Assembly: GCA_903840825.1 (NCBI GenBank)
Contig: CAIMHL010000561.1
Location: 1 to 46,706, forward strand
Origin: an uncultured beta proteobacterium
GTDB lineage: Bacteria > Pseudomonadota > Gammaproteobacteria > Burkholderiales > Burkholderiaceae_C
Direction: 5' to 3'
Length of the DNA: 46,706 nt
In this document: in pieces, positions 1 through 46,706 of the stretch
Numbering within the stretch: position 1 is the first letter of the stretch
How the letters are laid out: each line of letters begins with the position of its first letter
Position numbers and translations under genes: made by a program
Notes under the pieces: model-generated
Seen by the model: the letters and a program-made list of their open reading frames with translations, nothing else
The model's database searches: none
What the model was told of the DNA's origin: nothing

Positions 1-1297
1 CTTGGTCTGAATGGGCTTGCACGGTCAATTGTGTGTTCCCATCTCGCCTGTTTGAGATTTGAAAAGCCCCTGTCAACTGGTCTGCCACCGCCGGGTCGGT
101 GTAGAGCATGGTCTTGATGTGCTCCACCGAGGGCATGCCGGCGGGGCGATCCTTGAGGCACCCGCTGAGCACCACCAAAGGTAACCAGGGGCATGAGGTT
201 GCAGCCAGTTTTGCCGCCTGACGGGCGTCACTAAGGCTAACGATTCTGCCCATGTCGCCGGTGGCATAGCGGGGCAAGGCAATCAGGGCATCAGGGTTGA
301 GCATCGTGATGCAGAGCTCTCCAAAGCCGTTCGCATCTGGGTTGACGACTTCAACCAGGCAGTGCAAGGGGTTGAAGCAGAAAACACTGGGCGGGGTGTG
401 GGTTGAGCCTGTTCGGAGCAGCAAATGAGCTACTTCCGGGTGCGTCCGCAGTGCGCGGCGAATTTTGATGGTCTCCCGCGTCTCAAACAGCAGGTTGAGG
501 CCTAACTCACCCACGCCATAGGAACTGCCAATCAGTCGGTGGCTGTCGCGATCCGGGTCAATGCCCATGCGGGCCGCCAGGTAGTCCCGCTGGGCTTCCA
601 CCAGCATCTCTTCCCCCATGATCACACTGGTGTTGAGGGCGGTCCAGTCAAGGCCAATGGTGCGGGCCTCATCGAGAATGCGGCGGATGAACAGCGGGTC
701 GGTGCACAGCAAAGTTTGCTTAAAGCGCGGGCCAATGTCGCGCAACAGGGCGCAGGCCATGTCCTCGCGCACACTGACGTTGGCCACCGTCACAGCGCGT
801 GAGGGAAAGACAACGCCCATGGGTAAACAGTTGACCAGCAGGGTGTCCAGCTGATCAACCTTGAAGGTGTCTTGCAGCCCCAGATCAATGTCGAACCAGG
901 CCGACTCATGCTCAGCCCGCGAGGTCAACTTGAAACCAAAGCTGCGTCCGCTGCGCCCCGAGCTGGTCAGGACATCGGCCAAGTCGCGCGGGCTATGCTC
1001 ACGGCTTAATTGGGCGAGCCTGAACCGCCCGAAGGTGTTGCTTTTGGTGAGCACCGGCAAGCTGGCCCAGTCTGTCGCTGCGTTCAAGTTTTCAGGGCTC
1101 AACCCATGCTCCAGCAAGAGCGTCTTGTAAGCCTCGCTTTGTTGAGCTGCCTGCAGGGCAATGGCCTTAGCGCCATGTTGTGAGCGCGCCATCAGCCGCT
1201 CATAGGGCAGACTTTTGCCGTAGTTCAGCAACCATTGCCGGAGGAGTGCAAGCCCTTTGTCAGGCAGTAGTGACAGCCAGCGCAACGGGAGCAGCAT
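1..1297 (-). CDS. Phenylacetate-CoA ligase (PaaK)-like adenylate-forming enzyme, 3' end outside window
   Basis: Absent from the ORF track because it runs off the edge. Manual translation from ATG 1297 is open to position 2: MLLPLRW...DWASLPVLTKSNTF...VLTSSGRSGRSFG (P-loop-like)...GSSYGVGE...LPRYATGDMGRI (ANL RYxTGD motif). Start uncertain; overlaps the upstream gene by 38 nt. Confidence 0.75.
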   Translation of the reverse strand, partial: MLLPLRWLSLLPDKGLALLRQWLLNYGKSLPYERLMARSQHGAKAIALQAAQQSEAYKTLLLEHGLSPENLNAATDWASLPVLTKSNTFGRFRLAQLSREHSPRDLADVLTSSGRSGRSFGFKLTSRAEHESAWFDIDLGLQDTFKVDQLDTLLVNCLPMGVVFPSRAVTVANVSVREDMACALLRDIGPRFKQTLLCTDPLFIRRILDEARTIGLDWTALNTSVIMGEEMLVEAQRDYLAARMGIDPDRDSHRLIGSSYGVGELGLNLLFETRETIKIRRALRTHPEVAHLLLRTGSTHTPPSVFCFNPLHCLVEVVNPDANGFGELCITMLNPDALIALPRYATGDMGRIVSLSDARQAAKLAATSCPWLPLVVLSGCLKDRPAGMPSVEHIKTMLYTDPAVADQLTGAFQISNRRDGNTQLTVQAHSDQ

Positions 1298-1988
1298 TGA
1301 GTTCGGGGCGTTGTATCCAAGTCAGCAGCGCCTGGTTTTTTTGGCCGATCAAAATCTCTGTGTCCCGGATGTTGGCCAGGTAGGGCGCCACGACGCCGTA
1401 ATAATCAGTGGGTGGTCCCAGTTGTTCAAAGCCAAAGTTCATGCGCCCCATGATGCGCGCCAATGAGCGTTCCATCGCGGCGTACCAAAAGTGGATGCTG
1501 TGTTTGAGGCTGTAGTGGTAGATTTGCCGGTAAAGGCTAAGCAGGATTTGGGGCGAATTGCTGCGGGCCTCATGCTCGGGCGTCAAGCTTTTGAACGACT
1601 CACGCACGCCCGCAAGTAGGTCACCTGCCCGCCGGCGGTAATTTTTGCGAACCATCAAGCGGCTGATTTCAAGCGTGCGTGAGGCCTCGGGCAGCACGGC
1701 CCCCTCAAAGAGCAGTTTGCAGTGGTTCTGAAAAGGGAACTCTCTTTGGGCGTCTGCCTGAACGAGCCGGACATAGCCGACCAACTCTTGCCTAAGGTTG
1801 AAAGCCCCGAAGTGCAGAGATTGGGTGTCGTACTCATACATCTCAGAGTGGGTTGGGTAATTATTTTCAGGAAGAAAGCCGTACTCTTCGCAATAAACCT
1901 CATAACGCAGTTCGTAGATGCGCTGCATCACGGCTTCATCTTGCTCAAGGTGCACTTGACGACTTTTAAACAACGGTGCAAATTCCAC
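1260..1988 (-). CDS. PEP-CTERM/exosortase-associated acyltransferase family (GNAT/LuxI-like fold, probable N-acyl amino acid synthase)
   Basis: LRYEVYCEEYGFL, VGYVRLV, LEISRLMVRKNYRRR, WYAAMERSLAR and FEQLGPPTDYYG motifs typical of TIGR03694-type proteins. Confidence 0.8.
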   Translation of the reverse strand: MEFAPLFKSRQVHLEQDEAVMQRIYELRYEVYCEEYGFLPENNYPTHSEMYEYDTQSLHFGAFNLRQELVGYVRLVQADAQREFPFQNHCKLLFEGAVLPEASRTLEISRLMVRKNYRRRAGDLLAGVRESFKSLTPEHEARSNSPQILLSLYRQIYHYSLKHSIHFWYAAMERSLARIMGRMNFGFEQLGPPTDYYGVVAPYLANIRDTEILIGQKNQALLTWIQRPELNAAPVALAVTTA

Positions 1989-2137
1989 AAGGACTTTTTT
2001 GGTGAGTTGATGTTGGGTGTGATCGTCATCTCAAGCCCATGGCGTTCATGAATTGACCGTTAGATTTTGAAGCCTCGGGGCGCGTTTGATTTTGCGAAAC
2101 CTCAACCCGGCTCAGGGGGCGGGCTCAACGGCTGGGG

Positions 2138-3241
2138 TCAGGGCTGGCGCAAACGCTGAACCGCTGCGCGGTCAATCGAGTTTTTCAAGCGCCATAACCA
2201 CGTCCCTTGCGCACCGTATTCCCCCCAGCTGGCGATAGCATCATGGCCGCCATCGGCCAAAATAAAGGTCGATTTTGCAGGGCCTTGTCGGGGTTGATTT
2301 GGCAGCCCTTTAATGGCCGAGGTCAGGGCTTTGGCAAAAGCCGAGCCTGCCGCTCTGTGAGTGGCACGCCGGCGCCAGATGGTTTGCTGGTTTGCGGCGG
2401 TGGCCTGATCGGCGGAGAAGACGCCGGGGTGGCCGATGGCGCGTTGTTGCTCATCGGTGGCCACAAAGCCTTGCTCGTCCAGCACCAGCGTGCTGGGGGC
2501 CAGCCAGGCGGGGCTCAGCGCACGCAGGGCCACTATCGGCACATCACACACCAAGGCAGCGCCGCAACCCAGTTCGACCTGTCCGTCGCTAAGGCACACC
2601 GCATGGTCCTCCAGCACTGTGATGCGGCGCTGTTTCAGGGCTTCTGCCAAGTTGGCCTGAAATTGGGCACTGCAGGTCTGGGCCAGCAATGAGCTGTTCA
2701 TCACCAACGTAATGGACGCGGTGGGCAACCGGTAGCGAACCGCCAGTGCTATCTCCATGCTTTGAAGGCTGTCACCCAGCACGGCGATGCGCAACGCACG
2801 CGTCTCGGCCAAGGCGATGACACTGGGCCATAGTTTGGCAAAGGCCTCGGTAGGCTGCAAAAATAGCCCGTGCTCGCGCACGCCGGGTAGTTGCAGCTCA
2901 AGCTGCGCCCGGTCGGGCACGTCCCCCATGTGAAGGGAGAGCCAGTCAAACTCGGCGCTGCTGCCGTTGGTCAGGGTGACGGTGTGTGCCTGCATGTCCA
3001 AAGCTGCCACGCTTTGAGGCAGGTAGCGGATGCCACTTTTCTTGAGACGTGGCTCCAGGTCAATCAGGCATTCCTCCAGCGCCACCCGGCCAGCTACAAA
3101 GCCCGGCAACATGGGGTCAAATAGTTGTCGCAAAGAAGGTGCGACCAATGTGACCTGAACCCCTTCCAGGGCTTGTTGGGTCAGGGCCAAAAGCAGGTTC
3201 ACATGGTGCGAGCCTGTGCCGATAATCACCAGTTTTTTCAT
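2138..3241 (-). CDS. FAD-dependent oxidoreductase resembling the domain found N-terminal to SelD
   Basis: MKKLVIIGTGSHH degenerate Rossmann motif, MLPGFVAG, C-terminal WLWRLKNSIDRA (family WxWxxKxxIDR). Confidence 0.7.
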   Translation of the reverse strand: MKKLVIIGTGSHHVNLLLALTQQALEGVQVTLVAPSLRQLFDPMLPGFVAGRVALEECLIDLEPRLKKSGIRYLPQSVAALDMQAHTVTLTNGSSAEFDWLSLHMGDVPDRAQLELQLPGVREHGLFLQPTEAFAKLWPSVIALAETRALRIAVLGDSLQSMEIALAVRYRLPTASITLVMNSSLLAQTCSAQFQANLAEALKQRRITVLEDHAVCLSDGQVELGCGAALVCDVPIVALRALSPAWLAPSTLVLDEQGFVATDEQQRAIGHPGVFSADQATAANQQTIWRRRATHRAAGSAFAKALTSAIKGLPNQPRQGPAKSTFILADGGHDAIASWGEYGAQGTWLWRLKNSIDRAAVQRLRQP

Positions 3242-3281
3242 CGTTCCGGGGTGTGGTCAGTAGGGCGAAGTGTCAATTTAA

Positions 3282-4046
3282 TCAGGGCAGCCAACGCAGC
3301 TGGCTCAGGTAAGCCAGGCTTTGGCCTTGCGTATTGTCGCTGTCAGCGCCCACCGCTATGGCGATGATGGGCGGGGTGCTGGCGCTCTCGGCGCCAAACA
3401 GGGCCTGAAAATCGTCCGCCACCCGGCGTTGCTGCGTTTGCCACTGACCGCTTGGGTTGCCAGGCCCATTGAGCACGATGTAGCGCACGCGCGCCGAGTA
3501 GGGGTTGGCCCCTGAGGTACCGATGGGGCTGCGCGCATCCCACACATAGCACAGCGTAGCCGAGGGCAAGTCTTGCCCGGTGGCGGTGCGGGCCAGCGCC
3601 AGCGCGGCGCGCTGCAAAAAGGGGATGTCGGCGGTGGCTTGGTCAAACATGACACACACTTTGAGCGCGGCGTCATCCCCGGCTTTGGTGCTCAAGTTGG
3701 CGTTGGCTACCGGCTGGGTCACGCGCCAGCGCCAGGCCAAATGGGCCGGCGCTGGGCCTTGCCAGGCGTGGGTGAGGACGCCATAGGATTTGTCGGTGCT
3801 GATCTGCAACACCGCCTCGCCGCCTGCGCTGGTCACTTCAAATTTAGCGATTGGCACCTTGAGCTTGGCAGGCAGCCCCGTCAAACGCCAAGCGGGGTGC
3901 AGCGCTGGGCGGGCCGTGTCGCCGTCGCTGTCGCTGAAAGGCGCCAAAGCCAGGGTCGGTAGTGAATTTTGAGCAAAACAGGCTGTGGAGAACGCCAGTA
4001 TTGCTAGAGCAGCTATTAAATTAATAGTTGGTAATGCAGGATACAT
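3282..4046 (-). CDS. Secreted DUF3047 domain protein
   Basis: LAWRWRV, KAGDDAALKVCVMF, LCYVW and IAVGADSDNT motifs; signal peptide after ATG 4046, which directly follows the upstream stop. Confidence 0.8.
   Translation of the reverse strand: MYPALPTINLIAALAILAFSTACFAQNSLPTLALAPFSDSDGDTARPALHPAWRLTGLPAKLKVPIAKFEVTSAGGEAVLQISTDKSYGVLTHAWQGPAPAHLAWRWRVTQPVANANLSTKAGDDAALKVCVMFDQATADIPFLQRAALALARTATGQDLPSATLCYVWDARSPIGTSGANPYSARVRYIVLNGPGNPSGQWQTQQRRVADDFQALFGAESASTPPIIAIAVGADSDNTQGQSLAYLSQLRWLP
3966..4028 (-). repeat. 63-bp dispersed motif copy E1
   Basis: ACTATTAATTTAATAGC-TGCTCTAGCA...GCCTGTTTTGCTCAAAAT; encodes TINLIAALAILAFSTACFAQN. Confidence 0.8.
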
Positions 4047-4048
4047 GC

Positions 4049-6256
4049 TTAGCCTCGTTTCCAAGTGTGGTACTTGGCGGCCCACTTTAAGAGCTGTTGC
4101 GGGGCGTGTGCCCGTTTCCACTCGCCAGCGGCGTATTTGTTGGCCTCTGACATCGTGGGGTAGGTATGAATCGTACCCAAAATTTTCGACAAACCCAAGC
4201 CATGTTTCATGGCCAGCACGTACTCGGCCAGCAAATCCCCGGCATGGTGGCCGACGATCGTGACGCCCAAAATAGTGTCTTTCCCCGGCACGGTGAGCAC
4301 CTTCACAAAGCCCTGGGTCTGGCTGTCGGCCAAGGCGCGGTCGAGGTCGGCCAGGTCGAATTTAGTGACTTCAAACGCGGTATTTTGCGCGCGGGCCTCT
4401 TGCTCGTTCAGGCCCACACGGGCTACTTCGGGGTCGGTAAAGGTAGCGCGGGGGATCACGCGGTAGTCAACCTTGAACTTTTTGACCCCGCCAAAAAGCG
4501 CGTTGACCGCCGCATACCAAGCCTGATGCGCAGCCACATGGGTCAGCTGATACGGCCCGGCCACGTCGCCTGCGGCATAAATATTGGGGTAGATAGTTTC
4601 CAGGTAGTCGTTGGTTTGCACGGTTTTGGTGGTGGCAATGCCCAGGTCTTCCAGCCCGTAACCGGTGAGGCGGGCACTGCGGCCCACGGCGCACAGCAGG
4701 GCGTCAAATTCGATGTTCAGGCAAGCGCCCCCGTGTTCCACTACCAGCACGCCGGGGCCAAAGGTGTCCACACGCGGCGATGCCCCCGCCAGCGGCTCGC
4801 AGCGCACGGCGCGGTGTTGGTTCAGCAGGCGCACGCCGTCGGCTTGCAGCGACGCGGCCACTACCTCTGCCGCGTGCTCGTCCTCGCCCATCAGCAGGCG
4901 GGGCGCCATCTCTACCAGCGTCACCGCAGCGCCCAAGCGGGCAAAACTTTGCGCCAACTCGCAGCCAATCGGCCCACCACCCAAAACCACCAAGCGCTGA
5001 GGAAGGGCGTCAAGCTGCGCAAAAGCCTCCCACAGCGTGTCGCTGGTCAAAAAGCCCACCGCCTGCAAGCCGGGCAAGGGCGGCACGGTGGGCCGAGCCC
5101 CGGCGGCAATCACGATGGCGCGGGTGGACAGGCGCTGTACCTGGGGCGGTGCGTCACCAACGCCGGGCTGGGTAATCTCAACCGTCCAAGGGTTGACGAT
5201 GCGGGCGTGGCCGCTGAGTACCTCCACGCCCAGGGCGGTGTAGCGCTCAACGCTGTCGTGCGGCGCAATGGAGGCCACTACGGCGTTGATGCGCTGCATC
5301 ACGGCCTTGAAGCTGAACACCGGCGTGGTGTCTTGCAAGCCATAGCGCGCACCGTGCGCTTGGTCGTGGGCTATTTGGGCGCTTTTAATCAGGGCTTTGC
5401 TGGGGACACATCCGTAGTTCAGGCAGTCGCCGCCCATTTTGTGGGCCTCAATCAGCGTGACTTTGGCTTTTACAGCGGCGGCAATGTAGGCCGTGACCAA
5501 GCCCCCGGCACCGGCGCCAATCACGATCAGGTTGCGGTCAAACTGCGCAGGCTTTAGGTGCTGCCAGCGGGCGTAAACCTGGCGCTTGTTCAAGGTCAGG
5601 GCCGCCCAGCGCGCCAACAAGGGAAAGAGGCCGAGCAGCACCAAAGAGCCCAACAAGGCCGGGCTCAAAATGCCTTTGAGGGACTCCAGTTGTGCCAGTT
5701 GCGTGCCCGCATTCACATACACCGCCGTGCCCGCCAGCATGCCCAGTTGGCTGACCCAGTAATAGGTCCAGGTGCGCATCTGGGTCAAGCCCATCAGCAA
5801 GTTGATGACAAAAAACGGCACAAGAGGTACCAAGCGCAGGGTGAACAGGTAAAACGCCCCCTCTTTTTTTACGCCTTGGTTAAATTCGGCCAGGCGCGAT
5901 CCAAAGCGGGCCTCCAGCCGGTCACGCATCAGAAAGCGGGCGGTCAAAAAGGCCAGAGTCGCCCCCATGCTGGAGGCAAACGACACGATGAGCGTGCCCC
6001 AAGCCACGCCAAAAACGGCACCGCCGAGCAAGGTCAGCATCACCGCACCGGGAAAAGAGAGCGCGGTGACGACCACATACACCGCAAAGTAGCCCGCCAC
6101 AAACGTCAGGGGCTGCGCGCTGTACCACTGGTTCAAGTCTGACTGGCTACTTTTGATGAACTCAAAACTGAGATAGCGACCCCCATCAAACCAAAAAAAG
6201 GCCGCGAGGAGAGCAACGAGGACGAGCAGAAGAAGTTGTTTTTTGGAGTTCATCAT
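4049..6256 (-). CDS. DedA/TVP38 membrane domain fused to a class-I pyridine nucleotide-disulfide oxidoreductase (MerA/Lpd-like)
   Basis: N-terminal hydrophobic domain with LRLVPLVPFFVIN; then GAGAGG, GGDCLNYGCVPSK (redox disulfide), GGGPIGCE, AAGDV, HTYPTMSE. ATG 6256 overlaps the upstream stop (ATGA). Confidence 0.9.
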   Translation of the reverse strand: MMNSKKQLLLLVLVALLAAFFWFDGGRYLSFEFIKSSQSDLNQWYSAQPLTFVAGYFAVYVVVTALSFPGAVMLTLLGGAVFGVAWGTLIVSFASSMGATLAFLTARFLMRDRLEARFGSRLAEFNQGVKKEGAFYLFTLRLVPLVPFFVINLLMGLTQMRTWTYYWVSQLGMLAGTAVYVNAGTQLAQLESLKGILSPALLGSLVLLGLFPLLARWAALTLNKRQVYARWQHLKPAQFDRNLIVIGAGAGGLVTAYIAAAVKAKVTLIEAHKMGGDCLNYGCVPSKALIKSAQIAHDQAHGARYGLQDTTPVFSFKAVMQRINAVVASIAPHDSVERYTALGVEVLSGHARIVNPWTVEITQPGVGDAPPQVQRLSTRAIVIAAGARPTVPPLPGLQAVGFLTSDTLWEAFAQLDALPQRLVVLGGGPIGCELAQSFARLGAAVTLVEMAPRLLMGEDEHAAEVVAASLQADGVRLLNQHRAVRCEPLAGASPRVDTFGPGVLVVEHGGACLNIEFDALLCAVGRSARLTGYGLEDLGIATTKTVQTNDYLETIYPNIYAAGDVAGPYQLTHVAAHQAWYAAVNALFGGVKKFKVDYRVIPRATFTDPEVARVGLNEQEARAQNTAFEVTKFDLADLDRALADSQTQGFVKVLTVPGKDTILGVTIVGHHAGDLLAEYVLAMKHGLGLSKILGTIHTYPTMSEANKYAAGEWKRAHAPQQLLKWAAKYHTWKRG

Positions 6257-6858
6257 GAGAATGTGCGCCAACCCCAGCCAATGCGGGTGGCGATGGTGAC
6301 CGCACACAGCGCGGCAAAGACGTAGGCCAGTGTGGCGAAATGTTGCGGCCACACACACATGGCCGCAAAGAAGGCCAGGGTTTCCGTGGCCTCGGTCAGG
6401 CCGCCTAAAAAGTAAAACGACTTATTCGGCACGGCCAGGTTTTTGAGCCCGCGTTGAGCGGCGATCACGGCAAAGGCCAAAAAGCTCGACCCCGTGCCGA
6501 TAAAAGCCGCCAACAACACGGCGGCAGGCAAGGCGTTGTGGGCGGGGTCGGCCACGGCAAAGGCCAGTGGAATGCTGGCGTAAAACAAAAAATCCAGTGC
6601 AATGTCCAAAAAACCACCAGCATCGGTGGCGTGGGTCAGGCGCGCTAGCGCACCATCCAGGGCATCGAAAAGTCTTGAGATAAAAATAGCCACGACGCCC
6701 GCCAGATATGCTTGACCAGCTATTAAAAAAGCACCGAACAGCCCGATTAAAAAGCCCATCACCGTGACTTGGTTAGCGCGCAGACCCAGGCTTTGCAGGC
6801 CTTGGGCCAAACGGGTGATGCCGGGTTTGATGAGGGCGGTCAGGATGCGGTCAAGCAT
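6253..6858 (-). CDS. ynjF: CDP-alcohol phosphatidyltransferase family, YnjF-like
   Basis: DALDGALARLTHATDAGGFLDIALD signature; KSFYFLGGLTEATET. Confidence 0.85.
   Translation of the reverse strand: MLDRILTALIKPGITRLAQGLQSLGLRANQVTVMGFLIGLFGAFLIAGQAYLAGVVAIFISRLFDALDGALARLTHATDAGGFLDIALDFLFYASIPLAFAVADPAHNALPAAVLLAAFIGTGSSFLAFAVIAAQRGLKNLAVPNKSFYFLGGLTEATETLAFFAAMCVWPQHFATLAYVFAALCAVTIATRIGWGWRTFS
6673..6735 (-). repeat. 63-bp dispersed motif copy E2
   Basis: GGTGCTTTTTTAATAGC-TGGTCAAGCA...GCTATTTTTATCTCAAGA; left arm degenerate. Confidence 0.7.
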
Positions 6859-7489
6859 GGGGTTGTGGGGTCAAGTGCGTCAGGTGGGCGGCATCGGCAA
6901 TGTCGGCGGCGTCGTGGGTCACCAGCAGCACGGGGATGTGGCGTTGCTTTACCAGATCAAAAATAAAAATGCGCAGGCGAGCGCGCAAAACGGCGTCAAA
7001 TTTCGAGAAAGGCTCGTCCAACAGCAGCGCCTGGGGCTGGGCCAGCAGGGCCCGCATGAGCGCGATGCGGGCGCGCTGGCCGCCCGAGAGCGTGGCCGGA
7101 TCGGCGTGGGCAAAGGCGCTCAGGTCCAAGTCCTTCAAGCCCTGCTCCACGGCGGCCACCCGTGCGTTTTTGGGGCCTGCGGGCACGGCAAACAGCAGGT
7201 TCTCAAACACCGTCATGTGGGCAAACAGCAAATCGTCTTGAAACAAAATGCCCACGCCGCGCCGTTCGGTGGGCAGGGCCAGCAGGGATTTGCCGTTCAA
7301 GGTGATGTCGCCTTCAAATACCAAGCCGGGGGGAAGCGTGCCGCAAATGGCGGCCAGCAGGCTCGACTTACCCGAGCCGCTAGCGCCCATCACGGTGTGG
7401 ATGGTGCCGCCAGCTATGTCCAGTTCCAGCGATTGCAGCAGCATCGCCGTGGGGCTGGACAGATTGACGAGGTGAATGTGCAGGCTCAT
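6851..7489 (-). CDS. ynjD: ABC transporter ATP-binding protein, YnjD-like
   Basis: GASGSGKS, ILFQDDLLF, LSGGQRAR, LLLDEPFSK, VTHD. Confidence 0.85.
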   Translation of the reverse strand: MSLHIHLVNLSSPTAMLLQSLELDIAGGTIHTVMGASGSGKSSLLAAICGTLPPGLVFEGDITLNGKSLLALPTERRGVGILFQDDLLFAHMTVFENLLFAVPAGPKNARVAAVEQGLKDLDLSAFAHADPATLSGGQRARIALMRALLAQPQALLLDEPFSKFDAVLRARLRIFIFDLVKQRHIPVLLVTHDAADIADAAHLTHLTPQPHA

Positions 7490-7510
7490 GAGCCGCCATT
7501 GTCGAGGTTT

Positions 7511-9169
7511 TTAGAAGCGCCGGGGTTGGCCCCAGCGCGCCGCCCATGCCCACACCAGCAGCGGAAATCCCCATAAAAGCAAGGCATAAGCCGAAGTCAG
7601 CGAGCGTTGGGCGCCTGCGGCCAGGGTCACGGCTTCGGTGGTCATGGTGGCAAAGCGCCCAGCGCCGACAAACAGCGTGGGCAGGTACTGCGCCACACTC
7701 ACTGCAAAGCCGATGGCAAAACCGGCGCTCAAGGCTGCGCGCAACAGGGGCCATTTCACCCGCCACAAAAACACCGCCCGGCCAACGCCCAATGAGGCGC
7801 AAACCTGCTGGTGGCGGGCCTCAAACCCCAGGTAAGCTGGGCTCAGGGCAATCAGCACGTAGGGCACGGCGGCTAGCGTGTGGGCCAGCCACAACCCCGC
7901 CCAGCGGGCATCTAGCCCCAAGCGCACGCTCAGGCCATGCACGCCCGCAACCCACAGCACGGGCGGCAGCACCAGCGGCATATACAACACGGGGCGCAGC
8001 CGCCGGTCCCAGCCCGGCGGCGCCCACTCCAGCCAAGCCACTGACCAGAGCAGGGCTGCACTTGCACTGGCCAAAGCCAACGAGAGCGTGGTGCCCAGCG
8101 TGGGCAAGCTGCCCCACACCGAGGCCCAGGCGTGCCAGGACAAGGTCTCGGGTAGCAGCCCGGGAAAAGGCCATAGGCCCGCCACACTGCCCACGCTCAG
8201 TGCCAGCATCACCAAGCCATAAACCCCCAGCAGGCATCCAAAGCCCAGAGGCCCCAAGTTGACCCCCGCCTTGCCGCGCTCGCCACGGCACCAGCGCTGG
8301 CGCCAAAAAGCGCGCTGGGGCACGCGCCAGACCAACGCAGCCACACCTGCGCTGCCCGCAAGCACGACGCTTAGCAACCATGCTGCGGCCACGCCCTGCG
8401 TGTTCAGGGCCGGGTCGGTGTGCAGCAGCCACTGCCACGCCAGCACGGCCAAAGTGGGCGGTGATGTGGGGCCGATGATCAGCGCCATGTCCACCACCGT
8501 GAGGCTATAAGCCAGCACGGCCAGCAGTGGCCGGCGCAGGCGTGGCCACAGTTGGGGCCAAACCACCCGCCACCAGGCGCTGGGTGCCGAGTAGCCCATG
8601 CTGCGGGCCAGCAGCAGCTCACGCGTCCAGCGTTGTGCCACCTCGGCCCGTTGCAGCTGGGTAGCTGCGGCCCAAAGTAAAAAAGGAATTTCCTTAAGAA
8701 GCAGCACGGCGATCAAGCCAAGCCCCCAAGGGTCTTGCGTGGTAGGCCAAGGCGGCGGCGCCTCCAGCCCGGTGGCCCAAGGCGACAAAGCCCTGAGCAA
8801 CCAGCCGCTGGGAGCCAGCAAGAAAACCAGGCCAATGGCAAACGCAGCGTGGGGCACGGCCAGCAATGGGGCCAAAAGCCGCACTGCACGCGGCCACAAG
8901 GCTTGGCCAAAGGTGCGCGATAAAAGGAGGGCCGTCCCCGCCACAGCCAGGGCGGTAGAGGCCAACCCCGTCCATAAGCTCATACCCAAGGACGCCAGCG
9001 TTTGCGGGTGTTCAAGCAGCGCCAGCCAAGCTGCTCTGTCCCACCCGGCCTGTGCGGCGCACCAGCCGCTCCAAAGCATGGGGCCGCCCACGATGGCGAG
9101 CAGCAAGGTGGCGCTAAACCGGGCCATCGCAGTTGGGGAGCGTTCATGAAGGGGTGGTTTATTGGCCAA
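7511..9169 (-). CDS. ynjC: ABC transporter permease with duplicated membrane domain, YnjC-like
   Basis: AVPHAAFAIG, LKEIPFLL, AYSLTVVDMALIIGP, FAVSVAQYLPTL; start may be ATG 9127. Confidence 0.85.
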   Translation of the reverse strand: MANKPPLHERSPTAMARFSATLLLAIVGGPMLWSGWCAAQAGWDRAAWLALLEHPQTLASLGMSLWTGLASTALAVAGTALLLSRTFGQALWPRAVRLLAPLLAVPHAAFAIGLVFLLAPSGWLLRALSPWATGLEAPPPWPTTQDPWGLGLIAVLLLKEIPFLLWAAATQLQRAEVAQRWTRELLLARSMGYSAPSAWWRVVWPQLWPRLRRPLLAVLAYSLTVVDMALIIGPTSPPTLAVLAWQWLLHTDPALNTQGVAAAWLLSVVLAGSAGVAALVWRVPQRAFWRQRWCRGERGKAGVNLGPLGFGCLLGVYGLVMLALSVGSVAGLWPFPGLLPETLSWHAWASVWGSLPTLGTTLSLALASASAALLWSVAWLEWAPPGWDRRLRPVLYMPLVLPPVLWVAGVHGLSVRLGLDARWAGLWLAHTLAAVPYVLIALSPAYLGFEARHQQVCASLGVGRAVFLWRVKWPLLRAALSAGFAIGFAVSVAQYLPTLFVGAGRFATMTTEAVTLAAGAQRSLTSAYALLLWGFPLLVWAWAARWGQPRRF

Positions 9170-9251
9170 GATGTGCTTACTTTAATCGGGTCAACGGCTC
9201 GGCGCTAAGACTGGCTCGCAGCACAAATTTTTCTTCTCCGGCAAGAGCGGT

Positions 9252-9331
9252 TTGGGGGTCAGAGCCCAATTTCGTTCTTTGCCATCTTTCGCCGGGAACA
9301 ATGTTGTCCTGAATTGGGATCTGACCCCCAA
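9252..9331. repeat. REP-like inverted pair (20-bp arms, 40-nt spacer)
   Basis: TTGGGGGTCAGAGCCCAATT (9252-9271) and AATTGGGATCTGACCCCCAA (9312-9331) are reverse complements with 1 mismatch; intergenic. Confidence 0.75.
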
Positions 9332-9346
9332 GCCTCCCCCCCAAGC

Positions 9347-10630
9347 CTACGTGGTGGCGAGCTGTTCCAAATTTGCCACTGCGCCCGCATAAGCCAGGCC
9401 TGCGGCTACACCGCCGAAGCGGTCGCCGGGCATGAGGGTGGCTTGGGGCATGGCCAATTGCAGGGCGTCCATGAGGGGTTGCAAGGCCGACGAGCCGCCG
9501 GTGAGGTAAACCACATCGACGCTGGTGAGGCCCGAGGCCGCGACGCATTGGAGCGCGCATTGCACCACCTGGTTCAGCGACTCGGCGAGAAACTCGCCCA
9601 TGCTGGGTGGGGTGATGACCGGGTGCAGGGCGCGGTCCAGAAGGTCGAGGTCTACAGTGGCGCCTTCGTGCGATACCGAGAAGTTGATCTTGGACGTCTC
9701 CACATTGGCCAAAATGCGGTGGCCTTGCTGGTCTTCCAGCACGTCAATCAATCGTTTGTGCAGGGTTTGGTCGGCGTAAGACGTCCACAACTCGCGGGCG
9801 AAATGCATGTTTTTGCGAGAGTAGGCGTGGTGAATCAAGTGCCAGGTGGTCAGGTCAAAAAACACGCTGTTGGGCACCAAGCGCCCACTGGGGCCGATGT
9901 GTTTGTAGCCCAAGAGCGGCATGACGTGGCTTAAATTGAGCAGGCGGTCAAAGTCGGTGCCGCCAATGTGCACGCCGGTGGTGGCCAAAATATCGCTGGC
10001 ACGCTCAGTTTTTTTGCGGTGCTTGGGGTCGAGTTGGATCACGGTGAAGTCGGACGTGCCCCCGCCAATGTCCACCACCAGCACCGAGGTCTCCTTGGTG
10101 ATGCGCTGCTCAAAGTCAAACGCGGCTGCTATGGGTTCCAGCTGGAAGTCGATGTGGGTGAAACCGGCCTCCAGGGCGGCACGGCCCAGTGTGGCTTGGG
10201 CCAGGTCGTCGCGCTCACGGTTGTCGTCCACAAAATGCACCGGACGGCCCAGCATCGCGCGGGTAATGGGCTGGCCCAGATGCGCCTCGCTGCGGGCTTT
10301 GAGTTCCTTGAAGAACAGCACCACGATGTCAAAAAAACTGATCGCCTGGCCGTTCACCACCGTCTGCTCGTCCATCAGCTTGCTGCCCAGCAGGCTCTTG
10401 ATGGCGCGCATCAAACGCCCCTCTTCGCCGCTCAGGTAGGCCTGCATGGCCTGGCTGCCGAACGAGGTGGTGTGCGTCTCGTTGGAGAAGAACAGCGCGG
10501 TGGGCATGGCGGCTTTGAGGCCATCCAGCGGCATCACGCACAGCTGGCCATCCGCATCAATCAGGGCGGCAGCCGAATTGGAGGTGCCGAAGTCGATCCC
10601 GAGAACGGGCTCAAAAAATTCTCTTTTCAA
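9347..10630 (-). CDS. yegD: Hsp70-family ATPase, YegD-like
   Basis: GIDFGTSNS, GRPVHFVD, EPIAAA, VDIGGGTSDF, GGTDFD, YLTGGSS; no substrate-binding domain. Confidence 0.85.
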   Translation of the reverse strand: MKREFFEPVLGIDFGTSNSAAALIDADGQLCVMPLDGLKAAMPTALFFSNETHTTSFGSQAMQAYLSGEEGRLMRAIKSLLGSKLMDEQTVVNGQAISFFDIVVLFFKELKARSEAHLGQPITRAMLGRPVHFVDDNRERDDLAQATLGRAALEAGFTHIDFQLEPIAAAFDFEQRITKETSVLVVDIGGGTSDFTVIQLDPKHRKKTERASDILATTGVHIGGTDFDRLLNLSHVMPLLGYKHIGPSGRLVPNSVFFDLTTWHLIHHAYSRKNMHFARELWTSYADQTLHKRLIDVLEDQQGHRILANVETSKINFSVSHEGATVDLDLLDRALHPVITPPSMGEFLAESLNQVVQCALQCVAASGLTSVDVVYLTGGSSALQPLMDALQLAMPQATLMPGDRFGGVAAGLAYAGAVANLEQLATT

Positions 10631-10634
10631 TCGC

Positions 10635-11321
10635 TCAAACCTCGCCCGTGTTGCGTCCCAAAACGCGGGTCAGAAAGGCTGAAATATCCGCCACTTCTTG
10701 TGGATGCACGCTGTGCGGCATGGGGTAGGTGCGCCATTGCACCGGGTAACCCAGCGCGTTGAGCAGGTCGCGCGAAGCCTCGCCTCGGGCCGGAATAACC
10801 ACCGCGTCTTGCGTGCCGTGCGCCATAAAAACGGGGGTGTGGGCGTTGGCCAGAGCCCGCTCGGCGCTCAAGGTTTCAGCCAATGGCAGGTAGCCCGAGA
10901 GCGCCATGATGCCGCCCAGCCGTTGGGGGAATCGCAAGCCGGTGTGCAGCGCCATGGCGCAGCCTTGCGAGAAACCAGCCAGCACGATGTTTTCAGCGGG
11001 AATGCCGAGTGAGATCTCATGCTCGATCAAAGCGTTAATCGCCTGCGCTGAGTGGTGGATGCCCTCGGCGTCTTGGCGGCTGACCAGGTCGGTGCCACGA
11101 ATGTCGTACCAGGCTGGCATGACATAGCCGCCATTGAGGGTCACGGGCATCGTGGGCGCATGGGGAAACACAAAGCGGATGGGCGGGCAGTTGTCCAAGT
11201 CCAGCTCTGGCACCAGGGCGGCAAAGTCGTTGCCGTCAGCACCCAGACCGTGCAGCCAGATCACGGCGGCAGTGGGGTTTGGGGCGCTTTCTATTTGGAT
11301 TCGGGGAAGTAATGTTTTCAT
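10635..11321 (-). CDS. Phospholipase/carboxylesterase (alpha/beta hydrolase)
   Basis: WLHGLGADG, GFSQG nucleophile, HGTQD, MPHSV. Confidence 0.9.
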   Translation of the reverse strand: MKTLLPRIQIESAPNPTAAVIWLHGLGADGNDFAALVPELDLDNCPPIRFVFPHAPTMPVTLNGGYVMPAWYDIRGTDLVSRQDAEGIHHSAQAINALIEHEISLGIPAENIVLAGFSQGCAMALHTGLRFPQRLGGIMALSGYLPLAETLSAERALANAHTPVFMAHGTQDAVVIPARGEASRDLLNALGYPVQWRTYPMPHSVHPQEVADISAFLTRVLGRNTGEV

Positions 11322-11354
11322 GGCGGGCAAGTGTACCGACTAGCGGCCTCTTTT

Positions 11355-12554
11355 TTATTGACCGTAGCGCTTAATCCACTCACGTTCCAGCGCGCTGGTC
11401 CAGCTGCCGTGGGGCTCGGGCAGCGTGGGCGTGAATTTTTCAACCTGGCCGGGTTGGCGCCCTGAGGTGAACAAAGCCTGGTCGGCGCTGGGGAGTTTGG
11501 AGATATCCAGCACAGTGGGGTCGCCCCACTGGGCAATGTCGGCTTTGCGCGCCTGCGCCTCGGGGCTGAGCAAAAAGTTGGCCACGACCTGCGCGCCAGC
11601 ATGAGCTGTTGCGTTGAAAGGAATAGCCAAAAAGTGCGTGTTGCCGATCGTGCCCTTGCTAAATTGATAGCTGGCTACGGATGCTGCCATTCGCTTGGCG
11701 GCTATTTCGTTGGCGGCTTCGTTGGGGTTGAAGGTGAAGCCTAGCAGCAGTTCTCCATCGGCCATCATCTGGCGCAGTGCCCCGGCGTTGTTGGGAAACT
11801 GCTTGCCTGCGCGCCACAAATGGGGGTGCAAGGCGTCCAAAAAAGCCCACAGCGGGGTGCCTGCTTTGGCCAAAGCCTCAGGGGTGGCGGGCTTGTAAAG
11901 GGCGCTTGTGTTGGTGTTGACTTCAAGCAGTGCTTGCTTGAGGAAGGTGGCGCCCATGAAGTCGGGCACGCGCGGGTAGGTGATGCGCCCGGCGTTCGCT
12001 TTGGCAAATGCCAGCAGCTCAACCATGCTTTGTGGGGGCTTGGGCACGCGCTTGGTGTCTGCGTAAAACGTGAGTTGCGCCATGCCCCAAGGAGCTTCCA
12101 TACCTTCAACCGGCTCCGAGAAGTCCAGGCGGGTGGTGGGCTTGCCCAGTACATCCACAAAAGCAAAATTGGGCAAGCTCTCGGCAAACGGGCCAAAGAG
12201 CAGCTTTTCGCGCTTCATGGACAAGAAGTTTTCACCGTTGATCCAAACCAGATCGACTGAGCCTTCGCTCAATTTGCCCGCTGTTTTCTCAATGCGCACG
12301 CGCTTGACTACTTCAGCGGTGTCGGTGATTTTGACGTGGACCAGCGTCACGCCCAAGCGCTTTTGTACCTGGTCGCCTGCCCACTGCAGGTAGGTGTTGA
12401 TATTTTGGCTACCCGCCCAGGCGTTGAAGTAAACGGTTTGGCCGCGTGCTTTTTTTTCTATGGCGGGCCAGGTGGCGGTTTGCGCTTGCAAAGGTGAGGT
12501 CAGTGCCGCGCCTGCCAAGAGCAGGGTTTGGCGGCGTGTGAGGGTGAAGTTCAT
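11355..12554 (-). CDS. ynjB: ABC transporter substrate-binding protein, YnjB-like, Tat-type signal
   Basis: TRRQTLL signal; ARGQTVYFNAWAGS, VDLVWINGENF, IGNTHFLAIPFN, WGDPTVL; start overlaps the ftsY stop (ATGA). Confidence 0.85.
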   Translation of the reverse strand: MNFTLTRRQTLLLAGAALTSPLQAQTATWPAIEKKARGQTVYFNAWAGSQNINTYLQWAGDQVQKRLGVTLVHVKITDTAEVVKRVRIEKTAGKLSEGSVDLVWINGENFLSMKREKLLFGPFAESLPNFAFVDVLGKPTTRLDFSEPVEGMEAPWGMAQLTFYADTKRVPKPPQSMVELLAFAKANAGRITYPRVPDFMGATFLKQALLEVNTNTSALYKPATPEALAKAGTPLWAFLDALHPHLWRAGKQFPNNAGALRQMMADGELLLGFTFNPNEAANEIAAKRMAASVASYQFSKGTIGNTHFLAIPFNATAHAGAQVVANFLLSPEAQARKADIAQWGDPTVLDISKLPSADQALFTSGRQPGQVEKFTPTLPEPHGSWTSALEREWIKRYGQ

Positions 12555-13654
12555 GATAGCAAGGCCTGCGTAAATTCGCGGGCATTAAAGGTTTCCAGGT
12601 CTTCGAGCTTTTCGCCCACGCCGACGAAATACACCGGAATAGGCCGCTCGCGGGCAATCGCTGCCAGCACGCCGCCTTTGGCGGTGCCGTCCAGTTTGGT
12701 GACGATCAGGCCGGTCAGCGTCAAGGCGTCGTCAAACGCCTTAACTTGGGCGAGGGCGTTTTGCCCGGTGTTGCCGTCAATGACCAGCAGCACCTCGTGC
12801 GGGGCAGTGACGTCGGCTTTTTGCACTACGCGCTTGATTTTTTGCAGCTCGGCCATCAGGTGCAACTGCGTGGGCAAGCGCCCGGCGGTGTCTACGAGCA
12901 CCACGTCTCGGCCCCGGGCTTGGCCCGCTTTGACGGCGTCAAAACTCACGGCTGCGGGGTCGCCGCCCTCCTGGCTGATGATGTCTACGGTGGTGCGTTC
13001 GGCCCAGGCGCTCAGTTGCTCACGCGCCGCAGCGCGAAAGGTGTCGGCCGCGGCCAGCAACACGCTGGTGCCTTGGTTGGACAGGTGGCAGGTAAGCTTG
13101 CCGATGGTGGTGGTTTTGCCCGCGCCATTTACCCCGGCCACCATCATCACGGTGGGCTTGTGCTGGCCGATAACCAGTTGTTTCTCCAGCGGGCGTAGCA
13201 GTTCGGTGAGTGATTCAATAAGGAGCGCTTTGACGGCGCTGGGCTCGGTGGCTTTGGTCTCTTTGACCCGGCGTTTGAGGTCAAGCAACAAGTGCTCAGT
13301 GGCTTTGATGCCGGTGTCAGCCATCAAAAGCGCAGATTCCAGGTCTTCATACAGCGCATCGTCAATCAGGGTTCCGGTAAAGACGGTGGCAATGCTGCTG
13401 CCGGTCTTGCGCAGACCGATTTTCAGCTTCTCCAGCCAGCTTTTGCGCTCGGGCACGGGCACGGGCACGGGTGCGGGTGCAGGTGCAGGTGCAGGTGCGG
13501 GAGGCGCTGCTGCCGGCTGTGAGGCGGGGTCCGAAACAGGGGAGGCAGCTCCCGGCAGGACCGCGTGGACGGGCGGCGTTGGCGCAGGGTCTGGCACCTG
13601 AGTTTCAGAGGGCGCAGAAGTTATTAGGGGCTTTTTTTTGAAAAAACTGAACAT
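12551..13654 (-). CDS. ftsY: Signal recognition particle receptor FtsY
   Basis: GVNGAGKTTTIGKL, DTFRAAA, DTAGR, TKLDGTAKGG; MFSFFKKK start; Pro/Ala linker. Confidence 0.97.
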   Translation of the reverse strand: MFSFFKKKPLITSAPSETQVPDPAPTPPVHAVLPGAASPVSDPASQPAAAPPAPAPAPAPAPVPVPVPERKSWLEKLKIGLRKTGSSIATVFTGTLIDDALYEDLESALLMADTGIKATEHLLLDLKRRVKETKATEPSAVKALLIESLTELLRPLEKQLVIGQHKPTVMMVAGVNGAGKTTTIGKLTCHLSNQGTSVLLAAADTFRAAAREQLSAWAERTTVDIISQEGGDPAAVSFDAVKAGQARGRDVVLVDTAGRLPTQLHLMAELQKIKRVVQKADVTAPHEVLLVIDGNTGQNALAQVKAFDDALTLTGLIVTKLDGTAKGGVLAAIARERPIPVYFVGVGEKLEDLETFNAREFTQALLS

Positions 13655-13683
13655 TGGGTGGGTTCTTAGAATCACACCATTCT

Positions 13684-15108
13684 ATGAAAACCCCCACACA
13701 CCGACTTATTTCCCGCCCATTGGGCCTTTTTGCACTGCTTTTAGGACTAGGTCTGGGGGCTGGCGCCCAGACACCAGCGCCTACAAAAGTTGAGCAATTC
13801 ACCTTGGCCAATGGCCTCACGGTACTTGTCAAACCTGACCGCCGCGCCCCCACCGCCGTGCACATGCTCTGGTTGCGCGTGGGCGCCATGGACGAGGTGG
13901 ACGGCACCTCTGGCGTGGCGCATGTACTGGAACACATGCTCTTTAAGGGCACCAAAACCATGAAGCCGGGTGAGTTTTCGCGTCAGGTGGCGTCTTTGGG
14001 GGGGCGTGAAAATGCCTTTACCGGCAAAGACTACACCGGCTACTACCAGCAAATACCGGCCGGGCGGCTCGAAGATGTGATGCGCCTAGAGGCCGACCGC
14101 TTTGCCCACAACCAGTGGAGCGACGACGAGTTTAAAAAAGAACTCGAAGTGGTCAAGGAAGAACGCCGCCTGCGCACCGAAGACAGCCCCCGCGCCCTGA
14201 TGGGTGAGACGCTTTTGGCCACCACCTTTGTCGCCTCGCCTTACCGCCGCCCCATCGTGGGCTGGATGAGCGACCTGGACGCCATGACGCCCGACGATGC
14301 TCGCACCTTTTACAAACGCTGGTACGTGCCCGCCAACGCAGCGGTGGTGGTAGCCGGTGATGTGGACATGGCCCAGGTGAAGCTTTGGGCTGAAAAATAC
14401 TACGGCGTGGTGCCCGCAGGCCCGATCTCGGCCCGCAAACCGCGCCTGGAGCCGCTGCAAACAGGCGTGCGCCGGGTTGATTTCAAGGCCCCTGCCGAGC
14501 AGGCTTATGTCTCGATGGCCTTCAAAGTGCCTAGCTTGCAAACCGTGGACGCTGCCAAATCCACTGCTGATGACCGCGATGCGCTGGCCCTGACCGTGCT
14601 GTCTGCGGTGTTGGACGGCTACAGCGGCGCCCGGTTGGAGCGGGCCTTGACCCAAGGCGATCAACGTGTAGCCGACAGCGCCGGGGCCTACAACGGTTTG
14701 TGGGGCCGCGGTCCTCAGCTTTTCATGCTCTATGGTGTGCCGGCAGCGGGTAAAACCGCAGCCGGGGTTGAAGCGGCCTTGCGTGCCGAAGTGGCCCGCA
14801 TTGCCAAAGAAGGTGTGACCGAGGCCGAGTTGAACCGCGTGAAAACCCAATGGGTGGCCAGCGAGGTGTACAAACTTGACTCGGTGTTTAACCAAGCCCG
14901 CGAACTGGGCGGCTACTGGGTACAGGGCTTGCCGCCTGATGCTGGCGCGCAACTGATGCTGCGTTTGCGCGATGTCACCGCTCAGCAAGTGCAGGCAGTG
15001 GCTGCCACCTACTTTGGCGACGACCAGCTCACTGTGGCCGTGCTGCAACCGCAACCCTTGGATAAAACCCGCAAGCCCCGCCAGCCGCTGTTGGGCGCGC
15101 GTCACTAA
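13684..15108 (+). CDS. M16 zinc metallopeptidase, catalytic subunit
   Basis: GVAHVLEHMLFKGT (HxxEH), ENAFT, VVKEERR; signal peptide. Confidence 0.93.
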   Translation: MKTPTHRLISRPLGLFALLLGLGLGAGAQTPAPTKVEQFTLANGLTVLVKPDRRAPTAVHMLWLRVGAMDEVDGTSGVAHVLEHMLFKGTKTMKPGEFSRQVASLGGRENAFTGKDYTGYYQQIPAGRLEDVMRLEADRFAHNQWSDDEFKKELEVVKEERRLRTEDSPRALMGETLLATTFVASPYRRPIVGWMSDLDAMTPDDARTFYKRWYVPANAAVVVAGDVDMAQVKLWAEKYYGVVPAGPISARKPRLEPLQTGVRRVDFKAPAEQAYVSMAFKVPSLQTVDAAKSTADDRDALALTVLSAVLDGYSGARLERALTQGDQRVADSAGAYNGLWGRGPQLFMLYGVPAAGKTAAGVEAALRAEVARIAKEGVTEAELNRVKTQWVASEVYKLDSVFNQARELGGYWVQGLPPDAGAQLMLRLRDVTAQQVQAVAATYFGDDQLTVAVLQPQPLDKTRKPRQPLLGARH

Positions 15109-15127
15109 ACCCTTGTTTTTGTCCCTT

Positions 15128-16495
15128 ATGAATACTCTTAAAACAATAGCTTCTCTAGCACGCTGTACGGCGCTTTCAGGTCTATTTCTTGTAAATTTAG
15201 CTTGGGCTGGCATTCCCATAGAGCACTGGACACAGCCCTCGGGCGTGCAGGTGTTTCTGGCCAATAGCCCCGGCATTCCCATGGTGGATGTGCAAATTGA
15301 CTTTGACGCCGGCAGCCGCCGTGACCCCGTGCTGCAAGCTGGCCTGGCCAGCCTCACGGCCAGCATGGCCGCCAAAGGCCTACGCGCTGGTGCCGATGGT
15401 GCCCCGGCGTTGGATGAAAACACCTTGGGCGAAGCCTGGGCTGACCTCGGCGCCTCTTTTGGCGGTGGCGCGGGCAACGACCGCATGAGCTTCTCCCTGC
15501 GCTCCCTGACCTACCCCGACCTGCTTACCAAAGCCACCCAGCTGGCGGCCCGTCAACTCGGCGAGCCCGCCTTCCCCGAAGCCATTTGGGCGCGTGAACG
15601 CAGCACCCTCAACGCCGCACTCAAAGAGGCCAACACCCGCCCGGCTACTTTGGTGGCGCGGGCCTTCAATGCCGCGGTTTATGGCCAGCACCCCTACGGT
15701 TTCGAGATGACCGAGGCCACCCTAGCCCGTATTAATGTGGCCGATATGCAGACTTTTTACCGCACGATGGTGCAACCCTGCCGAGCCGTCGTGACGGTGG
15801 TGGGTGCCGTTGACCGGGTGCAGGCTGACGCGCTGGTCAGCACCTTGTTTGCCCGTCTGGCCTTGTCTCAGGCCGCCAGCCAACCCGGCGCTTGCCCGGC
15901 CTTGCCCGTTGTGGGTGAAGTGGTTGCCTTGGAAAAGCCGCAAGACCTGCGCATCGCCTTTGACTCAGCCCAGGCCCATGTGCTGATCGGTCAACCTGGC
16001 TACAAGCGTAATGACCCTGACTTCTTTGCCCTCACGGTGGGCAACTACATTTTGGGTGGTGGCGGCTTTGTCTCGCGCTTAACCCATGAGGTGCGGGAAA
16101 AACGCGGCCTGAGCTACAGCGTGTACAGCTTCTTTGCGCCTGGCCTGCACGCCGGTGCGTTCACCCTGGGTCTGCAAACCCGGCCCGACCAGGCGGCCCA
16201 AGCGGTCAAGGTTTCCAAAGACGTGGTGGCCGAATTCGTCGCCAACGGTCCGCTTGATGCCGAACTCAAAGCCGCCAAAGACAACCTGATGGGCGGCTTT
16301 GCTCTGCGCGTGGACAGCAACCGCAAACTGCTCGACAACATCGCCAACATCGCCTGGAACCAGCTCCCCCTCAACTACCTCGACACCTGGACCCAGCAGA
16401 TCGAGAGGGTGAGCGCCGCCGACATCAAGGCCGCCTTTGCACGCAAATTGCAGCCGCAAAAAATGGTGACGGTGGTGCTGGGGGCGGGGGAGTAA
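15128..16495 (+). CDS. M16 peptidase, non-catalytic partner subunit
   Basis: Lacks HxxEH; has GGGFVSRLTHEVREKRGLSYSV; signal peptide. Confidence 0.9.
   Translation: MNTLKTIASLARCTALSGLFLVNLAWAGIPIEHWTQPSGVQVFLANSPGIPMVDVQIDFDAGSRRDPVLQAGLASLTASMAAKGLRAGADGAPALDENTLGEAWADLGASFGGGAGNDRMSFSLRSLTYPDLLTKATQLAARQLGEPAFPEAIWARERSTLNAALKEANTRPATLVARAFNAAVYGQHPYGFEMTEATLARINVADMQTFYRTMVQPCRAVVTVVGAVDRVQADALVSTLFARLALSQAASQPGACPALPVVGEVVALEKPQDLRIAFDSAQAHVLIGQPGYKRNDPDFFALTVGNYILGGGGFVSRLTHEVREKRGLSYSVYSFFAPGLHAGAFTLGLQTRPDQAAQAVKVSKDVVAEFVANGPLDAELKAAKDNLMGGFALRVDSNRKLLDNIANIAWNQLPLNYLDTWTQQIERVSAADIKAAFARKLQPQKMVTVVLGAGE
15134..15196 (+). repeat. 63-bp dispersed motif copy E3
   Basis: ACTCTTAAAACAATAGC-TTCTCTAGCA...GGTCTATTTCTTGTAAAT; encodes TLKTIASLARCTALSGLFLVN. 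Confidence 0.8.
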
Positions 16496-16500
16496 AAATT

Positions 16501-16520
16501 AATTGGAATCTGACCCCCAT
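16501..16520 (+). repeat. Single REP-like arm
   Basis: AATTGGAATCTGACCCCCAT, 18/20 identical to the arm at 9312-9331. Confidence 0.65.
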
Positions 16521-16572
16521 TAGAGAAGCGGGTTGATGCAGAATCATTAGCGAGTTCAAGATTGGAGTAAAT

Positions 16573-16791
16573 ATGAACAGGATTACCTTGGAGCCTGGAA
16601 AGCGGGGCGGTAGGCCATGCATACGTGGTCTGCGGATTACTGTCTACGACGTACTGTCTATGTTGTCCAGTGGAATGTCGCAGCAAGAAATTCTGCAAGA
16701 CTTTCCGGCGCTGGAGCCTGAGGATGTGTTGGCGGTTTTGGCGTTTGCAGCGGATCGCGAGCACAAGGTTTTCTCGCTTGCTGTGCAATGA
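16573..16791 (+). CDS. DUF433 antitoxin
   Basis: PGKRGGRPCIRGLRITVYDVL...EILQDFPALEPEDVLAVLAFAA; GGAG RBS. Confidence 0.9.
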   Translation: MNRITLEPGKRGGRPCIRGLRITVYDVLSMLSSGMSQQEILQDFPALEPEDVLAVLAFAADREHKVFSLAVQ

Positions 16792-17129
16792 AATTCTTGT
16801 TGGATGACAATCTTTCCCGCAGGTTGGTCCCGTTCCTTCAGCATGACTACCCAGGAAGCACGCAAGTCGTGCTTCTGGCACTTGAAGCGGCGTCAGACAG
16901 TGTGGTTTGGCACACAGCCAAAGACCATGATTGTGTCATCGTCACGCGTGATGCAGATTTCCAAGAACTTTCATTGGTCTGGGGCCAACCTCCAAAGGTC
17001 ATTTGGCTCAAGACCAAAAATCAGTCGCGGGCAGCTACTCTCAAGATACTCCTGGATCATCGGCTGATGATTGAGGATGCTTTGTTGATTCGCGGGCAAG
17101 CTTGTATTGAGGTGTCAGATTCAGTGTGA
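16788..17129 (+). CDS. DUF5615 PIN-like toxin
   Basis: MKFLLDDNLS, IVTRDADF, PPKVIWL; ATGA overlap with the antitoxin. Confidence 0.9.
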   Translation: MKFLLDDNLSRRLVPFLQHDYPGSTQVVLLALEAASDSVVWHTAKDHDCVIVTRDADFQELSLVWGQPPKVIWLKTKNQSRAATLKILLDHRLMIEDALLIRGQACIEVSDSV

Positions 17130-17181
17130 TGGCGTTGCGCATTAACCCCTGCGCAACTGGGCTAGTTAACAATATCCTCCA

Positions 17182-18471
17182 ATGAACCCAGCCAACAGCA
17201 TCCACGCCCCTCTGGCCGAGCGCCTGCGCCCCAAGCGCCTGAGTGAGGTGGTGGGGCAGCAGCATTTGCTGGGTGAAGGCATGGCGCTGCGCCTGGCTTT
17301 TGAGTCGGGCCAGCCGCACAGCTGCATTTTGTGGGGGCCGCCGGGCACGGGCAAAACGACGATTGCGCGCTTGATGGCGTCGGCGTTTGAGGCGCAGTTC
17401 ATTTCTATTAGCGCCACGCTGGGCGGTGTCAAAGACATCCGTGAGGCGGTGGAGCTGGCCAAGCTGGCGCTGGCCCAAGGCCGCCGCACCCTCGTGTTTG
17501 TCGATGAAGTTCATCGTTTCAACAAGAGTCAGCAAGACGCTTTTTTGCCCCATGTGGAAAGCGGGCTGCTCACCTTCATCGGTGCCACCACGGAGAACCC
17601 TTCCTTCGAGGTCAATTCCGCGCTGCTGTCCCGGGCGGCGGTGTATGTGTTGCAGGCCTTGACGCCGCAAGATTTAGAGCAAATAGTGGTCCTGGCCCAA
17701 TCTCAGAAAGCTATATCAGCTATAGAAAAAATAGCGGTTGATCGGCTCGTGGCCTATGCCGATGGCGACGCCCGCAGGCTTCTCAACACGTTGGAAACGC
17801 TGGCTGTGGCCGCGAACCAGGAAAAACTCACCGAGATCACCGATGTCTGGCTGCTAAAGGTCTTGGGCGAGCGCATGCGCCGCTATGACAAAGGGGGCGA
17901 GCAGTTTTATGACACCATCAGCGCCCTGCACAAATCCGTGCGCGGTAGCGACCCCGATGCCGCCCTGTATTGGTTCACCCGCATGCTCGATGGTGGCGCC
18001 GACCCCCGCTACATGGCGCGCCGATTAATACGCATGGCCAGCGAAGACATCGGTTTGGCCGATCCCCGGGCTTTACGTCTGGCGCTGGATGCCGCTGATG
18101 TTTACGAGCGCCTTGGCACGCCCGAAGGTGAGTTGGCGCTGGCGGAGTGTGTGGTGTATCTGGCGGTGGCGGCCAAGTCGAATGCGGTTTACAAGGCGTT
18201 CAACGAAGTTAAAGCCTTCATCAAAAAAGACGGTACCCGCCCGGTGCCCATGCACCTGCGCAATGCTCCCACCAAGCTCATGAAAGAGTTGGACTATGGC
18301 AAGGGCTACCGTTACGCCCACGATGAAGAGGGTGGTTTTGCCGCCGGTGAGCACTATTTGCCCGATGGCATGACCAGCCCGGGCTTTTACCGCCCGGTGG
18401 AGCGCGGGCTCGAGATCAAAATTTCTGACAAGCTGAGGCAGCTTAAAAAGCGCAATAATCAGCAAAACTGA
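17182..18471 (+). CDS. rarA: Replication-associated recombination protein A (RarA/MgsA)
   Basis: [53 protein letters not shown]. Confidence 0.97.
17673..17735 (-). repeat. 63-bp dispersed motif copy E4 (antisense within rarA)
   Basis: GCTATTTTTTCTATAGC-TGATATAGCT...ACCACTATTTGCTCTAAA. Confidence 0.8.
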
Positions 18472-18650
18472 TGCAAGTCAACACTTGCTGATACTGGTTT
18501 TGGCTAGGGTAAACCCCGCTAGGTGAAAGGCCATCGCCGCAGGTGCGGTGGCTACAATCGCGGTCACTCAACTGACACATGTGCTGAATAAGCACCGTGT
18601 TGGCAGGTTTATTGCTAAAGAATTGCACCAGCTCACAAGGCCGCGCCGCT

Positions 18651-18669
18651 CATCAGCAAGTTGCTGATG
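18651..18669. promoter_or_regulatory. Perfect 19-bp palindrome upstream of livH (candidate operator)
   Basis: CATCAGCAA-G-TTGCTGATG, 32 nt before ATG 18702. Confidence 0.5.
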
Positions 18670-18701
18670 CCCCAAGCGCCGGTCAAAAATCGGAGATAAA
18701 T

Positions 18702-19631
18702 ATGGATACCTTCATACAACAGATCATCAACGGTCTGGTGTTGGGCAGCATGTATGCCCTTGTAGCCCTTGGCTACACCATGGTGTACGGCATCATCGGC
18801 CTCATCAACTTCGCCCACGGCGAGGTGCTGATGGTCGGTGCCCTCACCAGTTGGACCATCATTGGCCTCATGCGAGAAGCCATGCCCGGTACGCCTGGCT
18901 ATGTGATCCTCTTCATCTCACTCATCATTGCCTGTGTGGTGGCTGCGGCCCTCAACTTTGTCATTGAAAAAGTGGCTTATAGGCCCCTTCGAAACAGCCC
19001 CAAACTGGCCCCCCTGATCACGGCTATCGGCATGTCCATCTTGCTGCAAACACTGGCCATGATCATCTGGAAGCCCAACTACAAGCCTTACCCCACCTTG
19101 TTGCCTAGCACGCCTTTTAATATTGGCGGTGCGGTGATCACCCCCACCCAAGTGCTGATTTTGGCCATGACCGCCGTGTCGCTGGCTGTTTTGATGTGGG
19201 TCGTTAACTACACCAAGCTGGGTCGCGCCATGCGCGCCACGGCTGAAAACCCCCGTGTGGCCGCCTTGATGGGTGTGAAGCCCGACGTGGTGATCTCGGC
19301 CACCTTCTTGATAGGCGCCGTGTTGGCCGCTATTGCTGGGGTGATGTGGGCTGCCAACTACGGCACTGTGCAGCACACCATGGGCTTCTTGCCCGGCCTG
19401 AAAGCCTTTACGGCTGCGGTCTTTGGCGGCATTGGCAACCTCGCCGGTGCGGTGGTTGGGGGCATTTTGCTCGGCCTCATCGAGTCACTGGGTGCCGGCT
19501 ACATCGGCCAACTCACCGGTGGCGTGCTGGGCAGCCACTACTCGGATATTTTTGCATTCATCGTATTGATCATCGTACTGACCCTGCGCCCCTCGGGCTT
19601 GCTGGGTGAGCGGGTGGCTGATCGCGCTTGA
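18702..19631 (+). CDS. livH: Branched-chain amino acid ABC permease LivH
   Basis: GSMYALVALGYTMVYGIIGLINFAHGE, GRAMRA, KAFTAAVFGGIG; GGAG RBS. Confidence 0.93.
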   Translation: MDTFIQQIINGLVLGSMYALVALGYTMVYGIIGLINFAHGEVLMVGALTSWTIIGLMREAMPGTPGYVILFISLIIACVVAAALNFVIEKVAYRPLRNSPKLAPLITAIGMSILLQTLAMIIWKPNYKPYPTLLPSTPFNIGGAVITPTQVLILAMTAVSLAVLMWVVNYTKLGRAMRATAENPRVAALMGVKPDVVISATFLIGAVLAAIAGVMWAANYGTVQHTMGFLPGLKAFTAAVFGGIGNLAGAVVGGILLGLIESLGAGYIGQLTGGVLGSHYSDIFAFIVLIIVLTLRPSGLLGERVADRA

Positions 19632-19642
19632 AGGAGAACCTC

Positions 19643-20725
19643 ATGAAACAAAAACAAATCATTGCTTTCATCGCCGCCGCCATCGGCTTGCTGGTCTTGC
19701 CGCTGCTGCTGCAAGGCTTTGGCAACGCCTGGGTGCGCATTGCCGACATGGCGCTGCTCTACGTGCTCTTGGCCCTGGGCCTCAATATTGTGGTGGGCTA
19801 CGCCGGACTGCTTGACCTGGGCTATGTCGCCTTCTTCGCCATTGGCGCTTACATGTATGGCTTGCTGGCGTCGCCTCACTTGACCGACACCTTCCCCATG
19901 ATTGCGGCCATGTTCCCGAACGGCATGCATGCACCCCTGTGGATCGTGATCCCGGTGGCTGCGGGCTTGGCGGGGGTCTTTGGTGTGCTGCTGGGCGCGC
20001 CCACTTTGCGTTTGCGTGGCGACTACCTGGCCATCGTGACGCTGGGCTTTGGTGAAATCATCCGCGTGTTCCTGAACAACCTGGACCATCCGGTCAACAT
20101 CACCAACGGCCCCAAAGGCTTGAATCAGATTGACTCAGTGAGCTTTTTCGGGCTCAGCTTGGGCAAGAAAATCACGGTTTTCGACTTTGAGATTGCCTCT
20201 GTCTCGCTCTACTACTACCTGTTTTTGGCTTTGGTGCTGATCAGCGTGGTGATCTCCCACCGCTTGCAAGTCTCCCGCGTGGGGCGTGCCTGGATGGCGA
20301 TTCGTGAAGACGAAATCGCCGCTAAAGCCATGGGCATCAACACCACCCACCTCAAGCTGCTGGCTTTTGGCATGGGCGCCACCTTTGGCGGTGTCTCAGG
20401 CGCCATGTTTGCGTCTTTCCAGGGATTCATCTCGCCCGAGTCTTTCAGCTTGATGGAGTCGGTGATGATTGTGGCCATGATCGTGCTGGGCGGCATAGGT
20501 CATTTGCCCGGTGTGGTGCTGGGGGCTATTTTGCTGTCGGCCTTGCCAGAGGTGCTCCGCTACGTAGCCGGCCCCTTGCAAGCCATGACCGATGGCCGCC
20601 TTGACTCGGCCATTCTGCGTCAACTGCTCATTGCCCTGGCCATGATCAGCATCATGTTGCTGCGTCCACGGGGCTTGTGGCCCTCGCCGGACCACGGCAA
20701 ATCGCTGCAAAACAACAAAACCTGA
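19643..20725 (+). CDS. livM: Branched-chain amino acid ABC permease LivM
   Basis: GLNIVVGYAGLLDLG, LRGDYLAIVTLGFGEI, AIREDEIAA; AAGGAG RBS. Confidence 0.93.
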   Translation: MKQKQIIAFIAAAIGLLVLPLLLQGFGNAWVRIADMALLYVLLALGLNIVVGYAGLLDLGYVAFFAIGAYMYGLLASPHLTDTFPMIAAMFPNGMHAPLWIVIPVAAGLAGVFGVLLGAPTLRLRGDYLAIVTLGFGEIIRVFLNNLDHPVNITNGPKGLNQIDSVSFFGLSLGKKITVFDFEIASVSLYYYLFLALVLISVVISHRLQVSRVGRAWMAIREDEIAAKAMGINTTHLKLLAFGMGATFGGVSGAMFASFQGFISPESFSLMESVMIVAMIVLGGIGHLPGVVLGAILLSALPEVLRYVAGPLQAMTDGRLDSAILRQLLIALAMISIMLLRPRGLWPSPDHGKSLQNNKT

Positions 20726-20736
20726 ACGGAGCGACC

Positions 20737-21507
20737 ATGACAGAAACCGTACTTAACGTCTCCGGCGTTTCCAAGCGCTTTGGCGGCCTTCAGGCCCTGA
20801 GCGATGTGGGCATCAACATCAAACGCGGTCAGGTCTATGGCCTGATTGGGCCGAATGGCGCCGGTAAAACCACATTTTTCAATGTACTTACCGGGCTCTA
20901 CACGCCTGACACCGGCAGCTTTGAGCTGGCCGGAAAAACTTACCATCCCACGGCGGTGCATGAAGTGGCCAAGGCGGGTATTGCTCGCACGTTTCAAAAC
21001 ATTCGTCTGTTTGCCGAAATGACAGCGTTGGAGAACGTGATGGTGGGGCGACACATCCGCACCAAATCCGGCTTGCTGGGCGCTATTTTTCGCACCCCGG
21101 GTTTCAAAGCCGAAGAAGCGGCCATCACCCAGCGCGCCCATGAGCTGCTGGACTACGTCGGTATTGGCAAATTGGCCGATTTCAAAGCCCGTACCCTGAG
21201 CTACGGCGACCAACGTCGCTTGGAGATTGCCCGTGCTTTGGCCACCGACCCGCAACTGATTGCGTTGGACGAACCCGCTGCCGGTATGAACGCCACCGAG
21301 AAAGTGATGCTGCGCGAGTTGATCGACAAAATTCGCAACGACAACCGCACCATTTTGCTCATCGAGCACGATGTGAAGCTGGTCATGGGCTTGTGTGACC
21401 GCGTCACCGTGCTGGACTACGGCAAACAAATCGCCGAAGGCACGCCGGCTGACGTACAAAGAAACGAGAAAGTAATCGAAGCCTACCTGGGCACCAGCGG
21501 CCACTAG
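20737..21507 (+). CDS. livG: Branched-chain amino acid ABC ATPase LivG
   Basis: KRFGGL, GPNGAGKTT, ARTFQNIRLF, LSYGDQRRLEIARAL. Confidence 0.93.
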   Translation: MTETVLNVSGVSKRFGGLQALSDVGINIKRGQVYGLIGPNGAGKTTFFNVLTGLYTPDTGSFELAGKTYHPTAVHEVAKAGIARTFQNIRLFAEMTALENVMVGRHIRTKSGLLGAIFRTPGFKAEEAAITQRAHELLDYVGIGKLADFKARTLSYGDQRRLEIARALATDPQLIALDEPAAGMNATEKVMLRELIDKIRNDNRTILLIEHDVKLVMGLCDRVTVLDYGKQIAEGTPADVQRNEKVIEAYLGTSGH

Positions 21508-21529
21508 CCTGACCCTCAAGGACACACCC

Positions 21530-22246
21530 ATGACAAAAATTCTTCTAAAAGTAAAAGGCCTCAAAGTGGCCTACGGCGGCATTCAGGCGGTTAAAGGCAT
21601 TGATTTTGAGGTGCACGAGGGCGAGCTGGTCTCCTTGATCGGCTCCAACGGCGCTGGCAAAACCACCACCATGAAAGCCATCACCGGTTCACTCCCCATC
21701 AATGATGGTGACATCGAGTACCTGGGCAAAAGCATTCGCGGCCAAGGCCCGTGGGATTTGGTCGCCCAAGGCCTGGCGATGGTGCCCGAGGGGCGTGGCG
21801 TGTTTACGCGCATGACCATCACCGAAAACTTGCACATGGGCGCTTACATCCGCAACGACAAGGCCGACATTGCGGCCGACATCGACAAAGTGTTCACCAT
21901 TTTTCCGCGTCTTAAAGAGCGCCGCGACCAGTTGGCCGGCACCATGTCGGGCGGCGAACAGCAGATGCTGGCTATGGGCCGCGCCCTGATGAGCCGCCCC
22001 AAAGTGCTGCTGCTTGATGAGCCCTCCATGGGCTTGTCGCCCATCATGGTGGACAAGATTTTTGAAGTGGTGCGCGATGTCTATGCCCAAGGCGTGACCG
22101 TCTTGCTGGTCGAGCAAAACGCCAGCCGCGCCCTGTCGATTGCCAACCGGGGCTATGTGATGGAGTCAGGCTTGGTCACCATGACCGGTGATGCCAAAGA
22201 AATGCTGAACGACCCCAAGGTGCGTGCGGCCTACCTAGGCGAGTAA
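21530..22246 (+). CDS. livF: Branched-chain amino acid ABC ATPase LivF
   Basis: GSNGAGKTT, VPEGRGVF, MSGGEQQMLAMGRAL, VEQNA. Confidence 0.93.
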   Translation: MTKILLKVKGLKVAYGGIQAVKGIDFEVHEGELVSLIGSNGAGKTTTMKAITGSLPINDGDIEYLGKSIRGQGPWDLVAQGLAMVPEGRGVFTRMTITENLHMGAYIRNDKADIAADIDKVFTIFPRLKERRDQLAGTMSGGEQQMLAMGRALMSRPKVLLLDEPSMGLSPIMVDKIFEVVRDVYAQGVTVLLVEQNASRALSIANRGYVMESGLVTMTGDAKEMLNDPKVRAAYLGE

Positions 22247-22272
22247 GCCCTTTATTGCAAGGAAACGCGCTT

Positions 22273-23590
22273 ATGACTGCCCCTCATCCGGCTGAACAAC
22301 CGCGCGAGTTTCTAGCTTATCTGTTAGATGCCGCCGTCAAACGGGCGCTGCCGCTTCACAACACAGCCGCTTTTTTGCCCAAGCCGCCCAAAGGTCGCAC
22401 CCTCGTGCTGGGGGCTGGCAAAGCCGGCGGCGCTATGGCGCAAGCCGTGGAGGCTTTTTGGCCCGCAGATGCCCCACTGAGTGGCTTGGTCGTCACCCGT
22501 TATCACCATATCCCGGCGCGACCCGACGGTTTGCCCGCGCGCATAGACGTGATTGAGGCCGCCCACCCAGTGCCCGATGCTGCAGGCATGCAAGCCGCGC
22601 AGCGTATGCTGGCGCTGGCGCAGGGCATGACAAAAGACGACTTGGTGCTCTGCCTGATCTCGGGCGGCGGTTCTGCACTCATGACGCTTCCGGCCGATGG
22701 ATTGACGCTTGAAGACAAGCAGCGCATCAACAAAGCCCTGCTCAACAGTGGTGCCAACATTGCCGAGATGAACTGCGTGCGCAAGCACCTCTCGCGTATC
22801 AAAGGTGGGCGCTTGGCGCAGGCTTGTTTTCCAGCACAGGTCGTCACGCTCACCATCAGCGATGTGCCGGGCGACGACCCCCTCCATCATCGCCAGTGGG
22901 CCTACCGTAGCCGACGCCAGTACTTGCGAGGAGGCGCTTTCCATCCTCGCCCGCTACAACATTGAGGTGCCCGACGCGGTTCTGAGCTTACTCAAACGGG
23001 GTCAGCTTGAGACGCCCAAACCTGGTGACTCTGCTTTTAACGGGCATGCCTTGCACCTGATCGCTGCCCCCCAGCAGTCTCTAGAGGCGGCGGCCGAGGC
23101 GGCTCGGGCCGCTGGGCTGAATGCCTATATCTTGAGTGATGAGATGGAGGGTGAATCGCGCGAAGTGGGCAAGGTGCACGCGGCGCTAGCCCGTGCTGTG
23201 GCGCAAAAAGGGCAACCGTTCCAAAGGCCTTGTGTCTTTTTAAGTGGCGGTGAGACCACGGTGACCATCCGCCCCCAAGTCCCCGGTACGCCGCGCGGCC
23301 GGGGTGGGCGTGCTGGTGAGTTCTGTCTGGGTCTGGCCCTTGCGCTGCAGGGGCAGCCGAGCGTGTTTGCGTTGGCGGCGGATACTGACGGCATTGATGG
23401 CATCGAGGACAATGCCGGCGCCTGGGTTGCGCCCGACACCTTGGCGCGTGCAGGCGCCCTGGGCATGAAGATCGATCAGTACTTGGACCGCAATGATGCT
23501 TATGGCTATTTCCATCCCTTGGGTGATTTGGTGATCACGGGGCCCACCTTCACCAATGTCAATGATTTTCGGGTTGTACTGGTCTTGTGA
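22273..23590 (+). pseudogene. Glycerate kinase (TtuD/MOFRL family), split by a +1 frameshift
   Basis: GAGKA, HPVPD, LISGGGS and VRKHLS lie in the first ORF; IASGPT, SGGETTV, DTDGIDG and TFTNVND in the second. C5 at 22878-22882, where C4 would restore GDDPSIIASGPT. Could be a sequencing error. Confidence 0.85.
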
Positions 23591-23609
23591 TTTTTTTCTG
23601 ATCGGTTAT

Positions 23610-23623
23610 TTGATTTCAATCAA
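23610..23623. promoter_or_regulatory. FNR/Dnr-type binding site
   Basis: Perfect TTGAT-TTCA-ATCAA; -10-like CATAGT at 23646-23651. Confidence 0.85.
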
Positions 23624-23658
23624 GACTGAAGCCGTGCCTGGGCGGCATAGTCAGTCTC

Positions 23659-24282
23659 ATGCACCCAGTCCAACTATCCCAACTTCCTACTGAGAAGAAA
23701 TTTGCCATTCGGGGTGAGCTCCTGCTCAGGCGCGCTGAATCGTCGCCGTGGGTTGCTTATCTTGAGTCCGGTCGAGTCTCGATTGGTGTGATGGGTGGTG
23801 ACGCTATGGAGCACCAACTCGGGTTGCTGGAGGGGCCATGCTGGCTGGAGGCAACATCAGCCGTCTTGAGCTTGCCCAACGCCGTCGATGCCATTGCCGA
23901 GACTGATGTTTGTTGGCGTCCAATGCCTGTGTCGGAGTTTCGCCATATTTTGTCCAGGTTACCCAAGCCTGTCCAAGAGGTACTTCACGACGTGGCTAAG
24001 GCCCACCGCCAGCAAACCGAGCTAGCAGTCAGCCGCCTAGCCAAAGACGCCGAAGCCCGCTGCGCCGAATGGCTGCTGCGCCATGCCAAAACAGGTGAAA
24101 AAGGCGTGATGGCCGTGCAATTCCAAGAGCGCAAACGCTCTATTGCCGCCCAATTAGGCATTGCCCCTGAGACTCTCTCGCGCGTGCTTCGTCACCTACG
24201 TGAGCGCAGTCTCATCAGTGGCTCAGGGCGACAGATCAACTTGGTGGACCCTAATGGGCTGAGGTCTTTGGCCAGGGTGTAG
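23659..24282 (+). CDS. Crp/Fnr family regulator (Dnr/FixK-like)
   Basis: cNMP-like domain (YLESGRV), AEARCAEWLL, HTH IAAQLGIAPETLSRVL; no N-terminal FNR Cys cluster. Confidence 0.88.
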   Translation: MHPVQLSQLPTEKKFAIRGELLLRRAESSPWVAYLESGRVSIGVMGGDAMEHQLGLLEGPCWLEATSAVLSLPNAVDAIAETDVCWRPMPVSEFRHILSRLPKPVQEVLHDVAKAHRQQTELAVSRLAKDAEARCAEWLLRHAKTGEKGVMAVQFQERKRSIAAQLGIAPETLSRVLRHLRERSLISGSGRQINLVDPNGLRSLARV

Positions 24283-24775
24283 GCCGAGGTCAGCCAGAGG
24301 TTTTTTTATGAAGTTTTCATAAAAGAACCGTCGCAGGCAGACGTTATTGTTGCCGCCTTGAACTTCAATTTTGGATAGGTCAGAAAACCAGGGGATGGTT
24401 TCGTGTTGCTTTTGTGCATCCGGGTTAGCTCGGCACCTAAAGTCGGCCAATCAACACTTTAAAAAGTAGCTTTTAGGGTTTAGGAGCATAAGTAAACGGA
24501 GATATTTAAACAATAATAATCACTATTGATCATAAAATTATTTTTTCTTGTTTTTTTGAATATCTTGTGGCATTCAAACTGGGCGCTATATTGAGCGTTT
24601 AATGTCAATTAGTGTGGGTTGGCGTTGAAAACTATCATGGGAATTGGGCTGATTCCAAGAATCCAATTTGTGATGATGTTATTTACCTATTCACAATAAT
24701 TTTGAATTTTTTACTCCTTAAAAAATATCGCTGCCTCTTTGCCTGAAGAGCCGATAAATACACAGTTTTTCCAAA

Positions 24776-25462
24776 ATGCCAGTCCTCGCAATCATCAACG
24801 CTAAGGGCGGTAGTGGCAAAAGTACCGTGTCGACCACCGTTAGTGCCTATGCAGCCAAAGTAGGCGTTCAACTAATTTTGGGTGATCTTGATCCGCAGCA
24901 CTCTGTCAGAACCTGGTTGCGCTTGCGCCCCTCCTCGTTGCCGGCGATATCTGGTTGGCTGTTGGATGCTGGGCGTGCATTCCGAACACCAGTGGGAGTC
25001 ACGCACGCTATTCTTGATACGCCTAGTGGTCTGAGTGGATACCATTTGGCGCGGGTCGTTATGGCCAGTAATTTAGTGATCGTACCGGTGGCGGCATCGG
25101 CTTTTGACCGTGAAGCCGCTGAAGCCTGCATAGAAAATATGCGCCGAATGCCCCGTGTGGTCTCGGGTTTATGCGTCCTTGCCATTTTGGGCATGCGCAT
25201 ACCGAAAGGGTCATCGGCAGAGAGAGTGACACGAGCCTGGGCTGTTGGCCTCGATATTAAATTTCTCGGTGTTGTGCATTACTCGCCGCTTTACATAAGC
25301 TTGGTCGACGCGGGTTCCTCGGTTTTTGATGACGCCGGAGAAGACGCCACTGGTTTGCGTGATGACTGGATGCCTTTGATTGACTGGCTCGGCGAAACTT
25401 ACTTTGGCACGCTGCCAAAGCCAGAACCCAAGCGAGTGCCGCAGAGAATTGTCAATAATTAG
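24776..25462 (+). CDS. Orphan ParA/MinD-family ATPase; frame continues past TAG to 25741
   Basis: NAKGGSGKST deviant Walker A, GDLDPQ, ILDTP, VPVAASAFD. Confidence 0.85.
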   Translation: MPVLAIINAKGGSGKSTVSTTVSAYAAKVGVQLILGDLDPQHSVRTWLRLRPSSLPAISGWLLDAGRAFRTPVGVTHAILDTPSGLSGYHLARVVMASNLVIVPVAASAFDREAAEACIENMRRMPRVVSGLCVLAILGMRIPKGSSAERVTRAWAVGLDIKFLGVVHYSPLYISLVDAGSSVFDDAGEDATGLRDDWMPLIDWLGETYFGTLPKPEPKRVPQRIVNN

Positions 25463-25726
25463 CCACAGTGTGAACCCAATCTGGCGTCGTTTCACATTCC
25501 TCTTACTTTGTCGCCTGCAACGCTTTTAAGTACCGGCACGCAGTTGCCTGTTAGTGGCGCAACTGAAATAAATGGAAAAAATGTCAGCACAGCAGCAAAT
25601 GAAGTGACTGAACTTGCTGCACTTTCGCCTGTTGAGAATTACTCTGGCGTTGTGGACGGCGCAGCGGCCGATATGCTGGACTTACCTGTTCCCTCCCAAG
25701 GTTTTTTTGCCTCATTCAAAAGAAAA

Positions 25727-28054
25727 TTATGGGTGCCTTGAGGTCGTGCTGGCGTTAATCGCATTCAAGACGTTTTCGGCTGTCGCCGGCGCAGTCAAAT
25801 TTACATCACGCTGATTGAGTCCCCGCGCCTGCGCTACCGCATCCCTCAAAGCCTCAAACACGCTGATGGCCAGCATAAAGGGCGGCTCGCCCACGGCTTT
25901 GGAGCCAAACACGTTGTCTTCGCGGTTGGGCTCCGGCCAAAAGTCCACTTTAAAGTGCGCGGGCACATCGCCTGCAGTGGGTATTTTGTAGGTGCTGGGG
26001 GCGTGGGTGCTTAAATTTCCTTTGTCGCTCCAGACCAGTTGCTCGGTGGTGAGCCAGCCCATGCCTTGCACGAAGCCGCCTTCAATTTGCCCCAGGTCGA
26101 TGGCCGGGTTGATGCTTTGGCCTACGTCATGCAGGATGTCTACCTTCAGCACGCGGCTCTCGCCGGTCAGGGTGTCAATGGCGACTTCGGTGCAAGCTGC
26201 ACCGTAGGCAAAGTAGTAAAAGGGGCGGCCGGTGAGGGTGGCTTTGTCGTAGTGAATTTTGGGCGTGCGGTAAAAGCCGTCGCTCCAAAGCTGTATGCGG
26301 TTGGCGTAAGCCATTTTGACCACCTCGTCAAACGAGCGGGTGGTCTTTGGGGATGTGATCTTTCCCGACTCAAAGCGCACGGCCCCAGCGCCGCAGCTGT
26401 CCAAGCCGCTCACAAACTGCGCTAAATTATCGCGCACATGGCGCGCGGCAAACTGTGCAGCGCGCCCGTTGAGGTCGGTGCCGGCCGATGCCGCCGTGGC
26501 GCTGGCGTTGGGGATTTTGCTGGTGTCGGTGGCGCTCACCCGCACGCGCTCAAAGGCCACGCCCAGCTCGTCCGCCACAATTTGTGCCACCTTGGTGTTG
26601 AGACCCTGGCCCATTTCGGTGCCGCCGTGGTTGACCTCTACGCTGCCGTCCAAGTACACATGCACCAGCGCACCGGCTTGGTTAAACAGTGTGGCGGTGA
26701 ATGAAATACCAAACTTGACCGGCGTGATGGCAATGCCGCGCTGGATGACTGGGCTCTGGGCGTTGTAAGCCGAAATAGCCTCGCGGCGATGACGATAGTG
26801 CGAGGACAGCTCTAACTTTGCTAGCAATGGCTGCAAGATGTTGTCTTCCACCCGCATGCCGTAGTGCGTGGTGTTGCGCGCCTGCTCGGGCTGCGCGGGG
26901 TTGCCGGTCAGGTCTTCGTCGTAGAGGTTACTCAGGCGCACATCTAGCGCATCAAGCCCCAGGTGGCGGGCGATGTCGCTCAATATGGCTTCAATCACGA
27001 TCATGCCCTGCGGCCCACCGAAGCCGCGAAAGGCGGTGTGGCTTTGGGTGTGGAGCTTGCAGCGGTACGACGAAATGGCCACGTCTTCTAAAAAGTAGGC
27101 GTTGTCGGCGTGAAAGATGGCGCGGTCGGCCACGGGGCCGGACAGGTCGGCGCTGAAGCCGCAGTTAGCGGCCATCATGAGTTGCAAGCCGCACAGGCGA
27201 CCGGTGTCGTCAAAACCTGCGGTGTATTCATAGGCAAACGGATGGCGCTTGCCGGTGACCATGAAGTCGTCGTCGCGGTCCAGGCGCAGCTTGATGGGGC
27301 ATTTGAACTTGTGCGCCGCCACTGCCGCCCACACGGCCAGGTGGCCGGCCTGCGTTTCTTTGCCCCCAAAGCCGCCGCCCATGCGCCGGCATTCCACGCG
27401 CACGGCGTGGTTGTCCAGGCCCAAAGCGTGCGCCACCCAGTGCTGCACCTCACCGGGGTGCTGCGTGCTGGAGTGCACCACCCACTGGTTTTGCTCTTGG
27501 GGTAGCACGTAGGCAATTTGGCCTTCTAAATAGAAGTGCTCTTGCCCGCCGACCTCCAGCGTGCCGCTCAGGGTGTGCGGCGCGCACGCCAGCGCAGCAG
27601 CAGCGTCGCCCCGGTTGACAAAGACCGGCGGCAGCACATAGCTTTTGGCTTCCAGGGCAGCCTGAATGCTCAAAATGGCAGGCAGGGGGGTGATGTTGAG
27701 TTGCACACGGCGTGCCGCGTGGCGGGCCTGCATGACCGAATCAGCCACTACCAAGCCAATTACTTGGCCGATGTGCTGCACGGTGTCTGTGGCAAACACC
27801 GGCTCATCGCCCGCAAAAGCGGCCAGCATGGGGTGGCCAGGCACATCGCACGCCAACACGATGCCGCGCACGCCAGGCATGGCCCGCGCAGCGTCAGCGT
27901 TCACACCCAATAGCTGCCCGTGCGCCACGGTGGACAAAATGGGCGCAGCAAAAAGCGTGCCCCGCACCTCCGGCAAATCATCCACGTAATTGACAGCCCC
28001 CGCCACCTGCGCCACCGCACTCTCATGCACCTTGGATTGCCCTGCCGCGCTCAT
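25727..28054 (-). CDS. xdhB: Xanthine dehydrogenase molybdopterin-binding subunit
   Basis: GQEHFYLEG, RRMGGGFGGKE, AFRGFGGPQG, TPVKFGISF, SKAVGEPP. Confidence 0.95.
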   Translation of the reverse strand: MSAAGQSKVHESAVAQVAGAVNYVDDLPEVRGTLFAAPILSTVAHGQLLGVNADAARAMPGVRGIVLACDVPGHPMLAAFAGDEPVFATDTVQHIGQVIGLVVADSVMQARHAARRVQLNITPLPAILSIQAALEAKSYVLPPVFVNRGDAAAALACAPHTLSGTLEVGGQEHFYLEGQIAYVLPQEQNQWVVHSSTQHPGEVQHWVAHALGLDNHAVRVECRRMGGGFGGKETQAGHLAVWAAVAAHKFKCPIKLRLDRDDDFMVTGKRHPFAYEYTAGFDDTGRLCGLQLMMAANCGFSADLSGPVADRAIFHADNAYFLEDVAISSYRCKLHTQSHTAFRGFGGPQGMIVIEAILSDIARHLGLDALDVRLSNLYDEDLTGNPAQPEQARNTTHYGMRVEDNILQPLLAKLELSSHYRHRREAISAYNAQSPVIQRGIAITPVKFGISFTATLFNQAGALVHVYLDGSVEVNHGGTEMGQGLNTKVAQIVADELGVAFERVRVSATDTSKIPNASATAASAGTDLNGRAAQFAARHVRDNLAQFVSGLDSCGAGAVRFESGKITSPKTTRSFDEVVKMAYANRIQLWSDGFYRTPKIHYDKATLTGRPFYYFAYGAACTEVAIDTLTGESRVLKVDILHDVGQSINPAIDLGQIEGGFVQGMGWLTTEQLVWSDKGNLSTHAPSTYKIPTAGDVPAHFKVDFWPEPNREDNVFGSKAVGEPPFMLAISVFEALRDAVAQARGLNQRDVNLTAPATAENVLNAINASTTSRHP
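26763..26825 (-). repeat. 63-bp dispersed motif copy E5 (within xdhB)
   Basis: GCTAGCAAAGTTAGAGC-TGTCCTCGCA...GAGGCTATTTCGGCTTACAA. Confidence 0.7.
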
Positions 28055-29535
28055 GTGTTTTGCCCTTCCAAAGCGTCCAAATCACTCAACTCAAAGTCTT
28101 CCAAGTTGATGTTTTTAACCCCTTGGCTTTCCAACCAAAAGCGCTGTAGCAAATTACCCAGTACTTGTACGCGGTAGTTGGCGCTGGCGCGCAGGTCTGA
28201 CAGGGGGGTGAATTCTTGGCGCAGAGTAGCCATGGCTTGGGTGATGGTGGCTTGCGTCCAGGGTTTGCCGGTCAAAGCGGCCTCGGTTTGCACCGCGCGC
28301 ATTGGCGTGGCGGCTACGCCACCGGCGCCTATTGAGGCGCTCACCACCTGGCCCGCCACCACATGCACTTGAAGCGCCAGACACACCGCCGAGATGTCGT
28401 CTTCAAAGCGTTTGCTGATCTTAAAAACGCGCGAGAACTCACCCGGCGTGGCTTTGGGCACCTTTATCCAGGCCAGCACTTCGTCGCTGAGTAGTACATT
28501 TTTTCGGTAGCCCGTATAAAAATCTTCCAGCGGCATGTCGCGCTGGCCGCGCTCGCTCATCAGCACCACGCGGCTGCCCAGCGCAATGAGCAAGGGCATG
28601 GTGTCGCCAATGGGTGAGCCATTGGCCACGTTGCCGCCCAGCGTGCCCGAGTTGCGCACGGGCAGTCCGGCAAAGCGGGCGGCGAAGGTGTGCAGGTGAG
28701 GGCGGTCGGCTACCAAGGCGGCAAAGGCTTGGGTCAGGGTGGCGGCGGCGCCAATGCGCAATTCATGCGGGTGGTCTTCAATCTGCCTGAGCTCCTGCAC
28801 CCGGCTTACGTCCAGCACCTGCGCAAAGTTCATGTGCAGTTTGTTGACCCACAGACCTACATCGGTGCAGCCTGCCACGATTTGCGCCTGCGGGTGTTGG
28901 GCGCGTGCGCTTAGCAGGGCGGCCAAGGTGGTGGGTAAAATATATGAAGAATCTGGCTCTAGACCAATAGAAGCCTGCTTAATTAGCTCCAATTTTTGTA
29001 GCAGTTCAGCTTCATTGACCTGCACTGGGGGCAGGCTTTGCATCTGCAGGGCCGCCTCCAAAATAGGCCGGTAACCCGTGCAGCGGCACAAATTGCCAGA
29101 GAGCACCTCGGTGGCTTGCGCCCGCGAGAGCGCCTCCGTTTTGCCTTGCTGGTTTTGGTACAGGCCAAACAAACTCATGGCAAACCCCGGCGTGCAAAAG
29201 CCGCACTGGCTGCCGTGGCACTGCACCAGCGCTTGTTGGGCCGGGTGCAGCGTGCCGTCCTCAGGGGCAATGTCCTCAACCGTCCAAAGCGCCAAGCCGT
29301 TCACCGAATGGGCCATCCGGATGCAGCTGTTGACCGCGCTGTACTTGATTTGGCCGCCGCTGGCCTCGCCTAGCACCACGGTGCAGGCGCCGCAGTCGCC
29401 TTCGTTGCAGCCTTCTTTGGTGCCGGTGCATTGCAAATCTTCGCGCAAAACCTCCAGCAGGGTGCGGGTGGGTGGTACATTGCGCAGCGTGACAAGTTCG
29501 CCGCGCCGTACAAATTGAATGACGTGATGGTTCAT
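28051..29535 (-). CDS. xdhA: Xanthine dehydrogenase small subunit (2Fe-2S + FAD)
   Basis: GTKEGCNEGDCGACT, QCGFCTPG, GNLCRCTGY, GGNVANGSPIGD, KISKRFEDDIS. Confidence 0.95.
   Translation of the reverse strand: MNHHVIQFVRRGELVTLRNVPPTRTLLEVLREDLQCTGTKEGCNEGDCGACTVVLGEASGGQIKYSAVNSCIRMAHSVNGLALWTVEDIAPEDGTLHPAQQALVQCHGSQCGFCTPGFAMSLFGLYQNQQGKTEALSRAQATEVLSGNLCRCTGYRPILEAALQMQSLPPVQVNEAELLQKLELIKQASIGLEPDSSYILPTTLAALLSARAQHPQAQIVAGCTDVGLWVNKLHMNFAQVLDVSRVQELRQIEDHPHELRIGAAATLTQAFAALVADRPHLHTFAARFAGLPVRNSGTLGGNVANGSPIGDTMPLLIALGSRVVLMSERGQRDMPLEDFYTGYRKNVLLSDEVLAWIKVPKATPGEFSRVFKISKRFEDDISAVCLALQVHVVAGQVVSASIGAGGVAATPMRAVQTEAALTGKPWTQATITQAMATLRQEFTPLSDLRASANYRVQVLGNLLQRFWLESQGVKNINLEDFELSDLDALEGQNT
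28940..29002 (-). repeat. 63-bp dispersed motif copy E6 (within xdhA)
   Basis: GCTACAAAAATTGGAGC-TAATTAAGCA...CTAGAGCCAGATTCTTCATATAT. Confidence 0.8.
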
Positions 29536-29630
29536 TTAATAGGGGTGCCTTGAGATAACAGTGCTAGGGTAAAACAGGAGAGGCTAAGCGCCCATAAGCG
29601 CTAGCATATGACACCAATGCAAACCAAGGT

Positions 29631-30569
29631 ATGACAGACTACACCCTTTTTGACAAGATAGACCTTCATTTAATCAGGGTCCTCCATACCGTGCTTACAG
29701 AACGCAGTGTTTCCAAAGCCGCCATCCGCCTGGGCATGCACCAGCCTGCGGTGAGTGCGTCGCTCAAGCGCCTGCGCGACTTTGCAGGTGACCCCTTGTT
29801 GGTGCGCTCGGGTAGCGGCATGGTGCCTACCGACGCTGCCTTGCGCATGGTGGCACCAGCAGCCAGCATTTTGCAGGCGGCGTCCATGTTGTTTTCTGAT
29901 GCGCGGGGCTTTGAGCCGGCCACCGCCACCAACACCTTTCGCCTGGCAGCCAGCGACTACCTCGACCCGCTGTTTTTGCCGCAACTGGTGGCGCAAATCA
30001 AATCAAAAGCACCGCTGTGTCGCATTGAAATTGACCCCCTGGCCGACTCCTTTGATTACCGGGCCAAGCTGGCGCATGGCGAGCTGGATGTGGTGATTGG
30101 CAACTGGCCCACCCCGCCCGATGACCTGCATCTGGGGCGTTTGTTTGAAGACGAAGTGGTGTGCCTGGTGGCCATTGACCACCCCGCGGTGCGGCGCGGC
30201 TGGGATGCGAATGCCTGGCTGGCCGCTGATCACATTGCGCCTAGCGCCCTGCACCCGGGCGCTAAGGGCGTGATTGACGACTACCTCGATTCGCAAGGTC
30301 AAGCGCGCAATATCACCGCACGTTGTCCGCATTTCGGCCAGATACCGGCCATGGTGGCATCAACCTTGCTAGTTTTAACCACGGGCAGGCAGTACTGCGA
30401 GCGATTTGTGGACCTGCTGCCCGTTAAAATTTTGCCCTGTCCCATTGAGTTCCCCCGATTGATGTATTACCAACTTTGGCATGAGCGCAAACACACCTCA
30501 GCCTCGGCCAAATGGCTGCGCGAGCGTGTCAAGTCGGTGGCTGCCAATTTAGCTAAAACGAGAGAGTGA
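29631..30569 (+). CDS. LysR-type regulator divergent from xdhAB
   Basis: IDLHLIRVL...SVSKAAIRLGMHQPAVSASLKRLR...DPLLVR. Confidence 0.92.
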   Translation: MTDYTLFDKIDLHLIRVLHTVLTERSVSKAAIRLGMHQPAVSASLKRLRDFAGDPLLVRSGSGMVPTDAALRMVAPAASILQAASMLFSDARGFEPATATNTFRLAASDYLDPLFLPQLVAQIKSKAPLCRIEIDPLADSFDYRAKLAHGELDVVIGNWPTPPDDLHLGRLFEDEVVCLVAIDHPAVRRGWDANAWLAADHIAPSALHPGAKGVIDDYLDSQGQARNITARCPHFGQIPAMVASTLLVLTTGRQYCERFVDLLPVKILPCPIEFPRLMYYQLWHERKHTSASAKWLRERVKSVAANLAKTRE

Positions 30570-30579
30570 TTGAACCGCC

Positions 30580-32121
30580 ATGACGCCCCGTCTTCAACTG
30601 ACTGACATCACCAAAAGCTACCCTGGTGTCGTCGCCAATAGCCAGGTCGCCTTAACCGTCATGCCCGGCGAAACCCACGCGGTGCTGGGTGAAAACGGGG
30701 CGGGTAAATCCACCCTCATGAAAATCATCTACGGCGCGGTCAAGCCCGATAGCGGCGTGGTGCTGTTCAATGGCCGTCCCGTGGTGGTGCGCAACCCGCA
30801 AGAGGCACGGGCTTTGGGTATCAGCATGGTGTTCCAGCACTTCAGCTTGTTTGACACAATTACCGTGGCCGAGAACGTGTGGCTGGGCCTCAACAAAGGC
30901 CCGAGCCTGCAAGAAGTCACCCGCAGCATCACCGCCAAGGCCTCTGAATACGGGCTTGATATTGACCCCAGCCGCCCGGTGCACACTTTGAGCGTGGGCG
31001 AGATGCAGCGGGTGGAGATTATTCGTGCGCTGTTGACCAACCCACAACTGCTGATTTTGGATGAGCCGACCTCGGTGCTGACGCCGCAGGCGGTAGAGAA
31101 ATTGTTTGTGGTGCTTAAAAAGCTGGCCAGCGAGGGCTGCAGCATTTTGTACATCAGCCACAAGCTGCATGAGATTCGTGAGCTATGCAACGCCTGTACT
31201 GTGCTGCGCGGTGGCAAGGTCACGGGCGTGTGCAACCCCGGTGAAGAGTCCAACGCCTCGCTCTCCAAAATGATGATAGGCACCGAGCCGCCGCTGTTGA
31301 CCCGCCATGCCCCCAAGGTAGGCGCTGCGGTGCTGACCGTGAACAACTTAACCTTGGCGCGCGACGATCAGTTTGGGGTTGACTTGGACGGCATCCACCT
31401 GAATGTGCGCGCAGGCGAGGTGGTGGGCATTGCCGGGGTCTCGGGTAATGGGCAGAAAGAGCTACTTTATGCCTTGTCGGGCGAAGACGTGCGCGCCGCG
31501 CCTGGGGCCATTCGCATCGATGCAGTCGATGCCTCCAAGCTGCACCCCGGCGGGCGTCGCAAACTGGGCCTGCATTTTGTGCCCGAAGAGCGGCTGGGCC
31601 GGGGCGCCGTGCCCACGCTGGGTTTGGCCCACAACCTGCTGCTTACCCGTAACGAGTCGATTGCCTACCCGCGCTTTGTCGGTGGCTGGCTCAAGTTGGC
31701 GCAACTTGAAGCGCATGCAGCCAAGCTTATTCAACGTTTCAATGTAAAAGCAGGGGGCCCCAGGTCGGCGGCCCGTTCCCTGTCAGGGGGCAATTTGCAA
31801 AAATTTATTGTGGGCCGAGAAATTGACGCCCAACCCAAATTGTTCATCGTCTCCCAACCCACCTGGGGGGTTGACGTAGGGGCGGCCGCGCAAATCAGGA
31901 GCGAGATTTTGGCCCTGCGCGATGCTGGTTGTGCGGTGCTGGTGGTCAGCGAAGAGTTGGACGAGTTGTTTGAGTTGAGCGACCGCCTGCATGTGATTGC
32001 CCACGGCAAGCTGTCGCCCTCGGTGCCGATTGCCGATGCCACGGTGACGCAAATTGGGGAGTGGATGAGCGGCCTGTGGCCCACCTTGGCAGCTGCGGGA
32101 GGTCCACATGCTCAGGCTTGA
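30580..32121 (+). CDS. ABC ATPase with two nucleotide-binding domains (nucleoside/purine type)
   Basis: GENGAGKSTL, LSVGEMQRVEI, GVSGNGQ, LSGGNLQK, QPTWGVD. Confidence 0.9.
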   Translation: MTPRLQLTDITKSYPGVVANSQVALTVMPGETHAVLGENGAGKSTLMKIIYGAVKPDSGVVLFNGRPVVVRNPQEARALGISMVFQHFSLFDTITVAENVWLGLNKGPSLQEVTRSITAKASEYGLDIDPSRPVHTLSVGEMQRVEIIRALLTNPQLLILDEPTSVLTPQAVEKLFVVLKKLASEGCSILYISHKLHEIRELCNACTVLRGGKVTGVCNPGEESNASLSKMMIGTEPPLLTRHAPKVGAAVLTVNNLTLARDDQFGVDLDGIHLNVRAGEVVGIAGVSGNGQKELLYALSGEDVRAAPGAIRIDAVDASKLHPGGRRKLGLHFVPEERLGRGAVPTLGLAHNLLLTRNESIAYPRFVGGWLKLAQLEAHAAKLIQRFNVKAGGPRSAARSLSGGNLQKFIVGREIDAQPKLFIVSQPTWGVDVGAAAQIRSEILALRDAGCAVLVVSEELDELFELSDRLHVIAHGKLSPSVPIADATVTQIGEWMSGLWPTLAAAGGPHAQA

Positions 32122-33163
32122 AAACCGGCCCCAACCCTCGTCGTTTTGGGGCTATGCCTCGCCCCTGCTGGCTTTGGTGATCACGGTGGTGATTGGCATG
32201 ACCATGTTTGCGGCGTTGGGCAAAGACCCCGTTAGCGGTTTGCTGGTGTTTTTTTGGGAGCCGCTACGCAGTGGCTACGCGCTGGGCGAATTGATGGTGA
32301 AGGCCACGCCTTTGCTGCTGATCGCCTTGGGACTGGCGGTGTGCTTTCGTTCTAATGTGTGGAATATTGGTGCCGAAGGCCAGTATGTACTGGGGGCTAT
32401 TGCAGCCAGTGGCGTAGCGCTGATGGCCGACAAAACCAGCAGCTCCTGGGTGGTGGTGCCGATTATTTTGGCCGGTGTGTTGGGGGGCATGTTTTGGGCG
32501 GCGATTACCGCCTGGTTGCGCGACCGCTTCAATGCCAATGAAATTTTGGTCAGCCTGATGCTGGTGTATGTGGCGGTGCAGGTGCTTAGTTTTATGGTGG
32601 CGGGCCCTTGGAAAGACCCAAACGGCTACAACTTTCCCCAAACCAAATCGTTTGAACTGGTGACCCGGATTCCGCGCCTCTTCACGGGATCTCGCGTGAG
32701 TATTGGCATCTTTTTGGCGCTGATCGGCGTGCTGGGTATTTGGGTCTTTTTGTTCCGAACGCGGGCTGGTTTTGCCCAGCAAGTAGGGGGCTTGGCTCCG
32801 GCGGCAGCGCGCTACGCGGGCTTTTCCTCGCGCCGTGCGCTGTGGGTGGCGTTGCTCATTTCCGGCGGCATGGCGGGCATGGCGGGTGCTTTAGAGGTGG
32901 CGGGGCCCATTGGCCAGCTGACGCCCTATGTGCCTGCAGGCTACGGTTTTGCCGCCATTATCGTAGCCTTTGTCGGGCGCTTGCACCCGGTGGGCATGGT
33001 GTTCTCAGCGCTCTTAATGAGTATGTTTTATATCGGCGGAGAGCTGGCGCAGTCGCGTCTGGGTTTGCCCAAGTCTTTAACGGGCGTGTTTCAGGGCTTG
33101 TTGCTGTTCTCTTTGTTGGCCTGCGACACGCTGGTGAACTACCGCTTGAAGTGGAGTAAATAA
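32108..33163 (+). CDS. Nucleoside/purine ABC permease 1
   Basis: WNIGAEGQ, NEILVSLM, GYGFAAIIVAFVG. Confidence 0.9.
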   Translation: MLRLENRPQPSSFWGYASPLLALVITVVIGMTMFAALGKDPVSGLLVFFWEPLRSGYALGELMVKATPLLLIALGLAVCFRSNVWNIGAEGQYVLGAIAASGVALMADKTSSSWVVVPIILAGVLGGMFWAAITAWLRDRFNANEILVSLMLVYVAVQVLSFMVAGPWKDPNGYNFPQTKSFELVTRIPRLFTGSRVSIGIFLALIGVLGIWVFLFRTRAGFAQQVGGLAPAAARYAGFSSRRALWVALLISGGMAGMAGALEVAGPIGQLTPYVPAGYGFAAIIVAFVGRLHPVGMVFSALLMSMFYIGGELAQSRLGLPKSLTGVFQGLLLFSLLACDTLVNYRLKWSK

Positions 33164-34083
33164 TGGAATCCTACGCGCTGCTTATCGCCGCCACCCTTAG
33201 CGCGGGTACCGTTTTGGCGCTGGCCTCCCTGGGTTTGCTCATTAATGAAAAAGCCGGCATCGTCAATTTGGGCGCTGAGGGCATCTTGCTGTGCTCGGCG
33301 CTTGCTGGGTTTGCGGCCGTGGTGCACACCGGCAATGACCTGGCTGGTTTTGCCGCAGGCATTGGCGCAGGCGCCTTACTGGCCCTGATCTTTGGCGGGC
33401 TGGTCATCTGGCTCAATACCAACCAATACGCCACCGGGCTGGCCGTGAGTTTGTTTGGTACCGGTTTTTCAGCCTTTGCTGGTATTTCGTATGTGCAGGA
33501 GAAAATCCCTGAGCGCCCCAGTTTTGCGATGCCCTATCTTTCAGACATTCCCTTGGTGGGCCCCGCCCTGTTCAGGCACCACCCACTGGTTTATCTGACG
33601 GTGCTGATTGCCCTAGGCATGATCTGGTTTTTGTACCGCACCCGTTCGGGTCTGGTTTTGCGCAGTGTGGGCGAAAGCCCCGAGTCTGCGCATGCCTTGG
33701 GTTACCCGGTGCGCCTCATTCGCCTGATGGCGGTGGTGGCGGGCGGCGCCTTGTGCGGTCTGGCTGGCGCCTATATTTCGATCGTTTATACGCCCCTTTG
33801 GGTCGAGGGCATTGTGGCCGGTAAGGGCTGGATTGCGCTGGCCTTGACGACTTTTGCCACTTGGCGCCCGGCCCGTGTGCTCTTGGGGGCTTACTTGTTT
33901 GGTGGCGTAACGATGCTACAGTTTCACCTGCAAGGCGTGGGTGTCGATTTGCCCAGCCAGTTGCTCACCATGCTGCCCTACGTGGCCACCATCGTGGTGT
34001 TGGCCCTTATTTCGCGCAACCCGCAGTGGATAAAGATAAATATGCCGACCTCAATCGGCAAACCCTTTTACCCTGGCGCCTGA
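33163..34083 (+). CDS. Nucleoside/purine ABC permease 2
   Basis: EKAGIVNLGAEG, LRSVGESP, AGKGWIALAL. Confidence 0.9.
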   Translation: MESYALLIAATLSAGTVLALASLGLLINEKAGIVNLGAEGILLCSALAGFAAVVHTGNDLAGFAAGIGAGALLALIFGGLVIWLNTNQYATGLAVSLFGTGFSAFAGISYVQEKIPERPSFAMPYLSDIPLVGPALFRHHPLVYLTVLIALGMIWFLYRTRSGLVLRSVGESPESAHALGYPVRLIRLMAVVAGGALCGLAGAYISIVYTPLWVEGIVAGKGWIALALTTFATWRPARVLLGAYLFGGVTMLQFHLQGVGVDLPSQLLTMLPYVATIVVLALISRNPQWIKINMPTSIGKPFYPGA

Positions 34084-34146
34084 TTTCTTGTGGTTCATAA
34101 TTGAACTTTTTTAAACGTCGTAACCCCCTCTGAATAAGGAATTGAC

Positions 34147-35298
34147 ATGACCGATATGCAAAAACGCTCGCTGCTGAAAATAGCCGCACTCACCGCCGTG
34201 GCTGCCGCCGCACTGGTGGGCTGTGGCAAAAAAGAGGAGGCTGCACCCGTAGTGGCTCCCGTAGCTTCAGCCCCAGTGGCAAAGCCTGAGCCACTTAAAA
34301 TTGCGTTTGCCTATGTTGGTCCTGTCGGAGACGGCGGCTGGACCTTTGCCCATGACAACGCCCGTAAAGCGCTTCAAGCCGAGTTTGGCGACAAGATCGT
34401 AACTTCATTTGTCGAGAGCGTGCCCGAGTCCGCTGACGCTGAGCGCGTGATCCGCGACATGGTGGGTCAAGGCAATAAGCTGATTTTTGGCACTACCTTT
34501 GGCTACATGGAGTCCATGCTCAAAGTGGCCGCCGATTCCAAAGACGTCAAGTTTGAGCACGCCACCGGCTACAAGCAAGCCGAGAACATGCGCACCTACG
34601 ACAGCCGCACCTATGAAGGCGCATACATGGCCGGCGTGATTGCTGGCAAGATGACCAAAACCAACACGCTTGGCGTGGTGGCCTCGGTGCCAATTCCTGA
34701 AGTCGTGCGCAACATCAACGCCTTCACTTTGGGCGCGCAGTCCAGCAACCCCAAAATCAAAACCAAAGTGGTTTGGGTGAACGAGTGGTTCAACCCACCA
34801 AAAGAAACCGAAGCCGCAACCTCCCTCATCAACGGTGGCGCTGACGTCTTGTTCCAAAACACCGACTCTCCCGCTGTGCTCAAAACAGCGGAAGCCAAAG
34901 GCAAGCGCGCCTTCGGTTGGGACTCCGACATGACCTCTTATGGCCCCAAAGCCCACTTGGCTTCTGCCGTGATCAACTGGGGCCCTTACTACAGCAAGGC
35001 CACCAAAGAAGCGCTTGAAGGCAAGTGGACCGGTAACACCGGCGCTTGGTGGGGTGTGAAAGAAGGCGCGATTGATATCGTGTCCATCGCCGCTGACGTG
35101 CCTGCTGAGACTGCAGCCAAAGTCGCTGAAGTCAAAAAAGGCTTGGCCGATGGCAGCTTTGTCATCTGGAAAGGCCCCATTATTGATAACACTGGCAAAG
35201 TGCAAATCGCCAAAGACACCGCGGCTGACGACAAGTTCCTAGGTGGCTTGAACTTCTACGTTAAAGGCGTGGAAGGCAAAGTGCCAGGCGCCAAGTAA
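34147..35298 (+). CDS. BMP-family substrate-binding lipoprotein (purine/nucleoside)
   Basis: LVGC lipobox; YVGPVGDGGWTFAHD, IFGTTFGYM, FEHATGYK. Confidence 0.9.
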   Translation: MTDMQKRSLLKIAALTAVAAAALVGCGKKEEAAPVVAPVASAPVAKPEPLKIAFAYVGPVGDGGWTFAHDNARKALQAEFGDKIVTSFVESVPESADAERVIRDMVGQGNKLIFGTTFGYMESMLKVAADSKDVKFEHATGYKQAENMRTYDSRTYEGAYMAGVIAGKMTKTNTLGVVASVPIPEVVRNINAFTLGAQSSNPKIKTKVVWVNEWFNPPKETEAATSLINGGADVLFQNTDSPAVLKTAEAKGKRAFGWDSDMTSYGPKAHLASAVINWGPYYSKATKEALEGKWTGNTGAWWGVKEGAIDIVSIAADVPAETAAKVAEVKKGLADGSFVIWKGPIIDNTGKVQIAKDTAADDKFLGGLNFYVKGVEGKVPGAK

Positions 35299-35316
35299 TT
35301 TTTTGCCTAAGCCTTG

Positions 35317-35342
35317 AAAAACCGCCTTCGGGCGGTTTTTTT
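35317..35342 (+). terminator. Rho-independent terminator, probably bidirectional
   Basis: AAAAACCGCC-TTCG-GGCGGTTTTTTT. Confidence 0.9.
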
Positions 35343-35479
35343 GTTGGAGCACCTGAGTACTTTAGGCAGGTATTGTTGTAAGTTAAACCTAAGAAAAGTC
35401 GACTGCAGCACAATACGATTTTTAAATTCGTGGGCAAGAACCTGCGGATGCTTTCATTTTGTAACCTCAGGAAATTTCC

Positions 35480-35785
35480 ATGTCAAATCGTCGCGAATTT
35501 ATTGCCCAAGTCAGTTTTTTCAGCACCGCCATGATGGCCGGTACCGCTATGGCCGCTGCGCCTATGGCGTCTGAGACAGACCCCGCTTCCAAAGGTTTGG
35601 GCTATGTGGCCGATGCCACCAAGACCGACAAAGTCAAGTACCCCAAGTACGCCGCTGGTCAAGTTTGCTCCAACTGTGCCCTGTACCAAGGTAAGGCCAC
35701 TGATGCCGCCGGTGGTTGCCCCTTGTTTGCTGGTAAGCAAGTCGCTGGCAAAGGCTGGTGCAGTGCTTACGCCAAAAAAGCGTAA
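35480..35785 (+). CDS. High-potential iron-sulfur protein (HiPIP), Tat-exported
   Basis: SNRREFI signal; LGYVADA, CSNCALY...GCPLFAGKQV...GWCSAY with four Cys. Confidence 0.92.
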   Translation: MSNRREFIAQVSFFSTAMMAGTAMAAAPMASETDPASKGLGYVADATKTDKVKYPKYAAGQVCSNCALYQGKATDAAGGCPLFAGKQVAGKGWCSAYAKKA

Positions 35786-35832
35786 TCTAGCCAGCCTGCG
35801 CGCACGCCCTGTTCAGGGCTTGCGAGGCGAGC

Positions 35833-35869
35833 AAAGCCTGCCCAGCGTCAATCTGGTCGGGCTTTTTTT
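35833..35869 (+). terminator. Terminator-like hairpin after HiPIP, abutting the next start codon
   Basis: AAAGCCTG-C-CCAG/CGTCAAT/CTGG-T-CGGGCTTTTTTT immediately followed by ATG 35870. Confidence 0.55.
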
Positions 35870-37414
35870 ATGACCAGTGTGGTTTGGTTCAAGCGGGATT
35901 TTCGCCTGCACGACCATGCGCCGCTCACGCAAGCGGCCCAAGAGGGCCCCGTACTTTGCGTGGTCGCCTTTGAGCCCAGTTTGTGGCTTGGGCAAGATGC
36001 CGCCTGCCAGCACTACCAGTTTATTTTGGAAAGTGCCACAGAGCTGGACCGGCAGTTGCAGCGCCGTGGGGGACGTTTGCACCTGCTGGTGGGTGAAATG
36101 CCCGCCCTGCTTGAGCGCCTGATCGTCCAAATACCCGGTTTTAAGCTCTTTTCCCACGAAGAAACGGGCAATGACCTGAGCTACGCGCGTGATCAGGCGG
36201 TGGCACGCTGGTGCAAAAAAAATGACGTTGTGTGGCAGGAGACACCCCAGTTTGGCGTGGTTCGGCGTCTAAAAAACCGCAATCTCTGGAAAGGCCACTG
36301 GGACGCCCACGTTGAGCAGCCTTGTCTGCCCGTGCCCGACTGGCAAACCCAGGCCTTTGCCCCGCTGCCTTGGGTAGAGCCTGCGCCGCCCACTGCGCAA
36401 GACCTCGGGCTAGACGCGTTTACCCCACCCAAGCGTCAGATTGGGGGGCGTCGCTTGGGTTTGTCGGTGTTGCAAAGCTTTTTGCAAGACCGCAGTGGCC
36501 AGTACCGGGGAGGTATTTCTTCGCCCTTGTCGGCGCCCTCGGCCTGCTCGCGGCTGTCACCCTATTTGGCCTACGGTTGCCTGAGCCTGCGTGAAATTGT
36601 GCATGCCACCCTGCGGCAATACAACCGCCTGCCTGCGGAAGCCGTGCAGCAAAAAAAGGGCTTGGCCGCGTTCATGAGCCGCCTGCATTGGCATTGCCAC
36701 TTTATTCAAAAGCTGGAAAGTGAGCCTGAGCTGGAATGGCGCAATGTGCACCGGGGCTATGACGGTCTGCGCGAAGCCGACTGGAACCCCGCCCACTTTG
36801 AGGCTCTGGTGGCCGGACGCACGGGTTGGCCAATGGTGGATGCATGCGTGGTGATGTTGCGGGAAACGGGCTGGATCAATTTTCGGATGCGCGCCATGTT
36901 GGTGTCGGTGGCGGCTTACCCGCTGTGGCTGCATTGGCAGTCTGTGGGGCAGTGGCTGGCCCGGCAGTTTTTGGACTATGAGCCCGGCATTCACTGGAGC
37001 CAGATGCAAATGCAGTCGGGCACCACCGGCATCAATATTCCCCGGGTTTACAACCCCGTCAAGCAAGCCCGCGACCACGACCCTCATGGCCATTTTGTGC
37101 GGCGCTGGTTGCCTGCGCTGCGCAAGGTGCCCGATGCCTGGTTGTTTGAGCCCTGGCGCATGCCGCCCGACCTGCAAGCGCATTACGGCTTGCTGCCCGG
37201 CGACATAGCCCAGCCGCTGGTGGACCTGGAGGTAGCCACACGTCAAGCCAAAGCGCGGCTCTTTGCCCTGAAAGCCTTGCCCGAGGTGCGGGCCGCCAAG
37301 TCGGCCATTGTGGAAAAACATGGCTCCAGAAAGCGCATGGCCCCCCAACCCAAGCGCGGCAGCGCGGCTAAAACACCCAGCGCACCCACCGCCCAGCTGG
37401 GCCTTGAATTTTGA
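35870..37414 (+). CDS. Cryptochrome/photolyase family protein
   Basis: VVWFKRDFRLHDH, CSRLSPYLAYG, GWINFRMRAML, FLDYEPGIHW, QSGTTGIN, YNPVKQ. Confidence 0.88.
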   Translation: MTSVVWFKRDFRLHDHAPLTQAAQEGPVLCVVAFEPSLWLGQDAACQHYQFILESATELDRQLQRRGGRLHLLVGEMPALLERLIVQIPGFKLFSHEETGNDLSYARDQAVARWCKKNDVVWQETPQFGVVRRLKNRNLWKGHWDAHVEQPCLPVPDWQTQAFAPLPWVEPAPPTAQDLGLDAFTPPKRQIGGRRLGLSVLQSFLQDRSGQYRGGISSPLSAPSACSRLSPYLAYGCLSLREIVHATLRQYNRLPAEAVQQKKGLAAFMSRLHWHCHFIQKLESEPELEWRNVHRGYDGLREADWNPAHFEALVAGRTGWPMVDACVVMLRETGWINFRMRAMLVSVAAYPLWLHWQSVGQWLARQFLDYEPGIHWSQMQMQSGTTGINIPRVYNPVKQARDHDPHGHFVRRWLPALRKVPDAWLFEPWRMPPDLQAHYGLLPGDIAQPLVDLEVATRQAKARLFALKALPEVRAAKSAIVEKHGSRKRMAPQPKRGSAAKTPSAPTAQLGLEF

Positions 37415-37436
37415 AATTAATGAGTAAAAAAATCTT

Positions 37437-38750
37437 ATGACTTGCGTGATTTATTGGTTTCGTAACGACTTGCGCCTGCAAGACAACCCCGCCCTGGTTT
37501 TGGCCTGTAAAACGGCCACCCACTTGCTACCGGTGTTTTGCCATGACCCCCAGCTTGACGAGCAAACTCCTTGGGGTTTTACGCGGGTGGGGGCACACCG
37601 GCGTCAGTTTTTAAAAGACACCTTGGCCGATTTGTCGCAGCAATTAACAGCGTTGGGCAGTGGCTTGCTAGAGTTGCAAGGGCGTCCGCAAGACGTCTTG
37701 CCCGAGCTGGCGCGCCGGTTTGGAGCGCAAGTTATTCATTGCGAAACGATTGCCGCGCCCGAGGAGGCTGACGCCGTCAAGGCGCTGCAAGCGGAAGGCC
37801 TGCAGGTGACCTCGGTGTGGCAGTCCAGTATGTTGGACCCCGCTGACCTGCCGTTTAAGCCCGCGCAGTTGCCCGATGTTTTTACCTCGTTCCGTATGGC
37901 CGTTGAGCGGGCTGATGTAGGCACTGCGGCCGCGATAGCCGTCCCGGCCAAGCTGCCCCCGCGCCCTGAGATGACGCCAGAATTGACGGCTTTTGTGGCA
38001 AGTTTGCAGACCACCCCAGCACCTACGCTGGTCCCGCTGTCCTTAAAAAATTCGTCTTTTCCTTTTGATAAGCCTGAATTTGCCGGTGGCGAGAGGGCTG
38101 CGCAGCGCCATTTGGAGCGCTACTTTGGTGCTAATTTGCCGCACACCTACAAGGCCACCCGCAACGGCCTCACAGGCACCGACTACTCCAGCAAGTTCTC
38201 CCCTTGGTTGGCCACAGGCGCCATGTCAGCTCGCTCGGCCTACGCGGCACTGTGGCAATTCGAGGAAAGGGCGGGCGCCAGCGAAAGCTCTTATTGGCTG
38301 TGGTTTGAGCTGCTGTGGCGCGATTATTTCCGGTTTTTGCACCTCAAATACGGCGTTCGGCTTTACCACGCCCGTGGTTTGACACCGGCCAACCACGCTG
38401 TGCCCCACCCTAGCCACAAAGCGGGCGCCTTCAAGCGCTGGTGCCAAGGCGACACCGGCGAGCCCTTGGTGGACGCCGGCATGCGCGAGCTAAAGGCCAC
38501 GGGTTATTTGTCCAACCGCCTGCGCCAACTGGTGGCCAGCTACTTGATTCACGACCTTGACTGCGACTGGCGCGCGGGTGCTGCGTGGTTTGAGTCGCAA
38601 TTGGTGGACTACGATGTGTACAGCAACCAGGGCAACTGGCTGGCGCTGGCGGGCCGGGGTACCGATCCGCGCGGCGGGCGGCGCTTTAATCCCCAAAAGC
38701 AAACCCAAGACCACGACCCCAAGGGCCAGTACCGGGCCCTGTGGCTTTGA
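37437..38750 (+). CDS. DASH-family cryptochrome
   Basis: YWFRNDLRLQDN, YKATRNGL, SSKFSPWLA, FELLWRDYF, GYLSNRLRQ, DYDVYSNQGNW. Confidence 0.9.
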   Translation: MTCVIYWFRNDLRLQDNPALVLACKTATHLLPVFCHDPQLDEQTPWGFTRVGAHRRQFLKDTLADLSQQLTALGSGLLELQGRPQDVLPELARRFGAQVIHCETIAAPEEADAVKALQAEGLQVTSVWQSSMLDPADLPFKPAQLPDVFTSFRMAVERADVGTAAAIAVPAKLPPRPEMTPELTAFVASLQTTPAPTLVPLSLKNSSFPFDKPEFAGGERAAQRHLERYFGANLPHTYKATRNGLTGTDYSSKFSPWLATGAMSARSAYAALWQFEERAGASESSYWLWFELLWRDYFRFLHLKYGVRLYHARGLTPANHAVPHPSHKAGAFKRWCQGDTGEPLVDAGMRELKATGYLSNRLRQLVASYLIHDLDCDWRAGAAWFESQLVDYDVYSNQGNWLALAGRGTDPRGGRRFNPQKQTQDHDPKGQYRALWL

Positions 38751-38823
38751 TACCTGCACAATGCAAAGCTGCAAAAAATAGCCTAAACTGATTTTTTTTT
38801 AATTAAAAACCAGAGGATTCCCA

Positions 38824-39720
38824 ATGTTTGCCGCTCATCAAAAAGACGACTTCAATTCCTTGCTGCCCGGACAAAGCACCGAGCAAGGTGCCACCCGCCG
38901 CACTGCCTTGAAAGTAGCGCTGGGCGCTGGCTACGCAGCAGCCGCGCTGCCCATCATGGCGCAAACCGCGATCAAAACATCGGCCGAAGGATTGCGCTCA
39001 GGTGAGGTGAGCTTTGAAGTCAACGGTTTTAAGGTGCCTGCTTTCTTTGCCGCGCCTGCCGGGGGTGCCAACTTGCCCGTGGTGCTGGTGGTGTCCGAGA
39101 TTTTTGGCGTGCATGAGTACATTGCCGACACCTGCCGGCGCTTTGCCAAAGCGGGCTATCTGGCAATTGCGCCCGAGCTTTTTGCGCGCCAGGGCGACCC
39201 ACAAGCCTACGGTGAAATAGCCAAACTCATGAGTGAGGTGGTGGCCAAAGTCCCTGATGCGCAAGCCATGGCCGATCTTGATGGCGCCGTGAAGTGGGCG
39301 GGCGCTCATGGTGGCAACCTCGACAAAGTGGCCATTACCGGCTTTTGTTGGGGCGGGCGTATGACCTGGTTGTACGCCGCGCAGGGCCCGGTTAAGGCCG
39401 GTGTCGCCTGGTATGGACGCTTGGTGGGCACACCGACCGCGCTAGCGCCCAAAAACCCCGTTGACTTGGTGGGCCAACTGCGCGCGCCGGTGCTGGGTTT
39501 GTATGGCGAGAAGGACGGTGGCATTCCTTTGACCTCGGTAGAGCAGATGAAAACCGCCTTGGCACAAGGCACCGAAGCCGCCAAAGCCTCGCAGTTTGTC
39601 ACCTACCCGGACACGGGCCACGCCTTTCACGCCGACTACCGCCCTAGCTACAGCAAGGGTCCCGCTGAAGACGGTTGGGCACGCTGCTTGGCTTGGTTCA
39701 AGGCGCATGGCGTAGCCTGA
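38824..39720 (+). CDS. Dienelactone hydrolase family protein
   Basis: EIFGVHE, GFCWGG nucleophile, GHAFHADYRPSY; TRRTALK twin-arginine-like motif. Confidence 0.9.
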   Translation: MFAAHQKDDFNSLLPGQSTEQGATRRTALKVALGAGYAAAALPIMAQTAIKTSAEGLRSGEVSFEVNGFKVPAFFAAPAGGANLPVVLVVSEIFGVHEYIADTCRRFAKAGYLAIAPELFARQGDPQAYGEIAKLMSEVVAKVPDAQAMADLDGAVKWAGAHGGNLDKVAITGFCWGGRMTWLYAAQGPVKAGVAWYGRLVGTPTALAPKNPVDLVGQLRAPVLGLYGEKDGGIPLTSVEQMKTALAQGTEAAKASQFVTYPDTGHAFHADYRPSYSKGPAEDGWARCLAWFKAHGVA

Positions 39721-39741
39721 TAAAGTCAGGCCCTCGCTGCG

Positions 39742-39765
39742 AAACCGCCGTCAGGCGGTTTTTTT
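39742..39765 (+). terminator. Rho-independent terminator
   Basis: AAACCGCC-GTCA-GGCGGTTTTTTT. Confidence 0.85.
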
Positions 39766-39824
39766 ATTACTTATTGGGTTCTAGTGCCCTTGGAATGTGT
39801 TTAACCAGCTATGACTTTAATAGC
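39762..39824 (-). repeat. 63-bp dispersed motif copy E7 (spans the ZIP start codon)
   Basis: GCTATTAAAGTCATAGC-TGGTTAAACA...CACTAGAACCCAATAAGTAATAAAA. Confidence 0.75.
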
Positions 39825-40617
39825 AATCTTGATGGGTACTTTATCCGCCGGCATTGGCAGCGTGTGGCTGGCCGCCTTGTTGAGCTTTGGTATTTTGTCG
39901 CGTTACACCCAGCACATGCTCAGTTTGGCAGCAGGCGCGCTGCTGGCCACGGCCTTTATGCATTTGCTGCCCGAGGCGTTTGAGAGCCAGGCCAGTGCGC
40001 ACGACTTGTTCATGACCTTGCTGGTTGGGCTGATCTTTTTCTTTTTGCTCGACAAAGCCGAGTTGTGGCACCACGGGCACGAGCACCACCATGGCATCCC
40101 TAGCCCGACCACCACCGCACACGCTGAACACGCAGGCCATGCGCACGGCCACAGCCATGTCCCGCAGCCTGGCACCTGGGCCGTGCTTACCGGCGACAGC
40201 GTGCATTGTTTTGGCGACGGCGTGCTGATTGCCTCGGCATTTATGGCCGATATGCGCCTGGGCGTGATTGCCTCGCTGGCCGTGCTGGCGCACGAGGTGC
40301 CGCACCACATGGGGGATTTGATGGTGCTGAAATCAAGCCCCAACAACCGCCGCACCGCGGTGCTCAAGGTCTCCTTGGCCGGGGCTGTGACGGCCTTGGG
40401 CGGCTTGCTGGGCTTTTGGTTGGTGGACCAGTTGCGCGACTATTTGCCCTACTTTCTGGTGGTAGCGAGCAGCAGCTTTGTCTACGTGGCGCTGGCTGAC
40501 TTGATTCCCCAGTTGCAAAAACGCCTGACCGCCCGGGAGACCGCCGCGCAAATCGCCTGGCTGCTGGCCGGCATTTTATTGGTCACGCAGGTGAGCGGTC
40601 TGGCGCACGCCCACTGA
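39811..40617 (+). CDS. ZIP-family metal transporter
   Basis: AAGALLATAFMHLLPEA, His-rich loop, GDSVHCFGDG, AHEVPHHMGD. Confidence 0.92.
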   Translation: MTLIAILMGTLSAGIGSVWLAALLSFGILSRYTQHMLSLAAGALLATAFMHLLPEAFESQASAHDLFMTLLVGLIFFFLLDKAELWHHGHEHHHGIPSPTTTAHAEHAGHAHGHSHVPQPGTWAVLTGDSVHCFGDGVLIASAFMADMRLGVIASLAVLAHEVPHHMGDLMVLKSSPNNRRTAVLKVSLAGAVTALGGLLGFWLVDQLRDYLPYFLVVASSSFVYVALADLIPQLQKRLTARETAAQIAWLLAGILLVTQVSGLAHAH

Positions 40618-40699
40618 TTGAGCAGTTACACGCTTTCCCTGTCACCTCGGACATGTACGCAATGCCGGGGATGGGCAATGTTCACTGGAATTGGGTGGC

Positions 40700-41187
40700 T
40701 CAGTGCGTCAGTGCAAACTTGATCACTTCCTGGCTCAACCAAATGCCTCGCTGGCGCATCCGCTCCAGGGCATCGGATATTGAGACATCGTACCCCAGTG
40801 ATTTTGCTTTGAGCAACACGCCAATAGAGCCTGTCACACTCAAATTGGACAAGCGCGCCATCCTTCTACCGACGGTCTCATCAATGCAAACGCGCTTAAC
40901 ACCAAGGTCAAGCGCCGTCTGAATCACGGATGCCTCGCCAAGGTCCAAAGCATTTTAAGATAAGGTGTCAGCGCGACCGGCGCGCGCCCTATTTCTAGCC
41001 AAGAAGCCGATTTGAAAACATCGACGCCAAATGCATCGTGACCGCCAGCCTGAATCTCTTGGGCCACCTCAAAGGGAACCACCACCCGGGTGTAAAGAAA
41101 CCGCAGCGCATCCAGACTGCCGGTGGCCGCCGTTAGCGCAATTAGCGGGGTGGTGTTGGTAACTATCGTTTGTTCAGATTCAGGCAT
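40700..41187 (-). pseudogene. DUF3368 PIN-domain toxin, split by a 1-bp deletion
   Basis: IVTNTTPLIAL...VVVPFEVAQEI in one ORF; LDLGEASVI, CIDETVGRRMA and GSIGVLLKAK in the next. One more A in CTTAAAATGCT (T4 at 40953-40956 on +) restores YLKNALDLGEA. Confidence 0.85.
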
Positions 41188-41428
41188 TGGCGAGATCTCG
41201 CGCCAAGTCTTCTTGATCAAGGTCGATCATTGGCACGCCGTAGCGATGCAACTCAGCCAAAAACTCGACCCTGCCCATACCGATCAATGACGCTGCCATC
41301 CCGGAGGAAAGGCGCTTCATTTCAAACAGCTTCACGGCCATCGACAATTTAGCCTCATGCAAAAACTCCTGCGGCGTGCAATGCGCAGCGTCGGGTAGGT
41401 TTGTAGGCACTTCAAGCACAAGTTGCAT
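41180..41428 (-). CDS. UPF0175 antitoxin
   Basis: EAKLSMAVKLFEMKRLSSGMAASLIGMGRVEFLAEL; GGAG RBS before ATG 41428. Confidence 0.88.
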   Translation of the reverse strand: MQLVLEVPTNLPDAAHCTPQEFLHEAKLSMAVKLFEMKRLSSGMAASLIGMGRVEFLAELHRYGVPMIDLDQEDLARDLANA

Positions 41429-41513
41429 GGGTTCTCCAAGTAAAGTTGGTTGACCGGACATTCTAAGTTGCGCAAACGTCAACGGTTGTCGACCCTGTCG
41501 ATGGGGCACGATG

Positions 41514-41557
41514 GACTGCCGCGCTGTATTCGTCAATGCGAGCGCAGCGCGGCAGTC
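41514..41557. repeat. Intergenic inverted repeat with 13-bp perfect arms
   Basis: GACTGCCGCGCTG (41514-41526) and CAGCGCGGCAGTC (41545-41557). Confidence 0.7.
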
Positions 41558-41611
41558 GCAGTGGCGAAGACCTTCGCGGCGAGGGCGCCGCTCCAACGGG
41601 GGTGATCCGCT

Positions 41612-42520
41612 TTAGCCTTGTGCCACAGGCCGGCTAGGGTCGCTGCACCAGTCGCTCCAGCTGCCGGCGTAAAGGGCGGTGGGGCCCAGTCCGGCAATTT
41701 CCATCGCGATGATATTGGGCACTGCGCTCACGCCACTGCCGCAGTGGTGGACCACGGTGGCGGGGTTGCGCCCGGCCAGCAGCGCCTCGAATTCGGCGCG
41801 CAAGGTGGCGGCGGGTTTGAAGAAGCCCTGGGCATCCAGGTTTTGCGTGAACGGGCGGTTGAGTGCGCCGGGCAGGTGGCCTGCCACCGGGTCGAGCGGC
41901 TCTACCTCGCCCCGAAAGCGTGCTGGAGCCCGGGCGTCGATCAAGGTTTGAGCGGGTCGGCCCAGATTGGCCGCTACGGTTTCAGTAGCTGCTAGAGCAA
42001 GCTTGGCGTGCTTCAGCGGGTAAATTCTCTTAAATTCAGCAGAAGCAGAAGCAGATACCAAAGCCGCCACCTCAAGCGCACAAGCGCCCGCATCAACCGC
42101 CCCATCCGCCGCCTGCCAGGCCTGAAAGCCGCCGTCTAGCACCAACACGTTCTCGTGCCCAGCCCATTTCAGCATCCACCACAAGCGCCCGCAGTAGTTG
42201 GCGCCTTGTCGGTCATAGACCACGGCGGTCATCTCAGGCGTGAGGCCTGTGCTGCCTAGCCACTGGGCAAACGTGTCGCGCGAGGGCAGGGGGTGGCGCC
42301 CGCCGGAGGCGGCATCTGGCGCTGACTTGGCCGCGCTCAGGTGGCGGTCCAGGTTGGCGCGCACCGCACCAAGAATGTGCGCTTGCGCGTACTGCAGGTC
42401 GCCCGCGTTGGGCGTCATCAGCTCAAAGCTGCAGTCAAACACCCGATAAGGCGCTCCGCTGGCCAGCAGCGATTGCAGCTGCGCCACAGAAATCAGGGGG
42501 CTGGACACGGGACTGGTCAT
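41612..42520 (-). CDS. sseA: Two-domain rhodanese sulfurtransferase (SseA-like)
   Basis: GGRHPLP, RLWWML, DARAPARFRG, HCGSGVSA, YAGSWSDW. Confidence 0.9.
   Translation of the reverse strand: MTSPVSSPLISVAQLQSLLASGAPYRVFDCSFELMTPNAGDLQYAQAHILGAVRANLDRHLSAAKSAPDAASGGRHPLPSRDTFAQWLGSTGLTPEMTAVVYDRQGANYCGRLWWMLKWAGHENVLVLDGGFQAWQAADGAVDAGACALEVAALVSASASAEFKRIYPLKHAKLALAATETVAANLGRPAQTLIDARAPARFRGEVEPLDPVAGHLPGALNRPFTQNLDAQGFFKPAATLRAEFEALLAGRNPATVVHHCGSGVSAVPNIIAMEIAGLGPTALYAGSWSDWCSDPSRPVAQG
41973..42035 (+). repeat. 63-bp dispersed motif copy E8 (antisense within sseA)
   Basis: GCTACGGTTTCAGTAGC-TGCTAGAGCA...GCGGGTAAATTCTCTTAAAT. Confidence 0.8.
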
Positions 42521-42551
42521 GGTGCGATTCCTTCAAAAAAAGGCAAAAAAT

Positions 42552-43439
42552 TTAGTGTTCCTCAGCCGGCGTGTTCGGCAGGGCGCGGGTCCGCAAGGCG
42601 GTGGCGGCCAGGCCACTGAGCACAATCACCGCCATGCCCGCCCACCCGATCAGGGGAATCTGGTCGCCAAACAGCACCAAGCTGTACAACGCAGCAAACA
42701 CAATGCCCGAGTATTGCAAGTTGGCCACCAGCAAGGTGGAGCCCCGGCTGTAGGCGCGGGTCATGCACCATTGGCCCAGAGAGGCCAGCACCCCGATAGG
42801 CACAATCCAGGCGGCTGCTTGCCAGCTCACCGCAGCCCAGGGCGTGTGCGTGGTAAACGCAATACCCAGCCCCCCAGCAAGCGCCGAGCCCACCGAGAAG
42901 TAAAACACCGTGCGGCTTTCAGGCTCGCCCACTTTGCCAAGCGCCGTGACCTGCATGTAAGCCAGCGCGGCCCCCAAGCCCGAGAGCAGGCCAATGAGCC
43001 CAGCAAAGAGCTGGTTTTGGTCCAGGGTAGGGCGCAGCATCATCACCACACCGACAAACCCGGCCAGCACCGTGGCCATCAGCGCACCCTGGCGCTCGGC
43101 CTTGCCATACAAAAAGGCACCGCCCACAATAAACGCGGCCACCCAGACGCCACTCATGTAGTTGAGGGTCATGGCGGTGGCCAGTGGCAGGTGGGCAATG
43201 GCGTAAAACCAGGACCCCAAGGACAACACGCCAATGGTGCTGCGCCAGGCGTGCATGGACAGCACAGGGGTTTTAATGGCAATGCCTTGCGTGCGCAAGA
43301 TCAGCCCCATAAAAACAACACTTACCAGCCCCCGGTAAAACACCAGCTCAAAAGTGGTGAAGCTGCCCGAGGCTACCTTGATGCCCACCGCCATGGTGGC
43401 GAAGAAAAACGAGGCCAAAACCATCCACAGGGCTTGCAT
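42552..43439 (-). CDS. DMT/EamA family transporter
   Basis: Hydrophobic two-repeat EamA pattern: ELVFYRG, LPLATAMTLNY, GQWCMTRAY. Confidence 0.9.
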   Translation of the reverse strand: MQALWMVLASFFFATMAVGIKVASGSFTTFELVFYRGLVSVVFMGLILRTQGIAIKTPVLSMHAWRSTIGVLSLGSWFYAIAHLPLATAMTLNYMSGVWVAAFIVGGAFLYGKAERQGALMATVLAGFVGVVMMLRPTLDQNQLFAGLIGLLSGLGAALAYMQVTALGKVGEPESRTVFYFSVGSALAGGLGIAFTTHTPWAAVSWQAAAWIVPIGVLASLGQWCMTRAYSRGSTLLVANLQYSGIVFAALYSLVLFGDQIPLIGWAGMAVIVLSGLAATALRTRALPNTPAEEH

Positions 43440-43441
43440 CC

Positions 43442-44584
43442 TCAGACCTTTATTTGGCGGCGGTACCAGTCATGAAAGTGCTGCATGCCGTCCTCCATGG
43501 GGCTTTGGTAGGGGCCTACTTCGTTGTCGCCACGCTGCAACAGCGCCTGGCGCCCGGCGTCCATGCGCTCGCCAATCTCATCGTCTTCCAGGCAGGTTTC
43601 CATGTAGGCGGCCTGCTGGGCCTCGACAAACTCGCGCTCAAAGGCAGCAATTTCTTCCGGGTAGTAAAACTCCACCTTGTTCAAAGTCTTGTTCACACCC
43701 ATCGGGTGCAGGGTAGAAACCGTGAGCACATGCGGGTACCACTCCACCATGATGTGCGGGTAGTAGGTGAGCCAAATAGCGCCGTACTTGGGCGGCTCGC
43801 CCTTGCGGTAGGCCTTGAGCGCGTCTTGCCAGCGCTGGTAGGTGGGCGTGCCTGCTGGGCCGTTTTGGGGCGCAAAGCCCACGGTTTGTACCGAGTAGTT
43901 GTCTTTAAATTCCCACTGCAGATCGTCACAGGTGACAAAGCCGCCCAGCCCGGGGTGAAAGGGGCCGACGTGGTAGTCCTCCAAATACACCTCAATAAAG
44001 GTCTTCCAGTTGTAGTTGCACTCATGCAGCTCCACCTTGTCGAGCACAAAGCCCGAAAAATCGAGGTCGGCGCGGGGGCCCATGTGGGCCAGATCAGCGG
44101 CAATATCGCGCCCGTTGTCTTCAAACAGCAGTCCGTTCCACTCGCGCAGCGGGTAATTGTTGAGGTTCAGGCAGGGGTCTTGCGCAAACTGCGGCGCGCC
44201 TAATAGCGTGCCAGCCGGTGTGGGGCCGCTGTTGCTGCCACTGTAGGTCCAGCGGTGCAGCGGGCAGACCACGTTGCCTGCGGCCGAGCCTGGGGCGGTG
44301 CTTTGGAGCGAGCCGCGCCCTTGCAGCATCAGCGCTTGGCGGTGGCGGCACACGTTGGAGATGAGTTCAATGCCGCTGGGCGTGCGCACCAAAGCGCGCC
44401 CCTGGGCCTCTTGGGCCAAGGTGGCATAGTCGCCCACGTTGGGAACACTTAAAGCGTGCCCGACATAGCGCGGGCCGCTTTGGAAAATATTTTGCAGTTC
44501 GCGCTGGTACAGCGCTTCGTCAAAATAGCTTGAAACTGGTAGTTGGCCGGTGGCCTGCTGCAGTTGAAGACTTAAATCAGACAT
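43442..44584 (-). CDS. Rieske non-heme iron oxygenase alpha subunit; candidate putrescine 2-hydroxylase
   Basis: NVCRHR...CPLHRWTY Rieske motif; NWKTFIEVYLEDYHVGPFHPG mononuclear Fe motif. Specific function inferred. Confidence 0.85.
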   Translation of the reverse strand: MSDLSLQLQQATGQLPVSSYFDEALYQRELQNIFQSGPRYVGHALSVPNVGDYATLAQEAQGRALVRTPSGIELISNVCRHRQALMLQGRGSLQSTAPGSAAGNVVCPLHRWTYSGSNSGPTPAGTLLGAPQFAQDPCLNLNNYPLREWNGLLFEDNGRDIAADLAHMGPRADLDFSGFVLDKVELHECNYNWKTFIEVYLEDYHVGPFHPGLGGFVTCDDLQWEFKDNYSVQTVGFAPQNGPAGTPTYQRWQDALKAYRKGEPPKYGAIWLTYYPHIMVEWYPHVLTVSTLHPMGVNKTLNKVEFYYPEEIAAFEREFVEAQQAAYMETCLEDDEIGERMDAGRQALLQRGDNEVGPYQSPMEDGMQHFHDWYRRQIKV

Positions 44585-44808
44585 GGGTGACCTGACCTAA
44601 AGACTCCCCACAGGGAGATGCGCTCAAAACGCGGTAATTGATAAAACCGGTGCAGACCGGCGGCAAGAGGGTGGATTGTACCTGTCTGATATTCTTTTTA
44701 AATGCCCTGCATCAAGCCTATGATGGGCGCTCACCACATGTCGTAGAAGCGGTATTCCTTGCGCGTGTCCTGATCGATGAGTTATCGGACCTCTATGGAA
44801 AATCAATA

Positions 44809-46706
44809 ATGAACCCTTTGCGACGCTTGTTAAATGTGGCACCCAAGACGCAGGTTTATCTGGCAGCCGCCTTGGTGTGGCTGGTGTTTCTGTGGGCAGG
44901 CTTAGGCTTTTTTCTGGCCAATAACATCAACCAGCGCCTAGAAAGGCTGTCTTCCTACTCTAAATTGGTGCTGGCCATTGCTGTCCCTGTTTTGGCAGAC
45001 GCTGCTGTGGCGAATAAGACGGTCCTGATTCAGCAAACGCTGGACGCTGCAGCCCAAAGCCCCTTCATTAGCGGGCTGACCGTGACCTCGCCGAGCGGCC
45101 TTGTGCTGTGGCAAAGCGTTGAGGTAAAGCACCTGTTGACGGCGCCAGAGTGGCTGAACAATGGGTTGAAAAGCCTGCTTCCCGAGGTTCAAAAGCCGCT
45201 GTTGGCCGATGGGCGCTTAGTGGGCGCGCTGAGGTTTGACTATGCGACTGAATCACTGGCCAACGAGTTTTGGACTTTGCTAAAAAAGTCGTTGTTGTTT
45301 GCCTTGCTGTTGGCGGGCTTTGGCGTCGCGTTGGGCCTCATCCCTCTGAGGCGTGCCATGCAAAATTTATCTGCATTGGGTCATCAGGCTGAGGTCACCT
45401 TGCTGGCCATCCATGAGGGCGTTATCAGTTGCACGGAACAGTACAAACTGGTCTCTATCAACCCGGCCGCCCAGCGATTGTTAGGTTTTAGCGCCGCCGA
45501 CGTGCCGGGCCTGTTGGGGCAAGATGTTCGTGCCTTATTGCCCGATATGTTTCTTGACAACGAAGTGGCCACCAATTGGGTGGCCCGTGCTTACGCCTTT
45601 CGCGGCAAAGATGGCGTGCAATTGATGCTTGAAACCGGGCTGGCCGATGTCGCGGGCAGCGATGTGAATTCGGTCCGCAAGGTGGTGACTCTGCGCGATG
45701 TTAATCACGCCCACGCGCTGATCCTGGCTCAGAAATCCGAGTTGCTGGCGCATAAAAATGCGCTCGCTGGCATGAAAAGAGTGGCAGATTCAGTTTTACT
45801 GGCCACGCAGACCAGTCACGTCACTCAGATCGATCCGCTTCCCAGTGGCGCCAGTGAACTAAGCTATGTGACCGATTGGATAGTTGACATGGTGGCCGAG
45901 CGTGAAAAAAGCCGGCGAGATATCGAACACCAAAAATTTGCGATGGACCAGCACGCCATTGTGATGACCTGTGACAACAACGGTGTCATCACCTATGCCA
46001 ACGAACGGTTTTGCACCTTGAGTGGCTTTGACCAAGCCGAGTTACTGGGTCAAAAGTTTCGTCATTTAGTGCAAATCCAAAATGCCGAGCTTTTTTACTC
46101 AAGCATGTTTGCTGTAATTTCTAATGGTCAGGTGTGGCGGGGGTCCTTGCAAGCCAAAAATAAGCAGGGAGGTACTTATTGGGTCAACACCACCGTGGTG
46201 CCCTTCTGCAACGAGTATTTGGCTCATGAGAGCTACATGGTGATTGGCACTGATGCAACAGAAGACCAGCAAAACAAGTCCGACTTAAGCGCACAACTAG
46301 AGCTGATGTCGGTGCTGCTTGAGTCCATCCCCATCGCTATTTATTTCAAAGACAGCCAAGGGCGTTACTCCTTGGTTAATCCCGCCTTTGATAAGCTCTT
46401 TGGCTTGAATCGCAAAGATTTGATGGGCCAGACGGCCCGCTATATCGTGCCGCTGCCTTATGCCGAGTTTTCCATTGAAAAAGACACAAGTTTGCGCGCA
46501 TCGGGCGGGGTTCAAGTTTTTGAGGCGTCTTATGTCAACCCAATAACGGGGCTTAACGTGGATTTGTCCTACAGCAAAGCACTGACCACTGATGATCAGG
46601 GCAACATCACAGGCATTGTGGGTGCGATTGTGGATGTGACCGAGCGCAACCAGCGCCAGCGCCAGTTGCTGGAGGCTACGCGCCTGGCCGAGTCTGCAAG
46701 CCGGGC
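44809..46706 (+). CDS. Membrane-anchored multi-PAS sensor, probably a hybrid histidine kinase; 3' end outside window
   Basis: Absent from the ORF track. Manual translation from ATG 44809 is open to the end: two TM segments, three PAS-like domains (SINPAAQRLLG; TYANERFCTLSG; YFKDSQGRYSLVNPAF), ending LAESASR, the usual lead-in to a HisKA H-box. Confidence 0.85.
   Translation, partial: MNPLRRLLNVAPKTQVYLAAALVWLVFLWAGLGFFLANNINQRLERLSSYSKLVLAIAVPVLADAAVANKTVLIQQTLDAAAQSPFISGLTVTSPSGLVLWQSVEVKHLLTAPEWLNNGLKSLLPEVQKPLLADGRLVGALRFDYATESLANEFWTLLKKSLLFALLLAGFGVALGLIPLRRAMQNLSALGHQAEVTLLAIHEGVISCTEQYKLVSINPAAQRLLGFSAADVPGLLGQDVRALLPDMFLDNEVATNWVARAYAFRGKDGVQLMLETGLADVAGSDVNSVRKVVTLRDVNHAHALILAQKSELLAHKNALAGMKRVADSVLLATQTSHVTQIDPLPSGASELSYVTDWIVDMVAEREKSRRDIEHQKFAMDQHAIVMTCDNNGVITYANERFCTLSGFDQAELLGQKFRHLVQIQNAELFYSSMFAVISNGQVWRGSLQAKNKQGGTYWVNTTVVPFCNEYLAHESYMVIGTDATEDQQNKSDLSAQLELMSVLLESIPIAIYFKDSQGRYSLVNPAFDKLFGLNRKDLMGQTARYIVPLPYAEFSIEKDTSLRASGGVQVFEASYVNPITGLNVDLSYSKALTTDDQGNITGIVGAIVDVTERNQRQRQLLEATRLAESASR

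Follow-up and report, generated by a model that had tools for sequence, protein, structure and literature searches.

Why should a stretch of about 63 bp recur, gap for gap, inside unrelated genes of one betaproteobacterial genome? Within the window, the 46,706-bp stretch of DNA analyzed here, a preliminary description had listed eight copies and proposed that they are conserved as DNA rather than as protein and constitute sites for a DNA-binding protein with a bend-prone arm. The coordinates, strands and gap-free alignment of these copies were all reproduced, as were the base counts on which the motif rests (AGCT in 8/8 copies, T21, A24 and GC25-26 in 7/8 each); seven copies lie wholly within open reading frames (ORFs) and the eighth overlaps an ORF start. 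The copies, scored with the genome-wide matrix, and the modules of the element, mapped on the copy at 15134, are as follows:

3966..4028, minus strand: copy, 57 bits; sense, in frame, where ORF 3282-4121 (minus) encodes a signal-peptide-like N-terminus
6673..6735, minus strand: copy, 45 bits; sense, in frame, within ORF 6253-6858 (minus)
11655..11717, plus strand: marginal ninth match, 12 bits, under the 16-bit cut-off; antisense in ORF 11355-12554 (minus)
15134..15196, plus strand: copy, 57 bits; codes the signal-peptide-like N-terminus (MNTLKTIA...) of ORF 14972-16495 (plus)
15134..15151, plus strand: module P1, dyad GCTAY-W7-RTAGC plus T18, centered on position 9
15154..15178, plus strand: module P2 (positions 21-45), second dyad, centered on position 32; the part that varies among lineages
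15179..15198, plus strand: module P3 (positions 46-65), GC box and two A/T tracts at 51-54 and 60-65
17673..17735, minus strand: copy, 46 bits; antisense within rarA (17182-18471, plus), with an orthologous copy in several genera
26763..26825, minus strand: weak copy, 21 bits; sense, shifted frame, in ORF 25727-28054 (minus)
28940..29002, minus strand: copy, 58 bits; sense, shifted frame, in ORF 28051-29535 (minus)
39762..39824, minus strand: copy, 56 bits; occupies the gap 3' of ORF 38824-39720 (plus) and overlaps the start of ORF 39811-40617 (plus)
41973..42035, plus strand: copy, 51 bits; antisense within ORF 41612-42520 (minus)

A matrix built from the eight window copies alone gave 376 matches of at least 14 bits outside the window's contig, and iterated scanning with a copy cut-off of 16 bits yielded 385 copies of a 45-bit element in the genome. 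The genome-wide rate is one per 8.5 kb rather than the one per 6 kb or so estimated from the window. The preliminary description had staked the element on a match rate above that of codon-shuffled genomes and on a constant spacing between core and 3' arm. At 20 bits or more, the real genome contains 386 matches and three codon-shuffled genomes 9-10; at 40 bits or more the figures are 275 and 0, and the reversed genome gives a single match. The offset between core and 3' arm is constant in 290 of 306 scored cores, the remaining 16 being shifted by one position in either direction.

Conservation extends from about position -3 to 66, giving an AT-rich element of 63-66 bp that occurs singly and without strand bias, roughly half of its copies being genic. 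The palindrome described at its 5' end corresponds to P1, whose invariant core is AGCT at 15-18; the second dyad and a weak third one had been missed. No dyad exhibits Watson-Crick covariation among the aligned copies, which excludes a hairpin, and the window has no Rfam match at gathering score. The A/T tracts are helically phased and present an excess of AA/TT and a deficit of TA (at positions 52-53, 0.86 versus 0.55 and 0.03 versus 0.19, respectively), a pattern typical of shape readout. The phasing of GC and AT along the element, periodic at about 10.5 bp, matches a wrapped arm of some five helical turns, with a gain of 4.9 bits over composition shuffles at the registers of a bendable arm of about 47 bp. 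Second-order local dependence fully accounts for the similarity among copies. Their spacing is more even than random (0 pairs closer than 365 bp versus 12.7, and 40 closer than 2 kb versus 62); the nearest neighbors in the genome are 365 bp apart, and neither inverted pairs nor tandem arrays were found among the copies. These features support conservation at the DNA level, the behavior of a protein-binding site and a bend-prone arm.

At least 190 copies are genic and colinear with orthologues, 98 of them lying mid-gene as sense and 92 as antisense sequence, and 149 of the 190 use only two of the six frames. When 77 genic copies were aligned with orthologues, 35 proved gap-free and only 6 faced a gap of at least 10 residues. 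Site density falls with gene conservation, from 16.2 through 8.8 and 2.5 to 0 per 100 kb between genes of 45-60% and those of at least 80% identity; foreign-looking genes are poorer in sites, and genic sites are retained at synonymous positions. Of 180 intergenic copies, 55 lie between convergent genes (12.7% expected) and 18 in divergent regions (28.6% expected, p=2e-9). Of the 43 gaps of 63-100 bp between convergent genes, 21 contain the site, and none of 104 divergent gaps shorter than 100 bp does, although convergent enrichment may merely reflect the positions of least harm. No link was found with the direction or level of transcription, nor any bias 3' of highly expressed genes or toward the ends of gene runs. 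In the one complete genome mapped, 77 strict matches display no ori/ter pattern, the largest gaps (about 310-320 kb, near ter and in the left arm) being within chance. A role in segregation or any replication polarity is likewise unsupported, with 45 of the 77 on the leading strand (p=0.17).

The site is restricted to one family, identified as Comamonadaceae from the nearest named relatives, and its presence across that family bears out the mention of similar sequences there in the preliminary description. In all, about 135 site-rich and about 275 site-poor genomes were tallied, the site-rich species including the harmless Rhodoferax antarcticus and Simplicispira psychrophila. Among 144 genomes of the genus it is abundant in 71 and nearly absent in 51, and in some lineages all sites are gone together. 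The copy in rarA holds the same position across genera and leaves a protein fossil in genomes without the site. It is found in 20 of the 29 closest relatives, each with at least 66 genome-wide matches, and is missing in the other nine, each with at most 24; for the very closest relative the comparison covered this rarA locus. Where it is present (n=37), GC3 is 0.33 in this segment versus 0.77 in the remainder of the gene; where it is absent (n=53), the values are 0.81 and 0.80. Lineages differ in their dialect of the site, with P2 as the variable dyad: as judged by eye, its half-sites change symmetrically among genomes (GCGCTT/AAGCGC, GCCCTT/AAGGGC, GTGCTT/AAGCAC), as would fit recognition by a dimer, and in some lineages P2 is asymmetric.

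We found no description of the whole 63-bp element in the open-access literature, nor a match to any characterized element or regulator site, but fragments of it had been tabulated. Tong, Schliekelman and Mrazek (2017; PMC5217627) reported the motif pairs GCTTAT-N5-AAGCG in Acidovorax ebreus and ATAGCT-N22-CAAAAG in Polaromonas naphthalenivorans, which correspond to element positions 25-40 and 13-46; the pairs of Rhodoferax ferrireducens in their Table S2 (140, the highest of any genome) also map onto it. They already noted the convergent bias of motif pairs, which they treated as separate, mostly intergenic single-genome motifs without function; the full element, its spread, its dialects and the overprinting of genes do not appear in the available portions of that text and supplement.

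Our preferred reading, put forward tentatively, is that of a double-stranded DNA site of fixed length at which a protein complex that the cell can do without bends or wraps the DNA. Such a complex, specific to the family, would engage the 63-66 bp site within the cell and would likely organize the chromosome at intervals of about 8 kb. If binding by its protein reader were graded, sites could arise step by step where coding sequence tolerates the changes, or else be captured at the junctions between genes; they would then follow the reader as its specificity drifts, and decay once its gene is lost. Dispersed double-stranded sites of nucleoid proteins, often genic and orientation-free, are known in matS, the SlmA and Noc boxes and IHF sites. 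Unlike these, the element is four to five times longer, numbers several hundred copies and shows no ori/ter zoning in the one complete genome mapped, and no IHF consensus was recognized in it by eye. Besides the asymmetry of P2 in some lineages and the missing links to ori/ter and transcription, two considerations weigh against this reading: accumulation driven by DNA uptake would be expected to produce the identical distribution, and at 45 bits the element carries three times the information required for 385 sites, an excess that one ordinary reader leaves unexplained.

A search for the reader covered ten candidate genes or families, none of which tracks the site. ComEC (79/80 genomes) and the ComP/PilE family (PF16732; 78/80) occur irrespective of it; AddB (51/80) and a winged-helix protein with an H1-like linker (13/80) are found in both classes of genome; and Y1 transposases are present in 5/5 genomes, site-rich and site-poor alike. 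Small HhH genes of the ComEA kind occur in 5/5 genomes, TIGR00426 matching mostly ORFs of about 800 residues. ScpB is present in 4/5 site-poor genomes, ArgP in 2/3 site-rich and 1/2 site-poor ones and a ParB-like protein in only 1/3 site-rich ones, while histone folds were twice sought and found in 0/5. Gene subtraction against a site-poor genome (2.8 of 2.99 Mb) was noisy and left about 2,000 genes.

The main rival, which we consider less probable, is that the site is a third, independently evolved signal for DNA uptake or transfer, in which a surface or periplasmic receptor favors site-bearing DNA, and uptake followed by homologous recombination spreads the site to tolerant positions. The genomic hallmarks reported for the uptake sequences DUS of Neisseriaceae and USS of Pasteurellaceae (PMC2817400, PMC1939737, bioRxiv 2025.10.24.684340) recur here: hundreds of copies on both strands without bias, a frame bias in genes, placement where conservation is lowest, avoidance of conserved and foreign-looking genes, a colinear origin by point mutation, and dialects. 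Yet DUS and USS have non-palindromic cores of 9-12 bp and often pair as inverted-repeat terminators, whereas the element spans 63 bp with dyads, is sparser, and lies unpaired. Genome-maintenance and competence genes, partly named by eye, hold 19 of the 190 genic sites against 4/70 (p=0.013), but the like-for-like comparison is non-significant (10/78 versus 4/70, p=0.17), and the competence genes listed above do not track the site. Natural transformability is known in members of the family (PMC4212676); however, Verminephrobacter eiseniae, for which there is evidence of selective uptake, has one unrelated pair and none of the site's word pairs in the available tables of Tong et al. Temperate phages carry the site (28 of 39 with an integrase or proviral), four conjugative plasmids (1.0 Mb) contain two matches, and a BLASTN search of plasmids with one copy returned chance-level matches only. 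Seven isolated phages (588 kb) have no match, which does not bear on lytic versus temperate carriage: of their hosts, Delftia acidovorans and Acidovorax citrulli seem from the tables of Tong et al. (PMC5217627) to be without the site.

The phages also supply an argument for a miniature mobile element that became domesticated, or a repeat of the REP kind, with copies inserted by a trans-acting enzyme and later kept, an origin that we consider unlikely. The gap at the phage recT-yqaJ junction measures 68-97 bp in the five loci that have the site; of 45 loci that lack it, 43 have a gap of -4 to +23. Chromosomal junctions with a site are likewise longer than their counterparts in a site-poor genome (median +20, n=20, versus -16, n=366; p=0.003), four of the 20 by 58-69 bp, and the length of the element is a multiple of three. 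Net insertion is seen at this one phage junction and at four of the 20 chromosomal ones. The proposal is otherwise mostly contradicted: there are no young, near-identical families (nearest-neighbor identity has a median of 0.68 and a maximum of 0.87), target-site duplications, tandem arrays and flanking transposases are absent, genic copies are colinear as detailed above, Y1 transposases do not discriminate site-rich from site-poor genomes, and a second phage junction shows no gain in length (three loci).

That the element serves gyrase or topoisomerase IV as a strong site, like the one in phage Mu, appears quite improbable. It resembles the gyrase motif in its enrichment between convergent genes and in an arm of some five turns along which GC and AT are phased; the phasing agrees with the wrapped arm in the gyrase matrix of E. 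coli, and the length with the 47-49-bp wrap (PMC6379681, PMC13284261), but the element has sharp base-specific boxes and no bias 3' of highly expressed genes. Scored with the E. coli matrix, whose values were rounded to two decimals, it averages +1.0 at its best register, where the genome mean is -2.4 +/- 3.8; with the same matrix alone, its best-in-span score is 4.7 versus 5.6 in random windows and AGCT is unfavored as a cut. The gyrase positioning suggested earlier is thus unsupported for a strong site of the E. coli type, and whole lineages have lost the site while the enzyme is essential.

LysR boxes have the form T-N11-A, and LysR-type operators join such a dyad to a weaker one, a layout to which the T3-N11-A15 dyad of P1 and the weaker dyad 23 bp away may be likened; a transcription-factor regulon or RNA-level signal is nonetheless very unlikely, and largely refuted by the avoidance of divergent promoter regions and the mid-gene location of half of the copies in both orientations, together with the lack of covariation and of Rfam matches and an ArgP that does not track the site. 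Chi (read by RecBCD/AddAB) and cyanobacterial HIP1 are over-represented signals that also overprint coding DNA, and addAB in this genome carry four copies of the element, but Chi and HIP1 measure 5-8 bp, and a polar signal such as Chi is rejected by the lack of replication polarity and of co-distribution with AddB. REP/BIME repeats with RAYT and the betaproteobacterial repeat BRE (about 90 bp, 69% GC, tandem; Hot et al. 2011, PMC3110155) are also dispersed, family-restricted and enriched 3' of genes, but, compared by description, the single, AT-rich, half-genic element offers no hairpin pairing and no GC-rich tandem copies of that length.

The few genome-wide overprinted signals of which we know (DUS, USS, Chi, HIP1 and short nucleoid boxes) are each far shorter than 63 bp. 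The signal described here reshapes some 200 proteins per genome, supplies signal peptides and stop codons, and persists in place across genera, and the sharp division of close relatives into those that have it and those that do not makes its reader findable. If it is a wrapped site, it would be a sequence-coded chromosome organizer with no known counterpart. Should it instead prove to be a family-wide 'self' signal five times the length of known uptake sequences, read by a DNA-wrapping receptor, a prospect we regard as less probable, it would mark a third independent origin of sequence-specific uptake; its drive would have rewritten hundreds of proteins per genome, leaving fossils in the lineages that lost it and dialects among lineages, and it would offer a handle for transforming an environmentally important family.

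The eight gap-free copies of the 63-bp element claimed in the preliminary description were all found in place in the window, which is contig C561 of the home genome (G000; 3.29 Mb, 688 contigs, 87% complete). A matrix built on these copies retrieved 376 further G000 matches at ≥14 bits outside C561, and its iteration converged on 385 sites with a median of 57 bits, the information content across the 63 positions being 45 bits (385 copies). The anticipated excess over codon-shuffled sequence was evaluated on three control genomes in which each gene's synonymous codons had been rearranged, yielding 9-10 matches at ≥20 bits and none at ≥40 bits against 386 and 275, respectively, in the real genome; a reversed genome yielded 1. 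Site scores are bimodally distributed, conservation drops off abruptly near -3 and 66, and the spacing between core and arm proved constant, with a fixed offset in 290 of the 306 cores with a scorable arm. The element comprises three modules, in element coordinates:

P1, positions 1-18: GCTAY-W7-RTAGC-T, with AGCT invariant
P2, positions 21-45: second dyad, centred on 32
P3, positions 46-65: GC box and two A/T tracts, in which AA/TT is preferred and TA avoided

Using custom gene calls, 190 of the 385 copies lie wholly within genes (a minimum, because several "intergenic" copies encode signal-peptide-like N-termini), 80 overlap a gene end and 115 are intergenic. Genic copies are evenly oriented (98 sense, 92 antisense), and two of the six frames take 149 of the 190. 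Both neighbours are available for 180 non-genic copies, which divide into 55 convergent (against 12.7% expected by length), 107 tandem and 18 divergent (28.6% expected). A site is present in 21 of the 43 convergent gaps that measure 63-100 bp and in none of the 104 divergent gaps below 100 bp. Spacing between sites is evener than random. We detected no asymmetry between genes transcribing into and away from sites (n=91, p=0.89) and no position bias within gene runs (n=81). All 77 strict matches in the complete genome G020 (dnaA at base 61) showed no significant strand bias (45 leading, 32 lagging; p=0.17) and no clear ori/ter zoning. The element is a double-stranded signal of fixed geometry that is maintained as DNA, with an even distribution and no preferred orientation.

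A single pattern (191 matches in G000, none in the reversed control) was used to survey relatives. Among 144 genus genomes, 71 had ≥40 matches, 22 had 5-39 and 51 had ≤4; among 300 family genomes, 64 had ≥30, 10 had 10-29 and 226 had ≤9; and 196 genomes from other families of the order had at most 6 each, these tallies covering related, non-independent genomes and a pattern that a strongly shifted dialect could escape. Two of the latter genomes, G532 and G563, carry four and two copies, respectively, that look genuine and lie on short contigs, attributable to either transfer or binning contamination. We take the family to be Comamonadaceae, because RarA has its nearest named relatives among Rhodoferax records. 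A stricter pattern gave 49 matches in Rhodoferax antarcticus, 30 in Simplicispira psychrophila and none in Variovorax paradoxus, Limnohabitans T6-5 or Acidovorax bellezanensis. By-eye reading of the matches indicates that P2 varies among lineages, often symmetrically.

The accessible text of Tong et al. 2017 (PMC5217627) gives two fragments of the element as unexplained motifs in A. ebreus and P. naphthalenivorans, notes the convergent bias of both and tabulates 140 R. ferrireducens pairs, which map onto the element. That text does not unite the fragments into one element; subscription literature or supplements could describe the whole. Its accessible tables list one pair for V. eiseniae, unrelated to the site, and only gene-internal pairs for D. 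acidovorans and A. citrulli, suggesting that these three species lack it. BRE, as described in the accessible part of PMC3110155, is a different repeat.

Of the 29 closest relatives, 20 carry the copy in rarA (window 17673-17735(-), gene 17182-18471(+)), and all of these are site-rich; the nine without it all have ≤24 matches genome-wide. The position of this copy is identical in Rhodoferax, Polaromonas, Acidovorax, Simplicispira and Comamonas loci. Among 98 distinct gap-free segments, GC3 is 0.33 with the site against 0.77 in the rest of the gene (n=37), and 0.81 against 0.80 without it (n=53). The peptide is similar in both cases, the site-less segment being a protein fossil, which suggests that the site is ancestral and was lost repeatedly. 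Three rarA copies (L299, L291, L313) carry an extra P1 15 bp upstream, adding five residues, and are nearer consensus than their relatives' copies, through either local duplication or patch replacement. Another copy found across genera codes, in many relatives, for the signal peptide of the gene that lies upstream of rarA, presumably lolA.

We tentatively favour, at somewhat short of even probability, an intracellular chromosome-organising role, on the grounds that the element is long, has dyads and a phased arm, and that V. eiseniae, the one relative with selective uptake, seems to lack the site. A protein complex of graded affinity, dispensable to the cell, would bend or wrap it. A DNA uptake signal, the main rival, is somewhat less likely and accounts for the distribution equally well. 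The accessible text of Davidson et al. 2014 (PMC4212676) reports that V. eiseniae, A. temperans and A. facilis are competent, uptake being selective in V. eiseniae, and names no uptake signal; DUS/USS genomic hallmarks were taken from the accessible parts of PMC2817400, bioRxiv 2025.10.24.684340 and PMC1939737. Genome-maintenance or competence genes make up 10 of 78 host genes that G000 shares with the site-poor genome G047 (comEC, dprA, mutL, mutS, uvrA, rarA, recN, ligA, dnaG, topB), against 4 of 70 length-weighted controls called at a stricter E-value (p=0.17). When hosts not shared with G047 and identified by eye are included (addA three times, addB, dinB, a second uvrA, dnaX, priA), the count rises to 19 of 190 sites (p=0.013), a bias that is suggestive only.

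In G000, addA with three copies and addB with one lie at C13:1619-7482; this AddB type is limited to 51 of the 80 family genomes, and the family is thus split in its double-strand-break machinery. None of ten candidate reader proteins tracked the site in panels of 5 or 80 genomes, and the reader gene may lie in the missing 13% of G000. ScpB was not found in G047, which has only about 900-1,500 genes in common with G000. A 241-aa protein (C71:2737-3459(-)) with a helical N-terminus, an Ala/Lys/Pro-rich H1-like linker and a weak winged-helix C-terminus, present in 13 of 80 genomes, all of the genus of G000, may be a nucleoid protein so far without a name and has no relation to the site.

A mobile element is improbable. 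Nearest-neighbour identity among copies (median 0.68, maximum 0.87) is near the value given by local second-order dependence, and no target-site duplication was found at copies. In G047 (2.8 of 2.99 Mb read, five copies at ≥15 bits), 82 G000 genic copies had an orthologue and 77 were alignable, 35 of them gap-free and 6 showing a gap that spans ≥10 residues; protein identity is 32% locally at the site against 58% over the whole gene, and the number of genic sites per 100 kb declines from 16.2 among genes of 45-60% identity to 0 among those of ≥80%. Loci L280 and L294 carry a copy where the colinear relative L310 differs chiefly in P1, and these together with the colinear orthologue alignments indicate that genic copies were carved from existing sequence. 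At the recT-yqaJ phage junction (50 of 80 loci surveyed), gaps are 68-97 bp with the site (5 loci) and -4 to +23 without it in 43 of 45, the other two having a gap of 72 from a mis-called upstream ORF. Chromosomal junctions with the site are longer in G000 than in G047 (median difference +20, n=20, against -16 for those without, n=366; p=0.003); a second phage junction, surveyed at three of four loci, showed no length gain. Carving and junction gain both point to a local advantage of carrying the site. Copies arise by substitution or capture, some lineages have lost the signal across the whole genome, and dialects exist.

IMG/VR held 95 matches, the 80 listed falling into 60 clusters with varied gene contexts; 54 matches lay on 39 long viral contigs, 28 of which have an integrase or are proviral, and four conjugative plasmids (1.0 Mb total) held 2. 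In phages L517, L518, L519 and L524, the 3' end of the site probably serves as ribosome-binding site for the following gene, and position 1 often has a stop codon next to it. The five copies in G047 resemble acquired DNA, two of them lying 780 bp apart (L077).

A topoisomerase site is very improbable. Gyrase facts were taken from the accessible parts of PMC6379681 and PMC13284261, and the E. coli gyrase frequency matrix in Table DS10 of PMC6379681 was applied to the 369 of 385 copies that have sufficient flank. Placed as a wrapped arm, the element fits, exceeding composition shuffles by +4.9 bits (registers -8/-9 and 70/71) with a period of about 10.5 bp; its absolute score is low on this E. 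coli matrix, which does not favour AGCT as the cut. We take the fit to reflect phased bendability rather than a gyrase site. A regulon or RNA signal is scarcely probable. No dyad exceeded expected pairing across the 385 copies (for example 5:13, 0.53 against 0.52; 26:38, 0.71 against 0.71), so the element is not a hairpin. No promoter-like sequence was found after its conserved stretch.

Apparent frameshifts split a gene that we take to be glycerate-kinase-like (window 22255-23590, overlapping ORFs 22255-22965 and 22805-23590) and hscA (C71:4802-6659, two pieces), and both may be assembly errors. Ribosomal protein genes on contig C353 share only ~37% identity with their G047 counterparts, and this contig is probably contamination (4.6% listed for the genome). 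Small gene pairs at window 40924-41596(-) and 16375-17129 resemble PIN-domain toxin-antitoxin modules.

The 63-bp site works like known overprinted signals, yet it fails membership in each. An intracellular organising role remains the reading that we favour; an uptake signal, if true, would be the more striking outcome.
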